Below the pieces are notes generated by a model. That model searched no databases. It was not told where the DNA came from and saw only the letters and a program-made list of their open reading frames with translations. 64,000 nt of DNA from Perna viridis (Eukaryota). How positions within the stretch are numbered: position 1 is the first letter of the stretch; each line of letters opens with the position of its first letter. Shown here in pieces: positions 1 through 64,000 of this stretch. The translations under genes and the position numbers were made by a program. The stretch is from positions 16,182,001 through 16,246,000 of the forward strand of contig CM074522.1 in assembly GCA_037379345.1 (NCBI GenBank). The letters are read 5' to 3'.

Positions 1-309
1 TCCATGAACAAAATAACAGCTAACTCACTGTAAATAAATATTTAAAAAATTTGGGACTTGTTCATATGAATATTGTAAACTGAGCAGTTTTCATGCCATT
101 TGTTCTGTGTTTTTTTCAATCAATCTACTATCAAGAAGTTTTAAATTCATGGTTGTTCCTCAAATGGTGTTATACATGTAATGTTTTTCCGAAAAATAAG
201 GTCTCGAAAGTTTAATTCTTTGTGAAACAGGCCTGATGACAAAAAAAATACAAGTGCTTCAGAATTTCGAAGTTTACAGTAGCTTAATTTGAATTTTGCA
301 TAAACAAAC

Positions 310-420
310 CTCTTTCATGTATCTCCTTTTTAATGGCCTTGACTGTGTTGAATACCTGAGTGCTCGGTGAGCGTATCTTACACCAAAAGAGTATATGTGT
401 TGTCTTCTTCCATAGTACCT
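310..420 (-). CDS. MRPL20: MRPL20 coding exon 2 (111 nt, 37 codons)
   Basis: Acceptor TTTCAG (ctgaaa at 421-426), open frame RYYGRR...RYMKE, donor GTTTGT at 309. Confidence 0.88.
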
Positions 421-2989
421 CTGAAATTACGAAAATAACATTTTACTTCCATTAGATACAATACGACTAGGATGAATTCTTCTTTTCCATTATTATACTT
501 TGATGATAGCCGGTTGACAATTATCATGCCAGGATCATTAAGAGTAATCAAGGGAACCAAGGTTATAGTGGTAATCAAAAGAATGTAATCCAGGGACAAT
601 GACCAGACGTGGAAAAACAGACACACACAAAAAAAACATAAAGTAACTAAAATAAATCATACATATGAAGTAACAAAAGCAAATGTACAACTTGTACTCC
701 ACTAAAAACTGGGAGCATGGACCAGGTACACTGGTAGGGTAAGCATCCTCTGCTTTTCTAGAAATATCTGCCAAGTTACTCATAAAAAGTCAAGTCCAGG
801 GTAGATGAAAGAGGAAAACTATGACATGTTGAAAAAAATCAGTTTTCATGGCGCATGAATACACTGTAGCGATCCACGAGTTCATGATGACGACCATAAA
901 ACTTCTGTAGTAATGACTTCAATCTTGTAGCAACATAACCCTGTTCCAGAAGCCTATTTGTTAGAATTCTAGTGTGATACAAAAAGTCTGCGTAGTTTTG
1001 GCAAAGCTCTGGCATAATGTATGATTTGTGATATGAACACTCCATACACAGGTGCTGAAGGGATGTTGCCACAGATGAAAGGAAAGTTGACAATTCTGAA
1101 TTAAAAGTCATCAACTTTGTCATAAAGTTTGGTCAATAGTTTTCCTTTACCATCGATTTCTAAGTGTAGGTCAAGATATGAGGCTGACTTCACAGAGTCT
1201 GTAGTATCCTTTATCTCAAGTTCTTCACAAATACTATGAGTTCATTAACTCATCTTGTTTTAAAAATGATTCACAAGATACACTTATTGACTTAATAACA
1301 TGTCCTGCTACCCTACATTACCTACCATATCTTTTTGTGCCTATCCTAAACATTTTATGGCCATTTGGTTCAAGCACCATTAAAGTCTAGATTGTTTCCA
1401 CAATAACCTCATGTAAAATATGTTTTTGAAAATAAAATAATTTCCCTGCTTACCCACCCTATTTCTTTCTTACTGGTAGCAGGAAACAAATACTATTTTT
1501 TTTTGTCCTTACCAGAAATGGTGGCACCTTTTTCGAAACAAAGTGATTTCTCTGCAACTTTCCTTAATTCCTCAAAAAATAAGATACCATTTGAATTTGG
1601 AACTTTTGTGGAATCCAGTAAATGACTATAACTAACTTTTACTAAAGGAGGCTAAGGGGTAAGGTTAGTTGAATACCAAAAGGCAAGGAAAACCTATTTA
1701 CTCCCTTAGTCATGCTGGTATGACTAACCCCCTTTATAAGAGTTAGTTTTACAAATAATTTTTTTTTAATTTTCTAAAGTAAACAAAAAATCCAAATTCA
1801 AATAATACAAAATGTACCTTGTCTAAACATAATAAGTGAAAATTGTATAAAATCAAGCTCATATAAATGTATCTGCTTTTGGATGTTCTGTTACATGTAT
1901 AACAGTAAACATTGATGACATTAGTGTAGAATATCATTATTGAGGTAATACAGTCCTCAAAATTGACACCAGCCCAACAGCCATGGCTGGTAAAAAATGC
2001 TGGTGGCCATGCAGAATTTGGCTAACATGCTAATGTTTGCTATATAAATTCAGTAAATTTTTTGTCAGAAATTTATATGGCAAAGACTGATGTAATGTAA
2101 CAAAGAGGCTGTCATTGTCAAGAAGTACTGTTAATCTTAATCACGACCATCGTCAGAAACCTATGGCTCATTCTAATGTGTACCTTTCTCATTAGGTAAT
2201 CACACTATTCTCACATGATAGAAATCTAGGGTGTGATGATCAGAACATTGTATTTCTTTACGTGTTTCTCAGTACAGAAAACCTGAAAATTCTTCATGAC
2301 AGAGACTATTACCACTGCCTATCTTCACAGGAAGATACACATCCCTGCTGTCCATCAAATTTTCAATTGTTGACTGAAATGGTTTCAGTTCCGTGATATT
2401 AAATATTTCCAAGCTTGACATTATTCTCCATGTTTACAAACGATGAAAGCAAGTATTAGTGATATAGAAGCACCAAATTAATTGGTCGTACTGGATTTTC
2501 AGCAATTTTCAAAATTTTTGATGGTCATGTTCAGAAAATTGCTGTCAAACTGAAGAGGGAGTGTATATCAGAGGGGTAGTCACTTGTTGCCATAGACTTT
2601 GTTAGGAGTAACCAGTCCCTGAACTGAATGAATATGAAATAAATGCAAGTATTTAAAAGTTATCATGATCCATTGGCATTGAAAAGTTGTTGAAGTGAAT
2701 CCCTACATATTACAATTGCAAGGTTTTTGATAAAAATCCACTTTCCAAATGACTGTTTTTCCTCAGTGTAGAAAGAAGTTGGCTACAGTAAGACACTCAG
2801 ACCCCAGTACTGCAGTAGACGTTGATTATATTACCAGTCCTTAGGCTTAGGCTTAGTAGCCTTAGACCTTACCCACATCATTCTGAAATACATGCTTCTC
2901 TTCCAGTATTTGTCTGGCTTAGGGCATTTCTCTACTGTTTTCCTGGCGTACATCGTACTGCAATTTCTAAGTAACGATAAGAAAACCAT
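310..2989 (-). CDS. MRPL20: Mitochondrial ribosomal protein L20 (bL20m), 5' part; join(complement(2873..2989),complement(310..420)), remaining exons beyond the left edge
   Basis: Spliced translation MVFLSLLRNCSTMYARKTVEKCPKPDKYWKRSMYFRMMW|RYYGRRQHIYSFGVRYAHRALRYSTQSRPLKRRYMKE matches the bL20m pattern (MVFL...PDxYW/F...xxGRxxxxYxxxVRxxxRAxxxxTxxRxLKxxxM). Canonical splice sites, phase 0/0. Confidence 0.9.
541..1223 (-). mobile_element. Penelope-like retroelement, 5'-truncated (RT C-terminus plus 3' UTR), in MRPL20 intron 1
   Basis: Minus strand translates ELEIKDTTDSVKSASYLDLHLEIDGKGKLLTKLYDKVDDF*FRIVNFPFICGNIPSAPVYGVFISQ... then (frameshift) YADFLYHTRILTNRLLEQGYVATRLKSLLQKFYGRHHELVDRY (ORF 839..1123), the RT thumb region of this element type. 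Its 3' UTR recurs elsewhere in the window. Confidence 0.8.
2873..2989 (-). CDS. MRPL20: MRPL20 coding exon 1 (39 codons)
   Basis: ATG at 2989-2987; reads ...RMMW followed by GTAAGG donor (ccttac at 2867-2872). Confidence 0.88.
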
Positions 2990-3276
2990 GTTGAATGATT
3001 TTTTTTTCAGTTTGTCCTTGCTTAATCTGGTTCTTTCATTTACTCGTAAAAAATAAACCAGTCAAACTATGGTCCCCTGTTTACTTTTCTCTATTACTTT
3101 AAGCGGCTTCAGTCGAAAAGGGAGATAATCAATACAGTAACGTTCCAAATTTTGACAGGAAAATTGCTTCTCATCCGGCTTCGAAAGGAAATTCACTGGG
3201 GTGTAGAAATCCGGCGTCTAGATTGTCAGCTATTGCAAGTAATTTAACCGGACAACTTCACTCTCCAAAATCAAAA
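2990..3276. promoter_or_regulatory. Bidirectional promoter and 5'UTRs shared by MRPL20 and PGD
   Basis: Divergent start codons 287 bp apart. Local cluster of CpG/CCGG sites in otherwise CpG-poor DNA, including an ETS-like CCGGATG on the - strand near 3172-3178. No obvious TATA box. Confidence 0.75.
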
Positions 3277-3287
3277 ATGTCGGAAAA
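3277..3287 (+). CDS. PGD: PGD coding exon 1 (ATG TCG GAA AA; 11 nt micro-exon)
   Basis: caaaaATGTCGGAAAA|GTAAGT. Phase 2 matches the acceptor at 11331 and gives [17 protein letters not shown]. Confidence 0.8.
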
Positions 3288-6200
3288 GTAAGTTACTGTA
3301 CTTCAATATTTTCTAATCATGACTACATGAGGCATGACTTTAGTTAAGTTTTATTATTATTATCACAATTTGTAATGGTCAGACCATAATATCATCTGTC
3401 AATATTGATTTGCATTTGAGAATAAAATATTAAATAAACTGGAGTGTCTATTTACTTTTCACTCGTGTTGTAAATGGATTATAGAAAATACAATACTAAT
3501 AGACCCTCTAGGCTCTACCAATCAAAATTTTTGTAGTTTTATGGTAAGTCAGGCTTTTGAAGATATTGGGCTTAACCTATGATAATTTTTTGGTCTATTA
3601 GCCTTATTAAATTGTTCTCCCAAAATTTGTTCACTTGAAGTCCATTCCCCCTTTGGAGTCCTTATATACAGGGTAGAAAACTTGCTCAAATTCTAGCCAG
3701 TCCCGAATACAATTTTTCAATATATTTACAATATGGCTATGTAATTTTTTGCTAAAATTAGCCTGTCATGGGCTGACGGGCAGGCTACTATTCCTAACTC
3801 TGTTATATATACAGTGTACAACTATATTTGAAGAAAAGGAAATGCTAAACCAATTCAGAGGAACCCAGGAAAGGAGCATCTTGATGGGTTGCCACATAGA
3901 CAATTATGGGCACATCATGGAGTTTAATATGGAGTAGGCATTGCCTATAATAGCAAGCACCATGAATTAGGCCGAATTCAAAATGTCATTTTTCCATCTC
4001 GAGTAGCTCCAGCATAATCCTTTTTAAATGTACATATCCCAGAACAATAACACTTCTCCACGGAAGAGGGAAATTTTATACATAACCTATGATGTAGACA
4101 AATGCACATTACAGATTTTGACGCAACTGACGAAGTTCAAGTAAATACCGAATGCTTTTCTATCATAGAAAGCTATGCATCGATTTGGGTAGTATGATCA
4201 AAGCTATATTCTGAGGTGGGTGAGGTTCATGAATAGCCATTAAACAGAACAGTGGACTGACTGTAGAGAAAGATAGGTAACTTTTCCCGAACTTTTTAGA
4301 TCTTATAATACATGATATTCATTTCTTTAAATTAAGATAAATATTAGATAAGACCTCATGACTATCAAAATAAAATTAATATAATTTTACTGTGACATGA
4401 TCTTCCATTATACATTTTTATTTGTTTTGCTATAGAAATTTTTTCTGTTAACACAGTCACTTTGTAGCTCACCTGGCCAAAGGCTGTTTGAGCTATTGCT
4501 ATCACTTGGTGTCTGTTATCGCTGTTTGTGGTCATCCATTGTTGTTAACAATTTTTCAAAACTCTTCTGCAGTTAGAAATAGTAGCCTGCCCGCCTGTCC
4601 AGGACTTGCTATTTTTTGGCAGGGCTGGCTAATGTTAGCAAAAATCTATATACCCATATAGTATTTAGTATATTGAAAAGTTGTATTCAGGACTGGCTAG
4701 AATTTGAGTCAGTTTCCTACCCTGTCTTCTGAAACTATTGGACCAATCAGGGCCAATCTTGGTATGAATATTCCTTTTGGGATTGTGCATAGAACTGATG
4801 TGGGTATTATTGATCCATCTAAAAACATGGCCACTGTTACTAAAAATAGAATATAGGCGTCAGACAGAAATTTTTCGCATATATCTCTGAAACTGTTAGG
4901 TTTAACCAAATTCTGACAATGGGCAAAAGTGTTCAGTATGAAGAGACTAATATCCGATGTCAAATTTTCATCTTAATCTGTTAAGTCATATTGGAAATAT
5001 TGCCCTTTTTCAACATTTTTTGCTATTTTTAATGTTATTTCTTTCAAAAAACTCCTGACAAATTAGAACCAAACTTGGTATGAATGTTTCTTGGGGTTTA
5101 TTGCATAGAATTGAAGTGGGGATTTTTGATCTGTTGAAAAACATGACAGCCATTACTACAAACAGAAGATAGGGATTAGAGAGATATTTTTCTCATATAT
5201 CTCCAAAACTGTTAGGTTCAGCCAAATTCTTTAAATTGCCAAAATGATCTGTATGATAGGGCCTACAAAAGTCTGCTTTGGATTAAAGCTGTCGGACGAC
5301 TCCTTGTAAAATTTATTGGCCTTGAAAGGCAAAAAATTGTTTTATCTTGCAGTTTTTAGCCAATATTTTGAAAACTATGATAGATGGAAAGAAACATTCA
5401 GTTTCTGAAATAGTCCTTATGATAAGGCTTACCAAAGTCTGCATGGATCAAAGATGTTGGACGACTCCTTGTAAGACTTATTGCCCTTGATAGGTGAAAA
5501 ATTGTTTTTAGCAGTTGATAAAATAATCCTAATGATATGTCCTACCTAGACTCAATTTTTGAATATTATTTCATCACTGTGCCATACTACAACATTTGTA
5601 TATGATTGAAAGGCTATGAAATTATAAAAAAAAAAATAAGAGTTTGCATACAGTATTCATGTATGTATGTCAAAATCCCACCAAATTCAATTTTATTTCT
5701 TGTTCAGAAACAGTTATGATTGACATAAGCAGTCTAAATTTTTCTTTTGGTTTTTGTACATTTTAAATAGAAAATATATAGAGTTACATGTATCGTTCTT
5801 GATTTTCAAAATATCTTGATTTGCCTTTGCATATTGTAAGATAAAAATATGATATGATTTTTTTTCTGAAATACATGTAAGTGTGGTTAAGCTAGGAATT
5901 GCTTAAAATACTGGCTCTTCTTATTATACATTGTAGGTATCCCACCCAATAATTTACTAGAATTAGAAAAAATTAAGACTACTTGTATGTTTGTATACCG
6001 GGTGTACAATGTACATTTTTGTACTATACAGTAAGTGTTAGGATTTTTTCTATTCAAAAGTTTTGAATAACTGAAAATGCATGTAATTAGTTAGCTGAAA
6101 AGGTAGTTATACATGTTACATGTAGCAAAATATGTGATACAAATATATTCATTTAAAGTCTAACTATTCAATAGTTTAAGCCTATATTCTGTAATATATT

Positions 6201-9200
6201 TGTAGTCAATAAAACAGATATATTAGTCATTTTGTCAATACATAAATTATTAGGTAGTTACACATATTTTGTATGTTAATGTAGGATGTCTCCATAGGTT
6301 GTATACTTAGTTGTTTTATGTTCAATTTTAGCATGAATTCTGAGTTTTACAAATGTATGTAAAAAAAATTGTTTACAATGAATTACAGTGTAACAACCAA
6401 ATGTCTTTTTGAAAGTGATTGCTCTTTCAATCCTTATATGACCTATTACGATTCATCATAAATCAACATGTATCTTATTAGTTCAATACAAGAGAGAAAA
6501 AAATGTTTCAATTTGTCAAATATGGAATTTTGACCATTAATGACAATTTTCGGGTTGGTGGTTCATATTTTGAAATAACATGTATGAGGGTGGGAAGGGA
6601 AATAACTCCTTTAATTCATCAAAGAAGTATGTGATTATTTTTCAATCATGGTCATCTCAGTACCAGTGGTGAATTCTGTGAAGGGGATACTCCCATTTCT
6701 ATAGAAAAAAATTAATGGTCCATAAATTTAGTTCAAAACATTTTGATCCATGCACTATTTGACAATTAGTTATGTTTTGTTGGGTATAAAAACCCATTAT
6801 ACAATGTATTTACAGTAACCTGTTTAAATCAAGCCCTGAATAAGAAAAAGACAGGTTTTGCTGTATTGAAATGATGCTTCATCTCTATTGTGGTCTTTAA
6901 ACTTTTTCCAACGCAGTCAGTATAGTTTCGCTTTTTATCCTTTGACCTTAAAGATGCTCTAACATGGAAATGTAAGTCAACTGATTGCAATTCTGTTTCC
7001 CAATTGGCCAAATACTGATAGATTAGGGGTGTTAGAAAAAACTGTATCAAAAATTGAAATTGCATGCCATGTGTTATTTCCTGAATGAAATGTAGAAAAT
7101 TGTAAGTAAAAAGAACAATTATTACTGTGTCACCTATATTTTTATAGATAGTACATGTTTAAAAGTCTACTAGAATGTATTGTAGCCCAGTAACATTTAA
7201 ATTTGTACAAATATACACTTAAATGTTCGTGCTACTAAAAAGTAATGGATATCAATAAGTTTAAGCGTGTTTAATTTATAAATTTATGATTATCAGAATA
7301 CATTTGATACACTAGGTGTTTCAAAAATGATTTTTGTCATGTCATTTTATGGTAACTAAAACTTATATAACCTTGATACTCACACAATTGGAAGCCTTAT
7401 AAAATATACATTAGTACATGTTTCGTCATATATACCAACGTCTCACTCCAAGAAATCCAGTTCAATTTTTATGTCACTGTCAAATGAAAGGATGATAATA
7501 GGTTTTGTAGTGATTCAGTGACTGCAAAAGATGCAGAGTAATAGAATACACAGTACTAGACATTTGTTATATGTTACATGTATGTCTTCAACATCTTTTC
7601 ACCTTTATATTAGGAAAATAAGAAAAATAATGGTGTGTTTGATTCCAACAAAAAAAGGCACATTTGGGAAACTTGCATGCTGAATCTTACTGAATTTTGA
7701 CCCCCTTTTAATTTTGGTCTTATTTAGGTTTATATAGTCTATATGTTCAATTCTGATCGATTAGTGGAAAACATGAGTTTCTGTGGATCTTTGATATAAC
7801 AAATTTAGATTTCTGATTTAAAACCATAATATTTCTAAATTATTTTCCTATTATAGACCATATTCCTTTAAATGTTTTGTGTTAGAAACATGAGATGTGT
7901 CAGAAATTTAATCCCATTAAAATTTAGAGTTGCAAAAAGCTTAATTTTTGTGCTTGGGTTGCCTGAATTGTTTGGGATTCAGTTCAGACTGTGTTTAGCA
8001 TAAAAAGAACTGATATGACTGCATTATTCATTGTTTTCCTCATGTCAGAAAATTGATAATTTCTTAGCTCCTTCAACCTGTCCTAAGTTGTCTACAATAT
8101 TGAGTCAGATCATAGACTATTTTCACTATTATTATGGTTACTACTTTTATCAATATTAAAAAAAACACTGAAGTGTTTTGTAAGTGGGTCAATTCAGTTT
8201 TGTGATAAGGGTTGTTTAAACTATATAATCATTTTTAATTTTTTAGATATACATGTATTAAGCTAGATTTGTTGTTGGAAAAAAAAACTATTTTTATAAT
8301 AGGGTTTGTACGTCTCGATCTAGTTTCGTTTTCCTTTCCAGGATTTCCAATGTAGCACTTATTGAAATCTGAAGACCAGTCTGCATTTTATTGTTTACTT
8401 CTGAAATCTTGAAACATTGCATTAAAATTTACCTTTAAGAGTGAGAGATCCTGAACTTTTTTATATCCTAAATGAAAGGTCCTGTATAAGAAAGTGAAAG
8501 GCCCTAAACAATTGAAGTTAAATATGGTATGATCAGGACCTAGATAAATAATATTTCAAAAGTCTTGCATTAGAAATTGAGAGTCCCAGACCTTGTACCA
8601 GTGTAATTTGAACCCCTAGTGATTATGTCTGAGGTGTTCAATTTAATTGAATGAGAAATGGGAAATCTTAAGCCCATGGTATAAGGGATTACATCTGATG
8701 GGGCTTTTTTGCATTAGACCACCTTGGTTCTTGCATGGAGCTGTACTTCAATGCAGATACATATAGGTATGATTTTCAAAAATTACAATTGCAAATGAAA
8801 GTGTCATAAAACTGTTACATGTACTAGTAAACGGTATTTTAGCATGTTTTAATGCAAAGTAAACCACTAAATAATTTTTACCCTTCAAAGGTAATGATAA
8901 ATTTTGTTGATTTTTCAGTGCAAAGTGCAATTATTGATTTCAAAGGAATTACTTTAGAACTTAATGTTTAGTATTTATACCTGGTTCATGACCTTATTAG
9001 TATCTTCTGACTTTCGTTATTTTTCTCACATTAACTGGTAGATAAAAAACAAGTCTAGACTGATCCCTTAATAAACTGGATACTTGTTTAAATCATACTT
9101 TGGAAAACCCTTTATATGTGTGAGCTCCAATCCTTTTGCACTTATGTAAACTGAAAATGCACCTATACTCAACGAAGCCTTTAGTATAGTAGAAGTTACA

Positions 9201-12200
9201 TTGATAAAGGTTGCACTGTAATTAGCTTGTGAGATAGGATATAAGTGTAAAAAGGATGTCATCCTGTCAGTAATATGGATGTAAAAAGTATTTATAGATG
9301 ATGATGATGGGGTTAAAACATCATTAGTCTAAATATGGTTGGATTTTAACAAATTCATATCACAAAAGATTAATGTTATGATTTGAGAGAGATGTTAAGT
9401 TTTATATCTGATTGTTGTAGTAACTATAGAGCAGTAATGGAAATATACTATAAACATATTAACTTTCGCGGCGTAATAATTTTCGCTATTTTTGCAGAAA
9501 ACCATGAAAAATAGTACTCAGGAAATTGATTTTTTGTCAGACTATATAAGGCTTTTCATTTTTCGAAATCGTGAAAATTGATACCTGTGAATATGTTCAC
9601 TTGACGGAATCCATAAAAATTCTATTAAATTTCATATGAAAGTTGGGCATGTAGCTGTGCATGAAAGAATATAATTATTGCAAAAGGACCCAAAAAGAGA
9701 TAATTCTAGATAAGTATTTTATATTTAAGTAACACTCCACATAAGAATCAAGCAAAATGTGATTCATGGTTGGAAAGCCTACATATTTTTTGTTGTTGAT
9801 ATTTTGTTTAAAATGTCATAATAAATAGAAAGTAACATGTGGCTGTTCATATAACCCTTGTTCATAGGAGGTAAAAATCATATAGAATGTACTGTAGAAT
9901 AAAAAATAAGGGAGGTAACTCAGTAAATGACCCTCAAATACAATAGAAACTATTGGATTTTCCATGTGGATTATCTCCTAAGAGCTGACCAATTAGAATG
10001 AATAATTATACATTTCATCATATAATATAGACCTATAAAGCAACTTAAAATACCAAAATAAAAATATGCAGCCTTTTTTTAGGTGTATCACATTTTACAG
10101 AATTTGCATGATTCTTATAGACTGCTACTTAACATATAACTCCAATTGACAAAGGGATTATTTCTTTGTGCTCATAGTTGTTCTAGTTTTATGTTAATTC
10201 TTAAAAAAAGAAGAAAATCTGATTACTATATGTACTATTATTAGTTAATATGACAAAATTCTGGCATCAATAAAGTTTAAAGTTCCATAATAGGAGTTCT
10301 AATTATTTCAACTTTAATTTAGCTATGTATTTTGTAATAAATTCTGAGTCGTCAGTACATTAAATCCTTTAAGATTTCAGCATTTTAATCAGCAAAGGCC
10401 TTCAGTATTGTAAACCTGTTTCTGGTTATAGTTTGTATCTCATAAAAATTGCTACAAAATATAGGTCAATAGGAAATTTGGATGATTTATGTTGGAATAA
10501 ATTATGGTTATACAAATGTCTTTCTAACCATCTATCTGTATGTTGTGAAGATCACATTTTATCTTAAGAGCACTTCATATAATTTACTTTAAAATTTACA
10601 TATCAGTAAATACAAAATAATATGTACTGGTCTTTGTCCCTGGATTGCATTCTTCTGATTACGGCTATAACCTTGAATCCCTTGATTACGATTTAATAAA
10701 GTAACTTGTATTTGATTGGTCTAAATAGAATTTCATGGATGCTACTTTTGTTGTTATGCTGTTGGTGGATCAATTCTATCTGTCATGTGCAACCTGAGAA
10801 CTCTTCACTCCCATGAAAATAAATGGAAGATTATCCTTACCCTATTTGTCTTCATTTTACTGAGAAATAGATATCCCAGACCATAAGTAATAGATATAGG
10901 AGGAGAAGGGATTCACAGTTTTTAAAATTTGTATGTCAAGACTCGTGTAATAATCTCCACTTTCTGATTCCAACAAAAATAATAAACTCCAAGAGGCAGT
11001 CTGATTATAACTTGTCGAAAATAATAAATTCAAGACAATACCAAGGTATTGTAAAACCTATGAATATCAATATAATACTATAAATTTGAAACAATATGGG
11101 CCTTATGTCTTTGGATCATGATAAAGGACAGTTTAGGAAATTCCATTGGCAATAATTATATTTTACTGAAGTCTTATCAGTCAGTTTGAAGAACTTTTTT
11201 ACCTCCTTTTACCAAAATACAAGGACCAATGGGTAAGGGCATTGTAAAAAGACTATGATCCTTAATCCCCTACAAACGTGATCTCTCTACTATACCATCT
11301 TCATATTTAACATCTTGTTTCTGTTTTCAGGGGAGATCTCGCTCTTATTGGGCTGGCTGTGATGGGGCAGAATCTTATACTGAATATGAATGATCATGGG
11401 TTTACTGTAAGTATTAGAACATGATACAAGTCCCCCTGAACTCAACCCTCATACATAACAGGCACTTATCCATCACTGTACCTATAGATGTTGCATGCTA
11501 TACACAGGTATACTATTTTATGATTGGTTAGTTCAGGATCAATTTTGTGTTCCAGCATTTTTACAGCACATTCAATAGTAATGTTCAGTAGATTAAGTTT
11601 GCTCTTACTTGATTCAATGACCATCATCTAATGGTCTTCCTAAGGTATTCAACTGGGTATCAGGAAGAATATTTCGACTTTCTTATATGACTTATTCATC
11701 TGCTGCAGTCTATTCCAGGTATTTGAAATAATGTATAAATCTGTGACAGTTTATCAGGTGACTGTCATTTAACTCTTTCCCCTGAACAGCTTTATTGTAT
11801 ATGCTGTAAAAATGTTGCAAAAGTAGTGATATAGATCAATTTACTAGTACAGTGTTGGACATTTCATACTACTCTGTCAAAGCTTATGTTTGGTCCAATC
11901 ATGTTTTCAATTTTCAAATATGTCATATGTCTTCAGTAATGTTTCAAAGTTGCTATCATGTACTTTTGAGATGACAAAGATCAAAAATTAAGGTGAGTCA
12001 TTGCACTTTGCACATGGATGATTTTCAATGGTTATACATGGAATATGATATACTTCATATTTAATTGACAAATTACTATTTACTTTCAGCAAAAAGTAAA
12101 TAATGGTCCAATGGAAGAAAAATAATCAGAAAAAATATTTAAGGTTTTTATATCAGATGAAAACTTTCTTTTCAGAAAAAATTTCTCTAAATGTAATTTA

Positions 12201-15200
12201 TCGCTATTTTAACCTTGCATTGATATTAATTAATGTATGTTATTCAGCTTTTACTCTTTTTTTCTGTCTGTTTTCATTACTGTTATCTCACAGCCACTTG
12301 ATATTTTGACACAAGCTTTATTAAGTTGTGCAATACCATGGGATTTTCAGGATTAAGTGACATCAACTTCTGTTTTGCAACTTGGTTTATATGTCTGATA
12401 TCAAAGTTGGGATACAGAACTATCACTTGAGGGCATTGGCACACAGATATCTTGTTTCATTTGAAATTTTTTTTTCATGACCATTTTAACAGTTTTCATT
12501 TAGAATTCTCCAAAATTAACACTTCTGAACACTTTTGCTAAGTATAAACCAAGATGCACATTACATGTTGATCGTGGCTCATGCTGTATAGTGGGCAATT
12601 ATAGTGGGTGGAAACACATTTCACGATTTGCAATAGGAATAGGGTGTCAAATTTCTGCAGTGTATTTTTCATGTCTTCAGATTTTATGAAAAGGAAGTTA
12701 ATACGTTTAAAGTATCTAGACTTAAATTTGGCTAACTTTTATTTTCTGTGATTTCTTAAACCTTGTGAATATAGCGGAAATAAAAATCTTGCAAAGATAT
12801 TTTTTAGATGTAATGTCATTGCCATGTGAAAAGCGCAATTAATCTGCTGATATTGTTTTTAGCAAGTTCAGAAGACGGAATAAAAAATAAAATATTTTGC
12901 TACAAAAAATTATAATTTCTCTGGTTTATGGAAAATCCAAAATCTAGCAACTGGAATTTAGTAGGCCAGGGTGTAAAGAAAATGTAAGTCACATGTCAAA
13001 GAGTGATATATTTGTAGTACATATAGTACCGGGTATATGCATTTGTTCAGCTTCTTGCTCCATGAAACATCTGGAATTTGAGACCAGACACTGGCAGGCT
13101 AGATATCATAAAAAATACTAAATTTATTTTTATTTAAATTTTGCTACTGATATACTCATTGGTCAAATTTAGAAATGGTTTCATATGATTGGGATTAGAG
13201 GGGGTCATGCATTGTTTATCACTTTCTTGCTGAAAATGTCCCTTTGAAGTTACATATTTTAAGAATGGCTATTCTAATCCCATTCACAAAGTTTTAATTC
13301 CAATCACTAAGATTTTGGCCTGGGTTTCATAGCTACATGAAAATCTCAAATTCCATTTAGGTTTTTCTCTAAATCTTCAATTTCAAGCATTGCGGTTGAA
13401 GGAATTGAGGAAAGTCTTGAAGTTTATGAACATGTATGTTTCATGGAATAGGTTACATAACATTCATTTTTTATAAGTATGTTATGTATAATAAAGGTAA
13501 GTACAACAACAAAATCTACATGAGGCCAAACCTAAATGTATTTGTGTTTCTATTCTTTTACATCATTAAGAGAGTAAGGCAAGTAGACATTACAATTTAT
13601 TATATTAAAATACTCTTTTACGGAAAAGATTAATAAGAAAAAGATAGAAAATTTGGTTTTGAACATTTTATGATATGTTCCGAGATGACAGCCAAAAAAA
13701 AAAAAGGGAGAATCCGGCAACAGTCCAAGAAACACACATAAATTTTTTTGCCCAATATCTGTTATTTGTTTATTTTTCTTTCTTTTTGAAATTTTACAGG
13801 TCGTTGCATTTAATAGAACTGTTTCAAAAGTTGAGGAATTTATGAAAAATGAGGCTAAGGGCACAAAGGTCATTGGTGCTACTTCCCTGGAGAACATGGT
13901 CGCCCAGTTGAAGAAACCAAGGAGAGTGATGTTACTTGTCAAGGCAGGGTCTGCTGTAGATGCATTTATTGAAAAATTGGTAAGCAAGGCCATTCAAAGT
14001 TAATTTCTTGGTTTTCAGGTCACCCTCCCCTTTTATTTGTTTGTGAAAATCAACAAGGTATTGTGTTCTTTTTTATGGATATGAACTTGAGGAATAAAAG
14101 TAATGAACAGCTCCTAGGTCAACATTTTCAGTTAATTCTGAGTTTCTCAGTCGTACTACAAATTTAGTACATTTCAGCCAGTTTCAAAGAACCAATATCC
14201 ATTTATATTTGTACTATTGAACAGCTCCTATGCCAACATTTTCAGATAATTCCAAGTTTCTCATTTTTCCTACAAATTTAGTACATTCCACCCCGTTTCA
14301 AAGAACCAATATCTAAAGCTTCGTTTTAATTTTGACATATTCTGTTTATGAAGTCAATCTCTAAGTTAATTGTTTATGTTTCATATACACAGTAAGCAAA
14401 TGTTTATTTGCATGTATGAAATTATGTTTTTTTTCTGGTATTATACACTGAATAAGTTTTGTATATTTGTAGGTTCCCCTTTTAGAAAAGGGGGATATTA
14501 TAATTGATGGTGGAAATTCTGAATATAGGGACACCAATGTGAGTACATTTCAATGTTAATAAATTATTTCTTAATACAAATGTACTTGTACATTTAAATA
14601 CAGTGAAAACCAAGCTATATTCTTCTTAAATCAAGTTTTAAATACCACTCCATATAAAATTCAGGCACTGCTAATGGTAAAGGGGATTCAAGGTGTAAAA
14701 AATTCCCCTGATCTTTTACATAATTATAGTCCTTTCTGAATTCAGATCTTTATTTTGGGAAAAACCATTCATTCATCTTTTACTTAAATCAACCAAATCA
14801 AGAACAATAATTCTTGCAAAGTGCCACTTTAATTTTATTTATTTCAAAAGTGTAATGACCTTATGTAAAGCTAAGACTGGTAATGTGGTCTGTATTTATT
14901 TTTGAATTAGAAATGAAAGTTTATTTGGTGGATTTTTGATATGCATGACTCACCACCTGTCTGATATGTAAAAAGACTTAAGTAGTACTCCAGATAAGAA
15001 TCATGCAATATGTGATTCAAGGCCTATATATCATTACTTTTGATATGTTGTTTAAAATGTTTAAGTAAACAGGAATTAACGTGTGGGTTCTCATATAACC
15101 CCTGTTCATAGGAGATATAAATTATGGAGAGTGTACTATAGAATTCAAAATTAAGGGAGATAAGTATGTAAATGACACCAAAATACAGCAGAAACTAATG

Positions 15201-18200
15201 GATTTTCATTGTATATTATCTCCTAAGAGCAGACAGCTTGGAATAAATGATTATACATTTCATCATAGACCTATAAAGCAACTTAATAACAAAAATAAAA
15301 ATATGTAGCCTTTTTAGTGTGCATCACATTTTACATAATTTGCTTGAGTTTTAGCTGGAATATTACTTATAAAAAAGTTCAATTTAGATAGATATGTGGT
15401 TTACACAGGTTCAGAGTGTATTTAGACATACAGAGACTTGAGATGTCTGGTTTATACAGGGTTTGGTTAAAACAGGTTTCATCAATTAGAACCATTAAAC
15501 AGTATTACTGGTCTTGTTAACATTACATGAATAGTAGTTTAACCAAAGATACATCATATCAAATTTCATTACAATCTTTAGTTTGAAATGGAAAGCAAAC
15601 ACAAAGTATAGGGATTTGAATGGATAATTCAATTTTATTCCTATTTATAGATTTAAGTGACATGAGATTGTCTTGCTGTACCAACTACACTGAAACCTGT
15701 TTAACCAGGGATTGACACTAACAGTAGTCCAGTAGTCCTGTGCCACCCTAATTTTGGAGAGGAATACCTGAAAATTGTTCATGGTAGTCCTATGGGCTAT
15801 CTAAATTTTGCCTTATTTTTCCCAAGATCTAAGACCAGAACTGTCATTAACTTCTCCGGACTACATGTTTTACCTCTGAAGTAGTCCTGTTGACAAACAA
15901 ATGAAGTTAGTGTTAAATCCTGCAAACCCTAAAATAAACCCCCCCAAAAAAAACTGTCTAAACCAGACACTTTTGGAGGTCCTTCATATATATGGGTATA
16001 TATATAATTTGAACCTGGGTAAACTGAACACCTGTCTAAACAGAACAGAACAGTCAGAAGTTAAGACAGGTTTCACTGTAATTATCATGAAAATTTTCAA
16101 AAAAAACTGTCAGTATTACTGAAAATAATATGTGGTTTACAAAATCAATATGGAATCATTTAAAGAAATAACTTGACAATTGATTTCTTTCTAAAGAAGA
16201 TTATGCAATAAATAACTTAAAGGTTATGTTTAAAAATTATTTTCTCCCTGCATAAAGAATGTACTGTGAAAACTCTTTCAACTGAACCCCTTTCTCAGTG
16301 AGGAGTGAGATCAGCCATAATGTTCAAAATGGAGAGTAATTATAAATTTATTGAGTTTAGATGGTTTTGTTTGAATTGAATTCTGGCTTATTGAGGGTTA
16401 AGTGGAGACAGGATCCACTGTTCACGTAACTAAGAATAAGTTATTTGTAACTAAGTTGTTTTTTTTCCTAATTTTTGAAAGTTTTCATGTGGGTTTAAAA
16501 TTGTTTTTTTTTAATGCTCAGAACCATTTTGATTTCCAAATGACATGTATCAAGATGCATATAGGAAATTACTAATGAATCATTGATCTTGACTAAAAAA
16601 AGTCAAGTGATTTTCTGAGTACAAAGATTCCACCTCCACTACTCTACAGCTTACTAGCCTTGTCACATGGGTCTTTAATTTCACATATTTACAGAAGATT
16701 TTTTGTTCATTTCCTATCAGACTGAAATCAGACTCAGTGATTAAAAGGTCAAAAGTTTAATTCTGAATGATTACCAGTATCCGAATTTTGTCCTCTATAA
16801 CATTTGCAACCTTGAGTTACTAGATACGGCATGGCAGGTTATTTTTGCAGTTGTAAAATTTTCACTAATTTAGGCAAAAAAATACTGTAAATGTATTCAT
16901 ATTTGCGGATTCTGTAAAATGAACATATTTGCAGTTGTTGTTTTTCGGGGCTTTCTGTAACGGCGAAAATAATGAAAATTAGAACACTTAAAAAATAAGT
17001 ACGTTTGCAGTATTTGAAAAAAATTGCAGAGCCTAAGTGATGCACTATGTACTTAAGCTCAGAGCTAATATATCACAAAACTTATATTGGTGTTATTAGA
17101 CAGACAGTTAAAATATGCCAAAATTAGCTCCCTTGAAAAATTACCTTCTATTCAGTATAAGTGAGGCATCAGTGATCTATTGTTGTTTATCTGTATACAT
17201 GTACTGTACATGTATAAATGTTTTGTATTTTAGAGAAGGTGTAAAGAATTGGCAGCTAAAGGTCTCCTGTATGTTGGTAGTGGTGTAAGCGGTGGTGAAG
17301 ATGGCGCTAGATATGGCCCTTCACTCATGCCAGGTGGTGCTCCAGAAGCATGGTTAGTAGTCTCATCTTTCCCTACAATGCAGTATAACGTAAACACAGC
17401 TGTTGTTAATGTTATCTAATGTCCATTTATCTGTTCAAATTTTGTTCAGTAATCTCAGCTCCCAATTAATGAGTTGATGTCAAATTTAGTTTTTTACTTT
17501 AGGAGTGTACATTGTAAGCAATTTTGGTTCCTGTACGATATCAACTTACTGTTTTGTGGGACTTTGCCATTTTTCACTATATAGAATTTTGTCACAAAAA
17601 TCTTGGGTCCCAATGGATGGATTGATCTAAAACTTGGTGTGTGGCCTTATATAGATTGGGCATACATGTATGTTCAGTTGATTTTGAATTCTCTACCATA
17701 TCAACTCCCTGTTTCATGGGACTTAGTCATTTTTCACTTTATGGAATGGTAGAGAAAATTTTCATCTCAAAAATCTCAGCTTCCATTTGATGGATTGATC
17801 TCAAATTTGGTGTATGGCTTTATATGGATGGGGCATACATGTATGTAGTAAGTAATTTTGGATTTTTGTACAATTTCAACTTTCTGTATTAGTTAGGGTA
17901 TCACTTGCATGACAGTCTGTGCAACTTAATGTTAGAATTTTAAAACATATGCAGGCCTTTCATTAAGAAGCGGTACTTTTACCCTGCTAAACTACTGAAA
18001 GGTACCTCCAGAATTTTAACATTTCATGTTTTTTATGAGACACAAAATGATGAAAAGTTCCTCCTACAAAACTAAAGGTACCTACATTGCAAAAATATAA
18101 TGAAACCCCTGCATAAGAAATATTCCATTTAGTCACTGCCTGTAGGATCTAACACCACTCCATTCTATTTTCTCTTCCAATGACTTTATCAAAACGCACA

Positions 18201-21200
18201 GTTTCTTCCCTTAACCTAATGCTATCACAATCATGATAGCGGAAATCTGTTTGATTAATTGATTGATTGGTATGAAAGATCATCAAAAAGAAAGTCAATT
18301 GTAAGTATTTAGCCCTTTTTCATTATATTAAAACCTAATATGATTTTATTTCATTCATATCATTCTGTACTTGAAGGCCACACATTAAAGGCATTTTCCA
18401 GTCCATATCTGCCAAGTCTGGAGATGAACCATGCTGTGATTGGGTAAGGAAAACCTTGAGACAAAAATAGTGTTATTATAAAGATAGCAGTAATTGACCA
18501 AATGTTTACAGTGTATTTTTTTTGCTAATTCACACTGTGTATTAAATTTGGTCATTTCACTCCTGCACTTTCTCCTACCAAAATGTCACACAGGCATATC
18601 AATCCAACATTCACACTATGTAAAAATTTATTTTGAAAATGACAATGAATAATGGAGGAAATATATATTATAAATAGGATAATCAATTTGTTATCATGAA
18701 TAACCAAAATATGATCACTTGTGCCAAGAACTCATAATGATTTAACTTGTGGGCTGAACAAGTTCAGCACACTCTTTAAATCTATTCGTTCCTTGGCTCT
18801 CGTGATCATATTTTGGTTATTCACTCTTTCCAATTCATTATCCTATTATTACCACACTTCACATTTCCTGAATAGTTTGTTTATAGCATCCTCATTTTAA
18901 GTAGGGTCTATTTCCTGCTGAGGTCATTTAAAGAGTTAGATCTAGGGTGAGGGACATAGCTCTTAAAATCAGTGATATGTTTGTATCATATTCAATTTCA
19001 CCAAAACCTTTCAAGCTTTTCTCTGAAACAGAATGAATGAAATCAGTCCAAGTCACTTTGATGCTTACATGAGATTGACGTAAAATTATGAATGCAAACC
19101 TTCCAATGATTTCTATGAGTTGTGTCCCTTTCCTTAGGTCTACCTCCTTAAGACCTTGAAATTGGTACTCACTTTATTTTTTCAACATACCAGTATTAGA
19201 CATAACAGTGATAAATGCAGGGGCTTGAAATCTTAAATTTTTAGTGTTTGGCTATGGATAATATAATTAGAAAAAATGTTAGTACAGAAACAAGTAAATC
19301 ACTAAAATGTAGTGTACAAACTACCCAAACACACTGGTGGATAGTATAATATAGAGGTTAAGGTCATCATAATTAACAGCCATTCAAACTTAAAAGACAG
19401 TACCTAAAAGATCACACAGGTGTTCATTGGAAGTTAAGGTAGGACACATGGTATAATGTAGGGCGGATTTCTACCTAGAGAGCTATTTATAAATTATTCA
19501 ATAACCTACTTAAGATTTGTATTGAAATTAGAACTGGTCTGTTTCAACTAGCTGTAATAGAAATTATTTATGTTGATCAACTTTCATTTGCACTTTTTTT
19601 TTGTCTAATACAGTTTTTTGTGAGAACTACTTAAGGATTTCCAATCAGAAGATTTTTGGGATTAAGACATCTGTGAATCAGTAATCTTTAGTATCTGCCT
19701 GGTTGGCCAGGTTGCACTAGTGCAAATTAGCTTATAGGAGAGCAAATGTCGGTCTGTCGGGAAGGGAAAATATTTTTATAACATTTTTCTCTGTAACTAT
19801 GAACAACCATTAGATAATTGGTTCACAAATTGAGTATGTGTCCGATATTTTTTTTGGATGTGATCTCTGGTCTGTTGCTCTCCCTGTTTACCGACTTGGT
19901 GTATTTTCCAACTTTAAGGCAACCAGGCCATTTCTGTCTTTCACGCTTTCTTTTAATGCAGAGCTGTAATTAAAACAAGTAAATAATTATGTATTTTAGG
20001 TAGGTCCAGAAGGAGCTGGCCATTTTGTAAAGATGGTACACAATGGTATAGAATATGGTGACATGCAACTGATCTGTGAAGCTTACCACCTGATGAAGGA
20101 TTGCCTGGGTATGTCACAGGATGAAATGGCTGAGGTAAGTCTGGATAACTATGGTATTTTTGTGTTTAATACCCCACCACACAAAATGATGAGGTATTAT
20201 TTGACACCTTTGGAATGTGCACAACAGTGTTGGATGATGTGAATTTCATCTCTGTCTTGTACCAGTTGATAGACTTTGCTTCATTCTCATGGGTCAAGTT
20301 TTCATGAAACTTGGTGCACATGTTTATTATGGTCATGTATGATATTAAACTTAGAATCATAGGTGATTCTTTAGGACTTACATGTATGGAATTTCAGTGG
20401 AGCATGCATGGCTGTTGCATCTTCTACTTTATCCCTAATCTTTTGCAATTGAAAGAATGTTTTGAAGGGGCACATTTGAGTCTGCTTTCCCTCTGTTCAC
20501 TACCGGTAATGACTTTCCACTTAAGAAATTGGAATCACCATGTCTGTCCATCCATCCAAATTTTCATCACAATTATCTCAGTTCCCAATGGATGATTTGA
20601 TTTCAAATTTAGCTTGGGATATAGATTGGGAAAATGTTTTAAGCAATTTTGGTAGCTCTCCGATATCAACTTCCTGTAAGAGTGGAGGTATGCATATTAT
20701 GAAAATGCATGTAACTTCGTGTTCAGTTTGCCTTGATAGGACTTGCACAGATGTAGGACACACAGTGATGTTTAGCTCTATAGGTCAAATTCTAATGTTA
20801 AATGGTCAAAAAGAATTCTTGTCAAGTCTAGTATTGTAATCATATAACATGTACTTCATATTGTAGGTGTTTGATGATTGGAACAAAGGAGAATTAGAAT
20901 CATTCCTGATTGAGATTTCCCGAGATATTCTGAAATTTAAAGACACAGATGGGAAATATTTACTGGAAAAGATAAGAGACACTGCTGGTCAGGTAGCTAT
21001 ATATTTATTTTCTTTTTATAATCTTACACTTGATGGTGGAGGGTGAATTAATTGGCTGTTTTAATGAATAGAAGTCAAGCTGTCTTACACTTGATGGTGG
21101 AGGGTGAATTAATTGGCTGTTTCAATGAATAGAAGTCAAGAAGTTTAGCAAAGGCTTGATTTTAAAAATACTCAATTGTAATTTGTAGATACGTGTGTGA

Positions 21201-24200
21201 ATTCTAAATCGGAAAGGTAAATGAAAGAATAAAATCATTTCTATTTTTCCCCTTTTTTTATAACTGTTTGAGTAGACGATTTTATATTTTTTTCTTTTTT
21301 TACCTTATTCAGAAGGGAACAGGAAAGTGGACTGCCATCTCAGCATTAGAATATGGTACACCTGTATCACTGATTGGTTAGTTTTACAGTCACTTACTTT
21401 CCTTCTGTTTGCACAATCCAACTGTTTCTAATTTATTGAAACTAGTGCTGTGTTTAAAACATGAAATACTGCGTCAATCATTACCATACACTCAATCTTT
21501 CTTTTAAAAAAAGTGACATAGCAGTGATTGTAGTTTGTTAATGGTGGAAGGGGAGATAATAAGCTTGTGTAAAAGTAGTAATCTTAATACTGATCTAGAA
21601 AAACTTTAGGCATATTTACTGAAACTGTCCCAGCTTAAAGTTTTTTTTTAAAGGCACTAAGTAAGTTTATGTGGCTATCTTAGAAATTTCTATTCCTGCC
21701 TGCCCATAAATAATGGTAGGCTAGCCTTTTTATAGGTATTTGAAGATTGCAGAGTAAATTCATGTCCTATTTGAACACTGGTTCACAAGTTAGTTTCTAG
21801 GCCTTCAGTATTTTTTTTTTAAATTTGTCTAAAAAAAAAAAACTTGAAGATTTTTTTATTCATGACAAATAACTACATGTACAAGTAACCTTATGTAATT
21901 TTTTTATTTCTAACCCTTAAATAGCTGAAGCTGTATTTGCCAGATGTCTGTCAGCCATGCAAACAGAGAGAATAGATGCTAGTAAACAGCTCAGTGGGCC
22001 ATCAACAACCAAATATACTGGAGACAAGAAAGAATTTATTAAGGATATTAAATATGTAAGAATTAATTCAGTTCGATTTTTTTAATTACTCTTGATTGAT
22101 TAGTTAAAGATTTCTATAGAAAAAAAGAAAGACTTAATGAAATTTGTAATATTGGCAAATTTTAGAAACACCCTCACCATATTAAAGATTTTCTGAAAAT
22201 CAGAATAATTCGGAAAAAACTCTTTAGACCCAGAGATCAAAGAAACCGAATATTGTAAACCATGAAACATTTATGGAAAATATAATTGGAAGGGTATTGC
22301 CTGTATTACGATTCTATGCTTCTCTATACCAACTTATTTTTGAGGATAGTTATTTATAGCCCTGTACCAAAAGAGAGGGTTATACTGTTTTACCCTTGTC
22401 CGTGTGTCCATCCATAATAGTTATTTATAGCCCTGTACCAAAGAAGAGGGTTATACTGTTTTACCCTTGTCCGGTTGTCCATCTGGTATAGTTATTTATA
22501 GCCCTGTACCAAAGGAGAGGGTTATACTGTTTTACCCTTGTGCGTGTGTCCATCCGTTATAGTTATTTATACCCCTGTACCACAGGAAAGGGTTATACTG
22601 TTTTACTCTTGTCTGTGTGTCCATCCGTTATAGTTATTTATACCCCTGTACCACAGGAGAGGGTTATACTGTTTTACCCTTGTCTGTGTGTCCATCCGTT
22701 ATAGTTATTTATACCCCTGTACCACAGGAGAGGGTTATACTGTTTTACCCTTGTCCGTGTGTCCGTTCTTTTTTATTTTTTTCTGTTGCACTTTTCTCAG
22801 CAAGTACTCATCACAGTGGCTTGAAATTTTAAATATTCCTCTAGGTATACCATATAGTATGGTACATTTTTGGATAAATTCGATTACAACTTTCAGAATA
22901 CTGAGAAACAATAAACTGTTTTCTGTTTATTATTTTCCTTATATCATGACTGAAAGTGAGGGTATCGCCAGTGAGCCATTGCTCACAGATTTCTTGTTAT
23001 TTGTGTTTTAGGATATCATTTCAATTTTTTCTTATATTCATTTTCCAGACTGACACTGTCTGTAATATATATTCCACAACAAAGAGACATATTCATGGTA
23101 CTTTATTATTGGGTCTCCTTTTACTAGTGAAATGAGCAAAAAATTTACAAAAAAAATATGGTTTACAGTATTCTTTTATTCAGATTCTTTGAAAACACTT
23201 TGAAAAGTTTTCTCCATGTTCTCATTGATAACTGTAAAAAAATATATTTCACCATGTTCATGGTAAATGAACATATTCACATGTATCAACTCTCAAGTTT
23301 TCATAAACTGATTATGGTTATATTATAATACAAATTAATTTCACTTGTAATTTTCTTCATGCTTTTTTTGTACTGTGAAAATAGCAAAAATTAGTACACC
23401 ATGAAAAAAAATTAGCATCTTTATAGTGTTTTTGATAGAGCTTTGTAATTGTTTTTTTCTTCCAGGCATTGTATGCATCCAAGATAGTATCTTATGCTCA
23501 GGGTTTTATGTTGATGAGGGAGGCAGCTAAAGAACTGAACTGGAAACTTAACATGGGAGGCATTGCTTTGATGTGGAGAGGAGGATGTATTATAAGAAGG
23601 TAAGGTTTACATCTTTAAAAATTAGTTATTTTCACACATCATTTGGCAAAAACATAACCAACAAAATCCTGAAAACCTCTACTTTTTATTTGTTGATCCC
23701 CTTTCTTTTCTAGCAAACTTCTATGTGTGGCAATATTACTGTGTAAAGTGTGATATTTTTAAAAATGGTTGTTGGGTAGTTCTGCCATTAAATGAAGTAT
23801 GACTGACACTTTGCAGCAAGCTGATATTGCTATAAGGTTGTTATCCCTTGCTTCAGAGAATTGATGTATTATGTTACTGGTTTTGCACTGTTCTTACTTC
23901 CTGTTATTTTCTATATCCAACTACTGGTGTGATACTAACAAATATCAGCCATATCCTATAGTACAGTTCCTGTATCACCAAAGTCATTACATTTCATTAT
24001 TACTTAAACAAATTATGATTGGATGTTTTGAGGAGCAGATTCCTTCGCAATATCTTACTCATGCCTGCTAGTAAAATGACCTGTTTTTTTTTTTTCTTCT
24101 TTTTTTTTGCATCAGGGCTAGTATACTGTGACAATTAAGCTTAATTGGTCTGAGTACATCAAAAGAAAATGCTGTAAATTACTGATATAATGCATTGACT

Positions 24201-27200
24201 AAGGTTGCTAAACACATTTTGTTTGTGTAGTAAACATAATTAACTTAAGCAGTAGTTGACACAACCTTAAATTTATTTCAGTGTCTTCTTAGGCAATATA
24301 AAACAAGCTTTTGACAAGAATCCAGATCTGAGTAATCTGTTATTAGATGATTTCTTCAAAGGGGAGATCCAAAAATGTCAGGTATAGTAGTTCATTTTAA
24401 TACAAGTCTTTGTAAGATTCAGGAACAAAAAATAAATCCTGTGATTTGATTTGCCTGTTATATAAGGCAATGTCTTTAGGGGGGTATATTGAAGTTCCAG
24501 GTGTAGCTAAAATGTTATTTTAGTGTCATTGCTTTTCATATGTCTAGGACCACCATTAAAAATACATGAAAAATATGTATATGAAAAAACCCATTAATTA
24601 ATGAAAAACAAGTAAATACAAATCTTATTGCTATTTTAAGTTTTCGATAGAATTTCATACATGAAAAGAGTATGATTTTCTAAAACTTACGATTGCATGT
24701 ATTTTTAAATGCACAAAAACATACATTTACCATACTGGTCCTAGACATATGTTGTACTAACAGGATAATTAATTGGAAGAGTAATCAAAGGAACCAAGGT
24801 TCTAGTGGAAATCAAAAGAAAGTAATCCAGGGAAAAAGACCAAACATGGAAAACAGACATACACAACAAAGAACATTAAGTAACTAAAATAATACATATA
24901 AAGTAACAAAAGCAAATGAGCAACTCGGACTCCACTAAAACTGGGAGCATGGACCAGGTGCACCAGTAGGGTAAGCATCCTCTGCTTTTCTAGAAACACC
25001 CGCCGAGTTACTCATAAAAAGTCAAATCCGGGGTAGTCGAAAGAGGAACTATGACACAATGAACAAATCAGATGGATGCACCGTGGAAATAGTGAATAAC
25101 CAAAATATAATCATGAGTGCCTAAGAACACTTAGATTTGAAGATTGTGCAGAACTTGTTCCGTGCACGAGTTAAATCTTAATGCATTCTTGGCACAAGTG
25201 ATTATATTTTGGTTATTCACGATGACCAATTGATTATCCTATTTATTATAAAGATCATCTCCCTTATTTGTTGTTATTTCAAAATAAAATTAAAATTTTG
25301 TCAATGGTGGATTGATATACATGTTGTGATGTTTTGGTGGGAAAAATTACCGAATTTATTTCACGGTGTGAATTATCGTAAATGTTTACACTGGGAAAAT
25401 TCGATAAAACACTGTTATCTATATAATAAAATATAGTACTTGAGAATATTTGGAAACTCTATTCATTATCCTCTTCAGCTGGTTAAACAAACACACAAAT
25501 GATTTATTCTATTGGTAAAAGTGAATTATAGATTGTTAATGTTCCCTGTGCAATAAAATACATAAATTATATGTGAAATAAATATTGTATTTTATCTGAT
25601 TTTCTACCCGAAAACGTCACAATACTTTTCACCTGTGCCAAGAATGCTTGGAGATTTAACTTGTAGATGGAACAAGTTTCAATCACATATTACATCTTGG
25701 TATTCTTTTGTATTCCTGATCATAAATGTTGTGTATCATTTTTGTTTAGAAATATCTTTCAAAATTGTTTTTAGATATCAAATATCATATGGTAGCACTA
25801 CTTAATATCAACATAAAGGAGTCTTTTGAAAAATGATGACCAAGAAATAATACATTTCTCTAGATTATCGGGCCTATATAAAGACTTTTTTCATTCATCA
25901 AACTAACTGTGAATGATGTGAACATACCGTATAGCGGGTAATTTTGACAGGGTCCTTATTTTGTTGTATTTAGTGGTCTTTCTAAAACAGCCAAATGAAT
26001 TACACCAAATTTTACTCCAAGCTTAATTAAGTAGTAAGTTTATCACATAGCATCTGCCTAAATTTTCCTTATACCTTTTTATCTCAAAATAACATTCACC
26101 AAAATAACCTGCTTTATGGTAGCAGATTCAATACTTTACCTCCATAGACAGTATTTTGGAACGAATACATATATTAATATGGCCACTTTTCAGGCATCAT
26201 GGCGTAAAGTTGTAGCAACAGCTGTTACATTAGGTGTACCTACTCCTGCCTTCAGTACTGCCTTGGCATTCTTTGATGGTTACAGATCTGCCAGACTCCC
26301 TGCCAATCTACTACAGGTAAGAATAAATTACTCTTGCATCAGTTGTTACATTAGGTGTACCTACTCCTGCCTTCAGTACTGCCTTGGCATTCTTTGATGA
26401 TTACAGATCTGCCAGACTTTTTGTTAATTTAGGTCACTCTAGTAACAGCTGTTACATTAGATTTACCCAATGTTGCAGGCAGTTCTTCAGACTAGGTCAT
26501 CCTTAGGCTTTATAATTCTACCATGATCTGAATTTTAAAAACACATCTCATGTCATTATGCCTGACATTTCCAGGTTTTTGTTCAAATCTATCACAACAT
26601 TTCAAGATAGCTCCAAATGGTACATTGTTAAAAAAATTGGAAAATACTTTTTGCATACAATGTTAATTTTTTTAAAAACTTTTACTGAAAAAATGTGTTT
26701 CCATGGCTTACTTCTCATGACAATAAGTCATGTTTACATCTCCCTCTGAAATCTTGGACCTGACCCTAATAGGCATGTTATTAAACTGTTTGATAAATAG
26801 TTCTATCACAGACTTCACATTTACTCTGTCCATGCTAATCATTATTTGAAGAGGTAGATAGGCTTGATCCTTTCAGGATGGACGTGGGGCTGCAGTTCTC
26901 ACTTATCCCTACTAACTACTGAAGCAAGAACTGAATCAAGAATTTTTTTTTCATGCCTGACCATTGCCATTAATTGGGTTAAAAGTCTCTATTAATGTAT
27001 ATTTTACAATCCGTATTGTTTGTTAATGAGGTACATTAAAGATCATCTTTCTATACTACTGCTAAAAATTTACTGTCGTACACATGTAATGGTATGGTGC
27101 TGTGGTTGTCTATGTCATAGTGCTGTTGTCATCCTTAGACACTTGGTTTCGTGCGATAACTTGAATATTAGTTGGTTGACAACAAGATTCAAAGCAACAA

Positions 27201-27748
27201 AAGAAAGGTTGGTATTAATTTTTGGTATTATGGCCCCAACCTTTTTGGAACAAGGGGCCAAAAGGGGGCTAAAACATGTTTTTTTGGGTTTCTGATTATT
27301 AATTTTAAGTGAAAGGAATGGATCCCTTTGAAATTTTAACAAAATGCAATACCCAAATAGGAAAATTTGGATTGATTTTTGAGGTTGTAGGTGAAATCAT
27401 TTAGGAATTAAAGGCTAAAATGGGACAACTTTGATTCTTGCAGCTGTATCAAGTTTGAATGGTGTGTCCATACTTTCCCCAATTGTTCAGGTGTTGCACC
27501 TCTGTGGTATTATCATCAAGGCAGTGCCCTGCGAAGCATTTGATCAAAATTTTAAATGAATTTGTTCTTTAGGGAATATGTCACAAAGCTCAGTATATAC
27601 ATGTAACTTGATGAATTTGATTTTATAGGCCCAGCGAGATTATTTTGGAGCACACACCTACGAGCTACTGGACAAACCAGGAACATTCATTCATACCAAC
27701 TGGACTGGCCATGGTGGCAACGTTTCTTCAACAACCTACCAAGCCTAA
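3277..27748 (+). CDS. PGD: 6-phosphogluconate dehydrogenase, decarboxylating (483 aa, 14 coding exons)
   Basis: join(3277..3287,11331..11406,13800..13979,14473..14538,17234..17352,18377..18443,20000..20134,20867..20992,21313..21376,21925..22055,23466..23599,24282..24381,26194..26316,27629..27748) = 1452 nt. All introns are GT-AG and in frame. Motifs: GLAVMGQN (NADP binding), [41 protein letters not shown] (catalytic K/E), [30 protein letters not shown]. Confidence 0.97.
3669..3802. mobile_element. MITE with CAG...CTG termini and 7-bp TSD (TTATATA)
   Basis: Ends CAGGGTAGAAAA...TTCCTAACTCTG; ttatata on both flanks; inverted homolog at 4570-4724. Confidence 0.7.
4466..5520 (+). mobile_element. 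Helentron-associated (HINE/pearl-like) non-autonomous element with internal tandem cores
   Basis: 5' tagctcacctggccaaaggc...tgagcta sub-terminal inverted repeat. Repeated internal blocks (ttggtatgaat...gcatagaa...gatc...aaaaacatg...ttacta at ~4760-4950 and ~5075-5260; ggacgactccttgtaa at ~5295 and ~5460). Confidence 0.55.
4570..4724. mobile_element. Second copy of that MITE (inverted), 7-bp TSD TCTTCTG, nested in a HINE-like element
   Basis: Reverse-complement similarity to 3669-3802; tcttctg at 4563-4569 and 4725-4731. Confidence 0.72.
9835..10116 (+). repeat. Interspersed repeat (~280 bp), copy 1
   Basis: Direct homology with 15077-15352 (tcatataaccc.tgttcatagga...tatctcctaagagc...atagacctataaagcaacttaa...atcacattttaca). 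Confidence 0.85.
10632..10689 (+). repeat. Very short 3'-terminal fragment of the same element
   Basis: ttgtccctggattgcattcttctgattacggctataaccttgaatcccttgattac is the reverse complement of 544-599 with a few mismatches. Confidence 0.7.
11331..11406 (+). CDS. PGD: PGD exon 2
   Basis: ttttcag|G GGA GAT CTC... = [25 protein letters not shown]|gtaagt. Confidence 0.96.
13800..13979 (+). CDS. PGD: PGD exon 3
   Basis: ttacag|[60 protein letters not shown]|gtaagc. Confidence 0.96.
14104..14313 (+). repeat. Tandem duplication, period ~114 bp, in PGD intron 3
   Basis: tgaacagctccta...caacattttcag...ctacaaatttagtacatt...gtttcaaagaaccaatatc occurs at 14104 and 14218. Confidence 0.85.
14473..14538 (+). 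CDS. PGD: PGD exon 4
   Basis: tgtag|[22 protein letters not shown]|gtgagt. Confidence 0.96.
15077..15352 (+). repeat. Interspersed repeat (~280 bp), copy 2
   Basis: Direct homology with 9835-10116. Confidence 0.85.
15687..16080. mobile_element. Tc1/mariner-type MITE (TA TSD) containing a nested CAGGG...CCTG MITE at 15706-15922
   Basis: Outer TIRs TAcactgaaacctgt / acaggtttcactgTA; inner TIRs cagggattgacactaac / gttagtgttaaatcctg. Confidence 0.6.
17234..17352 (+). CDS. PGD: PGD exon 5
   Basis: ttttag|[39 protein letters not shown](W)|gttagt. Confidence 0.96.
18377..18443 (+). CDS. PGD: PGD exon 6
   Basis: ttgaag|(W)[22 protein letters not shown]|gtaagg. Confidence 0.95.
18673..18847. mobile_element. 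Palindromic non-autonomous element (foldback), copy 1
   Basis: Arms aataggataat...tgaataaccaaaatatgatcac / gtgatcatattttggttattca...attatcctatt; homolog at 25092-25243. Confidence 0.7.
18932..19147 (+). mobile_element. TTAA-specific MITE (Kolobok-type RR..YY termini), copy 1
   Basis: TTAA on both sides; homologous to 56115-56324 and to the reverse complement of 58534-58738. Confidence 0.8.
20000..20134 (+). CDS. PGD: PGD exon 7 (catalytic Lys/Glu)
   Basis: ttttag|[45 protein letters not shown]|gtaagt; overlaps ORF 20033..20242. Confidence 0.97.
20867..20992 (+). CDS. PGD: PGD exon 8
   Basis: ttgtag|[42 protein letters not shown]|gtagct. Confidence 0.95.
21022..21140 (+). repeat. Near-perfect tandem duplication, period 61 bp, in PGD intron 8
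   Basis: tcttacacttgatggtggagggtgaattaattggctgtttt(c)aatgaatagaagtcaag x2. Confidence 0.92.
21313..21376 (+). CDS. PGD: PGD exon 9
   Basis: attcag|[21 protein letters not shown](A)|gttagt. Confidence 0.95.
21925..22055 (+). CDS. PGD: PGD exon 10
   Basis: aatag|(A)[43 protein letters not shown]|gtaaga. Confidence 0.95.
22346..22767 (+). repeat. Minisatellite, 71-bp unit x6, derived from a HINE/DINE-1-like 5' end
   Basis: Unit atagttatttata(g/c)ccctgtacca.aggagagggttatactgttttacccttgtccgtgtgtccatccgtt at about 22346, 22417, 22488, 22559, 22630 and 22701. Confidence 0.92.
22707..22998 (+). mobile_element. HINE/DINE-1-like Helentron derivative
   Basis: 5' tttatacccc...gggttata inverted repeat, then GTCC/GTGT microsatellite-like core, 3' gagggtat subTIR, stem-loop GTGAGC-catt-GCTCAC (22971-22986) and T-rich end. 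Confidence 0.65.
23466..23599 (+). CDS. PGD: PGD exon 11
   Basis: ttccag|[44 protein letters not shown](S)|gtaagg. Confidence 0.96.
24282..24381 (+). CDS. PGD: PGD exon 12
   Basis: tttcag|(S)[33 protein letters not shown]|gtatag. Confidence 0.95.
24779..25070 (-). mobile_element. 3'-UTR-only fragment of the Penelope-like element (PGD intron 12)
   Basis: Close match to 541-835 (gagtaatcaa.ggaaccaaggtt...actccactaaaa.ctgggagcatggaccaggt...gcttttctagaaa). Confidence 0.85.
25092..25243. mobile_element. Palindromic non-autonomous element, copy 2
   Basis: gtgaataaccaaaatataatca...tgattatattttggttattcac...attatcctatt. Confidence 0.7.
25927..26118. mobile_element. TA-flanked Tc1/mariner-type MITE just upstream of PGD exon 13
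   Basis: TIRs TAccgtatagcgggtaattt / aaataacctgctttatggTA. Confidence 0.6.
26194..26316 (+). CDS. PGD: PGD exon 13
   Basis: ttttcag|[41 protein letters not shown]|gtaaga; inside ORF 26116..26397. Confidence 0.96.
26336..26460 (+). repeat. Intronic partial duplicate(s) of PGD exon 13
   Basis: 26336-26418 matches 26215-26297 at offset 121 with 3 substitutions; 26440-26460 matches 26213-26233 with 1 substitution. Confidence 0.93.
27629..27748 (+). CDS. PGD: PGD exon 14 (terminal)
   Basis: ttatag|[39 protein letters not shown] (TAA followed immediately by TAG). Confidence 0.96.
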   Translation, partial: AQRDYFGAHTYELLDKPGTFIHTNWTGHGGNVSSTTYQA

Positions 27749-30700
27749 TAGCAATCAGTCCAGTAGAAACATCATTCTTACTAATGATCAAAGTAACATG
27801 TGATAAAATCTTGTTAAAAATCTCAATTTATGTCAAATAAGTGCTATGTTACCAAAATATGTTCATAATATATATGTTTTTAATCTTGTCATATTATTTA
27901 AGTGCTGTTACACATATATGTATTGTAAGGGTCCTTTTTATTGGTTGGTGATTATTTTTGTTGTTGCAGTAGAATTAATGGAGTTCAAAACATTAATTTT
28001 TGTTCTCAACCACAAAATATATGAACGTCACAAATATAATTATTTCAACAGTTTGTGAAAGGGTGTAACTGATTCTTCAACCATTTTGTGCAATGTCCTG
28101 ATATAATTGAATTAAAAATTTTGTGGTAATCATACAAAAAATAGTATGTGTGTAATTTTTCACTTCACTTTCACATGGAATAATGACATTGCTCTTCTGA
28201 TCATGCTTAAATAGTTTGGGTGATACATGTGTGTATAATGAACACAAATACATGTCTATTGTACTTCTAATGTGGTAGTGTGTTCCTGAGTGTTTGTATC
28301 ATCTTAGTATGTTGTGGGTAGATGTGTATTAGAAGTGTGTCACTTGAATCTCTTAAAAATAATAAATATTTTTTCATTGCTATAAAAACTTCAAAAGCTC
28401 TTCTTTTTTGATTAAAAAAAATGCATGATAACAAAAATAAAAATGAAGAAAGAAAAATCTGATAGAAAATTTGCTTAAAAAAACATAAAAAAGACATTTC
28501 TGAAAAAAAGGAATTAAAATAGAAAAATTGCATAAAAAAATCTTTAAAATTTACAAAAGAAAAAAAAAACAACAGATATTGAGTACATTTTGTGTTTTCT
28601 TATACATTTTTTTAGACTTAGTTTATGGATATGATATGATGAAAAAGAAATAGTTTAGTTATTTATTTGCTGTTTAACTTAAGATAGTGCCATGTTTTAC
28701 CAAATGATTTTGTTTATTGTTACACTATAAAAATACTTTCACATACTTTTTTCATTTGCTTATGAAATGCTTTTTAGAAGCTTTTACTGAACACATTAGC
28801 AAGTTTTAACAAGAGTTATCACCCTTTCCATAGATATATTTCATCAACTCGTGATGATGAATAATACCACACATTAGAAGTTGAAACTCTTTTCATGTAA
28901 TGTATACATTTTTTTACTGTATTTAAATTATCTCTAATTTTGTACACAATATGTATGCATCTAATAAATTTTACAACTAATTGAATCAAATGTTTTACAT
29001 TCTTTTCTGTTATCTACCTTAGCACCAAGCTGCTAAGTTCTGGATTTACTTTTAAGTACCTCAAATTTAATATTTCTAATTTTCTTAGTTTTTTCTCAAC
29101 GATGACCTTGAATGAACATACTTCAGAATTGTTATGTAAAAATAATAGGTCACAAAACTTGATTTGGAGATAATGACGCCCTAATAAAAGCAATTTCTTG
29201 CATTTTATATCGATTCTGTAGGGAATTTTTACTTTTTCATGTGTATGAAAAACTGGTTCATAAGATTTCTTTTTAAATTACATAAAGAACAAGTGACATT
29301 CTTTCATATTTCAAAAAGAAAATTTGGGGTCACCAAACTCGTTTTCTTGTAAAGTAAAAAAAAAAAAAAAACTCCCATTACATTTTTTGTTGCCAATTAT
29401 CTCCCTTTGAAAAGGGCTCTTTATAGTATATATCTGTTATGAATGCTCCATGTAATAAAGGTATTGAAAGAGCAGATGTGCTGATGCTGATATGTTTAAT
29501 CTCAAATTTACCAGAATGCTTCATGGGCTGTGAGCTATTCCAGTCATGTCCATTGTGGTCTATTTAACAATAATTATTCTTCAAACATTTTCTTTTCTTT
29601 AACCACTTGGCAAATTTTGATGAAAGTTAGCAGGAGTATTCTTTATGGTATCCTACAAAAAAACAAGAAGGGATTTTTAATTGGTGGAAATTCATTATGC
29701 CTTTCTATTAATAGAACATATGGGTATAACCACTGATTTCTCTAAAACTATGAGAGATAGAAAAAAATTAAGATGGCTGATTTTTTATTTATTTATTTTA
29801 TTTATTTATTATTGTTTTTTTTTTTGCTTTAAGATGTCTACAAACGTCTCAATAGGGTCAATATGTTTTCAGTTTGTCAAGTCGATTTCCGTTTAATTAC
29901 GGTTATGGAAAATTAAGTATATATTTTTTAAAAGAGAAAAATGTCTAGTCTTGAAGTAGATATAGATGTAAAACCGATCGACCACTGCAACTCGCAGAAG
30001 TTTCAATTATAATGGCTATTAATTTTACCGTCTTGTTCTCTGTTAAACATGGAAAGCAAGATTTTAACACTGTTACAATCTGAAAACGTTGCTGGAATAC
30101 TTCATCGAAATAGCAATATTTATAAGGATAGAAAATTATTGTAGTGTAGTGAAATCATAAAAGTGTTGAACTTCTTGAAAGTAAATTAGTTTGTCCACAA
30201 AATTTATATTGCGTTTCAGCTGACAATAAGCATCTCGATAGACACCAATTGTGCTTCTCTGCTTTTCATTTTCCATTCATTCTTATGTGACAGGCTTCGT
30301 TTTCGAATACCAGCTTAAAAGAACCGCAAGATGTCACTGTCCTTAAGCCTGTGCAAGTTCGACTGCTTTTCCAATTACCGGTATTCATCTACATGAAGTA
30401 ACATAATGCATAATGCTACTGAAGATTTGAGGGACTCCTTTTTGGCCTTGAAAGATATTTAGTAATAAAATTCATTTAAGGAATTTAGGTCTTGCAGTAA
30501 TGTGTCAAGAAACATTAAACGTGTTAAGCAGGTTCCATTCAACACACTTATCAGTCAAAATCTTCATCCTATCATTAATATTTTATGGTTAATAAACATG
30601 AAGTGAAGAGTAGTGATTTTTAACTTAGTAAAATAGGCGGGAAATTTCAAATTGATAAAAAAAGTTTCTTGTTTTATGGGAAATCTTATGTTCATCATGG

Positions 30701-33700
30701 AAGTATTTTCTTAAGGTGAAATTGTCTTTTAGTATAATTACAGTGTAGGATAAATACTCAGTTAAAATAGTTATTGAATATTTTTTTTTGCAAATTAACT
30801 TTTGGACAGGTTTAAAAAATTAGGAAAAAGGTGAAATGGGACAAAATTTGAAAATGTGTTTGGTTGGATACTGTTTAGCTTATGATTTCTGCTTCAGAAG
30901 TCAGGAGTAAAGATTCACATTCAGTTTCTACATATTAGAAAAAAAGCAGTTCTTAATCATATGGGAGATACAAATGTAAGATCACAGTATTACTTTACAT
31001 CCTGTAATCATAAAAAGTTTGTTCATGCTACAATTTTCTCTAGAATCAAAAACCTAACAGCACTTTCATTTAGTATTGCACTACATCGAATCTTGCCGAC
31101 TTAGTACTTGACGTTACTACTCCAAATCCAGCCCACTGGAATTGCAGTGACCGATTATTTCTAATGCTGGTACATGTAGTGTTAATGGTATTGTCATTCT
31201 TCAATGTGTTCTGAGCTAGCTTTCAGTAACTGCGAGCGAGAAAATGTCTTATTTTTCTACATGGTTTATATTGAGGTATTCCATGAAGAGAATTGGCTGC
31301 GTTATTTTATGGTGTTTGCTGTTGCAGTTCATTTTTGACCTTACATTATAGAGTGGTGCTTAAGGCCTTCTAAAACTGGTTTAACTCCTCCGCAGATTTC
31401 ACGCGTCTATCCACAATTTGGAGATGTTGGTCATTTAGTATGTCTTTGTGTCGTTATATTACTTTTTTGTTTGACATCGTTATATTTGATAGAAACTAGT
31501 TGAACGAAAATATTGCCGGGGCTTCCAGGTTACAGGTGAACCGCGCTAAATAGTCCTGTAGTGACGTCGTCAGTATGTTCATTGCCCATATAGGTTATTT
31601 GAGTAAATGCAATATATTTCACTCCGAAAAGCCTTCCTCTGGAAGAAAGGTATCTTTCCTATTAGATCAGCTTCATATCAATTTTTCTGTTATCACAATT
31701 ATAGATTTATTTTGTTTTACAGTCCCTTAGTCATGTGTACTGTATTGCGTACTTTGTACAGGTTTAAGGCTTAACAATTCTTTACTGTCACAGTAATGCT
31801 TTATCTCCTCGCTGTCAATAAGTTAAAAATGACTACAACAAATTTTACGATACATCGAAATCAACGTCTCTTTTAAATGTTGCATTTTTAAATTAAACCT
31901 CCTGCTAAGTTTTATGTGAATAGATAATGAAATGATATCCAATAGAGAATATCTCTTGTCTTTTGATAGCTATGTTATCTTTCTGCTCTAGTGTTTGCCG
32001 CTCAACAGTTATTCAACTGCGAGACATGTTTTTCGTATTGAGAAAAGAGGCTATATTCATACAATTAAAACCACCCACAATATTTGACTTCGTTAAATAA
32101 ATATGTTTGAACACAAATAGACATTTTCAAAATGCAAACATATATGGCTTTATGACATGAGTTTGCAAATATAGAAGTATAATTGAAACAACATTTCTTA
32201 GCTGCATAACAGTTGTCATCTAGTACAGAAGTCAAGAGGTTTCCGATCACAATTTAAGTGAGGCACTTTAAATGGTTTGAAGAACGTTGCAGGAGTCATC
32301 TTTCGACAGGAACATCTGTTTTTTCCCGCCATTTTTATATGGTTGTAAAGTGCGTTGTGTTGGTCCCGCAGGCGGTATCTTAAGGAACAATATACCAAGT
32401 TGATGATTCAGCTGTTTTCGAAATTTCTTCGAAGTAAGATATATTTGCAGACGGTCATAATTAGAGTCACAGAGGATACAACTACAGCAATCTACAAATC
32501 CAAGTTCCTTTCATCGTTACACATCTTAAAAACCAGCTTCCTTCTATTTAAATACATAGTTCAGTTTCGAATAACCGTTAAACTAAAGCCTAAAAAAAAC
32601 GGATGCGACAGTGCCTGTTTAGATAGCTAGAATCCCCTCCCTATTGTTTTAAAACCTTGCCCAGAGTATTGGCAAAAATAAGCAAATGTTAGCTTGGGAC
32701 CTGCCCTTTTTAAGCATTCGCATGAGATGCTTTGATATACTGAACATGTGTTCGTACTATAACCTTTACAAGGAAACAGATTAAAACAACAACAACAAAA
32801 TCAACCGGGAAAACACCAACATAAAACATTCTGCTGCAAATGTATATTTCCTACAGCGATTGAATTCAGTCGACGACATATCTATACGGCATAGTGACGA
32901 TCTATGTAGTCAACTAAGTGCGTGTACAACATATCCCACAATTGACAGGAGCAGCTTGTTTCTCATGTTTAGATTCAGCACATTTGATTGCTTCAGATAC
33001 AGATGTCAAATATTTCAAACGGGTTTATATCAAAAAATAGTACAGCTTTCAATTAAGAGGTTAAATGTGGCAATCGCAAAAGGTGATAAGAAGAAATTAT
33101 GCAATGTTGCATTCCAACTGCGAAGTTCCATTAAGCGACCGGAATTTGGCTTGTCAGGAAGCCAAGCTTTATGTTCCTTCCTATATAAATGCTGCATGAA
33201 CTTGTTACATATTTTGTATACCTTTTATTCCTGATATCTACGGACTTCAAATAGTATTCACAACCTAAGGTTTCAAGAGAAATCCCTTAAGTCGGTCTAA
33301 TCACCTGTCTATCTCAGAGCCTAATAGCCAATGCTTATAAAAATGAAATTTAGTTCTTTATATCTTAATAAGATATAAAAAATACTAAACTTTATGTAAT
33401 CTCTATTCTCGTAAGAAAAGTATCAATCACAGAATGTGAGCAAGATGTGGAAACGTTTGCACGACAAATCGCATTCAATTGTTTAAGAATTCCAGGAAAA
33501 ATAGTAGTTTAATAACCGAATTAATCTTGATTAATTTTGTCTCTTATTCAAAGAAATTCTGCTTTAAGAGTTGGCATTTTAACGGTCTCGTTCATTGGGC
33601 GATAGTGTAACGGATATATGGCACAATTAGGCGAAATAAAATTCAAATCGAGAATTAAGATTCCATAAATAGAATTTTGACGTTGAACAAATTAGAGTTT

Positions 33701-36009
33701 CCTGTAACTCGAGACGAAATTCCGTTTTATAATAAGATGATGTGTATTTTTTATAGCTATCTTCCTTCGTCAAACCTCTTTTCCAACAAATAAATAGCAC
33801 TCAGACTGTTTATGTATTTAAAGATTGTCTTGTTCAATGAAATTGTTTCCTTGTGTTATGCAACACTTGTGTGGGATCCATAGATTCATGAGCAATGACG
33901 CTTGAAATGTGACGTCACTTAAAAATGTACATGTTTGTTTTAGAAAGCTGAAAGGTAGTTTTAATAATTTATTATGTGTTTTAATTTCTTATATAGTGCT
34001 AAATAGAAAATTTCCCAACTACAAAGAAATGTTGGAATCTTTACGAAATGTTAAATTCGCATCAAAATCGTTTATAATAAAACAACAGTAATTTGTCTAA
34101 TATTAAAATTGTATTAAACAATAGTAATTAATCAAAAGATTCTCAAGTAATCCCGCTAAAGACTATGCTTGTTTTTGTGCCCCCAAAAAACTAACACAGA
34201 TTTTGTCTTCATATTTATTTTGTATTTGTTCATCCAGCATGGAGATAGGTAACTATTTATAATGTCTTATGTTCGAAGAGACCAATACCAAATCAGAATT
34301 TCTTCCTAAATTTGGAACACTCTCCTTGGACACTTGTAACGACTATTTCAATCCGGTGTCTGTGATCAGTAAGGTTAAAATTCACTTGGAATGTCTATAA
34401 TACGTATTAAACGCCATGTTAATATCAAGTCAATCCTTTCTGGCGGTTAGTGGTTATGTTATTGAAGTATTTAGTAAACGTAAAATACGAATATTAAAAA
34501 AAAAGTTTACATGTAGGAGCCCAATGATAATTTCAGTTAAGTGTGCAACTTAAGCCGAAAAGATGAGCCATTTGTACCTACTGGTATACATGTACTAATG
34601 AAGTCAGCTGATTTATTTCTATACTCATGGGTCCATGGAAACACATAATCTAGATATCTAGATATCAAACTTCCATGATGGAATTGAATAGAGGAAACCC
34701 CTGAATGGAAAATAAAATAACTGTTTCAGACAGTATAAAATTTTTGAAAAATTAATGATTGTCTTTAAATCGCAGGCACAAATCCAAAGATTTTGGAAAA
34801 GGGGTTTCTAGAGTAATGGAGAGTGTCAAACATATTATTGGTCAATTGTTCCCCTCCTCACAATGTACGAATAAACAAAATTTTCAAACAAAAAAGGGGG
34901 GTTAAAAAACGGGAACACTACCCCCTTTGGATCCACAATTCCACCAGAATAAATATTATGCAGCTTAATAGCATCGGAGGAATTGTATTTTTCAAAATCA
35001 AACCCCCTTCTGCCTAACTCATGGGAACCGCTGTACTTTAATAATTTAAAATTCACACGGAATCATCTCATATAAACGCCATGAATTACCAAGTTTATCC
35101 TTTCTGGACATTGGCGACTACTTGTCAATTGTTTGGTAAACACTATGTTCGAACAAACCCGAGTTTATACGTCGTTGGGCTTTTGTATACCACCGCTTAG
35201 TGAAGAATTTCTATTGTAAACACTTCGTTTGTAGATTGATTAGTTGTATGAGAAGATTGTTTGAGCAAGCCGTGTATATTCCCCCACTAAGACTCCGATA
35301 ATCTTCACATATCTTTCTAAACAACGTGTTAAGATCTTTTCTGTAAAAATCCACGGTATATCAGTCACTTACAAACTCAATTGTAACTGTTTTTACAAGT
35401 TTGGTGAATAAACATACTTGAAATATTCATAATAAAATATTTTGATAAACAATTTTTTGATAAATTAAACGGCTTTTGATTGTTCTCGTGAAAATACCGG
35501 AATGTGACGACACTTTCCTTTTATTACATTTTTCAGCACAAAGGGTTTTTATTTGGGAGATAATATTTGTCCATTATAAGTGCGAAATGTAGCAGGACTT
35601 CGTGTTTATTTTGCCTAATTGACTGCTTTTGAGAAATATATTGATATATGTCTGAATTCCTTTTGAGGGAACGATATTTTAAATTTCGAGGAGGTGACCC
35701 TCCTGTAAAATTCTATATCTAAAATTTCTAAAAATAACTTATTTCTTATTGTCATTGACTTTTTTATCAATTTAACGCGTCAGAGTATTTCATCCTCTTA
35801 AATAGCAACTTTTTTTAGCAATTGGTTTAAAACCGGGTAACATCACAAAGACACTTAAAGAACTAATTATCCCTTTTACAAGTTAAATGGTCGGTCACAA
35901 AAATCTTATTCTTTGAACATCACCAGTTAATCTTGTAGGCACACAACAATGGCCCTAAAGTAAATAGACTAACCGAGTCGTCGAGTGATTTACTAAAAAG
36001 AAAGAGCTT

Positions 36010-36180
36010 TGTTGTTATTGGTCAGAGTGAAGCTTGGGAAGGTGTGAATTTTCTGATTGGAGATTTTTATTATTGAGAAGAAATAAATAACTTTGGAGAA
36101 AAATTGTGTGCATGAACCCGTCACTTGATCGCTTAATTACCAACCGTTTGTAGAAATTATTAAATACCACAGTCGATAAA
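36010..36180 (+). promoter_or_regulatory. Putative core promoter of the FAM132-like gene
   Basis: Two reverse CCAAT boxes (ttATTGGtcag near 36015-36025; ctgATTGGag near 36053-36062) and an AT-rich TATTAAAT near 36158-36165, about 250-400 bp upstream of the ATG. Confidence 0.4.
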
Positions 36181-36410
36181 TTGGCTATAATCGTAATTTA
36201 CGTTTTAATTTAGATTTTTGCTATTTTTCTCTTTCCCTATTTTCTCGTTGCGGATGGATTACATTTGAAATTGCATCAGGAGTGCAATTGTGGGGAAAAT
36301 AAGTTAATTGTTGAAAAATGGAGGATTACGATATATCGATTAACATCATTGACTCCGGATGATTTCCTACAAAAGGGCGATAACTTGCTGTTTCTTCTAG
36401 TTATATTGCA

Positions 36411-36554
36411 ATGATGCAGTCCATGTGCAATGTAGATTTTTTTGTGATTTTTATTTTTGCGTTTTTGACTTTTGAGTGTGTAGCAAAAGTGAATGATTAC
36501 ATGAACTCAGAGGATTTAGCTGACAGTTTCCCTAATTTGAGTGGAAATGATGAG
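36411..36554 (+). CDS. C1QTNF12: FAM132-like gene exon 1 (signal peptide)
   Basis: MMQSMCNVDFFVIFIFAFLTFECVA-KVNDYMNSEDLADSFPNLSGNDE|gtaagc. Hydrophobic core with a CVA cleavage-like site; phase 0 fits the next exon. The link across the 16.5-kb intron is inferred. Confidence 0.68.
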
Positions 36555-39500
36555 GTAAGCATTTGTTTTATTTTATGATTTATGTACTTTTTCAAATTGT
36601 CAATTTTCTATTTCTGTGTTGTGCGCCTTTATGACAACTTGTTAGTTTTTTTTTATTTTAATACTATTCATTTCAATTAGCTTTCATAGAATGAACAATA
36701 TCGCTGAACGTACTTTGCAATGGGGGAAAAGGGGAAATGGGTGAAAGTTACTTAAGAGAGACGTGGTGAAGACAAATAGCCTCAGGATTAACTTATTTTG
36801 AAATCCAAATTTACGTAATTTTCTGAACTTGCATTTTGATCTAATCTATTATTGGAAACTGCAAAAGAAGTTCTTTAATTCAGTGGAAATTTGTTCACAA
36901 TGCAAAACATTAGCTACGCAGTTTTAACGACTCCACCGATTTCGCGTTGCATTTTGTCGTTGTTAAAAGTTCAATGAAGATGTCATTTCTTTTTTACACA
37001 ATAAAATTAGGAGCGAAATTTTCCTCAATATATAACGGATGTGGTCGTACCATGTCAACGAGACTGAAGAGTTGGTGTTGTTTGTGTTTTAGTCGTTTAG
37101 ATGCCTACAAAATATTTAGACTGTTTCCTCAATCGAACCGGTCAAAACCGAATTACAAATGTTTTAAAAAAACCGGAAACCTGTCTGCATGTTCAGAAAC
37201 TTGACAATACCAGCTATGTTCTAAAATCACTTTTACTACATGTGTATCAGTTTTGGTGGTTACCCAGAATGATTCAAGCAAACATCTGCTTAAACGAACT
37301 TTATGAACATTTTAATTCATACTTGTATCGTGATTGGAATTGGTTTAAGGAAATTATACTGTTGGAACCGCCGTTTCCGGTAGAATATATGCATATATGT
37401 ACATTTTTTGTGTTAAACATCGGATTTTCCTAATATGAACAACAAATCTGAAAATCAGTAAAATATTATAAGATCGTTCGCTTAAAGGAATATAGATCGT
37501 CAATGATGTTAACAATGTTCATGCATTTTACTTTTATGGGGATAGGTAAATTTGACCCTATCCCCTTCCATAAAAATCAAATGGTAGTTCCCTTAAATCT
37601 TGATTTTGCAAACATTTTAGACGGTGGGGATTTGACGTTCACAGAGTATTTTTTAAAACTTGAACAAGTATGTTTTCTCAGCTATTTGTTCATAGAAGCA
37701 CGATATATATTGAGTTTTTTTTTTAATTTGTATTTCTTTAATTGATTTATTGTCATCGTTCATTTGAATCCGAATAACTCCTTGATCTGTCTTGTAACTC
37801 TATAGCTCGATCTCTTTGATATCAATGATGATGTCAGGAGTTTTTCACGCTTAAAGTTTAAATTTAGATATCTTAAAAGATAGTCTCGTCTAGATAAAGT
37901 GTTAAACTAGATCGATTTCAATCTATTGAAATAATCAGTCTTTTGTGAATTAACCTTTTCATCTTACATGTACCAGCCTCCAAAAAGTCGTGGTGGAAGA
38001 AATCTTATCATGGTTTTGTGCAACGAGTTAAAGAACTGAAGCAAAATATTTTCATGACTTGAACTTATTACTGTAACAGTTTCAGCTCCCATCGGCCCTC
38101 AAAATTAATTATCAAACGATATCGCCTATTTCATCGATTTGATCGAAGAAAAAAACATTTTACGTTTTTGCTGAAATCTTCTGATTTTGAATTGATCCTT
38201 AATTTGAAAATAGTTCTTTAAAAAATCTGGAGTGCTTGGACATACTTTGCGTTTTTACACAAGCGACGAAGAACGCCCCCCCCCCAAAAAAAAAAAAATA
38301 AAATAAAATAAAATAAAAAATAAAAATAAAAAAGGGAGAAAATACGCTTTTCTTGTCCTTCCGATAATTAGGGGCTACTAATGTGGTGAATTTAGTCAAG
38401 AAGACTGATCTTATATGAACATATCATATTCATACCTAAAGAGCTTTACACTACTACAATATTCGAGTTTATTAAAATAGCCTGTTCGTTATGCTCGCTA
38501 TCTTTCAACACGAAAGCGATGTACGGTGTATCAACGTAGATATCTCGTATATCATACCCCACGCGCCATATGACAGTTTTTTCTTGTACTGACGATAAAA
38601 TTTGTAACTTTTTACAAGTTTTTATCTCACTTATCTCGTTCATTTTACTAAATACAACTTTTTTCTTTAATCATTAATCTACTGTACTGGTACTTGGCAA
38701 GAAAAGTATCCATCAAGACTTCACCGAACATTGTACAGATTCTAGCAGGCTACCTGTCGCCATTTTCACTGTTGGCGCGCGGACTTTGCCGCCAAATTTC
38801 TTATCTTCTGATGTACGTCAAGGCATCGCTTGAGACATTCATTCAGTAACCAACATTCTAATTGGATAGTAATATATCAATGTACAATTTATCATATTTT
38901 TCCTATTGTATTTTTCTTGTTGCTTTGATTACCGACATCAATAAAAATGTCAAGTCTGCAAAATTGCATGATGGAGATATTTCAATGATGTTGGCATTGT
39001 GTGTAACAGCATGCTAAGCATAACTGGAGTTTACTACATGCGTTCCAAAATTAAAGGAATTCAAACGATAAATATGTAGCATTGCTTGCTATATGTCATT
39101 CTAGAGGAAACATTTTAAGAGACAGGCGCGCTTGGTTTTGCCACAACGCTTTCATTCTGTAAAAATAAAAACTCTGTAAAAGGTGACAATTTCTCCTTAT
39201 TGTTTTATTCAAGTGGCTTATTCAGGAGTGGGAATATGGGCTTGGAACATTCTCTACCATGAGCAAATTATATGCTAGAATTCTCATTTCTATATACAAA
39301 TATTCATGGAACAGCGTCTGTATTCCTTGAGCGTTTCAACGGTATTTACTTGTTCTTTGCGTCAGCAAGTACTCTAGATTATACTGTATAAAATACAATG
39401 ATATAAGTATATTAATTTGATTTTTGTTTTGCTTGTAAAAATGTAATAGAAGCATTCAAAATGAATGCTATTCAACAAAAAATATTTATTCTTCTCGGTT

Positions 39501-42500
39501 CACATTTTGAACTTCAAATGTCTGCATGCCCCTTAAATTTAAATTTTAAAAGTTAAAAAAAAAAAGAAACAAAACGAAACAAAAAAAAAAAAAAAAACAC
39601 ACACAAAAAAAAACACACAAAATGTTGCCACTGTCACAGCAGCTATCATTGAAGTTCCCCAACTTCCGGTATTTCTACAATGAATATCGATGCAGACAAA
39701 GATTTTTTTAGTATATACTAATGACTTCCAATTTGAACTCACACCTCTTAATCAGTTATTTAGAAGTCTTTGGCGTCGTTAGTCTTTTTCTATAACACAA
39801 TGAGACCCGAAACCTGTTGTTAGTATGTCTACAAAAAGTTAATTTCTACCAAGAGCACACCACGCCCAATTTTCATCAAAATGTGAACTAATTATAACAG
39901 ATTATATGGCGGTGTTAGTTTTGACGCCCTTTTCTGTAAAATAAAAATAAAAGCCTTGTCTTGTGTGAGGTCTATTCCACTCGAGACTGTATTCCATTCT
40001 TAATAGCATCGAAAATCAAATGAGATCAGACTACTCGTGACCTAGTGCGTAATTAAATGGCTCTTATACAACACTCTAATCATTTTGAATGTATACATAT
40101 TATTTGAAATATCAAAAGGTCAATGTTCTAAAGCGTCATCCAATTCTTTAAAATACATCTATAATTTTGAAATTTGAGGCTTAGAAATTTTAATATTTTA
40201 ATCTTTTATACACTGTCATTAATGTATCTTGATGCTGATCCCGAACGGTTGCAAGGGGTTGGCACCCCCTATTTGATTGAAAAATTTCTCATTTTCGTGT
40301 GTAAAATTGACAAAAATGGCGAATATGTACTAGCACCCCTTTTTCCTGAGTAACCCCGATGGACCCCTCTTCTAAAGTGTCTGGATCCGCCCCGGTGCTG
40401 ACTATATTTTGAATATGATAATCAAATAATAAGGTTAGAGGTCATCATTCCCACTCAATGAGGCTATATATGAAAATCCTACATAGATTCTAGTGTAGAA
40501 TAATAAGTACACTTTTTGTCCCCATTTAAGTCGAGAACGCAATTTTATTGTTCTCATATTGAGAAATATCGGGCAATAATACTCATAATATCCGTAAATG
40601 ACTTTAAATGAGTGCATGATTGCGATTTTTTTTTTTAAGTCAGTTGTATTTCCGCAATAGTTGCAATCAATATTTCTTTGTCTATTTGTGCAAAGCTTAA
40701 CCGGAAGTTGTTTCTTTTATGATAACGTAAATTATAAACCAAATATTGTAAAAAAAATCATTGAACAACTGTTCAAATAAAACAAAACAAGCATTGTTGC
40801 AATATTGGAAAAAGTCTTTCTTGGAGTCGTTCTTTTAAAGTTTAGCCAACAATCCGCAAATTTTTTAGCATGTACATTAGAATGAGAGTGTAGAGCCTAG
40901 GACTAGGATTGTTTTTTTTTCAAACTGAGCCTTTGAAATAGGTAAAAATGCTCAACCTTGATTTTTGATTTAGCAGAATGTTTTATCTACCTCAATTTCG
41001 GTAATTTGCCACATAATCGCAGTGAAAATCGAGTGATTCCTCTCCAATTAGCTCAGTTGCACACGTTTTCAGCATTACACTGGCGATGGCCTCTCATGTA
41101 AATATTAGACTTCACAACAAGAGGACCACCTCAGTTGTCTCGGAACCTAGCTTGTTAGTGCGGGAGGTTGTGGGTTCGATGCACGGTCGAGACTTATGAA
41201 TGGTCAGTTATTGCTTCTACCCTGCCCGCGGTATGTTTTAGAGATAGTGACGACTTGTTGGCTTGGAGTCGGAATAATATGTCCGAGTGTATTGATATGC
41301 CTACCTGCATGCGGACTGTTGCTTCTGTGAACTATAGTGCAATTAGAGTATGGCTAGTACATTGCAGGGTCTGTTCGACTGCTAAAACGTTATCGTCCTC
41401 AAATGCATAAAATATCTACCACAAGACGTTAAATCACAATCAATCAAATAATCAAAACAAGAGCGTGCTTTAACTCAACTCGCGGAAAACATTTCGGGAG
41501 AACTAATAATCTGCTTTATATTGTAAACTTGAAGCCTATTTCTTCCAAACTTAATTCGCCTTATTATTAACGATGTAAGACCGAATTGTATGCTTATTTA
41601 GAAGAAGAGGTCATTTAGGTATACATTGAGTAGACAAGTGTACAATGGTAACGTCTTCACCGTTCCTTTGCCTATTCATCAATTTCAGGCTTAATAATCC
41701 TTGACTCGAAGTGGAACGACCAAATATATAAGAAATGCTATTATTGAAAGAAGCAATTACGACCTTTTTAAAACTGTTTGAAGTAAACAACATGTTCAAG
41801 TGTAATATATGTTGGGGTTTCAAAAGGTCGGTTCATTCAGTTTGAAGAGCAAATTGTAAAGTAAAAACAATTCACGTCATAAATATTTGTAACAACTGTT
41901 GTATTCTTGAAGACAACCCGGTTCTTTTCACGATGCAATTTATACATAAGTAAAAGCTTTCTCCGGATAATCCGTTACTGTTCATTTCGATACATTCTAA
42001 GTATAGTTGTTTTATTTTGAACTTTTTGGTATTTGTAAAGAGTAATCAAGGGAACCAAGGTTATAGTGGTAATCAAAGAATAACCAAGGGAGCCAAGGTT
42101 ATAGCGGTAATCGAAGAATAATCAAAGGGACTAAGGTTATAGCGGTAATCAAAGAGTAATCAAGGGAACCAAAATTCTAGCGGTAATCAAAAGAATGTAA
42201 TCCGGGGACAAAGAATAGACATGGAAAACAGTCATGCATAACAAAGAACATAAAGTAACTAAAATCATACATACAAAGTAACAAAAGCAAATGAGCAACT
42301 CGGACTCCACTAAAAACTGGGAGCATGGACCAGGTACACCGGTAGGGTAAGCGCCCTATGCTTTTCTAGAAACACCCGCCGAGTTGCTTATAGAAAGTAA
42401 AGTCCGGGGTAGGCTTCAAATCTAAGTGCCCTTTCAGATTTGAAATAATTTGTTTCATAATTACATAATTATATTTCAAGATTAAACATAAAACTTTTGA

Positions 42501-45500
42501 CATACATGTAAGTAGAGTTTTAGGTGCAGGGTATCGTTTTACAAAGCTTACTTAAGACTTACGTGCACGTAAGTCCCATTGAGTATGTAAGCTTTGTGAG
42601 TTATTTGTGAAACGACGCGAGCAATCCTAAGAAAGACGTATCATTAACGCAGATTGCATTCTGTAATAAAATTTAAAAAAAAAAAAAAACTTCCATGTTT
42701 AATTGACTGTGACTCCATAAATATTCTTGTCAAAATATTACTTATTAAAACAAATAATTTGAAATTAAGCAAGTATCACATAACTTAACCATAAAAATGA
42801 AATATTTAATGCTCAAATAAGATTAATTTATATAATTAGTGAGAGCAAATTAATACGAATGTTTATCAATAATTGTATTAAAGCCTTCTTCGATCAATTC
42901 ATTCGGTGCATGTCTTACAATTTTCATTGCAGTAAAATAATTAATTTATGGTTTTAGCAACATCGTTGTAAAAGCTATATCATGAGAATATTAGAATCGA
43001 AATAAATCACGGAAACTCCATTTTATCATTGTTTGACCATAGACCCGTGGTCGAACAATAATAAAATGGAGTTTCCGTGATCTTTTTCAATTCTAATAGG
43101 ACAAGTTTCTTCGTATTTTTGAATAAGCGCAGCCTAAGAGTTGCACGATATGTTAGTCATGTGTTTATCACTTTTCACCAAGGTTGTGGTCTAATGAGCT
43201 TGGAGCACTTCATATTAGAATTAAGTTTTTACCTCCATAGTTCATTCGTAATTTTATTTTTTCAGAAAATGGAATGATTTCTTTCTATTTTTATGATTAT
43301 GGTAAAAAAATCGAACTTTGTGGCAATACATAACCAACAAGAATATGCACAAAACGGAAACGTGAAGACAGCAAGCAAAGTCATGGGAAAAAAAATAAGA
43401 GCAAGCTCCAAGCAGCGGCAGACACTCGTTTCATCTCTTACTAAAGTGAATTTCGAACGTCAAACGCTTTTCGGAGCTTGAAATAAGTAGTAGTTGTATA
43501 CCAAGAAACGAAAAAAGAATTCTGTAAGTTGTCTTTTGGAAATCAAAGAAATCGCTACAATTTACGTTGCGATTATTTGTCGTCGCGAATTCAGCAAAAA
43601 TAAAATTGTTTTCTGCACTGTAAGATTAGCGACCATGTTAACTGAGAAATATATGAAAAAAACAGGATATTTTACACGCTAACTAAGTAAGACAAGTTCA
43701 AAGATATGTGCATGTTCATTACCCCTGCCATACCAGGTGAGATTTTGGCGTACGCTAAAGATTAAAACATTTAAAGATGTGATTCGAGTAGTTCGTATAA
43801 ACAAACGGATAATAAAAAACACACACACAAGGGAGGAGGTATACTCAGACAAGTATTGTTTTAAACAAAATCGTATTTATGTATTGTTTTCCAATAGATA
43901 AAAGTATTCATAGAATATACATACTCTGATTTATGTATATATATAATGGCAATTTTGTAGAGGGATTCAAGTTTTGCTACTAATCGGAGGCGCCTAGTTG
44001 AATCACCGCGGCAATGGTTCAATACTGGGAGAAAACCATTATGTATCTGTCAAAAGTCCAAGCTGTGGCCAGAGAGGATACACTTAATGCAAGAAAAATG
44101 TAAAATTATAGAATGTCTTAAAAATTAACATCAATTTTTTGTATGTTAAATGCCGAAGTCTCACCCAATTCTGACTCGGGAACTTCGATGGCTCCACCAT
44201 TCAGAGCTCGTGCATAACCTTTTCTAAAGTCCTGGCGACGGGACATTAACATTATTGATTGCCGAGTGGAACAAGGCTCAAAATTTCGGGTGATAATTTT
44301 TCGAAAAAAACACGATTTTCTGCAAAAGTAAATATTGTTCCAATTTTTAGGAGAGTTGAGCGTCTCATCCAATCCCCTCTAAATCCACCACTGCTGGTGA
44401 CACAAGAGTAATAACTTTTTCATTTTACATAAAATGAAATTTAATTTAAGTTGTTATATCATTTGGGGGGCAATATAGATATAATATCGGACAATTTTAG
44501 AACAATTTCTGACAATTCTACTCCTCAGATAGTTACTATCAATTACATGTATATCCAAAAATATTTCTGGTAACTGATAGGCTATAAAATATCAGACAAT
44601 TAACGCCAGAATAGTTTCTGATAAGAACTTTCCCTGGATCAGATTCCACTGTAAAAAGGTTGAATACAGATCATGCAGTGACGAATCCAGAGGAGGGATT
44701 GAAACACCCCTTTGTTTGGAGTTTTTTAATTAAAATTAGGACAATATTGAGTAAATGTAAACTTGGAACCCTTTTTTATATAAATTTCTGGATCGGACAG
44801 CTTACTTTGATATATTTTTGGATGAACCCCTGTCATGCGCATTACTGTATACAATTATTATCTAGGACGACTTTGAAATTACGACATTAATTTACTCATC
44901 GACTTACAACAGCGATTGACTATGTACTAAATCAATGCATCGATCTAGCTTACTAACCCAAATAAAGAGATTATCAAGAATATCAGATTTCCGCATTCTC
45001 TTTGATTGCAAGGAAACGGTGATTGCCAAGGCCTTGACTCTGTTTAGAATGAAAAGAATTTGCAAATCATTCTGACAGTGATACGATGAGAGTAACACAA
45101 GAAAGAACTGGACTACGTGAACTGGACCGCTGTTCTAAATTGTTTTTGGTTTTTGGACGTATTAGAAAATTCTAAAATTTAAATTGAATGTATAGTAATT
45201 GCCATCCATAATTTTCTTTGATGTTTGAAGCGTATGTTTTTATAGCTGGTAACATGTGTAATTGGCTATAAAAATTGCAAATCGTGGCACAACCTACAAT
45301 CGAAGACAGCATGGACTTCAACGACCTATAGATAATTTTCTCCGCATATCTATAACCGCTTCCTGATCTACTATGTATCACTCGCTTGCTTAAAGTTTGT
45401 TTGTTTGTTTGTTGGGGTTTAACATCCGAGCAGCAATATTTCAGCTATTTTCAGACAATGAACATGAAATGGATGATAAAATGAACATGAAATGATAAAA

Positions 45501-48500
45501 AAAGGATGGGTCACAAGGATAATAGAGTCGACAAATTTTGATTGCCACTGGAAAAAGGGGGATGGGTACGGTCGGGCAATTTAGCCTCCTGTGGCGGAGC
45601 GCAAAGGTTCCTACTCCTATCGAAGACCACAGCAGGGTTCTTTAACGTGCGAGGAACGTGGCATTTTTCCCAACACGGTGCACCACTATGGTTTGCGGTC
45701 AGGTTTTCCGTATTATAGCCTGACAACCCCAGCATGTAACATGCCAGGGGTACCCCATTCCACCACCTGGGGCACACATCCCAGTTGCTCTGTGGGCAGA
45801 GCGCCTAGCCCCCGGCTAGGTTTCTGAGCACTATTTAGTCGCCTTTTACGACAAGCTTAGCGCTGCTGCAGGCCTATTCTTTTGACACCCGGACCTGCAC
45901 GGGGCGTTTGCTTAAAGACTCTGTTATAAACAATAGGGGAAAATCCCATGGCATGAGTACAACTCAACACTAATCCGCGAAGCTACTTCCTTTGTACTGT
46001 ACTTTTTTGGATAAAGAGGTGGGGTTAGGTACTGAAGTTAGCTTTGAAATAGCGAAAATGCCATCTCTGCCGGAGATATATGTTGCAAGGCGATGTACAT
46101 TATTTTCAAAAGGACAACCCCTTTATTTATTTACTTTTGTAAGGTACATTTACTAAACAAAATGCTTCAGGATAATTACATACAAATTATAAAGTAAATA
46201 GAAAAAACATATTTTTTCAAAACCTTTGGACGTCCGTGATTTATCCTTTTTGACGGATTTCTAAAAAAACTTCCCTACTGATTACGAATGATGTAATAAT
46301 TGTAAAACTACGTAAAATAACATAAAAAAATAGGATGTCGAGCCTCGCACGTAACACGTGAACAAATGTAAGAAACAAAATTCTTCGAAAAATATTTCAT
46401 AATAATTACATGCTTTAGGGTCAAGCAATATAATGAACGCTGGATACCTATGTTTTGAACGAAAATTTTGTTTCGTCATTTTTGTTTTCCACGTCTTCAA
46501 CTTTGATCTGTAACTAAATTGGTGCGACAAGGTGAATGATCAAAATCTTTATCCATTTTCCGTATTTTTTCTTTTCCGATTTTTATTGAATTTATTTTGC
46601 ACTTTCCGCGGCTAGTAGTCTTTTGGAATTTCGTTATGACCGATTGCTATATATGTAGTATATTGTATTTCTGTGCGAGTGAGAGGAGCTCTTTTATTAG
46701 CAGAGGACGCAGTCCTCAGAATAGTATTCAGTGCATGATAGAAGCACTGAGAGTCTGATTTCAGTCTCACAGAATGTTATGTCTTGTCGGAAATTTCCAT
46801 GCAGAGCAAGATGGTTTCATATCTTCTTCGTTTCAATTTATTCTGGTCTTCAATATTTGCTTAAATTTAGAGACTTTTTTCGTATCCTATATGCCATGAG
46901 AGTAAGCATTTCTGGCTGAATGGCTCTAGCCAGAAAGTACTTATTACAAATACCGGTCTCATTCATAAGCGACAAGAAGCATCAAGGGTTTAGAAGAGTT
47001 CGATGCGGTAGAACGAAATGCGTGAGGCACAGTTTGTATATGGACCGGACGTTTGCACAAAACCTACCATCTTCGTGAAGACAAATTCTACCATTCCAAA
47101 TATCTGTGCAAAATTAACTCATGACTGGATCAGAAAAAATAAGGATTTTAGAATACACTTTTAATTTGTAATGAAATTGTTTTAAATGTTTTGCAAGGTT
47201 GCTGCCTTCAACATGCATGTAATATCGGGTATCACAATTTTGATCTTCGCCCGGTTGCTCCCATTTCACCATTTAAAAAAACAAATATAGTGATTTACCT
47301 GCAGTTTGTCTGAATGTACCATTTGACCTCTTTTACAATCGGAAGCAGATATAAATATTTAGATTTTTTTCTTTATAGTGTGTTGTTTGCAGAAATTCAC
47401 GAACAGGAAGAAAAGTTCATTTTCCGGAATTGTAATGTTCATCCCATCACATTTAAAAAAATCGTACTATCAAGTAAAAGTTATTAATGAGTTAGACAGG
47501 AAATGCACATGGTTAGGAAAGGAAATAATCGTTATGTTTCAAATTCTTTATTTTACGCTCAATTCATTTTGAAAAAAATAAAAATATACAGAACCCGATT
47601 AATCGGAACACCGTGCACTCGATTTGTCGGCTAAGATTTTTTTGCCTTAACGTAGAGGTTATTATCTGACGAAGAACAAACTTGTGAGACCGAGAGTAGA
47701 TTTTTTTGTCACCCATTTACACGGCGTTCCTCTTGCAGTATTGGATGGGTCTGTGCTACAGACTTATCCAAGTGCTATATATATATTACTCCTTTATAAT
47801 TTTGTAATTAAGTTCACCAAAAGACCTTTTGTTATTAACCTTGACCAAATTATAGGACGTAATTTTATACAGGAATTACTGAAGGACTACTTTATTTTTT
47901 GAATAACGGAAATGTAAATACAAGGTTTAAAAACATGTTATCTTCCGGTTTTCTACAAGTACATAGACCCCCTAGCATTCCATTAACTTCGTCAAACAAA
48001 GGATGTGTCACGGAACGCAATATTAATACATGCAGTACAAACAGATGATAGCACAATTTGCGTGTAGCAACCTATAACCATCTATACACAGGAAGTTAAT
48101 TAAAAGCCATTAGCCAATCGGAGCCATTGTTACAAACTCAAACAATGGTCCGTTAAATCTGCAATCATTTTTCAAATCGACAAGAACAATGGCTGCTGTC
48201 AAAACGTAAACAAATTATGTTGCTACAAAGTACACTCGATTATTCGTTTGATTTAAATCGCAATTTTCAGGGTCACGGAAGTGTTTGATCGCAATCACTT
48301 AACTGGTAGATTATTTTATAATCAACACAATCGGGTACACCCAAGATTTCTGTTATTGTTCGGAAGAAAAAGATAAAAATCTTTATTTGGTGAATAACCG
48401 TTTAAACACAAGGGATTAGGTGTTGGATATCACAAGTTGAAAGAAACGAAGAATAAATGTGAAACAATTCGAATAAAAATTAAAAGAACTCTTGAACTTC

Positions 48501-51500
48501 TACAGTAACTTGTTTCGGATAATTATATTACTAGTATAAATGATAAATTATCTCCTCCGCAGAGGGTTCGATTCGCAAAATCAAAGCTTTTAGCCCTCTT
48601 GCAGAGCACACAGACTAACAGTTAAGTAAAAGCAGTTATAGATTTGTGGAGGACTCTGCTGACTGACGATAAGACTCACTCTCTTTGAAATTGCTGCTAG
48701 TAGAATAATTTATTACTGCTTAAAGTTCTATGATTCAAGTCCCACCATATGATCAATTCATACATGTAGCTATTCCTTATGTCATACACATGAATGCAAA
48801 TGGTGGCTTTAAGATACGATTACATGTAACTATACTACAAACGCGATGACTTGTCATTCCGTATCGTCAAATTTCCTTATGGCGTATGGAGTTTTCATAT
48901 GACAACTCGGACATTATGCCAGTGCTTGCCAAAACTGCGCGGACATTTTGTACCGTGCTAGACTTCTTATAATTAGGCTTCTGACAGGGTAATGTTACTT
49001 CAAGATTAAAGTCATCACTATACAAATCTTTTCTGGTCGTCATTATGAATTCGTGGATCGTTATCATGGTGTATCTATCAGCACCTTTAGAATCTATTTG
49101 TTCATCATGTCATAGTTTTACTTTCTTCTTTCGTCGAACCCGGACGAGACATTTTACTCATACTCTTCCGGTGCACCTGGTCCTAGATCCGAATTTTTTG
49201 CTCATTTACTTTGTTGTTTTGGTTTTTTATGTTTTATATTGTGTCTGTCTGTTTCCTCTGACTAGTCTCATTGGAATATAATCTTTTGATTATCGCTCGA
49301 TATTTCGTTCCCTTTGATTATTCTTTAACGACACTTCTGATATTTTTGTAAAGGTTCAAATACTTGTTCAAATTGTAACTAGTTTATGACACCAATCTCC
49401 TTCGGATTTTGAATATTGCTCACGACTCTTTTGATTCTACATGTATGATTACTTCGCAGTTTTGTTTGTAATTATTTGATTACTAGCACTTTACTATTAT
49501 AATTTATTTGCAAAAGTATATTACATCTAGAACAGGATATGATTACTAAAGAAAATACGTGTACTTTCTGATTACCAAAATACAGTTCAGAAAGAATATA
49601 CCATGACTTATCACTGACGTGGTGGTACACCACTCTCTTAGTGGTAACCCACAATTTTTGTTATCCAAATAGATAGTTCCCAATAATTTTGATATTTTGA
49701 ATAGCAGCAGCCCTTTTCACAAAAAATCGTAAGAGTAAAACTAGTAAGTTGTGATGTCACAATACTTGACTCTATTTTGACATCATAACTTACGACTAAT
49801 TTTACACTTACGACTTTTTGTGAAAAGGACCGCAGGTTATGCCCAACATCTTAAAAACAAAATGTAAGAAATCTTTAGAAATAACAATGTTATTGACCAC
49901 CACTCTAAGAGTGGTGTTTCACTATGTTGGTGATGAGCGACGGTATGTCTCTTTCTATACCATAAATATGTAATAAATATTTGATTTTATTAGTAGCATA
50001 TTGGTTATATTTTATTTCATGTATTACCTCCATATAAAGGTAATCCATTCTTGTGGCTTCAAATTTTCTCTTCTGCTTGGACGACAGAATGGACGTATAG
50101 GTCACTATTTTATTAATTTCGTCGCATGAATCGAAACTTAAAGATACATTATATAAGATCACTTACTTCATTACATCAGAATTTGAGTGTCGAAATAATT
50201 TTAATATTTATTTCATTTTCCTAGCAGGAAGCAATGTCACGCTTTCAAAATCTGAAAATGCTTTTGGTTTCAAACTTAAATTCTTAATTCAAATTTTAAA
50301 TTTTTAAGCACGACGACGTTCTCGTTATTTTTTTTTTAAGTTAATGCGAATATGTTCACAACAAATACTGCAAGACACTTTCTTACTTTCAATTTAATTT
50401 GATAGGTATTATGTGATACTCTCCGAAAAGTTGAGTGTCCGTCCCTCCTTGTGTCGACGCTCTCCCGATGATAGCCTGAGAACGGATTACTTTTTGTAAA
50501 CTTTGCACAGTTGTTCAGTTGTTAAGTACAATAAAATACAGATTAGGTTCAATTTTCAGAAAAAAAATTAAAAATGTAGTTTTCGAGTTTCGAATTTCGA
50601 AAATTTTGCCTTTCTCCTTTTTTCCACCATTACGAGGCGGGGTTTGACTTAATGTTCCATTAATGCCATATTTGTTTAATTTCGAATTGTAAATTCTCCA
50701 TTTATTCTTCTAATCTATATAATTTTCATTTCAAAAATCAATTTTAATTGTCCTGTTTGTAAAAAACTTCATTGATAAAATGATATCCCTCATTATATAC
50801 TAACAAATTTGTTTGAATAACCAGTTTTGTGCAACCATCCAAACCGTAGGTAATATAAAATGTGTAATATTGCAGAACTGTTCGTAATTCTCCGAATTCC
50901 ATCAAATATTTCTAAATCCTTGACCCTTATAGAAATAATTAAGGTATATTAACATTAATTGCCATTGCGCGATCTACAAATCATAAAAAAATAATAACTT
51001 TATTAATGGAGTCAGCTGCAAACCTAACACGTGGCGAGATTATACTGATATTTGTAATAACGGGGCAATTGCAAAAAAGATCAGCACGTGATGTTACCTC
51101 TTCAAACAGTGGAGGATCCTGAAATTTAGAAAAGAGGCCTTGTTGTCAAGCGGGGGGGGGAGGGTTTCAAGTGATTTTCAGTTTTTCTATAGACTATTAA
51201 TCAGACTTTTTGATCATATAGGAGAGGCTTCCCCCTTTTGGACCCGCTCATCGTATATATGTTTGGCTAAGGTTTTAGCTTATTAAGGTTAGAGGTCAAA
51301 GTAGAATGGTAATCGGCAGGTGGTACAATTCTTACACAGTATATTCGTATTAGTTTATTCGCTATTTCAAAGATTTACACCTCATTTACACTCAGTGCTA
51401 AACCCCGCCGTTTTATGCAAATTAGTACAGTACAACGGAAGTAGTTCGACTGTACCAAAGCTTATTTAAGGTACAAAAATCATAGTAAAAATTACATCAT

Positions 51501-54500
51501 CATAATCATATATTACACTCATGCTATGTATAAAGCTAATCCGGGATAGTGTACATTGTTTTAATCATATTTGTTTCTCGAAAGAATAGTACACTTGATC
51601 TTACTTCGGTAATTTGAAAACTATAAAACCTGGCTAATTAAAGTAAAAGACTAATTTTCCAGACTTTGAAGAAAATCATTTGATTTCAAGGTCATTCTAC
51701 TTTTGTCTTCACTGATTCAGCATTTTCATTTAAAGTCCTTCCACATATTAGAATTTAATCACTAATCAATGAAAAATCGGTAAAGTTTTCTATCAAGATA
51801 ATATAACCTTTTCATTAGGCTAATTTGAAATAAAACTGCATGAAACTAAATAAGAGTGGTATTTGGAAGATAAAATTTGTAAAATTAAAGATTCATATTT
51901 ATGATTACACGAGAAAGTAACAAGTGTTTCTGGTTAGCGGAATATTAAAGATCAGTGAAAAATAATGTAATAGAAAATGATAGATACTTAAATTTTCTTT
52001 GATTAATTGAGTAAAATGTATATTTTCCCCCGCATGAGAAGATAGCAAATTTATCAGTAGGATGGGCGCCTTACTATCATAGAAAATTGACAAGTTTTAG
52101 TCCAACCTAAGAAATTATCCCAGCATGATAGTGGGGTTTTGGCCGGCAGGGGAGTGCAATCGATTCACATTCATGTATACAAAATCTATCTTTGATAAAT
52201 AAAAATCTTGAACGATTTAAAGAATTTGGAGCATGTGATACTGAATTGTTTAAAAGAGATTGGGTCAGATGACAAATTGCAATCATTTTTTCATTTGATA
52301 ATACCATTGAAAAAAGCCTTAATTATTCCCAATCTGACATGAAATTTAGCTTACTTCTACCCCCTCAGCTAATCGGCCAATTATTTAGTACTTCACTCCT
52401 GGAGCAAAATTGGCTTTCATCTTTGAAGTACTTTTACCCGTTGCTATCGACGTTGAAAGGCTATATTGTTCCGAAGGTGAAAAATGAGAGAAAAGATGGA
52501 AAGAGATATGTCTGGAAAAGGTCTTTGTGTCCTAGTATAAATACATGTATTTTAAGTGGAGGTCTCTATGTAAAGTTATTGCCTTAAGTCATAGATACTG
52601 GACTGAATCAATTAATGAATTTCGGTAGAAAATGTTTTTCAAGGGGCTGTAAAATCGGATACCGAAATATGGTCGCACGTAAAGCCACTTATTCAGTGTT
52701 TAGAAAGCAGCTTGTGCGACACAAATAAGAGGTGACAAAATAAGTCATAAAAATAAAATTTTGGACAAAGATACACGGTGCGACAATGTTATATTCCAAC
52801 TTTGTGGCTGGTGACGATGTATTTAACCACCTTGACACTACTTCGATTGCTATGTATTTTTTTTCATACGAAATCAGCTGTTAAAACAAAATATAACATA
52901 CCTTAATTTCAATGATTCTAAAGTGCTGATAGTGTTAGCACAATAGACCGTGTTAACTGTTGAATATTCGATCAGGATGCGTGGAGCATGCTCAATATTC
53001 ACTTCCGTGCGGAAAATTCTGTTGTTCTACCCAAGCCCCAACTCGCGGAATTGTAAATTTAACACGAAACGGTCTATTATTGTTTCAATACTTTTCAGGA
53101 ACTTGAAGATGTACGACGAAAAGCTGTAGATGCCAAAGACAGTTGGATTACGTTTGTCAGACATTCCAAAAGACCACAAAATAACAGGCAACCGCGAAAA
53201 CGAAAGGATAAGAAGAGTAAACGATTGGCTTGTTCACATGTAAGTTATATAAAATTTTTGTAATAAAACACGGTTTAAACGAAATCGTTATTTCAAAAGT
53301 CAGTTGACAGACAAAACTGTAAAAATTGAAACAACGAACACAATACAAAATTGAGAAAAACGCCAAATTATGATCAATCCAGACTATACAACGAACAAGA
53401 TACATTTGCACAAATGCGAGAAAAATTATAACAAACTTGGCTTACACCAACAACACACATGCACTGTTATGGTATTGCAAACAGATATATATATATATAT
53501 ATATCTGTTTGCAATACCATAACAGTGCATGTGTGTTGTTGGTGTAAGCCAAGTTTGTTATNNNNNNNNNNNNNNNNNNNNNNNNNNNNNNNNNNNNNNN
53601 NNNNNNNNNNNNNNNNNNNNNNNNNNNNNNNNNNNNNNNNNNNNNNNNNNNNNNNNNNNNNNNNNNNNNNNNNNNNNNNNNNNNNNNNNNNNNNNNNNNG
53701 TCAAAATTGAAGAAGCTAGAACAAACCGAGACGATTGACGGATGTATATTACAAATATTGTTTTTAAAAAAAATCTACTGATTTCATTTGCAGTCACATT
53801 TACATGATAATTGTAGCAGAGATTTGATTTCGTGAACTAAATGAACGATGTTTAATTGTATCTAATTTCTTGTATAGGGTTGTGTACCTGGTCCAGCTGG
53901 ACCTCGAGGCCCACCCGGACCCCCGGGACCCGCAGGGGCAGCTATAACGAAAGAAATGTTAATGGACGAATTTAAGGAACTCGTTCGAGGTAGGTCTTGA
54001 CTATAAATGTTTGGATTCATGTTTATGCTTATTGAAACAAGATGGACAGACTGTGAAAAAATGAAGATTGAAAGTATGACCTGACCCTCAATACTTATTT
54101 TTCCTTTTAAAAATATACTGGCATTCAAACGAAGAACAAAAAAATAAGTCGTTAACTGAAATAACATTCAAAGTCTTTCTTCGCCTATAGTATAAGTCAT
54201 GCAGTCGTTTCAGTAAATGTGGTATATCCTCTGGCATTCATCTTTCATTTGTAAGACCAAGCCCAATTCTATCTGTCAAAAATTTTAGTATTATACGCCA
54301 ATTGATACTTTACCATGCAATTGGTCATCGAGATTGTTTTGTGATTTAACTGGCCCATCAATTTTACTAGCCGCAATCTTTGGTCCAGTGGTTCATTCTA
54401 GTACTATCCACTGTGAGGTTGTCCTTGATTAAAGTTCTATCATCTACCAAAATGTTAGTCGAAAGAAAAATAACTTCGTTGCACAGTCTGCAAAATAAGC

Positions 54501-57500
54501 AGCTATTGTTGAATATTGAAATGAATACAGCTTATGCAAAACACAATGTATAGCTAAACCTGTCTAAACCGAACCACTTTTGGACTTTAAAATTGATTTC
54601 GTTTAGATAGGTGCTTGGATTATTCAGAGTTTGCTGTATTTCATATTCATATTGAGCTCTAAACAATTTGGAGTTGTACATTTAACAGATAAACTTTTAA
54701 CTTAGTTCAGGTTAGTTCCGCTAAGTCTCAAAATATTTCAAAACCTGCCCAGTACTCCTGTCGAATGTCTGATAAAAGCATTTTTTAACTCCAATTTATT
54801 GCTTTTAAGCTATCAATTGAGGTCAGAGAAATCTTTAAAATAGCTTCTAGTATCTTTACGGTATGGTGGCGGAAGTGTGAAGATTTGACTATGATATTTT
54901 TTACTTACAGTCTGTCCGGGTCATGCTTGGACGTTTAAGACCGTGTAATAAACCTCATAAAACACAAGCAGTCAAAGAAAGTTTATTCAATATAGAAAAA
55001 GCTTGTACAAAAAGGTTTCTATCTAAGACTTTTCCATGCACATCGACTAACCACAGTATGGTCTACTGCAGACGTAAGGTTTTTTTTTCAAAAAGAATTT
55101 TATAAAACTTTACATTTGATAGGGTTGAGCACTCTTGCTTTATAACAATTGATCCGAAAATAAATGTATTTCTAGAAAAAGAACAAATACGACTATTAAA
55201 AAATGAATCAATCGCGGATTCTGAAACTCGGGAAAAAGAGGTTACTGATCTAAGAGTGATTTAAAGTGAATTTTTCAACATAAACGTTTGGGAGACCTTC
55301 TCTACGCCCCCTTCTGGGTCTGCCTCTGAGAGAATGAAATTGGATGATATGTATTTCGTACCGGAAACAAACATGTTTTTTTCTTATCTGATCAAATTAT
55401 ACAGAAGCATTCCGGTAATAAATCCTATGAACTGATAAATTTATATACCATTTTCTCATGAATTTTGCACGTATAATGATAAGCATATACCTGATACAAA
55501 TTTTATGTAGCTATCAAGAAAGGTTAGGAATATCGACTATAAATCTCCAAAGTTTATGATAGTGGATGTGTTTATATATATGGAACTTTCATTTTTTTCC
55601 CTATGAAAGTTTTACTCAGACGATAAACTTCATCCTCACGCCAACATAGGTATTTTGATCAATGGTTATTACATGTATCCTTTATTACCAACTTACATCA
55701 CATCTATGATAACAGCTTAATTTAGCTTCATTGCAATATCAAGCACTTATGAAAAGACCTTTTAAATCTCCATCCAGTAAGTCTTGATATACAGGGATCA
55801 TTTTCGTCCGTTCGTCACAGTAAGGATTTCTTCATGATTATTAGACACACTCCACTCTCAAAATTGGCTCTCTCAAAAGCCATACAAGACAGACGACGGT
55901 CGGTTATGGAATAAATGACATTAAATGTTTAAAATTTTAGTCAATTTGTTTGTCCCAAGGTAGAAATGTGTAAAGTTTCTTTGATCAATTTCCTCATTAT
56001 AGATAATATATACATTTGACAAGATAGGAAGTTCGAGAGGGATTATAAGTCTCGTCGCTCGACTATGTGAGTTCTTAAACTCAATTCAAAAGCATCAGAA
56101 GTGGTTGAATTTAAGGAGGTTGACCTATAGTAAGGGACATAACTCTTGAAATCAGTGACGTGCTCGTATAATATTCAATTTCACCAAAGCTTATCAAGCT
56201 TTCATTTGAAACAGAATAAAATCAGTCCTATTTACTTTGATGCTTACATGACATTGATGTAAAATCCTGAATACGAACGTTCCAATGATATAAGAGGTGT
56301 GTCCCTTACCCTAGGTCAATCTCCTTAAGACAACAATTTTATCAAATCAAATCAAATCTATTAGCTTGTCGTACAAATCTTGTACAGATTTATGAAATGT
56401 AAACAGACACAAAACAATGTCATGACAAGTATAGGGTTTGTAAGTCTCGTTCTAGTTTCAGTTTCCCTTCCGGAATTTTCGATGTAGAACGTATTGAAAT
56501 CCGAAGACAGATTTGCATTTTATTGTTTACTTCCGGGAAATCGAGGCGCTGTACCACAATGCAAAATCTTCTACTCTTATATCTTTCTTAACATTTTTAT
56601 CCTGTATAACTAGATGTTTGTCATTTTTTAAAAGTATTTTGCACAGAAAGATATTTTGCTTTTTATGTTGAACTCGGTGCTATGTTAATGACTAATCTCA
56701 GTGCATTCGAATGGTAGACGAGAACCCATTCTCATGAAACCGCGGAGTCACGTGACGAAACTTACATACCCTATTACCAAATAAACATTATGACAAAAAG
56801 AATCGAATGATGCTATTATATTTGCTAAAAGGTCCCCTTCCGTCAGTGTTAATGGCTATTTTAAGGAGGAATCAAACTGGGTGTTCTCTGCTTGTCAAAG
56901 GGTGTAGCCTGTAAGAGTTTAAATATGCTGGCATTTTCAAGAATTAATGACTATGTCTTCAACAGTTTGACATTAACTAGGGTTTTTTATTCATAACTTT
57001 ATAAAACTTTGAGTCGTAATCTATGAACTTTTTTTGTTAAAGATACGAAGCAAAGATTCTTACTCCGTATTGCTGGTTAATGTTATCATTTTTTATTACC
57101 AGGTTATATATGCTCAGGTTAATTTTAAATTCCTGTCAGACCACATGGTCTTGCTCCCACTATCAAATATGCAGCCCAACTAGTATACTATTGGGACTGC
57201 ATGTTTGATAGTGGGAGCAATCCCCTACTGTAACTGCATATTTGATAGTGGGAGCAAGCCCCTATGGTCAGACTAAAATCAGGCTCTCAGTGCTTTAAAG
57301 TTTATACGTATTTCGTCCTCTAAAAATATGACGCTGAATTTTACACGATAATTTTGTTATTAATAAAATAGAAAATTCTCTTTAGATGTTCCTGAAAATT
57401 CGTTCTACTGCAGAAATTCTGGATAAAAAATAAATCGAGAACGAGAAATACAAACCCTATAATAGTAGATATATCGAGCTACCACAAAGATATTTAACAA

Positions 57501-60500
57501 GTTGTAATAGGTAATCCATACAAGCAGCAGATTTATCAATTATCTCTTAACATCTCAATCAATTCTCGTCGAACATCAATTCCAATCGTTAAAACATAAG
57601 ATGAGAACATCGTCAATACTGATAAAAAGGCGAGATAGCGGTCTGTTCGATTAGCATTTTACAAAGCACAATACAGGTAATAAAATATACGAACAGAGGT
57701 TTATTCGATTAGTATTTTATATCGTTCAAGACAGGTAAATACAGATGTTCTCGTCTTTATTTGTCTATTACAGAGGGAATATTGTCTGTCATCTTTTCGC
57801 TAACTAGACGAGATTCTGTTACATTTTTAATTTATTTCCCAGACAAAGGCATTCAACTTCTTGTCAAAATGTGTTGATTTTACGTGTTCCTGTTCGTTTA
57901 GAATTTCATTTTTGAAGTTTGAGATACAAAAATGCCATTCAAACACACCTTGTAGATATTGCTTTATTGCAATGGTATGCTAATTAGTTTACCCCTAAGT
58001 ATCGGTTATGATAAATATTGCTGTTAACGCAGCATGCCTTTATAATGTACTGAAAGTTACTACAGTTGTATGTTATCTAAGGTAGACGGTAGTGTAAGTC
58101 AGGCGCGGGTACAGAAATTTACAAATGAGGTAGGGGAGTGATTTGCTCAGTTTTGCTGCGTTTTTGTATACAAAGTTTTCTAACAAAATTATAAAAAAAC
58201 GGAAGAGTGGTTCAAATCCCCAGAATCCTCTTTCTGAACCCTCTTCTACGTTGGTGCTGGATGCTGGGAGATGTGTTGAAAATTATGTTTATTTCACTTT
58301 TTTGACAAAATAATTACCTGAAACCACCCCTTTCTTACATATAGGATACGCAACTAGAGTCACCGGAATAAGTAGTTATATATTTTGAACTTTGGCGAAA
58401 GATTAATAGAATATTCAAAAAGTTAAAACAATTCTATCTACAAAAAACAATTGCCGTTCCCCCTTTTGTGCCTTATCACCCCATGTTCCGTTTAATGAAT
58501 TATGTTGTAAATATTAAAAAAAATAAATCTTAAGGATTTAGGTAAGGGACACAACTCACACAAATCATTGGAACGTTTGTATTTACCATTTAACATAAAT
58601 TCCATGTAAGCATCAAAGTAAGTTGGACTGATTTCATTCTGTTTCAAATGAATGCTTTAGAGGCTTTCGTAAAATTTAATGTGATACAACCATATCACTG
58701 ATTTCAAGAGTTATGTTCCTTACCCTAGGTCTACCTCCTTAAACAATACAAACATTAGAACGCTGTATCTTTGTTTATTTTTAAACTCTTAGACTGAGGC
58801 AAAAGAAGGTATAGAATGATGCAAATATTAGCTTCAGTAAGGCTCAAATTCCAAGCATGGTTTTTTGAAAATGGAATTATTTTACCTGATCCACAAAAAA
58901 TATATAAGAGCGATCATAAATTTTGCACTTTACTTCTTTCTGTAGTAGAATCTAAATAAAAACTCTTGTACTGAAAGAAAGATGCAATTAATTTTTACAC
59001 ATAGATCAAATACCAAACTGGTTACCTGTTTCCTTTTATCATTAGTTAATGAGCGTCAGGTATCAGGGTCGATACGGATGTTGGCAAAGCATTCTGGTCG
59101 CGTGTTGCAACGATTCTTAGGTCAAAGGTCATTTCATTATCTTCATGTTGTATGTCTACCGCATACGCATGGTTTTTACACGTGTCGAATGGCAGAAAAA
59201 ATTGCTGTACCAGAGTTCGAACAGAGCTAACAAGCTTGGTTATTTTTTTTTAAACTGTAGATTTCATGTTAATGATGTGAGGCATGGTGTTTAAAGTGTT
59301 AATTAGTGCCCTAACGTACTATTGAGAATTCTCCAAACCAAAACCGCTCGGTATAATTACATATTTTAATCACGATAGTTAAGTACTATTACACTATACA
59401 CTAGAGCCATCCCTTTATTAATCTTAATTTGTATCTTACGTCAATTTCTGTGGATACATTCAGTACATTTCTTGGTTTCTTTGGTAACAATATTTTTTTT
59501 TTAAATTCAACAACACTAACAAAAGGATTACAAAAAATGACCTAAAAGACAATTCTATATTTTAGAGGCTGCAGAAAAACGTGTTCAAGAATTAATAGCA
59601 GAAAAGGTACGTTAAACTACTCTAAAGTAAAACTCACTGCATGCCTACCCACGTCATACTACTCTAAAGTAAAACTCATTGCATGCCTACCCACGTCATA
59701 CTACCCTAAAGTAAAACTCACTGCATGCCTACCCACGTCATACTACTCTAAAGTAAAACTCATTGCATGCCTACCCACGTCATACTACTCTAAAGTAAAA
59801 CTCACTGCATGCCTACCCACGTCATACTACTCTAAAGTAAAACTCATTGCATGTCTACCCGTCGCGTTTTCTTTCTTTTTATAAAAATGTCTTCACTTTT
59901 GGTAATTTAACTCGACAATTAAAGCAATGTAGTCTCCAATTCGGAAACCTGATTTCAATTTCAAAGAAGCCTAGTATTTTTCACACCTGTTCTATTCCTT
60001 CAATGTTCTCAGAATAAGTAGTCATTGTCTTCCCAGAAGAGAATTTTCTGCTTTCACCTGCACAATCATGAACCGTTGGTATTGAAGTTGTAAGTTAAAT
60101 GTATAATTATTAACGAGCACATTAATTAGTTAAACTGATAACGAGGAAGGACAAACAAATCAATACATGCATAGTGGTGAAGGTTTCAACATAATTTATT
60201 GAAACTTCCATCGGATGTAATGAACTGACTCACAGACGAATCTGAAGACGGGCTGATTCCAACGCTTCAAAAAATAAACTTGTGATGTATACTTTTTCTT
60301 TGTTTTCCAGTGTCCAAATTGTGTTGACAACTTAAACAACACAAACAGCATACCTCTACCAACTACTGGTGGTGTTTTCGATTCTGTTACCAGGGTAACG
60401 GTTGGCTTCAACATGCGCATGCGCAGAAATGTTGCAATTTCGGGTAGAACATTTATGGAACTCAGTTCATTCCATCAGGTAAGGAAACTCAACTTTGATA

Positions 60501-62910
60501 AAGGGTTCTGTTTCCTATTTTAAATTCCAAATATCGTGTTCATGTATAGCATTAAATTTTGTTTTCACGTTTTAATACTTAATGCATTTGTTGTAATTTC
60601 GAATTCTAATTTCCAATTGCACTGTTGGACTCTAAATTTTTTTAATGTGCATGTGCAATCAAATTAAATTTGCGACCATTCAATGCACGATTGACACCGC
60701 TAAAGATCCATAAACATTGCACGGTAATCTCCTATGGGAAGGAACAATAACGATCCCACGAAATCAGAGAAAAAACACAACATACACAGTAAAAATAACA
60801 ACAACAAATAACAATAAAAAAAACAGCAAACAACAGACAAAAATACACCAAAAAAACACAAAAAGAAAAAAAACAACTAACAACAAACAAAAAAGAAACC
60901 GCTAAAGTACCACATACGCGCATATTAAACTAAAAAAAATGGGCGTGAATTAATTCTGCTTCGGGTCATTCGCAGTTGTCTCTCTCTTGACTCATTCGTC
61001 GTTGTTACCTGAACACACGACCACACAGATAAAATTTCAACATATTTTTATAGCCATTCAATGCCGGATCTTTTAACAGAGGAGAAAATTTTAATATAAG
61101 AAATGGACGTTTTGGAGCACCAAAGAGTGGCATATACCAATTTTCTGTAAATCTCCATATCAGGATTAAAAGGAACGGTAGAAAGCTAAAACTCAGGAAA
61201 AGAGATAACATTAGGACGCAGATCTGTATAGATTCATTGTGTCAAAAGTATACGTAAGTAATTACTATATGTATTTGACTTTTGACCTAAAAATATACTT
61301 CAACAAATAAATATTCACATACTCTTTTGGACCATGTTTTAGATTTTTTTTCTATCGGGACTATCGCTTCAGGGTAATGAATACAATTATTTGCAAGCAA
61401 ACTCATGACGCTGTTAAGATACAATTTGAATTCAGATAGTCATACTAAAAGAGTTTGCGTTGTAATTCTTTTACATCTATCTCAGGTACTTTCATTTTAT
61501 ACGTATCGTATATTTCTTCAAGTTCGTTGACCCCTACAGAGGACTTTAGCCGAAGGAATTTTAGTAATGCACTCTATTCGTTCGTCGATCAATCTGGTAA
61601 ATTAGTATTCCGTACTTGCAGATATTTACTTGATATATGGTTTATTGCTTTACCATGATAAGTTAAAGGATCAAGTTTGTCTTTTTTACAAATTCATTCA
61701 TTATTTTTTGTTGAGTTATGCCCTTGGAGTAATGCATAAAAGAACTCAGTTTTCCAAACATTTTTTCGTTTACAAATTATGCATAAATTTTGTTTCTATT
61801 CTTAACTACATATTATTCTTCGGGTAGGTGACTTTATATTGTCAAGAAAGAGTCTCAGAATGCTTTTTTAAATAGGTGTTCAGGAGCAGATCCAAGAATT
61901 TATAAGTTCGGTCTAGAAATGTTTTATGGGAAGTTTCCGGCGATCATATTATTTTTTCACTTCGATTCTTGTCGAAACATGTCGCAACTCGGCTTATCTC
62001 CCGCTCTGAGAAAATTTAGAATGAAATTCCTCGCCTTAGAAATTTCGAAGGTTAACAAATACATGCATGCACGATGCCCTTTCTTTACGATATTTGTTTT
62101 TATTCCAGATCATTACAACATATCTCGGGTTTAGAAAGTAACAGTAAATTTTTCACAGTGAGCTTTATGGGATTTCTGGAATTATCGGTAATTATACATT
62201 ATTTTATTGACTTTGTTAAGAAATACAGTAAAAACGTCTTAACCAAACCCCTTTTTTGAACTTTAAAATTGGTTCAGTTTAGACAGGTGTTCGGTTTACC
62301 AAGGTTTAACGTACATTTATTAGCCTGATCGTGTGTTACTATAGTACTATTGCATGGTTTTCCATATTGGCTTAGTTATTGGTCCGATGCTAGCCATATT
62401 GGATTGAGGCGCAGCCGAACTCAGGCAATATGGAAAACCATGATATGCAATTATACTAACTAGCCCAATACGTTATATTGGCCTAGGCCAATATGGATTT
62501 TAACCAGGCCAATATGAAGTATTGGTAGGGTAAAATCCGTATTGGACGGCTAAATCCCGTATTGGCACACTTATGTATTTTGCATTGTATTGGCAGTTTT
62601 GATCATATTTAGGATGATATTCGAACGTTATTCAATAATTCGGCGTATCACCTTCTACTGCAGGAAATATGTATATAATGACATACTGTATAAAAAGTAA
62701 ATTGCATGACCCTAAAAGGTTTCCGTAACTTATATCAAATCCTGTTGGATATGATATTTCCCCTTACTTTTTCAAATAAGAAACTGAAGTACAGCTGTAT
62801 TTTTTTTTCAGGCTGGACAATACACATCAGTATATGTCGATAATGCTTCAAGGAACAATGTTATAATTCAAACAACATCAGACTTTAGTGGTGTCTTGGT
62901 AGGTTTGTGA
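36411..62910 (+). CDS. C1QTNF12: Adipolin/erythroferrone-like secreted C1q/TNF-related protein (FAM132 family; 327 aa, 8 coding exons)
   Basis: join(36411..36554,53099..53239,53878..53989,59566..59606,60311..60478,61054..61253,62109..62187,62812..62910) = 984 nt, GT-AG, in frame. Features in order: signal peptide; DAKDSWITFVRH; polybasic tract; (GXY)6; ITKEMLMDEFKELVREAAEKR; C1q head with GRFGAPKSGIYQFSVNLH, ICIDSLCQ, SGLESNSKFFT, AGQYTSVYVDNAS, SDFSGVLVG. These match adipolin motifs as I recall them (WLNFVRR, EFQELLKEATERR, GRFTAPVSGIFQFS, ICIESLCQ, SGLESNSRVFT, AGQYASVFVDN, FSGLLLG). Likely co-orthologous to C1QTNF12 and ERFE, so the symbol is provisional. Confidence 0.88.
41124..41455 (+). 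mobile_element. tRNA-derived SINE (V-domain type)
   Basis: B-box GGTTCGATG near 41173; ttggcttggagtcggaataatatgtccgagtg...gcggactgttgcttctgtgaacta resembles the V-SINE domain as I recall it; (CAAT)n-like tail; flanking direct repeat AACAAGAG. Confidence 0.6.
42039..42412 (-). mobile_element. 3'-UTR-only fragment of the Penelope-like element with four 38-bp terminal repeats
   Basis: Matches 541-803. The terminal unit agagtaatcaagggaaccaaggttatagtggtaatcaa is repeated about 4 times at 42039-42190. Confidence 0.85.
42988..43099. repeat. Long imperfect hairpin (foldback remnant)
   Basis: Arms tattagaat..aaa..aatcacggaaactccattttatcattgtttgacca / tggtcgaacaataataaaatggagtttccgtgat..ttt..attctaata. 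Confidence 0.85.
45395..45904 (-). mobile_element. GC-rich SINE-like non-autonomous retroelement with (AAAC)n tail and 12-13-bp TSD
   Basis: TSD cgcttgcttaaa (45383-45394) / cgtttgcttaaa (45905-45916); (GTTT)n on + strand = 3' tail; internal GCACGTTAAAGAACCC...TTCGATAGGAGTAGG on the - strand. Confidence 0.78.
48830..49326 (+). mobile_element. Degenerate second copy of the Penelope-like element (RT end plus 3' UTR)
   Basis: Translates with frameshifts as YYKRDDLSFRIVKFP..YGVFI*QL..YASACQNCADILYRARLL..RLKSSLYK..GRHYEFVDRY. It is followed by ccggtgcacctggtcc...ttccctttgattattc, homologous to the reverse complement of 541-760. Confidence 0.72.
49708..49832. mobile_element. PIF/Harbinger-type MITE with CAG TSD
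   Basis: TIRs ccttttcacaaaaaatcgtaag / cttacgactttttgtgaaaagg; CAG on both flanks. Related ends at 42527-42620. Confidence 0.65.
53099..53239 (+). CDS. C1QTNF12: FAM132-like gene exon 2 (conserved W motif and polybasic tract)
   Basis: ttttcag|ELEDVRRKAVDAKDSWITFVRHSKRPQNNRQPRKRKDKKSKRLACSH|gtaagt. Confidence 0.88.
53428..53561. repeat. Perfect 134-bp palindrome centred on (AT)n, abutting the assembly gap
   Basis: ataacaaacttggcttacacc...gcaaacag(at)n ctgtttgc...ggtgtaagccaagtttgttat, then N run. Confidence 0.9.
53562..53699. other. Assembly gap (N run) in intron 2 of the FAM132-like gene
   Basis: Run of N. Confidence 1.
53878..53989 (+). CDS. C1QTNF12: FAM132-like gene exon 3 (collagen-like segment)
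   Basis: gtatag|GCVPGPAGPRGPPGPPGPAGAAITKEMLMDEFKELVR(E)|gtaggt. Confidence 0.92.
56115..56324 (+). mobile_element. TTAA-specific MITE (Kolobok-type), copy 2
   Basis: TTAA-GGAGGTTGACCTATAGTAAGGGACA...TGTCCCTTACCCTAGGTCAATCTCC-TTAA: ~25-bp TIRs with a TTAA TSD. Confidence 0.82.
56434..56771. mobile_element. TA-flanked MITE (GGG...CCC ends); partial copies at 8301-8410 and, inverted, at 57400-57460
   Basis: TIRs TAgggtttgtaagtctcgt / acgaaacttacatacccTA; the left end recurs at ~8300. Confidence 0.72.
57133..57275. repeat. Inverted repeat with a duplicated arm
   Basis: ttgctcccactatcaaatatgcag is followed by two reverse-complement copies, ctgcat(g/a)tttgatagtgggagcaa. Confidence 0.8.
58534..58738 (-). 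mobile_element. TTAA-specific MITE (Kolobok-type), copy 3, inverted
   Basis: Reverse complement of 56115-56324; TTAA at 58530-58533 and 58739-58742. Confidence 0.8.
59566..59606 (+). CDS. C1QTNF12: FAM132-like gene exon 4 (41 nt)
   Basis: ttttag|(E)AAEKRVQELIAEK|gtacgt; phase 1 in, phase 0 out. Confidence 0.85.
59616..59861 (+). repeat. Minisatellite, 42-bp unit x6 (84-bp higher-order dimer x3)
   Basis: actactctaaagtaaaactca(c/t)tgcatgcctacccacgtcat at 59616, 59658, 59700, 59742, 59784 and 59826; C and T variants alternate strictly. Confidence 0.95.
60311..60478 (+). CDS. C1QTNF12: FAM132-like gene exon 5
   Basis: ttccag|CPNCVDNLNNTNSIPLPTTGGVFDSVTRVTVGFNMRMRRNVAISGRTFMELSSFHQ|gtaagg. Confidence 0.88.
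61054..61253 (+). CDS. C1QTNF12: FAM132-like gene exon 6 (C1q/TNF-like head)
   Basis: ttatag|PFNAGSFNRGENFNIRNGRFGAPKSGIYQFSVNLHIRIKRNGRKLKLRKRDNIRTQICIDSLCQKY(T)|gtaagt. Confidence 0.93.
62109..62187 (+). CDS. C1QTNF12: FAM132-like gene exon 7
   Basis: ttccag|(T)SLQHISGLESNSKFFTVSFMGFLELS|gtaatt; inside ORF 62074..62259. Confidence 0.93.
62335..62565. mobile_element. Palindrome-rich element remnant in intron 7 of the FAM132-like gene
   Basis: Repeated ccatattgg/ccaatatgg motifs; arms agta..ata.ttgcat..catggttttccatattg / caatatggaaaaccatg..tgcaat.atact around gaggcgcagccga. Confidence 0.5.
62812..62910 (+). CDS. C1QTNF12: FAM132-like gene exon 8 (terminal)
   Basis: ttttcag|AGQYTSVYVDNASRNNVIIQTTSDFSGVLVGL* (TGA). 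Confidence 0.93.
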   Translation, partial: AGQYTSVYVDNASRNNVIIQTTSDFSGVLVGL

Positions 62911-64000
62911 CGATTCTTTTGAGAACATTGAAGTCAAGCATCGCCATACTTGCATGAATGTTATACCGGACCTCAACTTCGTCATACTTTCAAGAGAGTA
63001 TATCATTCCCGTTCGTTCCAACTACGTCATTACAATATGAAACACCTTTTACATTCTAAAAAACAAAATTAACTGTAATGAAAGTTGGTGTCGGAGTTAT
63101 ATACAGACCTTTGTTTTACCACTTGTCTCTATTTACTAGAGACTAACACAATCTCGGACGGTAGGGTTCGTTTCTTACTTTCTAAGAACCGAGTAACATC
63201 TATATAAAGTCAGTGTGTCTGTTATTATGCAGCATTGCTTCACAGTTAAGAAATATTTTCGTTTACTGGTATTGTATATATATATATATCTTTTGAAAAA
63301 AATATAAAGAAATACATAAGATCTGAAGAAAGATGATGAATTTTATCCCCTGATTGCTCTAGGTAGGAGATTTGGACTATTCTCCTTTATCATTCTTATC
63401 ACCAAAAGACCGGGAGAAGGAAAGGGTCAACTTTCATGATAGTGATATCATTTCAATATGAAGATTTCTAGACTTGTGCTGCATCAAAAATAAATTCTAA
63501 ATATTTCAATGGCAAAAGAACACGGAACATTACGTTCATGAAATATCCGTCTAAAGTATCGGGTAGATGGTGCTACATTTAATTAAATAAGCATTTAAAA
63601 AAGTTTATAAATTAATTCAAACACCTAGCAAAATTGAAGTAATGGAAAAAATCTTGTATTCCTATTCCCATATGATATGCCTTATTTTGACATGGAGTTG
63701 TACTTAAGAAAATTATACAAATGAAGCTTGAAAATTTTATTCATTTCATGATATTCGAAATCTTTCATTTCGATTGATAAATTGGGTTACCTCCCTTATT
63801 CTAACTTTACTATAAACTTGAAATGGTTGTTTGTGTTAAATTTGTAATCATTGAACTTGCTGCTTCCAATAAGACAACACATTGATAATTCTAATTAGAA
63901 TAATTCTTATTCGAAATACGCCAAACACCTTGCAGAGAAAAAAAAACTCTGTTTTTTGTTTGTTTTTGTTTTTTTATTCGTGGGTAGGGGTTGGCGGTAA

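Follow-up and report, generated by a model that had tools for sequence, protein, structure and literature searches.

Gene structure and transcription

The locus consists of an eight-exon gene of 26.5 kb on the forward strand of the window, the 64,000-nt stretch of Perna viridis DNA analysed here (contig CM074522.1, positions 16,182,001 to 16,246,000). The coding exons fall between positions 36411 and 62910, and every intron reads as GT..AG with a pyrimidine-rich acceptor (Table 1). Summed, the exons give 984 nt, equivalent to 327 codons and a TGA stop with no internal stops, and the end phases of exons 1 to 7 are 0, 0, 1, 0, 0, 2 and 0. An in-frame stop lies 9 codons 5' of the first ATG. A sequence-only reading of this DNA had proposed eight in-frame GT-AG exons and a 327-aa product. 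This is borne out, and all of the motifs that it quoted are present on the forward strand where it placed them.

Table 1. Features of the gene (positions are those of the window)
Feature	Position	Strand	Description
Exon 1	36411-36554	+	48 codons; start codon; donor GAG/GTAAGC
Signal-peptide cleavage (likely)	36485	+	after CVA, residue 25
Intron 1	36555-53098	+	16,544 nt, phase 0; predicted join, ortholog-supported
Exon 2	53099-53239	+	47 codons (141 nt); Trp helix and cationic tract
Trp helix	53129-53161	+	DAKDSWITFVR
Cationic tract	53168-53224	+	KRPQNNRQPRKRKDKKSKR; K/R at 10 of 19 residues
Intron 2	53240-53877	+	contains N run
Assembly gap (N run)	53562-53699	.	wholly within intron 2, no exon touched
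Exon 3	53878-53989	+	112 nt, end phase 1; (GXY)6 and first half of neck, ITKEMLMDEFKELVR
Collagen-like (GXY)6	53890-53943	+	located by regular expression
Exon 4	59566-59606	+	41 nt; second half of neck helix, (E)AAEKRVQELIAEK
Exon 5	60311-60478	+	56 codons; CPNC pair, N-glycan-rich variable linker, first strands of head
CPNC cysteine pair	60311-60322	+	
Start of C1q/TNF-like head	~60380	+	in exon 5
Exon 6	61054-61253	+	200 nt, end phase 2; core of C1q head
Exon 7	62109-62187	+	79 nt; SLQHISGLESNSKFFTVSFMGFLELS
Exon 8, coding part	62812-62910	+	32 codons and TGA (62908-62910); AGQYTSVYVDNAS...FSGVLVGL
3' UTR	62911-63696	+	to at least 63223 on the spliced contig of run X2; second X2 contig 63244-63696
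AATAAA	63489	+	in 3' UTR region
ATTAAA	63582	+	in 3' UTR region

The closest ortholog compared is the adipolin-like gene of Mytilus galloprovincialis (P0134, 325 aa; gene on OZ263157.1), in which all seven introns occur at identical positions and phases. Its exons measure 135, 141, 112, 41, 171, 200, 79 and 99 nt, against 144, 141, 112, 41, 168, 200, 79 and 99 nt in Perna. The 20% divergence between the two proteins, which come from separate mussel lineages, falls chiefly in the signal peptide and the exon 5 linker, and the intron lengths are unlike. The assembly gap begins 322 nt past the donor of intron 2 and ends 178 nt ahead of its acceptor. Exon 2 ends and exon 3 starts in phase 0, and the join between them (..RLACSH/GCVPGP..) aligns gap-free to that of the Mytilus ortholog (..RLACAH/GCVPGP..), whose exons 2 and 3 are likewise 141 and 112 nt. 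The coding sequence is therefore independent of the gap.

Splicing of the downstream part of the gene is directly observed. A 1,552-nt contig (depth 22) from the public run X2 joins exons 4 and 5, 5 and 6, 6 and 7, and 7 and 8 at GT..AG joints 59606>60311, 60478>61054, 61253>62109 and 62187>62812 (within 1-2 nt ambiguity), in agreement with the sites predicted for exons 4-8, and continues into the 3' UTR. The locus is a real, intact and transcribed gene. The joins of exon 1 to 2, 2 to 3 and 3 to 4 are predicted, and are supported by the 80%-identical Mytilus protein and the sizes of its exons. It is very improbable that the upstream model is wrong, with another transcript start or an extra exon in the gap, and that the 327-residue protein is not made. 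These three joints do lie outside the RNA coverage and the gap could hold such an exon; however, end-to-end alignments with the Mytilus, scallop, oyster and Solemya proteins are free of indels at the joins, the first four Mytilus exons correspond in size and their phases fit, and the X2 contig carries 650 nt upstream of exon 4, which would be long enough for exons 1-3 (397 nt) plus a 5' UTR. The 16 runs guessed to be RNA, from 5 studies, contain 0.14 of the sampled words, and exons make up 0.166 of the query. Two deep RNA runs from 2026 have zero reads on the exons, which suggests that expression is restricted or low.

Architecture of the predicted protein

The product carries, in order, a signal peptide, an acidic linker, a Trp helix, a cationic tract, (GXY)6, a neck, a CxxC pair and a C1q/TNF-like head, so that every element of the architecture put forward from sequence is found and in the expected succession. 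A signal-peptide-like hydrophobic core occupies residues 9-21 (11-residue Kyte-Doolittle mean, peak 2.9), and cleavage is likely after residue 25, judging from the sequence. The remainder of exon 1 encodes an acidic linker of low conservation, which contains an NLS sequon. The Trp helix is hydrophobic and amphipathic. It includes W64 and F67, in the family context D-x-x-[DS]-x-W-x-x-F; both residues occur in 86 of 87 family members and are invariant in alignment A1. The cationic tract aligns with its basic counterparts in adipolin and ERFE (erythroferrone). The collagen-like repeat of exon 3 matches Pfam Collagen weakly, at a sub-threshold 19.6 bits, and E126 and F127 of the neck are conserved in 92% of family members. 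The CxxC pair is retained in invertebrates and in ERFE but is lost from jawed-vertebrate adipolin, where 29 of 31 sequences are gapped.

The head is spread over four exons. Exon 6 passes the Pfam C1q model PF00386 (30.7 bits, cut-off 23.7) and carries G.F.AP..G.Y.F and ICIDSLCQ, the latter with the cysteine pair C260/C265. Both of these cysteines, together with S301 and N306, are invariant across 87 sequences, and the head as a whole has the family motifs [LI]C[IV].S.C, GLES.S and Q[YW].S[VI].[VL]DN. For the Mytilus ortholog (80% identical), AlphaFold predicts helices over residues 57-68 in the Trp motif and 117-143 in the neck, and the head of this model matches the structures of C1QL, Cbln1, Caprin-2 and RANKL.

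Relationship to adipolin, erythroferrone and bivalve C1q-domain genes

Searched one exon at a time, the gene retrieves adipolin-like, adipolin and ERFE proteins. With phmmer, the best full-length matches to exon 6 among 1.84 billion representatives belong to these same three groups. The exon-joined model shows 79.6% identity to the Mytilus galloprovincialis adipolin-like protein (residues 2-327), ~36-43% to vertebrate adipolins and ~31% to ERFE. The Perna viridis protein itself is absent from a collection of 5.8 billion proteins. In a tree in which the proteins set against FAM132 are seven C1q-domain-containing (C1qDC) proteins of the same genome, the FAM132 clade stands apart from them at 100/99. 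The Perna gene falls within a mollusc clade, sister to Mytilus at 100/99, and a vertebrate clade of adipolin and ERFE (99/95) leaves out all invertebrates.

The intron-exon structure is also well conserved. All seven introns have the position and phase found in Mytilus and amphioxus, and six of the seven are common to Xenopus adipolin, turtle ERFE and the elephant-shark gene. Vertebrate adipolin and ERFE both lack intron 4, and both have an extra phase-1 intron that splits the counterpart of exon 6 into 109 + 91 nt. These changes are derived when polarised against mollusc, scorpion, hemichordate and amphioxus genes. The 112-nt exon 3 also occurs in Mytilus, amphioxus, Saccoglossus and elephant shark, and the 41-nt exon 4 in Mytilus, scorpion, Saccoglossus and amphioxus. 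Exon 7 is 79 nt long in seven of the eight compared genes (76 nt in turtle ERFE), while the coding part of exon 8 is 99 nt in all eight. A long intron 1 is found elsewhere as well (Mytilus, 15.9 kb; elephant shark, 18.5 kb; Xenopus, 25 kb; amphioxus, 29 kb).

The locus is thus almost certainly a mussel gene of the adipolin/erythroferrone (FAM132) family, as the sequence-only reading had assigned it, and the phmmer ranking, the tree and the intron positions all agree with this assignment. That reading had also placed the gene before the vertebrate duplication. The position of the mollusc gene outside adipolin and ERFE in the tree, the derived intron changes common to both vertebrate genes and the single copy in Perna favour this placement, as a pro-ortholog of both C1QTNF12 and ERFE. 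However, the evidence is not decisive, since an alternative in which ERFE splits first falls just short of rejection in an AU test (p = 0.056). The Perna gene is the invertebrate counterpart of two vertebrate hormones, adipolin and erythroferrone.

The gene is present once. Exons 2 and 5 match only themselves in the 723-Mb genome, which upholds the earlier claim of a single copy, and the gene is 1:1 across molluscs. Bivalve genomes carry hundreds of immune C1qDC genes, which are tandemly expanded and compact, with C1q in one exon and mostly without collagen (PMC6835236). Their products (sghC1q, C1q-like type II and multi-C1q) are secreted with a C-terminal globular C1q domain, as is predicted for the Perna gene, and at least 29 other C1q-like matches occur in the same genome. 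It might accordingly be argued that the gene encodes another C1qDC lectin that binds microbial glycans, and that its likeness to adipolin and ERFE is that of C1q domains in general. This reading is already disfavoured and has very little probability: the closest match to exon 6 elsewhere in the same genome reaches only E = 3e-4 at 42% identity, the C1q matches of this genome have their domain within one open frame (130-390 aa) whereas the present gene is single-copy, is divided into eight exons and encodes a collagen stalk and a Trp helix, the two groups separate in the tree, and the N-terminal motif, collagen tract, neck and intron positions are common to vertebrate FAM132 genes. The distinction from the expanded C1qDC family drawn by the sequence-only reading therefore stands.

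The novelty implied by that reading was overstated, because genes called 'adipolin-like' already stand in RefSeq for many molluscs, echinoderms, hemichordates, amphioxus and chelicerates. The NCBI name arises because the invertebrate proteins score higher against adipolin than against ERFE. The novelty of the finding is modest. No functional study of any invertebrate adipolin-like gene was found in the literature, and the older endocrine or paracrine role proposed by the sequence-only reading is an inference.

Candidate function in BMP signalling

ERFE (FAM132B/CTRP15) has the same order of parts as the Perna protein from signal peptide to head, including the neck Phe and the Cys pair, and its head likewise has the C-x4-C and GLES.S motifs. 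It differs in a long Ala/Pro-rich insert ahead of the head. In ERFE, the hydrophobic (invariant W82), cationic (residues 96-107), collagen and helical (F136) segments all aid BMP binding, and either W82A or removal of the positive charge abolishes activity (PMC10692919). The first conserved ERFE helix has been modelled in the type I receptor site of BMP, and cysteines 155/157 together with the collagen repeat build hexamers (PMC10772735). All four of these N-terminal segments are present in the Perna protein, and the genome encodes a BMP2/4 ortholog with a WNDWIVAP pocket. The suppression of hepcidin by ERFE in erythropoiesis has no counterpart in Perna, where no hepcidin match reaches the Pfam cut-off.

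The conservation of the four segments, with the Trp residue in nearly all family members, makes an oligomeric extracellular BMP-ligand trap the best guess for the function of the Perna protein. This mechanism is put forward tentatively, on the strength of conserved sequence. The explanation as a whole, combining family identity with the trap, is on balance somewhat favoured. Under this scheme the head, collagen stalk and neck would form trimers, and the CxxC cysteines, as in ERFE, would join these into oligomers of higher order. The N-terminal Trp helix may then insert into the type-I-receptor groove (W-x-x-W pocket) of BMP-family dimers, with the cationic tract adding avidity for heparan sulfate and ligand, and the protein could tune BMP signalling locally or via the haemolymph. 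The dibasic runs RKRK and KSKR lie at the position of the adipolin furin site, and cleavage there could free a head-only isoform.

An oligomeric BMP-family trap may also have been the function of the ancestral FAM132 protein in the bilaterian ancestor, with the mussel gene still acting in this way, although this extension is more tentative again. If it holds, the mussel gene might tune BMP2/4 in, for example, shell-field or dorsoventral patterning or tissue homeostasis, and the control of hepcidin by ERFE would have arisen when vertebrates co-opted an old BMP antagonist. The 'receptor' of adipolin/CTRP12 may then be a BMP/TGF-beta-family ligand, and FAM132 would join noggin, chordin, gremlin/DAN and follistatin as a new class of BMP antagonists, one with deep conservation.

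A function closer to that of adipolin (C1QTNF12/FAM132A/CTRP12) is the principal alternative and seems rather unlikely. The protein would then be a circulating ligand for a cell-surface receptor, with metabolic or anti-inflammatory signalling of the Akt/MAPK type. The switch from the full-length to the globular isoform would depend on a convertase that cuts in the basic tract, and the Trp helix would act in oligomerisation or in contact with the receptor rather than in BMP capture. The architecture and intron positions of adipolin are those of the Perna gene, and the identity to adipolin (over most of the length) exceeds that to ERFE. Furin cleaves CTRP12, for which no receptor is known, within an N-terminal KKXR motif (PMC12913486); RKRK and KSKR occupy the aligned place of this motif. 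No report of BMP binding by vertebrate adipolin was found, though the Trp helix is kept there, which suggests that the helix may serve another partner. Adipolin itself is classed as an adipokine, and no tissue comparable to its source exists in mussels. Against this reading, the similarity to adipolin reflects the faster evolution of ERFE, seen in its longer branches, and not orthology to adipolin only. The mollusc protein moreover retains the ERFE-type CxxC.

Gene model and transcript evidence

The first feature to consider is the gene model itself. The sequence-only reading had proposed eight in-frame GT-AG exons giving 327 residues, and this is borne out: the joined coding sequence of 984 nt consists of 327 codons and a TGA with 0 internal stops, and every motif quoted in that reading was found in its place on the forward strand. 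All introns begin with GT, end with AG and carry a pyrimidine-rich tract before the AG. The donors of introns 1–7 are GTAAGC, GTAAGT, GTAGGT, GTACGT, GTAAGG, GTAAGT and GTAATT, and exons E1–E7 end in phases 0, 0, 1, 0, 0, 2 and 0. An in-frame stop lies nine codons 5' of the first ATG. The N-terminus, with a hydrophobic core (residues 9–21) followed by CVA/K, resembles the signal peptide that had been claimed for it. A reading as a pseudogene was rejected.

Features of the window (nt, window positions)
Feature	Position	Strand	Remark
E1	36411-36554	+	read from sequence
E2	53099-53239	+	read from sequence
E3	53878-53989	+	read from sequence
E4	59566-59606	+	read from sequence
E5	60311-60478	+	read from sequence
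E6	61054-61253	+	read from sequence
E7	62109-62187	+	read from sequence
E8, coding part	62812-62910	+	read from sequence
CPNC (CxxC) pair	60311-60322	+	residues 147-150
Intron 2	53240-53877	+	
Assembly gap (N run)	53562-53699		wholly in intron 2
Tandem repeat	42037-42196		intron 1; 38 nt x 4.2 copies
Interspersed repeat	58541-58748		intron 3; ~205 bp
Tandem repeat	59609-59860		intron 4; 42 nt x 6.0 copies, 95% matching
Open frame >=110 aa	13550-13993	-	
Open frame >=110 aa	32860-33234	+	

Within its intron, the assembly gap is separated from the donor by 322 nt and from the acceptor by 178 nt. Both the end of E2 and the start of E3 are in phase 0, the peptide across their join aligns to orthologs without an indel, and exons 2 and 3 of Mytilus galloprovincialis match them in length (141 and 112 nt). 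The coding sequence is therefore independent of the gap, and an exon hidden within it was rejected on the same phase and alignment evidence.

Four public sequencing runs were mapped to 58001-64000, and the RNA evidence on exon joints covers E4–E8. In run X2, a contig of 1,552 nt (depth 22) joins E4 through E8 exactly as predicted, with GT..AG joints at 59606>60311, 60478>61054, 61253>62109 and 62187>62812 (the tool states an ambiguity of 1–2 nt). This contig extends through the 3' UTR to 63223, and a second X2 contig spans 63244-63696. The first also holds 650 nt 5' of E4, of which E1–E3 would use 397 nt; that the 5' part of the model is wrong seems very improbable. Run X1 contains intronic pieces, and the spliced form is absent from it. 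Of the words sampled from 60311-62910, a fraction of 0.14 is present in 16 public runs guessed to be RNA (five studies, same organism) and 0.18 in one more run; the exonic share of this interval is 0.166. No exon reads were found in the 19–24% of each of the raw RNA runs X21 and X22 (2026) that was read, without strand or junction counts, and this absence does not prove silence. Both runs are deep, and expression is therefore not ubiquitous.

The introns contain several repeats. The one in intron 3 has >2,500 first-look candidates in the P. viridis assembly, and the scored copies are 88–91% identical. Its last ~60 nt also match in reverse orientation beside other copies, and from its sequence it looks like a MITE-like element with terminal inverted repeats. 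Depth over this repeat is very high in the RNA runs, and reads there connect opposite strands. The tandem repeat of intron 4 begins 3 nt past the E4 donor and contains donor-like sites of GTAAAA type. Within window positions 1-36000, the two open frames listed in the table are the only ones of at least 110 aa.

Family membership, phylogeny and copy number

Single exons or returned proteins served as queries in the database searches, and the joined model in frame checking, local BLAST, alignment and tree building. E6 alone exceeds the Pfam cut-off for C1q, and E3 gives a weak collagen match. A full HMMER pass with E6 over 1.84 billion cluster representatives returned 121 matches, and the best full-length ones carry the source names adipolin-like (Mercenaria, Centruroides, Branchiostoma, Myxine), Adipolin (Holothuria, birds) or erythroferrone (mammals), as the proposed assignment to the adipolin/erythroferrone (ERFE) family would have it. 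Searches with two of these matches extended the adipolin-like proteins to other bivalves (Mytilus, Mizuhopecten, Ostrea, Crassostrea virginica, Mya, Ruditapes), gastropods (Haliotis, Babylonia, Littorina, Gigantopelta), echinoderms (crinoids, sea urchins, a brittle star, holothurians), hemichordates, amphioxus (entry name C1QTNF12), horseshoe crabs and scorpions. Homologs without a name occur in Solemya, Potamilus and Batillaria, and further members in a centipede and a nematomorph. Over residues 2–327, the joined model shares 79.6% identity with the Mytilus protein by local BLAST; the values are 48–56% for other bivalves, 43% for amphioxus, about 36–43% for vertebrate adipolins and about 31% for ERFE. 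The source is thus a mussel-like bivalve other than Mytilus. The species' own protein was not found in the protein collection, where the nearest entry is that of Mytilus (80%), and a PDB sequence search with E6 returned generic C1q relatives only (cerebellin, collagen X, caprin-2), with 0 ERFE or adipolin entries. The gene is almost certainly a member of the adipolin/ERFE (FAM132) family. Automatic annotation has already placed this family and its invertebrate members, including the 80%-identical mussel protein, in RefSeq and UniProt.

The maximum-likelihood tree (42 rows, LG+C20+F+G4) includes 17 invertebrate proteins with the model among them, 10 proteins labelled adipolin and 8 ERFE; its outgroup consists solely of seven C1qDC domains from the same genome. 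The family separates from these C1qDC proteins at 100/99, as had been claimed for it. The model is sister to the Mytilus protein (100/99) within a clade of bivalves and molluscs. The vertebrate sequences, adipolin and ERFE alike, all belong to one clade (99/95), and every invertebrate sequence falls outside it. The alternative in which invertebrates group with jawed-vertebrate adipolin, leaving ERFE outside, costs 4.1 log-likelihood units (AU test, p = 0.056); it is disfavoured, not formally rejected.

E2 and E5 find only themselves in the 723-Mb assembly, and the next-best match of E6 is a single-open-frame C1q domain (E = 3e-4), which upholds the description of one ortholog that stands apart from the expanded lectins. 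A generic C1qDC reading was rejected, and a lectin role of C1qDC type for this gene is highly unlikely.

Exon-intron structure across the family

Exons were mapped exactly on the genomic sequences of seven other family members.

Coding exon sizes in the window gene and seven family members
Gene	Exons (nt)	Remark
Window	144, 141, 112, 41, 168, 200, 79, 99	
Mytilus	135, 141, 112, 41, 171, 200, 79, 99	
Amphioxus	183, 138, 112, 41, 159, 191, 79, 99	
Scorpion	99, 108, 103, 41, 150, 203, 79, 99	
Saccoglossus	86, 94, 105, 112, 41, 174, 209, 79, 99	one extra 5' intron
Xenopus adipolin	171, 120, 121, 185, 109, 91, 79, 99	
Turtle ERFE	195, 123, 103, 224, 109, 91, 76, 99	
Elephant-shark gene	159, 111, 112, 203, 109, 91, 79, 99	

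In the alignment, all seven introns of the window gene share column and phase with those of Mytilus and amphioxus, and six of the seven with those of the vertebrate genes; the match of intron 1 is approximate, its position falling in a poorly aligned linker. In the three vertebrate genes a single fused exon takes the place of exons 4 and 5, and the last four exons measure 109, 91, 79 (76 in the turtle) and 99 nt. Both vertebrate paralogs have thus lost intron 4 and carry a new phase-1 intron within exon 6 (109 + 91 = 200). The non-vertebrate state is ancestral because it is common to protostomes and invertebrate deuterostomes. Since both paralogs hold the two derived states, the adipolin/ERFE duplication took place on the vertebrate stem after both changes, and the mussel gene is therefore a pro-ortholog of adipolin and ERFE. 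The earlier description of a pre-duplication ortholog is supported by these two shared changes and by the vertebrate clade, with the AU test leaving the alternative disfavoured and short of rejection. We think that gene structure is independent evidence, and stronger than the tree, for pro-ortholog status.

Individual genes show further variation. In Saccoglossus kowalevskii (L030, GL012873.1) the extra intron, of phase 2, interrupts the 5' part of the coding sequence, and two introns reach 40.6 and 17.3 kb. In the scorpion gene (L028) all introns except the first have shrunk to 65–241 nt. The elephant-shark 'adipolin' (P0144, from locus L026 of Callorhinchus milii, MU249842.1) falls within the ERFE clade (98/96), and its CxxC (CQEC) is of the ERFE type; this protein may be a misnamed shark ERFE ortholog.

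Functional anatomy and a possible BMP-ligand trap

Human ERFE has four conserved N-terminal segments: a hydrophobic one (81–86, with invariant W82), a cationic one (96–107), a collagen one (109–125) and a helical one (126–148, with F136) (PMC10692919). With W82A, or without the positive charge, hepcidin is no longer suppressed and BMP binding is weaker, and W82 is modelled between both Trp of the BMP W-x-x-W pocket, which also takes the type I receptor (PMC10692919). Another study locates this helix in the type I site of BMP6 and shows that hexamers arise from a C1q-driven trimer through Cys155/157/208 and the collagen repeat (PMC10772735).

By sequence comparison, all of these segments occur in the window protein, and their order is the same. 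The Trp helix, DSWITFV, contains W64 and F67, found in 86 of 87 family members. A cationic tract (10 K/R in 19 residues) is followed by (GXY)6, and the neck pair E126-F127 is conserved in 92% of the family. After the neck comes the CPNC pair, which 26 of 33 invertebrate members keep. Of 23 ERFE sequences, 20 have the first Cys and 11 the second, and the region is gapped or lost in 29 of 31 adipolins; as judged from the alignment, the invertebrate proteins are closer to ERFE in this pair than the name 'adipolin-like' suggests. In the head, C260 and C265 are invariant in the family alignment. The structure considered is that predicted for the 80%-identical Mytilus ortholog. In this AlphaFold model (mean pLDDT 78) the Trp motif and the neck are helical, and the jelly-roll head matches C1QL1-3, Cbln1, Caprin-2 and RANKL.

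The genome also encodes a clear BMP2/4 ortholog (L011, G000:C2:44199714-44200016; 180 bits to human BMP2) with a WNDWIVAP pocket and a mature domain C-terminal to a long K/R run. In all there are at least 18 TGF-beta-family matches, of which one on C4 (L012) is BMP3- or BMP5-8-like. A complex prediction for the E2 peptide with a dimer of the BMP2/4 mature domain (L011:1489-1806) gave a median of 0.33 (mark, 0.34; one control, 0.22), a result neutral as to binding. The window protein could be pictured as an oligomeric secreted trap for BMP ligands; given the family identity, we would put this at slightly short of an even chance. In the papers searched, no relevant literature was found on C1QTNF12 as a BMP antagonist.

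The main rival would make the protein an adipolin-like ligand for a cell-surface receptor, cleaved by a convertase at the basic tract. CTRP12 (adipolin) is cut by furin within a KKXR motif (PMC12913486), and the ERFE-like pair of cysteines after the neck bears on the other side; we regard this reading as rather unlikely. It and the BMP-trap reading are not mutually exclusive.

A search of the genome with the hepcidin profile (Pfam PF06446) gave nothing above the cut-off, which is weak evidence as the peptide is short. The full set of ERFE determinants for BMP binding (Trp helix, cationic tract, collagen, neck Phe and CxxC) and nearly the whole exon-intron structure are older than vertebrates, adipose tissue, red-cell hormones and hepcidin. 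The window gene is in itself an unremarkable ortholog in a family already annotated, and its value lies in the comparison, which yields a concrete and cheap hypothesis, BMP binding, for the invertebrate members and for adipolin. No published study of any invertebrate member was found in the papers searched; mollusc-related literature on adipolin gave only a Lingula accession in a table, and echinoderm-related literature gave none.

A survey of bivalve C1qDC proteins reported that C. virginica lacks collagen-stalked C1q proteins and that those of different bivalves are not orthologs (PMC6835236). This statement is corrected here, as the adipolin/ERFE family is a collagen-stalked C1q gene present 1:1 across bivalves including C. 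virginica. The family seems to have been overlooked by C1qDC censuses. The C. virginica protein (P0140, 'Adipolin', A0A8B8EDD7) has (GXY)6 and a Pfam C1q domain, and its gene corresponds 1:1 with those of the other bivalves.

What the first reader, a model, noticed from the sequence alone, without database searches (positions are those of the whole stretch)
53126..53167. Conserved Trp motif (VDAKDSWITFVRHS) matching the ERFE N-terminal BMP-binding segment
Seen: VDAKDSWITFVRHS sits in an otherwise low-complexity N-terminus. From memory, ERFE has DPRDAWMLFV and adipolin has DAHMTWLNFVRR. Established: ERFE acts as a ligand trap for BMP5/6/7 through its N-terminal region, with a critical tryptophan. 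Inference: BMP antagonism may be the ancestral function of the family. That would make this a candidate undescribed secreted BMP regulator in molluscs, where BMP signalling is linked to shell-field and mantle biology.
Basis: partly seen in the sequence, partly recalled or inferred. Interest (0 to 1): 0.8.

Follow-up and report, generated by a model that had tools for sequence, protein, structure and literature searches.

The report
Mollusc adipolin/erythroferrone gene, conserved Trp helix
The motif is real and lies in a transcribed exon of a single-copy gene that is the invertebrate counterpart of the vertebrate hormones adipolin and erythroferrone, and its tryptophan aligns with the one erythroferrone needs to trap BMP growth factors, so BMP binding is a reasonable but untested guess.

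Summary
Observation confirmed. VDAKDSWITFVRHS is encoded at 53126-53167 (+), inside a 141-nt exon (53099-53239). Transcript contigs from two studies splice that exon to exon 1 and exon 3.

The gene has 8 exons (36411-62910) and encodes about 327 aa: signal peptide, acidic stretch, W-x-x-F-V helix, cationic segment, six G-X-Y repeats, a second helix, a CPNC motif and a C1q domain. It is single copy in the 723-Mb genome.

Relatives were found using the C1q exon alone. They include named erythroferrone, named adipolin and invertebrate 'adipolin-like' proteins (bivalves, amphioxus, sea cucumber, scorpion, centipede, priapulid, a cnidarian). Nearly all with an intact N-terminus carry the same motif. 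In a 19-sequence alignment the motif Trp is one of only two invariant columns. A profile of the motif from 21 relatives hits only this exon in the six-frame window (E 2.4e-10).

The Trp and the Phe at +3 match ERFE W82 and F85, both experimentally essential for BMP inhibition. N94 is matched; D90 is Lys here.

In the tree, invertebrate genes are co-orthologs of adipolin and ERFE, not of either alone.

BMP binding was not testable here, because no multimer modelling or assay was available. Verdict: a new member of a known family. The BMP-trap hypothesis is well founded but unproven.

The parts
36411..36554 (+). Exon 1 (48 aa): start codon, hydrophobic signal-peptide-like core (FFVIFIFAFLTF), acidic stretch with an N-L-S glycosylation sequon. 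Donor GTAAGC. Followed by a 16.5-kb intron.
   Evidence: Found by a scan for ATG + hydrophobic core + phase-0 donor. Its last 30 nt are the loose end of transcript contigs that continue into exon 2. NLSGNDE|ELED parallels NLSTNEEELD of the Solemya ortholog P0002. The signal peptide is inferred; no predictor was run.
53099..53239 (+). Exon 2 (47 aa): the hydrophobic helix and the cationic segment (KRPQNNRQPRKRKDKKSKR), then the first Cys of LACSH.
   Evidence: Transcript contigs cover 53097-53240. Motif HMM E 2.4e-10. Unique in the genome.
53126..53167 (+). The flagged motif VDAKDSWITFVRHS. W (protein residue about 64) and F (about 67) correspond to ERFE W82 and F85. AlphaFold2 predicts a helix over exon-2 residues 12-23.
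   Evidence: translation. (the W is one of two invariant columns in 19 family members). (helix 12-23, mean pLDDT 88 over exon-2 residues 11-20). PMC10692919 and PMC10772735 for the role of W82/F85.
53168..53224 (+). Cationic segment. Its end, DKKSKR, aligns with the DKKLR (KKXR) proprotein-convertase motif of vertebrate adipolin, and the whole segment with the ERFE cationic region 96-107.
   Evidence: Alignment A1. The KKXR furin site of CTRP12 at Lys-91 is described in PMC12913486. ERFE cationic region: PMC10692919. Cleavage here is inferred.
53878..53989 (+). Exon 3: a second Cys, six G-X-Y collagen-like repeats, and the start of helix H2 (ITKEMLMDEFKELVR). Ends in phase 1.
   Evidence: sequence, splice sites. 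Pfam Collagen E 8.6e-4, below the family cut-off. Its first 30 nt are the downstream loose end of the transcript contigs. tblastn to P0024 and P0073.
59566..59606 (+). Exon 4, a 41-nt mini-exon (EAAEKRVQELIAEK), the rest of helix H2.
   Evidence: Found by an exhaustive scan of AG...GT candidates in the right phase. It matches REAAERRAQLLVQEN and REVATKRAEELVAAK of the orthologs. Not confirmed by reads.
60311..60478 (+). Exon 5 (56 aa): CPNC motif, linker, and the first strand of the C1q domain (VGFNMRMRRNVAISGRTFMELSSFHQ).
   Evidence: tblastn with P0001, P0002, P0003 and P0019. Sequence and splice sites.
61054..61253 (+). Exon 6: core of the C1q/TNF-like domain, with the family Cys pair CIDSLC.
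   Evidence: Pfam C1q E 4.1e-7, 30.7 bits, above the 23.7 cut-off. phmmer against 1.84 billion representatives gave 121 hits, with adipolin/ERFE family members at the top. Sequence.
62109..62187 (+). Exon 7 (SLQHISGLESNSKFFTVSFMGFLELS).
   Evidence: splice sites, phase. tblastn to orthologs.
62812..62910 (+). Exon 8 (AGQYTSVYVDNASRNNVIIQTTSDFSGVLVGL) plus the TGA stop.
   Evidence: tblastn to orthologs.

Best explanation
The motif is the ligand-binding helix (H1) of a secreted C1q/TNF-family protein. That protein is the single-copy, pre-duplication counterpart of vertebrate adipolin (C1QTNF12/FAM132A) and erythroferrone (ERFE/FAM132B).

Shown here:
- An 8-exon, roughly 327-aa gene, transcribed and spliced through the motif exon.
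- The same module order as ERFE and adipolin: signal peptide, acidic stretch, W-x-x-F-V helix, cationic segment, six G-X-Y repeats, helix H2 with a conserved E-F, then the C1q domain.
- The motif Trp aligns with ERFE W82 and is invariant across the family. The Phe at +3 aligns with F85.

Inferred mechanism:
- The C1q domain, the short collagen stretch and the flanking cysteines assemble trimers or larger oligomers.
- Each chain presents an amphipathic helix whose Trp and Phe plug the hydrophobic type I receptor pocket (the W-x-x-W site) of a BMP-family dimer.
- This blocks receptor binding, and multivalency supplies avidity, as shown experimentally for ERFE.
- The polybasic segment ends in DKKSKR, which aligns with the adipolin KKXR furin site. 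It probably serves as a proprotein-convertase site that can detach the helix from the oligomerising body and so switch the trap off. It may also contribute charge-based avidity, as in ERFE.

Family membership is near certain. Homology of the motif to the ERFE binding helix is very likely. The BMP-trap activity is only moderately likely.
For: - Motif and exon.
- Splicing e1-e2-e3 in transcript contigs from two studies.
- Other exons, canonical splice sites and consistent phases, summing to 981 coding nt.
- C1q domain.
- Relatives were retrieved with the C1q exon only, so independently of the motif. They carry D-P-x-x-[ST]-W-x-x-F-V plus a basic cluster plus G-P-P-G.
- Names: erythroferrone (P0054, P0066, P0070, P0078), adipolin (P0031, P0015), adipolin-like from Branchiostoma, Holothuria, Centruroides, Priapulus, Mercenaria, Limulus and Clytia, a hypothetical protein from Solemya and a THD-domain protein from Strigamia.
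- Motif HMM hits only this exon, E 2.4e-10.
- In the 19-sequence alignment the only invariant columns are the motif W and one C1q Cys; D at -5 and F at +3 are at least 90% conserved.
- AlphaFold2 predicts a helix over the motif in the window peptide (residues 12-23, pLDDT 88) and in the Solemya ortholog (65-90). The latter also shows H2 and a confident C1q jelly roll.
- W82A and F85A abolish ERFE's BMP inhibition, the N-terminal fragment binds BMP2/6, and four conserved N-terminal segments occur in the same order: PMC10692919, PMC10772735.
- This genome encodes the presumed targets: at least 12 TGF-beta-family loci, including a BMP2-like ligand with WNDW (E 5e-50 to PDB 1rew).
Against: - No binding, docking or signalling test was possible. 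The BMP step rests on conservation of two residues that are essential in one fast-evolving vertebrate paralog.
- The other paralog, adipolin, keeps the same W-x-x-F-V but has no reported BMP activity. A 2026 review calls its receptor unknown and never mentions BMP (searches found nothing).
- ERFE D90, which has a minor role (about 2.5-fold), is Lys in this protein, a charge reversal. Only N94 of the two ancillary contacts is kept.
- If the DKKSKR site is cleaved efficiently, as in adipolin, the main circulating form would lack the motif.
- Exons 4-8 are supported by homology, splice signals and the share of words in RNA-like contigs, not by laid reads.
- Two raw RNA-seq runs showed no reads on exon 2.
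Confidence: 0.5

Rival explanations
1. This is an adipolin-type hormone and the motif has a non-BMP role. The protein acts like vertebrate adipolin/CTRP12, an insulin-sensitising, anti-inflammatory factor with an unknown receptor. The W-x-x-F-V helix sits in an N-terminal region that governs oligomer assembly, convertase processing or binding to a different partner. Cleavage at the polybasic site releases a globular form that does the signalling. BMP trapping would then be an ERFE-specific innovation that reused a pre-existing helix.
For: Databases name the invertebrate orthologs adipolin-like. DKKSKR aligns with the adipolin DKKLR furin motif just before the collagen stretch. Both have six G-X-Y repeats and 8 exons, as described for mouse CTRP12. 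Full-length and cleaved adipolin differ in oligomeric state and signalling (PMC12913486). No paper links adipolin to BMPs.
Against: The only function ever demonstrated for this helix in any family member is BMP binding. W and F are kept in both paralogs and in all invertebrate lineages sampled, within an otherwise fast-evolving disordered region. That pattern fits one shared ligand-binding role better than lineage-specific re-use. Absence of adipolin-BMP reports is absence of tests, not negative data. The adipolin effects reported via TGF-beta RII/Smad2 hint at a TGF-beta-superfamily connection.
Confidence: 0.33
2. The mechanism is the same but the ligand differs. The helix docks into the type I site of another TGF-beta-superfamily member of this animal (activin/myostatin-like, nodal, ADMP, TGF-beta-like), not into BMP2/4 or BMP5-8.
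For: The genome has at least 12 TGF-beta-family loci, several with a W-x-x-W pocket motif. The D90-equivalent is Lys here, which could retune specificity (describes the D90-K500 salt bridge in ERFE-BMP6). Adipolin effects have been linked to TGF-beta RII/Smad2.
Against: ERFE is the only tested member, and the papers read here tested it on BMP2, BMP6 and BMP2/6. Nothing here discriminates between ligands.
Confidence: 0.12
3. This is an ordinary molluscan C1q-domain immune lectin, or the motif match is a chance hit in low-complexity sequence.
For: Molluscs have hundreds of C1qDC genes. tblastn of the motif exon alone gives weak E-values (0.005 to 1).
Against: The motif profile gives E 2.4e-10, unique in the window. 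All eight exons are collinear with family members. The gene is single copy and not in a tandem array. The family-specific CIxSLC pair and the H2 helix are present.
Confidence: 0.02

Closest known systems
Erythroferrone (ERFE, FAM132B, CTRP15), a vertebrate BMP ligand trap
   Same: Same module order: hydrophobic helix H1 with W-x-x-F-V, cationic segment, short collagen stretch, helix H2 with E-F, then a C1q domain. W82, F85 and N94 equivalents are present with the same spacing (W, +3, +12). The helix is predicted at the same place.
   Different: It is not an ERFE ortholog. The vertebrate ERFE clade (99/96 support) excludes all invertebrate sequences. D90 is Lys here. The ERFE linker between H2 and C1q is longer. 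ERFE's furin site (RARR) lies upstream of the helix, whereas here the polybasic site lies downstream. The erythropoietin/hepcidin context is vertebrate-specific. BMP binding is untested here.
Adipolin (C1QTNF12, CTRP12, FAM132A)
   Same: Highest sequence similarity. The motif starts D-A, as in mammalian adipolin (DAHMTWLNFVRR). The DKK-x-R convertase motif sits directly before six G-X-Y repeats. Both have 8 exons, like mouse Ctrp12. The C1q domain carries CIxSLC.
   Different: The tree leaves vertebrate adipolin, vertebrate ERFE and the bilaterian invertebrate clade as an unresolved three-way split, so this is a co-ortholog of both, not adipolin proper. It has a CPNC motif after H2, shared with invertebrates, hagfish and coelacanth but absent from mammalian adipolin. 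Adipolin's receptor and the role of its W helix are unknown.
Invertebrate 'adipolin-like' predicted proteins (Solemya, Mercenaria, Branchiostoma, Holothuria, Centruroides, Limulus, Strigamia, Priapulus, Lingula, Clytia)
   Same: These are the true orthologs: same length (Solemya 329 aa against about 327), same motif, CPxC, and 62% identity over the C1q exon with Solemya.
   Different: They are computational annotations only; no functional study was found. Some models lack the W exon (Mercenaria P0008, Centruroides isoform X2). One unnamed invertebrate cluster (P0003) has the module duplicated in tandem.
Noggin and type I BMP receptors (works-like comparison only)
   Same: The proposed mode is insertion of a bulky hydrophobic side chain into the BMP W-x-x-W / type I pocket, a knob-in-hole contact, as the ERFE papers discuss for ALK3 F108 and for a noggin proline.
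   Different: There is no sequence or fold relationship. Here the binder is a short helix in a disordered region displayed on a C1q oligomer.

Membership tests
Adipolin/erythroferrone family (FAM132; C1QTNF12 + ERFE) | C-terminal globular C1q/TNF-like domain | tested here: met
   Pfam C1q on exon 6: E 4.1e-7, 30.7 bits against a 23.7 cut-off. Exons 5-8 are collinear with the C1q domain of family members. The ortholog model shows a confident jelly roll.
Adipolin/erythroferrone family (FAM132; C1QTNF12 + ERFE) | Family-specific Cys pair C-I-x-S-L-C inside the C1q domain | tested here: met
   CIDSLC in exon 6. The first Cys is one of the two invariant columns of alignment A1.
Adipolin/erythroferrone family (FAM132; C1QTNF12 + ERFE) | N-terminal hydrophobic helix D-[PA]-x-x-[ST]-W-x-x-F-V | tested here: met
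   E 2.4e-10; W invariant; helix, pLDDT 88.
Adipolin/erythroferrone family (FAM132; C1QTNF12 + ERFE) | Cationic segment followed by a short collagen-like stretch (about six G-X-Y) and helix H2 with conserved E-F | tested here: met
   Direct reading of exons 2-4. Alignment A1. The Pfam Collagen hit is only sub-threshold (19.5 bits against 27.2), as expected for six repeats.
Adipolin/erythroferrone family (FAM132; C1QTNF12 + ERFE) | Secretion signal | tested here: inconclusive
   Exon 1 begins M-M-Q and has a 12-residue hydrophobic core. No signal-peptide predictor was available.
Adipolin/erythroferrone family (FAM132; C1QTNF12 + ERFE) | Placement inside the family in a tree | tested here: inconclusive
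The window exons match best to P0001, P0002 and P0003, which sit in the bilaterian invertebrate clade.
Erythroferrone proper (functional BMP trap) | W82 and F85 equivalents (essential for BMP inhibition) | tested here: met
   W and F with i/i+3 spacing align to the ERFE residues. Their role in ERFE is from PMC10692919 and PMC10772735.
Erythroferrone proper (functional BMP trap) | Ancillary contacts D90 and N94 | tested here: inconclusive
   At +12 there is Asn (kept). At +8 there is Lys instead of Asp (not kept). In ERFE these mutations cost only 2.5- to 4-fold.
Erythroferrone proper (functional BMP trap) | Orthology to vertebrate ERFE | tested here: not met
   The ERFE clade (99/96) contains only vertebrate sequences. 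Invertebrate genes form a separate clade (87/85).
Erythroferrone proper (functional BMP trap) | Binds BMP ligands and lowers SMAD1/5/8 signalling | not testable with these tools
   Only single-chain AlphaFold2 was available, and no binding assay. Candidate ligands exist in the genome.
Adipolin proper (C1QTNF12) | KKXR proprotein-convertase site between the W helix and the collagen stretch | tested here: inconclusive
   DKKSKR aligns with DKKLR of adipolins and fits a K-x-K-R convertase pattern. Cleavage itself is not testable here (site described in PMC12913486).
Adipolin proper (C1QTNF12) | Orthology to vertebrate adipolin to the exclusion of ERFE | tested here: not met
   Adipolin, ERFE and the invertebrate clade form an unresolved trichotomy above a 93/88 node. 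Hagfish, an unnamed sequence and the cnidarian fall outside it.

The most novel reading that the evidence does not exclude
The W-x-x-F helix is an ancient ligand-binding module for the BMP/TGF-beta family that predates the cnidarian-bilaterian split and defines the whole adipolin/erythroferrone family. On that reading, this gene is an undescribed extracellular BMP antagonist of molluscs, switchable by convertase cleavage. Orphan vertebrate adipolin, whose receptor is still unknown, would act at least partly as a trap for TGF-beta-superfamily ligands.
Probability: 0.35. Interest if true: 0.8.

Novelty: new member of a known kind. Interest (0 to 1): 0.55.

Why it matters
Erythroferrone is the only member of this family with a known molecular mechanism, and that mechanism depends on one tryptophan and one phenylalanine in a short helix.

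This work shows that the same helix, with the same two residues, is the most conserved feature of the whole family. The Trp is one of only two invariant positions from a cnidarian to mammals, and the helix is present in the expressed, single-copy gene of this animal.

That turns two open questions into direct experiments:
- What does adipolin/CTRP12 bind? A 2026 review still lists its receptor as unknown.
- Do invertebrates have a C1q-type BMP antagonist alongside noggin, chordin and the like? In molluscs such a regulator would bear on dorsoventral patterning and shell-field biology.

If the answer is negative, the helix has another ancestral role that ERFE co-opted, which would also be informative.

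For annotation, the result shows that gene models of this family easily lose the motif exon. Here the first intron is 16.5 kb, and the Mercenaria RefSeq model starts after the motif.

Tried and rejected
- Pfam on the motif exon alone gave no family. The segment is not covered by any Pfam model, so a custom profile was built.
- tblastn of single orthologs against the motif exon gave only weak E-values of 0.005 to 1. These were not used as evidence on their own.
- An initial exon 3 to exon 5 join did not fit the reading phase. Alternative donors and acceptors were rejected once the 41-nt mini-exon 59566-59606 was found.
- An upstream ORF, MKFSLLL... at 52339, was considered as exon 1. It was rejected because the transcript contigs join exon 2 to 36523-36554.
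- Raw RNA-seq runs X21 and X22 gave no reads on exon 2, so there is no information on expression level or tissue.
- The PDB holds no solved relative of ERFE by sequence.
- Literature searches for adipolin-like, for adipolin/CTRP12 with BMP or ligand trap, and for CTRP12 with hepcidin found no functional link.
- The Lymnaea 'adiponectin' paper concerns a different C1q protein and only lists a Lingula adipolin accession.
- The earlier-findings look-up returned only this same finding.
- Steps left out:
Exons were searched one by one by reference, and the Solemya ortholog P0002 served as the full-length proxy.
  - The N run 53562-53699 was kept out of the read-laying stretch and was not filled.
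  - The large word-index protein search was not used, because the family was already clear.
Full report
**1. The observation.**
- window:53126-53167 on the + strand translates to VDAKDSWITFVRHS.
- It lies in a 141-nt stop-free stretch, 53099-53239, bounded by an AG acceptor and a GTAAGT donor, in phase 0 at both ends. This stretch encodes 47 residues: the motif, then a polybasic stretch (KRPQNNRQPRKRKDKKSKR), then LACSH.
- Contigs of two RNA-like public runs from different studies (X1: 3289 nt; X2: 1552 nt) align to 53097-53240 only.
- Their unaligned flanks equal the last 30 nt of a candidate exon 1 (36523-36552, a unique match in the window) and the first 30 nt of the next exon.
- So the motif exon is transcribed and spliced as modelled.
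- Two raw RNA-seq runs sampled at 19-24% had no reads on it, so nothing can be said about level or tissue.
- I kept the N run at 53562-53699 out of the laid stretch and did not fill it.

**2. The gene.** Splice signals, reading phase and tblastn with relatives give eight exons on the + strand:

| Exon | Coordinates |
|---|---|
| 1 | 36411-36554 |
| 2 | 53099-53239 |
| 3 | 53878-53989 |
| 4 | 59566-59606 |
| 5 | 60311-60478 |
| 6 | 61054-61253 |
| 7 | 62109-62187 |
| 8 | 62812-62910 (includes the stop) |

- The coding length is 981 nt, or 327 codons. All splice sites are canonical.
- Junctions e1-e2-e3 are confirmed by transcripts. Junctions e3 to e8 rest on homology and phase. They also fit the 14-18% share of sampled words that 17 RNA-like runs hold of 60311-62910, where exons make up 21% of the stretch.
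- Reading along the protein:
  - a hydrophobic N-terminus (a signal peptide, inferred);
  - an acidic stretch with an NLS sequon;
  - the W-x-x-F-V motif (W about 64, F about 67);
  - the cationic segment;
  - two cysteines flanking the start of six G-X-Y repeats;
  - a helix ITKEMLMDEFKELVREAAEKRVQELIAEK;
  - CPNC;
  - a linker;
  - a C1q domain (Pfam C1q E 4.1e-7, above the cut-off) containing CIDSLC.
- The gene is single copy in the 723-Mb, 46-contig assembly. The motif exon has one match in the genome, and the C1q exon has one further, weak generic C1q hit.
- I did not build a joined protein or send one to any tool. Exons were searched separately by reference.

**3. Relatives, found without using the motif.**
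- I searched the 66-residue C1q exon against 1.84 billion representative proteins and obtained 121 hits.
- Among the shorter, single-domain hits, most full-length proteins carry D-P-x-x-[ST]-W-[ILMF]-x-F-V, then a basic cluster, then G-P-P-G-P-P-G.
- Database names:
  - Erythroferrone: Mastomys, Balaenoptera, Ictidomys, Myotis, several teleosts, a frog.
  - Adipolin: Marmota, Lissotriton, Denticeps, hagfish.
  - Invertebrate 'adipolin-like' or unnamed proteins: Solemya velum and Mercenaria (bivalves), Branchiostoma, Holothuria, Centruroides, Limulus, Strigamia, Priapulus, a nematomorph, and the cnidarian Clytia.
- A count used only the family Cys pair for selection. Of 40 representatives long enough to have an N-terminus, 25 have W-x-x-[FWL] plus a basic cluster.
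- Of the other 15:
  - two have the W motif with a weaker basic stretch;
  - one starts in the middle of the motif;
  - most of the rest have obviously foreign or mispredicted N-terminal exons;
  - two (a nematomorph and an unnamed sequence) lack both motif and collagen.

**4. Is the Trp the ERFE Trp?**
- A profile HMM of the segment was built from 21 relatives, without the window. It finds only exon 2 among 2971 six-frame segments of the window (37.6 bits, E 2.4e-10; next best E 0.71). It aligns the window W to the profile W.
- A MAFFT alignment combined 18 full-length family members from cnidarian to mammals with the window exon. Its only invariant columns are this W and one C1q cysteine. 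D at -5 and F at +3 are at least 90% conserved.
- In named ERFE sequences the spacing W, F(+3), D(+8), N(+12) reproduces human W82, F85, D90, N94.
- The window has W, F, K and N at those positions.
- AlphaFold2 with this alignment predicts a helix over exon-2 residues 12-23 (AKDSWITFVRHS), the most confident part of the peptide (mean pLDDT 88 for residues 11-20).
- In the Solemya ortholog it predicts helix 65-90 over the motif, a second helix 123-149, and a confident C1q jelly roll.

**5. What is established for ERFE.**
- Srole et al. 2023 (PMC10692919):
  - They define four conserved N-terminal segments in this order: hydrophobic 81-86, cationic 96-107, collagen 109-125, helical with F136.
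  - W82 is the only invariant residue of the hydrophobic segment among vertebrate ERFEs.
  - W82A or deletion of the segment abolishes hepcidin suppression.
  - W82A weakens binding to BMP2, BMP6 and BMP2/6 and speeds dissociation.
  - W82 is modelled between the two tryptophans of the BMP W-x-x-W motif.
- Mast et al. 2023 (PMC10772735):
  - They call the helix the ligand-binding domain.
  - W82A and F85A each remove almost all BMP inhibition.
  - D90A costs about 2.5-fold and N94A about 4-fold.
  - The helix is modelled in the type I receptor site.
- Neither paper mentions adipolin or invertebrates.

**6. What is established for adipolin.**
- A 2026 review (PMC12913486) describes mouse Ctrp12 as an 8-exon gene.
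- Its protein has a signal peptide, an N-terminal domain with a KKXR endopeptidase motif, six G-X-Y repeats and a C1q domain.
- Furin cuts at Lys-91, and the cleaved globular form predominates in blood.
- The two forms differ in oligomeric state and signalling, and the receptor is unknown.
- The word BMP does not occur in that review. One reported pathway is TGF-beta RII/Smad2.
- In alignment A1 the window's DKKSKR aligns with the adipolin DKKLR.

**7. Phylogeny.**
- I built a careful maximum-likelihood tree of the C-terminal 215 residues of 35 representatives, rooted on the cnidarian.
- It gives a vertebrate ERFE clade (99/96), a vertebrate adipolin clade (94/92) and a bilaterian invertebrate clade (87/85) that includes the bivalves. 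The three join in an unresolved split.
- Hagfish and an unnamed sequence fall outside.
- So the invertebrate gene is a co-ortholog of both vertebrate hormones. The label 'adipolin-like' reflects the slower evolution of adipolin, not specific orthology.
- Rows left out: multi-domain hits over 600 aa, fragments, and the window itself.

**8. Mechanism proposed.**
- Shown: architecture, expression, homology of the helix, and conservation of the two residues essential in ERFE.
- Also shown: candidate ligands exist in this genome. There are at least 12 TGF-beta-family loci. One is BMP2-like, with E 5e-50 to PDB 1rew and a WNDW motif. Several others also carry W-x-x-W.
- Inferred, in three steps:
  - The protein is secreted and oligomerises through the C1q domain, the collagen stretch and the cysteines.
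  - Each chain offers the amphipathic helix to the type I pocket of a BMP-family dimer.
  - Multivalency gives avidity, and cleavage at the polybasic site would release the helix and weaken trapping.
- I put family membership at about 0.95, homology of the motif to the ERFE ligand-binding helix at about 0.9, and BMP-family binding at about 0.45-0.5.

**9. Rivals.**
- The main rival: the helix has a different ancestral role (assembly, processing or another partner), and ERFE alone became a BMP trap. This fits the lack of any adipolin-BMP report. But that lack reflects missing tests rather than negative data.
- A second rival keeps the mechanism but changes the ligand within the TGF-beta superfamily. 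The Asp-to-Lys change at +8 could matter there.
- Chance similarity, or an ordinary immune C1qDC protein, is excluded.

**10. Novelty and score.**
- The gene is a new member of a known family whose invertebrate orthologs are already auto-annotated.
- What appears not to be in the searched literature is this: the ERFE ligand-binding helix is the family's most conserved element, it is shared by adipolin, and it reaches back to cnidarians.
- That makes the BMP-trap hypothesis for adipolin and for invertebrate members directly testable.
- It is still a hypothesis, so interest is moderate (0.55).
- The organism was not identified.

Noticed in passing
window 59609-59860: A 42-bp unit repeated 6 times (95% matches) starts three bases after the donor site of the 41-nt mini-exon 4. 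In one frame it reads as a repeated SKVKLTACLPTSYY peptide, but it is intronic in the model.
   Followed up: partly
window about 53421-53561, next to the N run 53562-53699: A near-perfect palindrome, with arms of about 60 nt around a (TA)n core, abuts the assembly gap in intron 2. It could be a hairpin-forming element or an artefact at the gap edge. The gap was not filled or looked up.
   Followed up: no
P0003 and cluster members P0122-P0125 (unnamed invertebrate transcripts): These orthologs carry two tandem copies of the W-x-x-F-V plus cationic module (DPKASWISFVRQ... and DPRGSWFSFVRH...). This suggests the module is a self-contained functional unit whose copy number can change.
   Followed up: partly
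P0008 (Mercenaria adipolin-like), P0126 (Centruroides isoform X2): These public gene models begin at the cationic segment and lack the W exon. Given the 16.5-kb first intron seen here, they may be truncated annotations rather than real isoforms.
   Followed up: no
window 36555-53098: The first intron is 16.5 kb long and separates the signal-peptide exon from the motif exon. No other convincing coding feature was seen in it, or in 1-36400, by a simple ORF listing.
   Followed up: partly
L004-L015 (own genome, other contigs): The genome has at least 12 TGF-beta-family mature-domain loci. L004 is BMP2-like with WNDW. L008 looks like a BMP5-8 type whose first Trp lies in an upstream exon. L014 carries an in-frame TAG inside the domain.
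   Followed up: partly
P0110 (Clytia hemisphaerica adipolin-like): The cnidarian member keeps the Trp but has Trp instead of Phe at +3 (DPKETWAVWQKS) and lacks a clear G-X-Y run. So the Trp predates bilaterians, while the rest of the module is looser there.
   Followed up: partly
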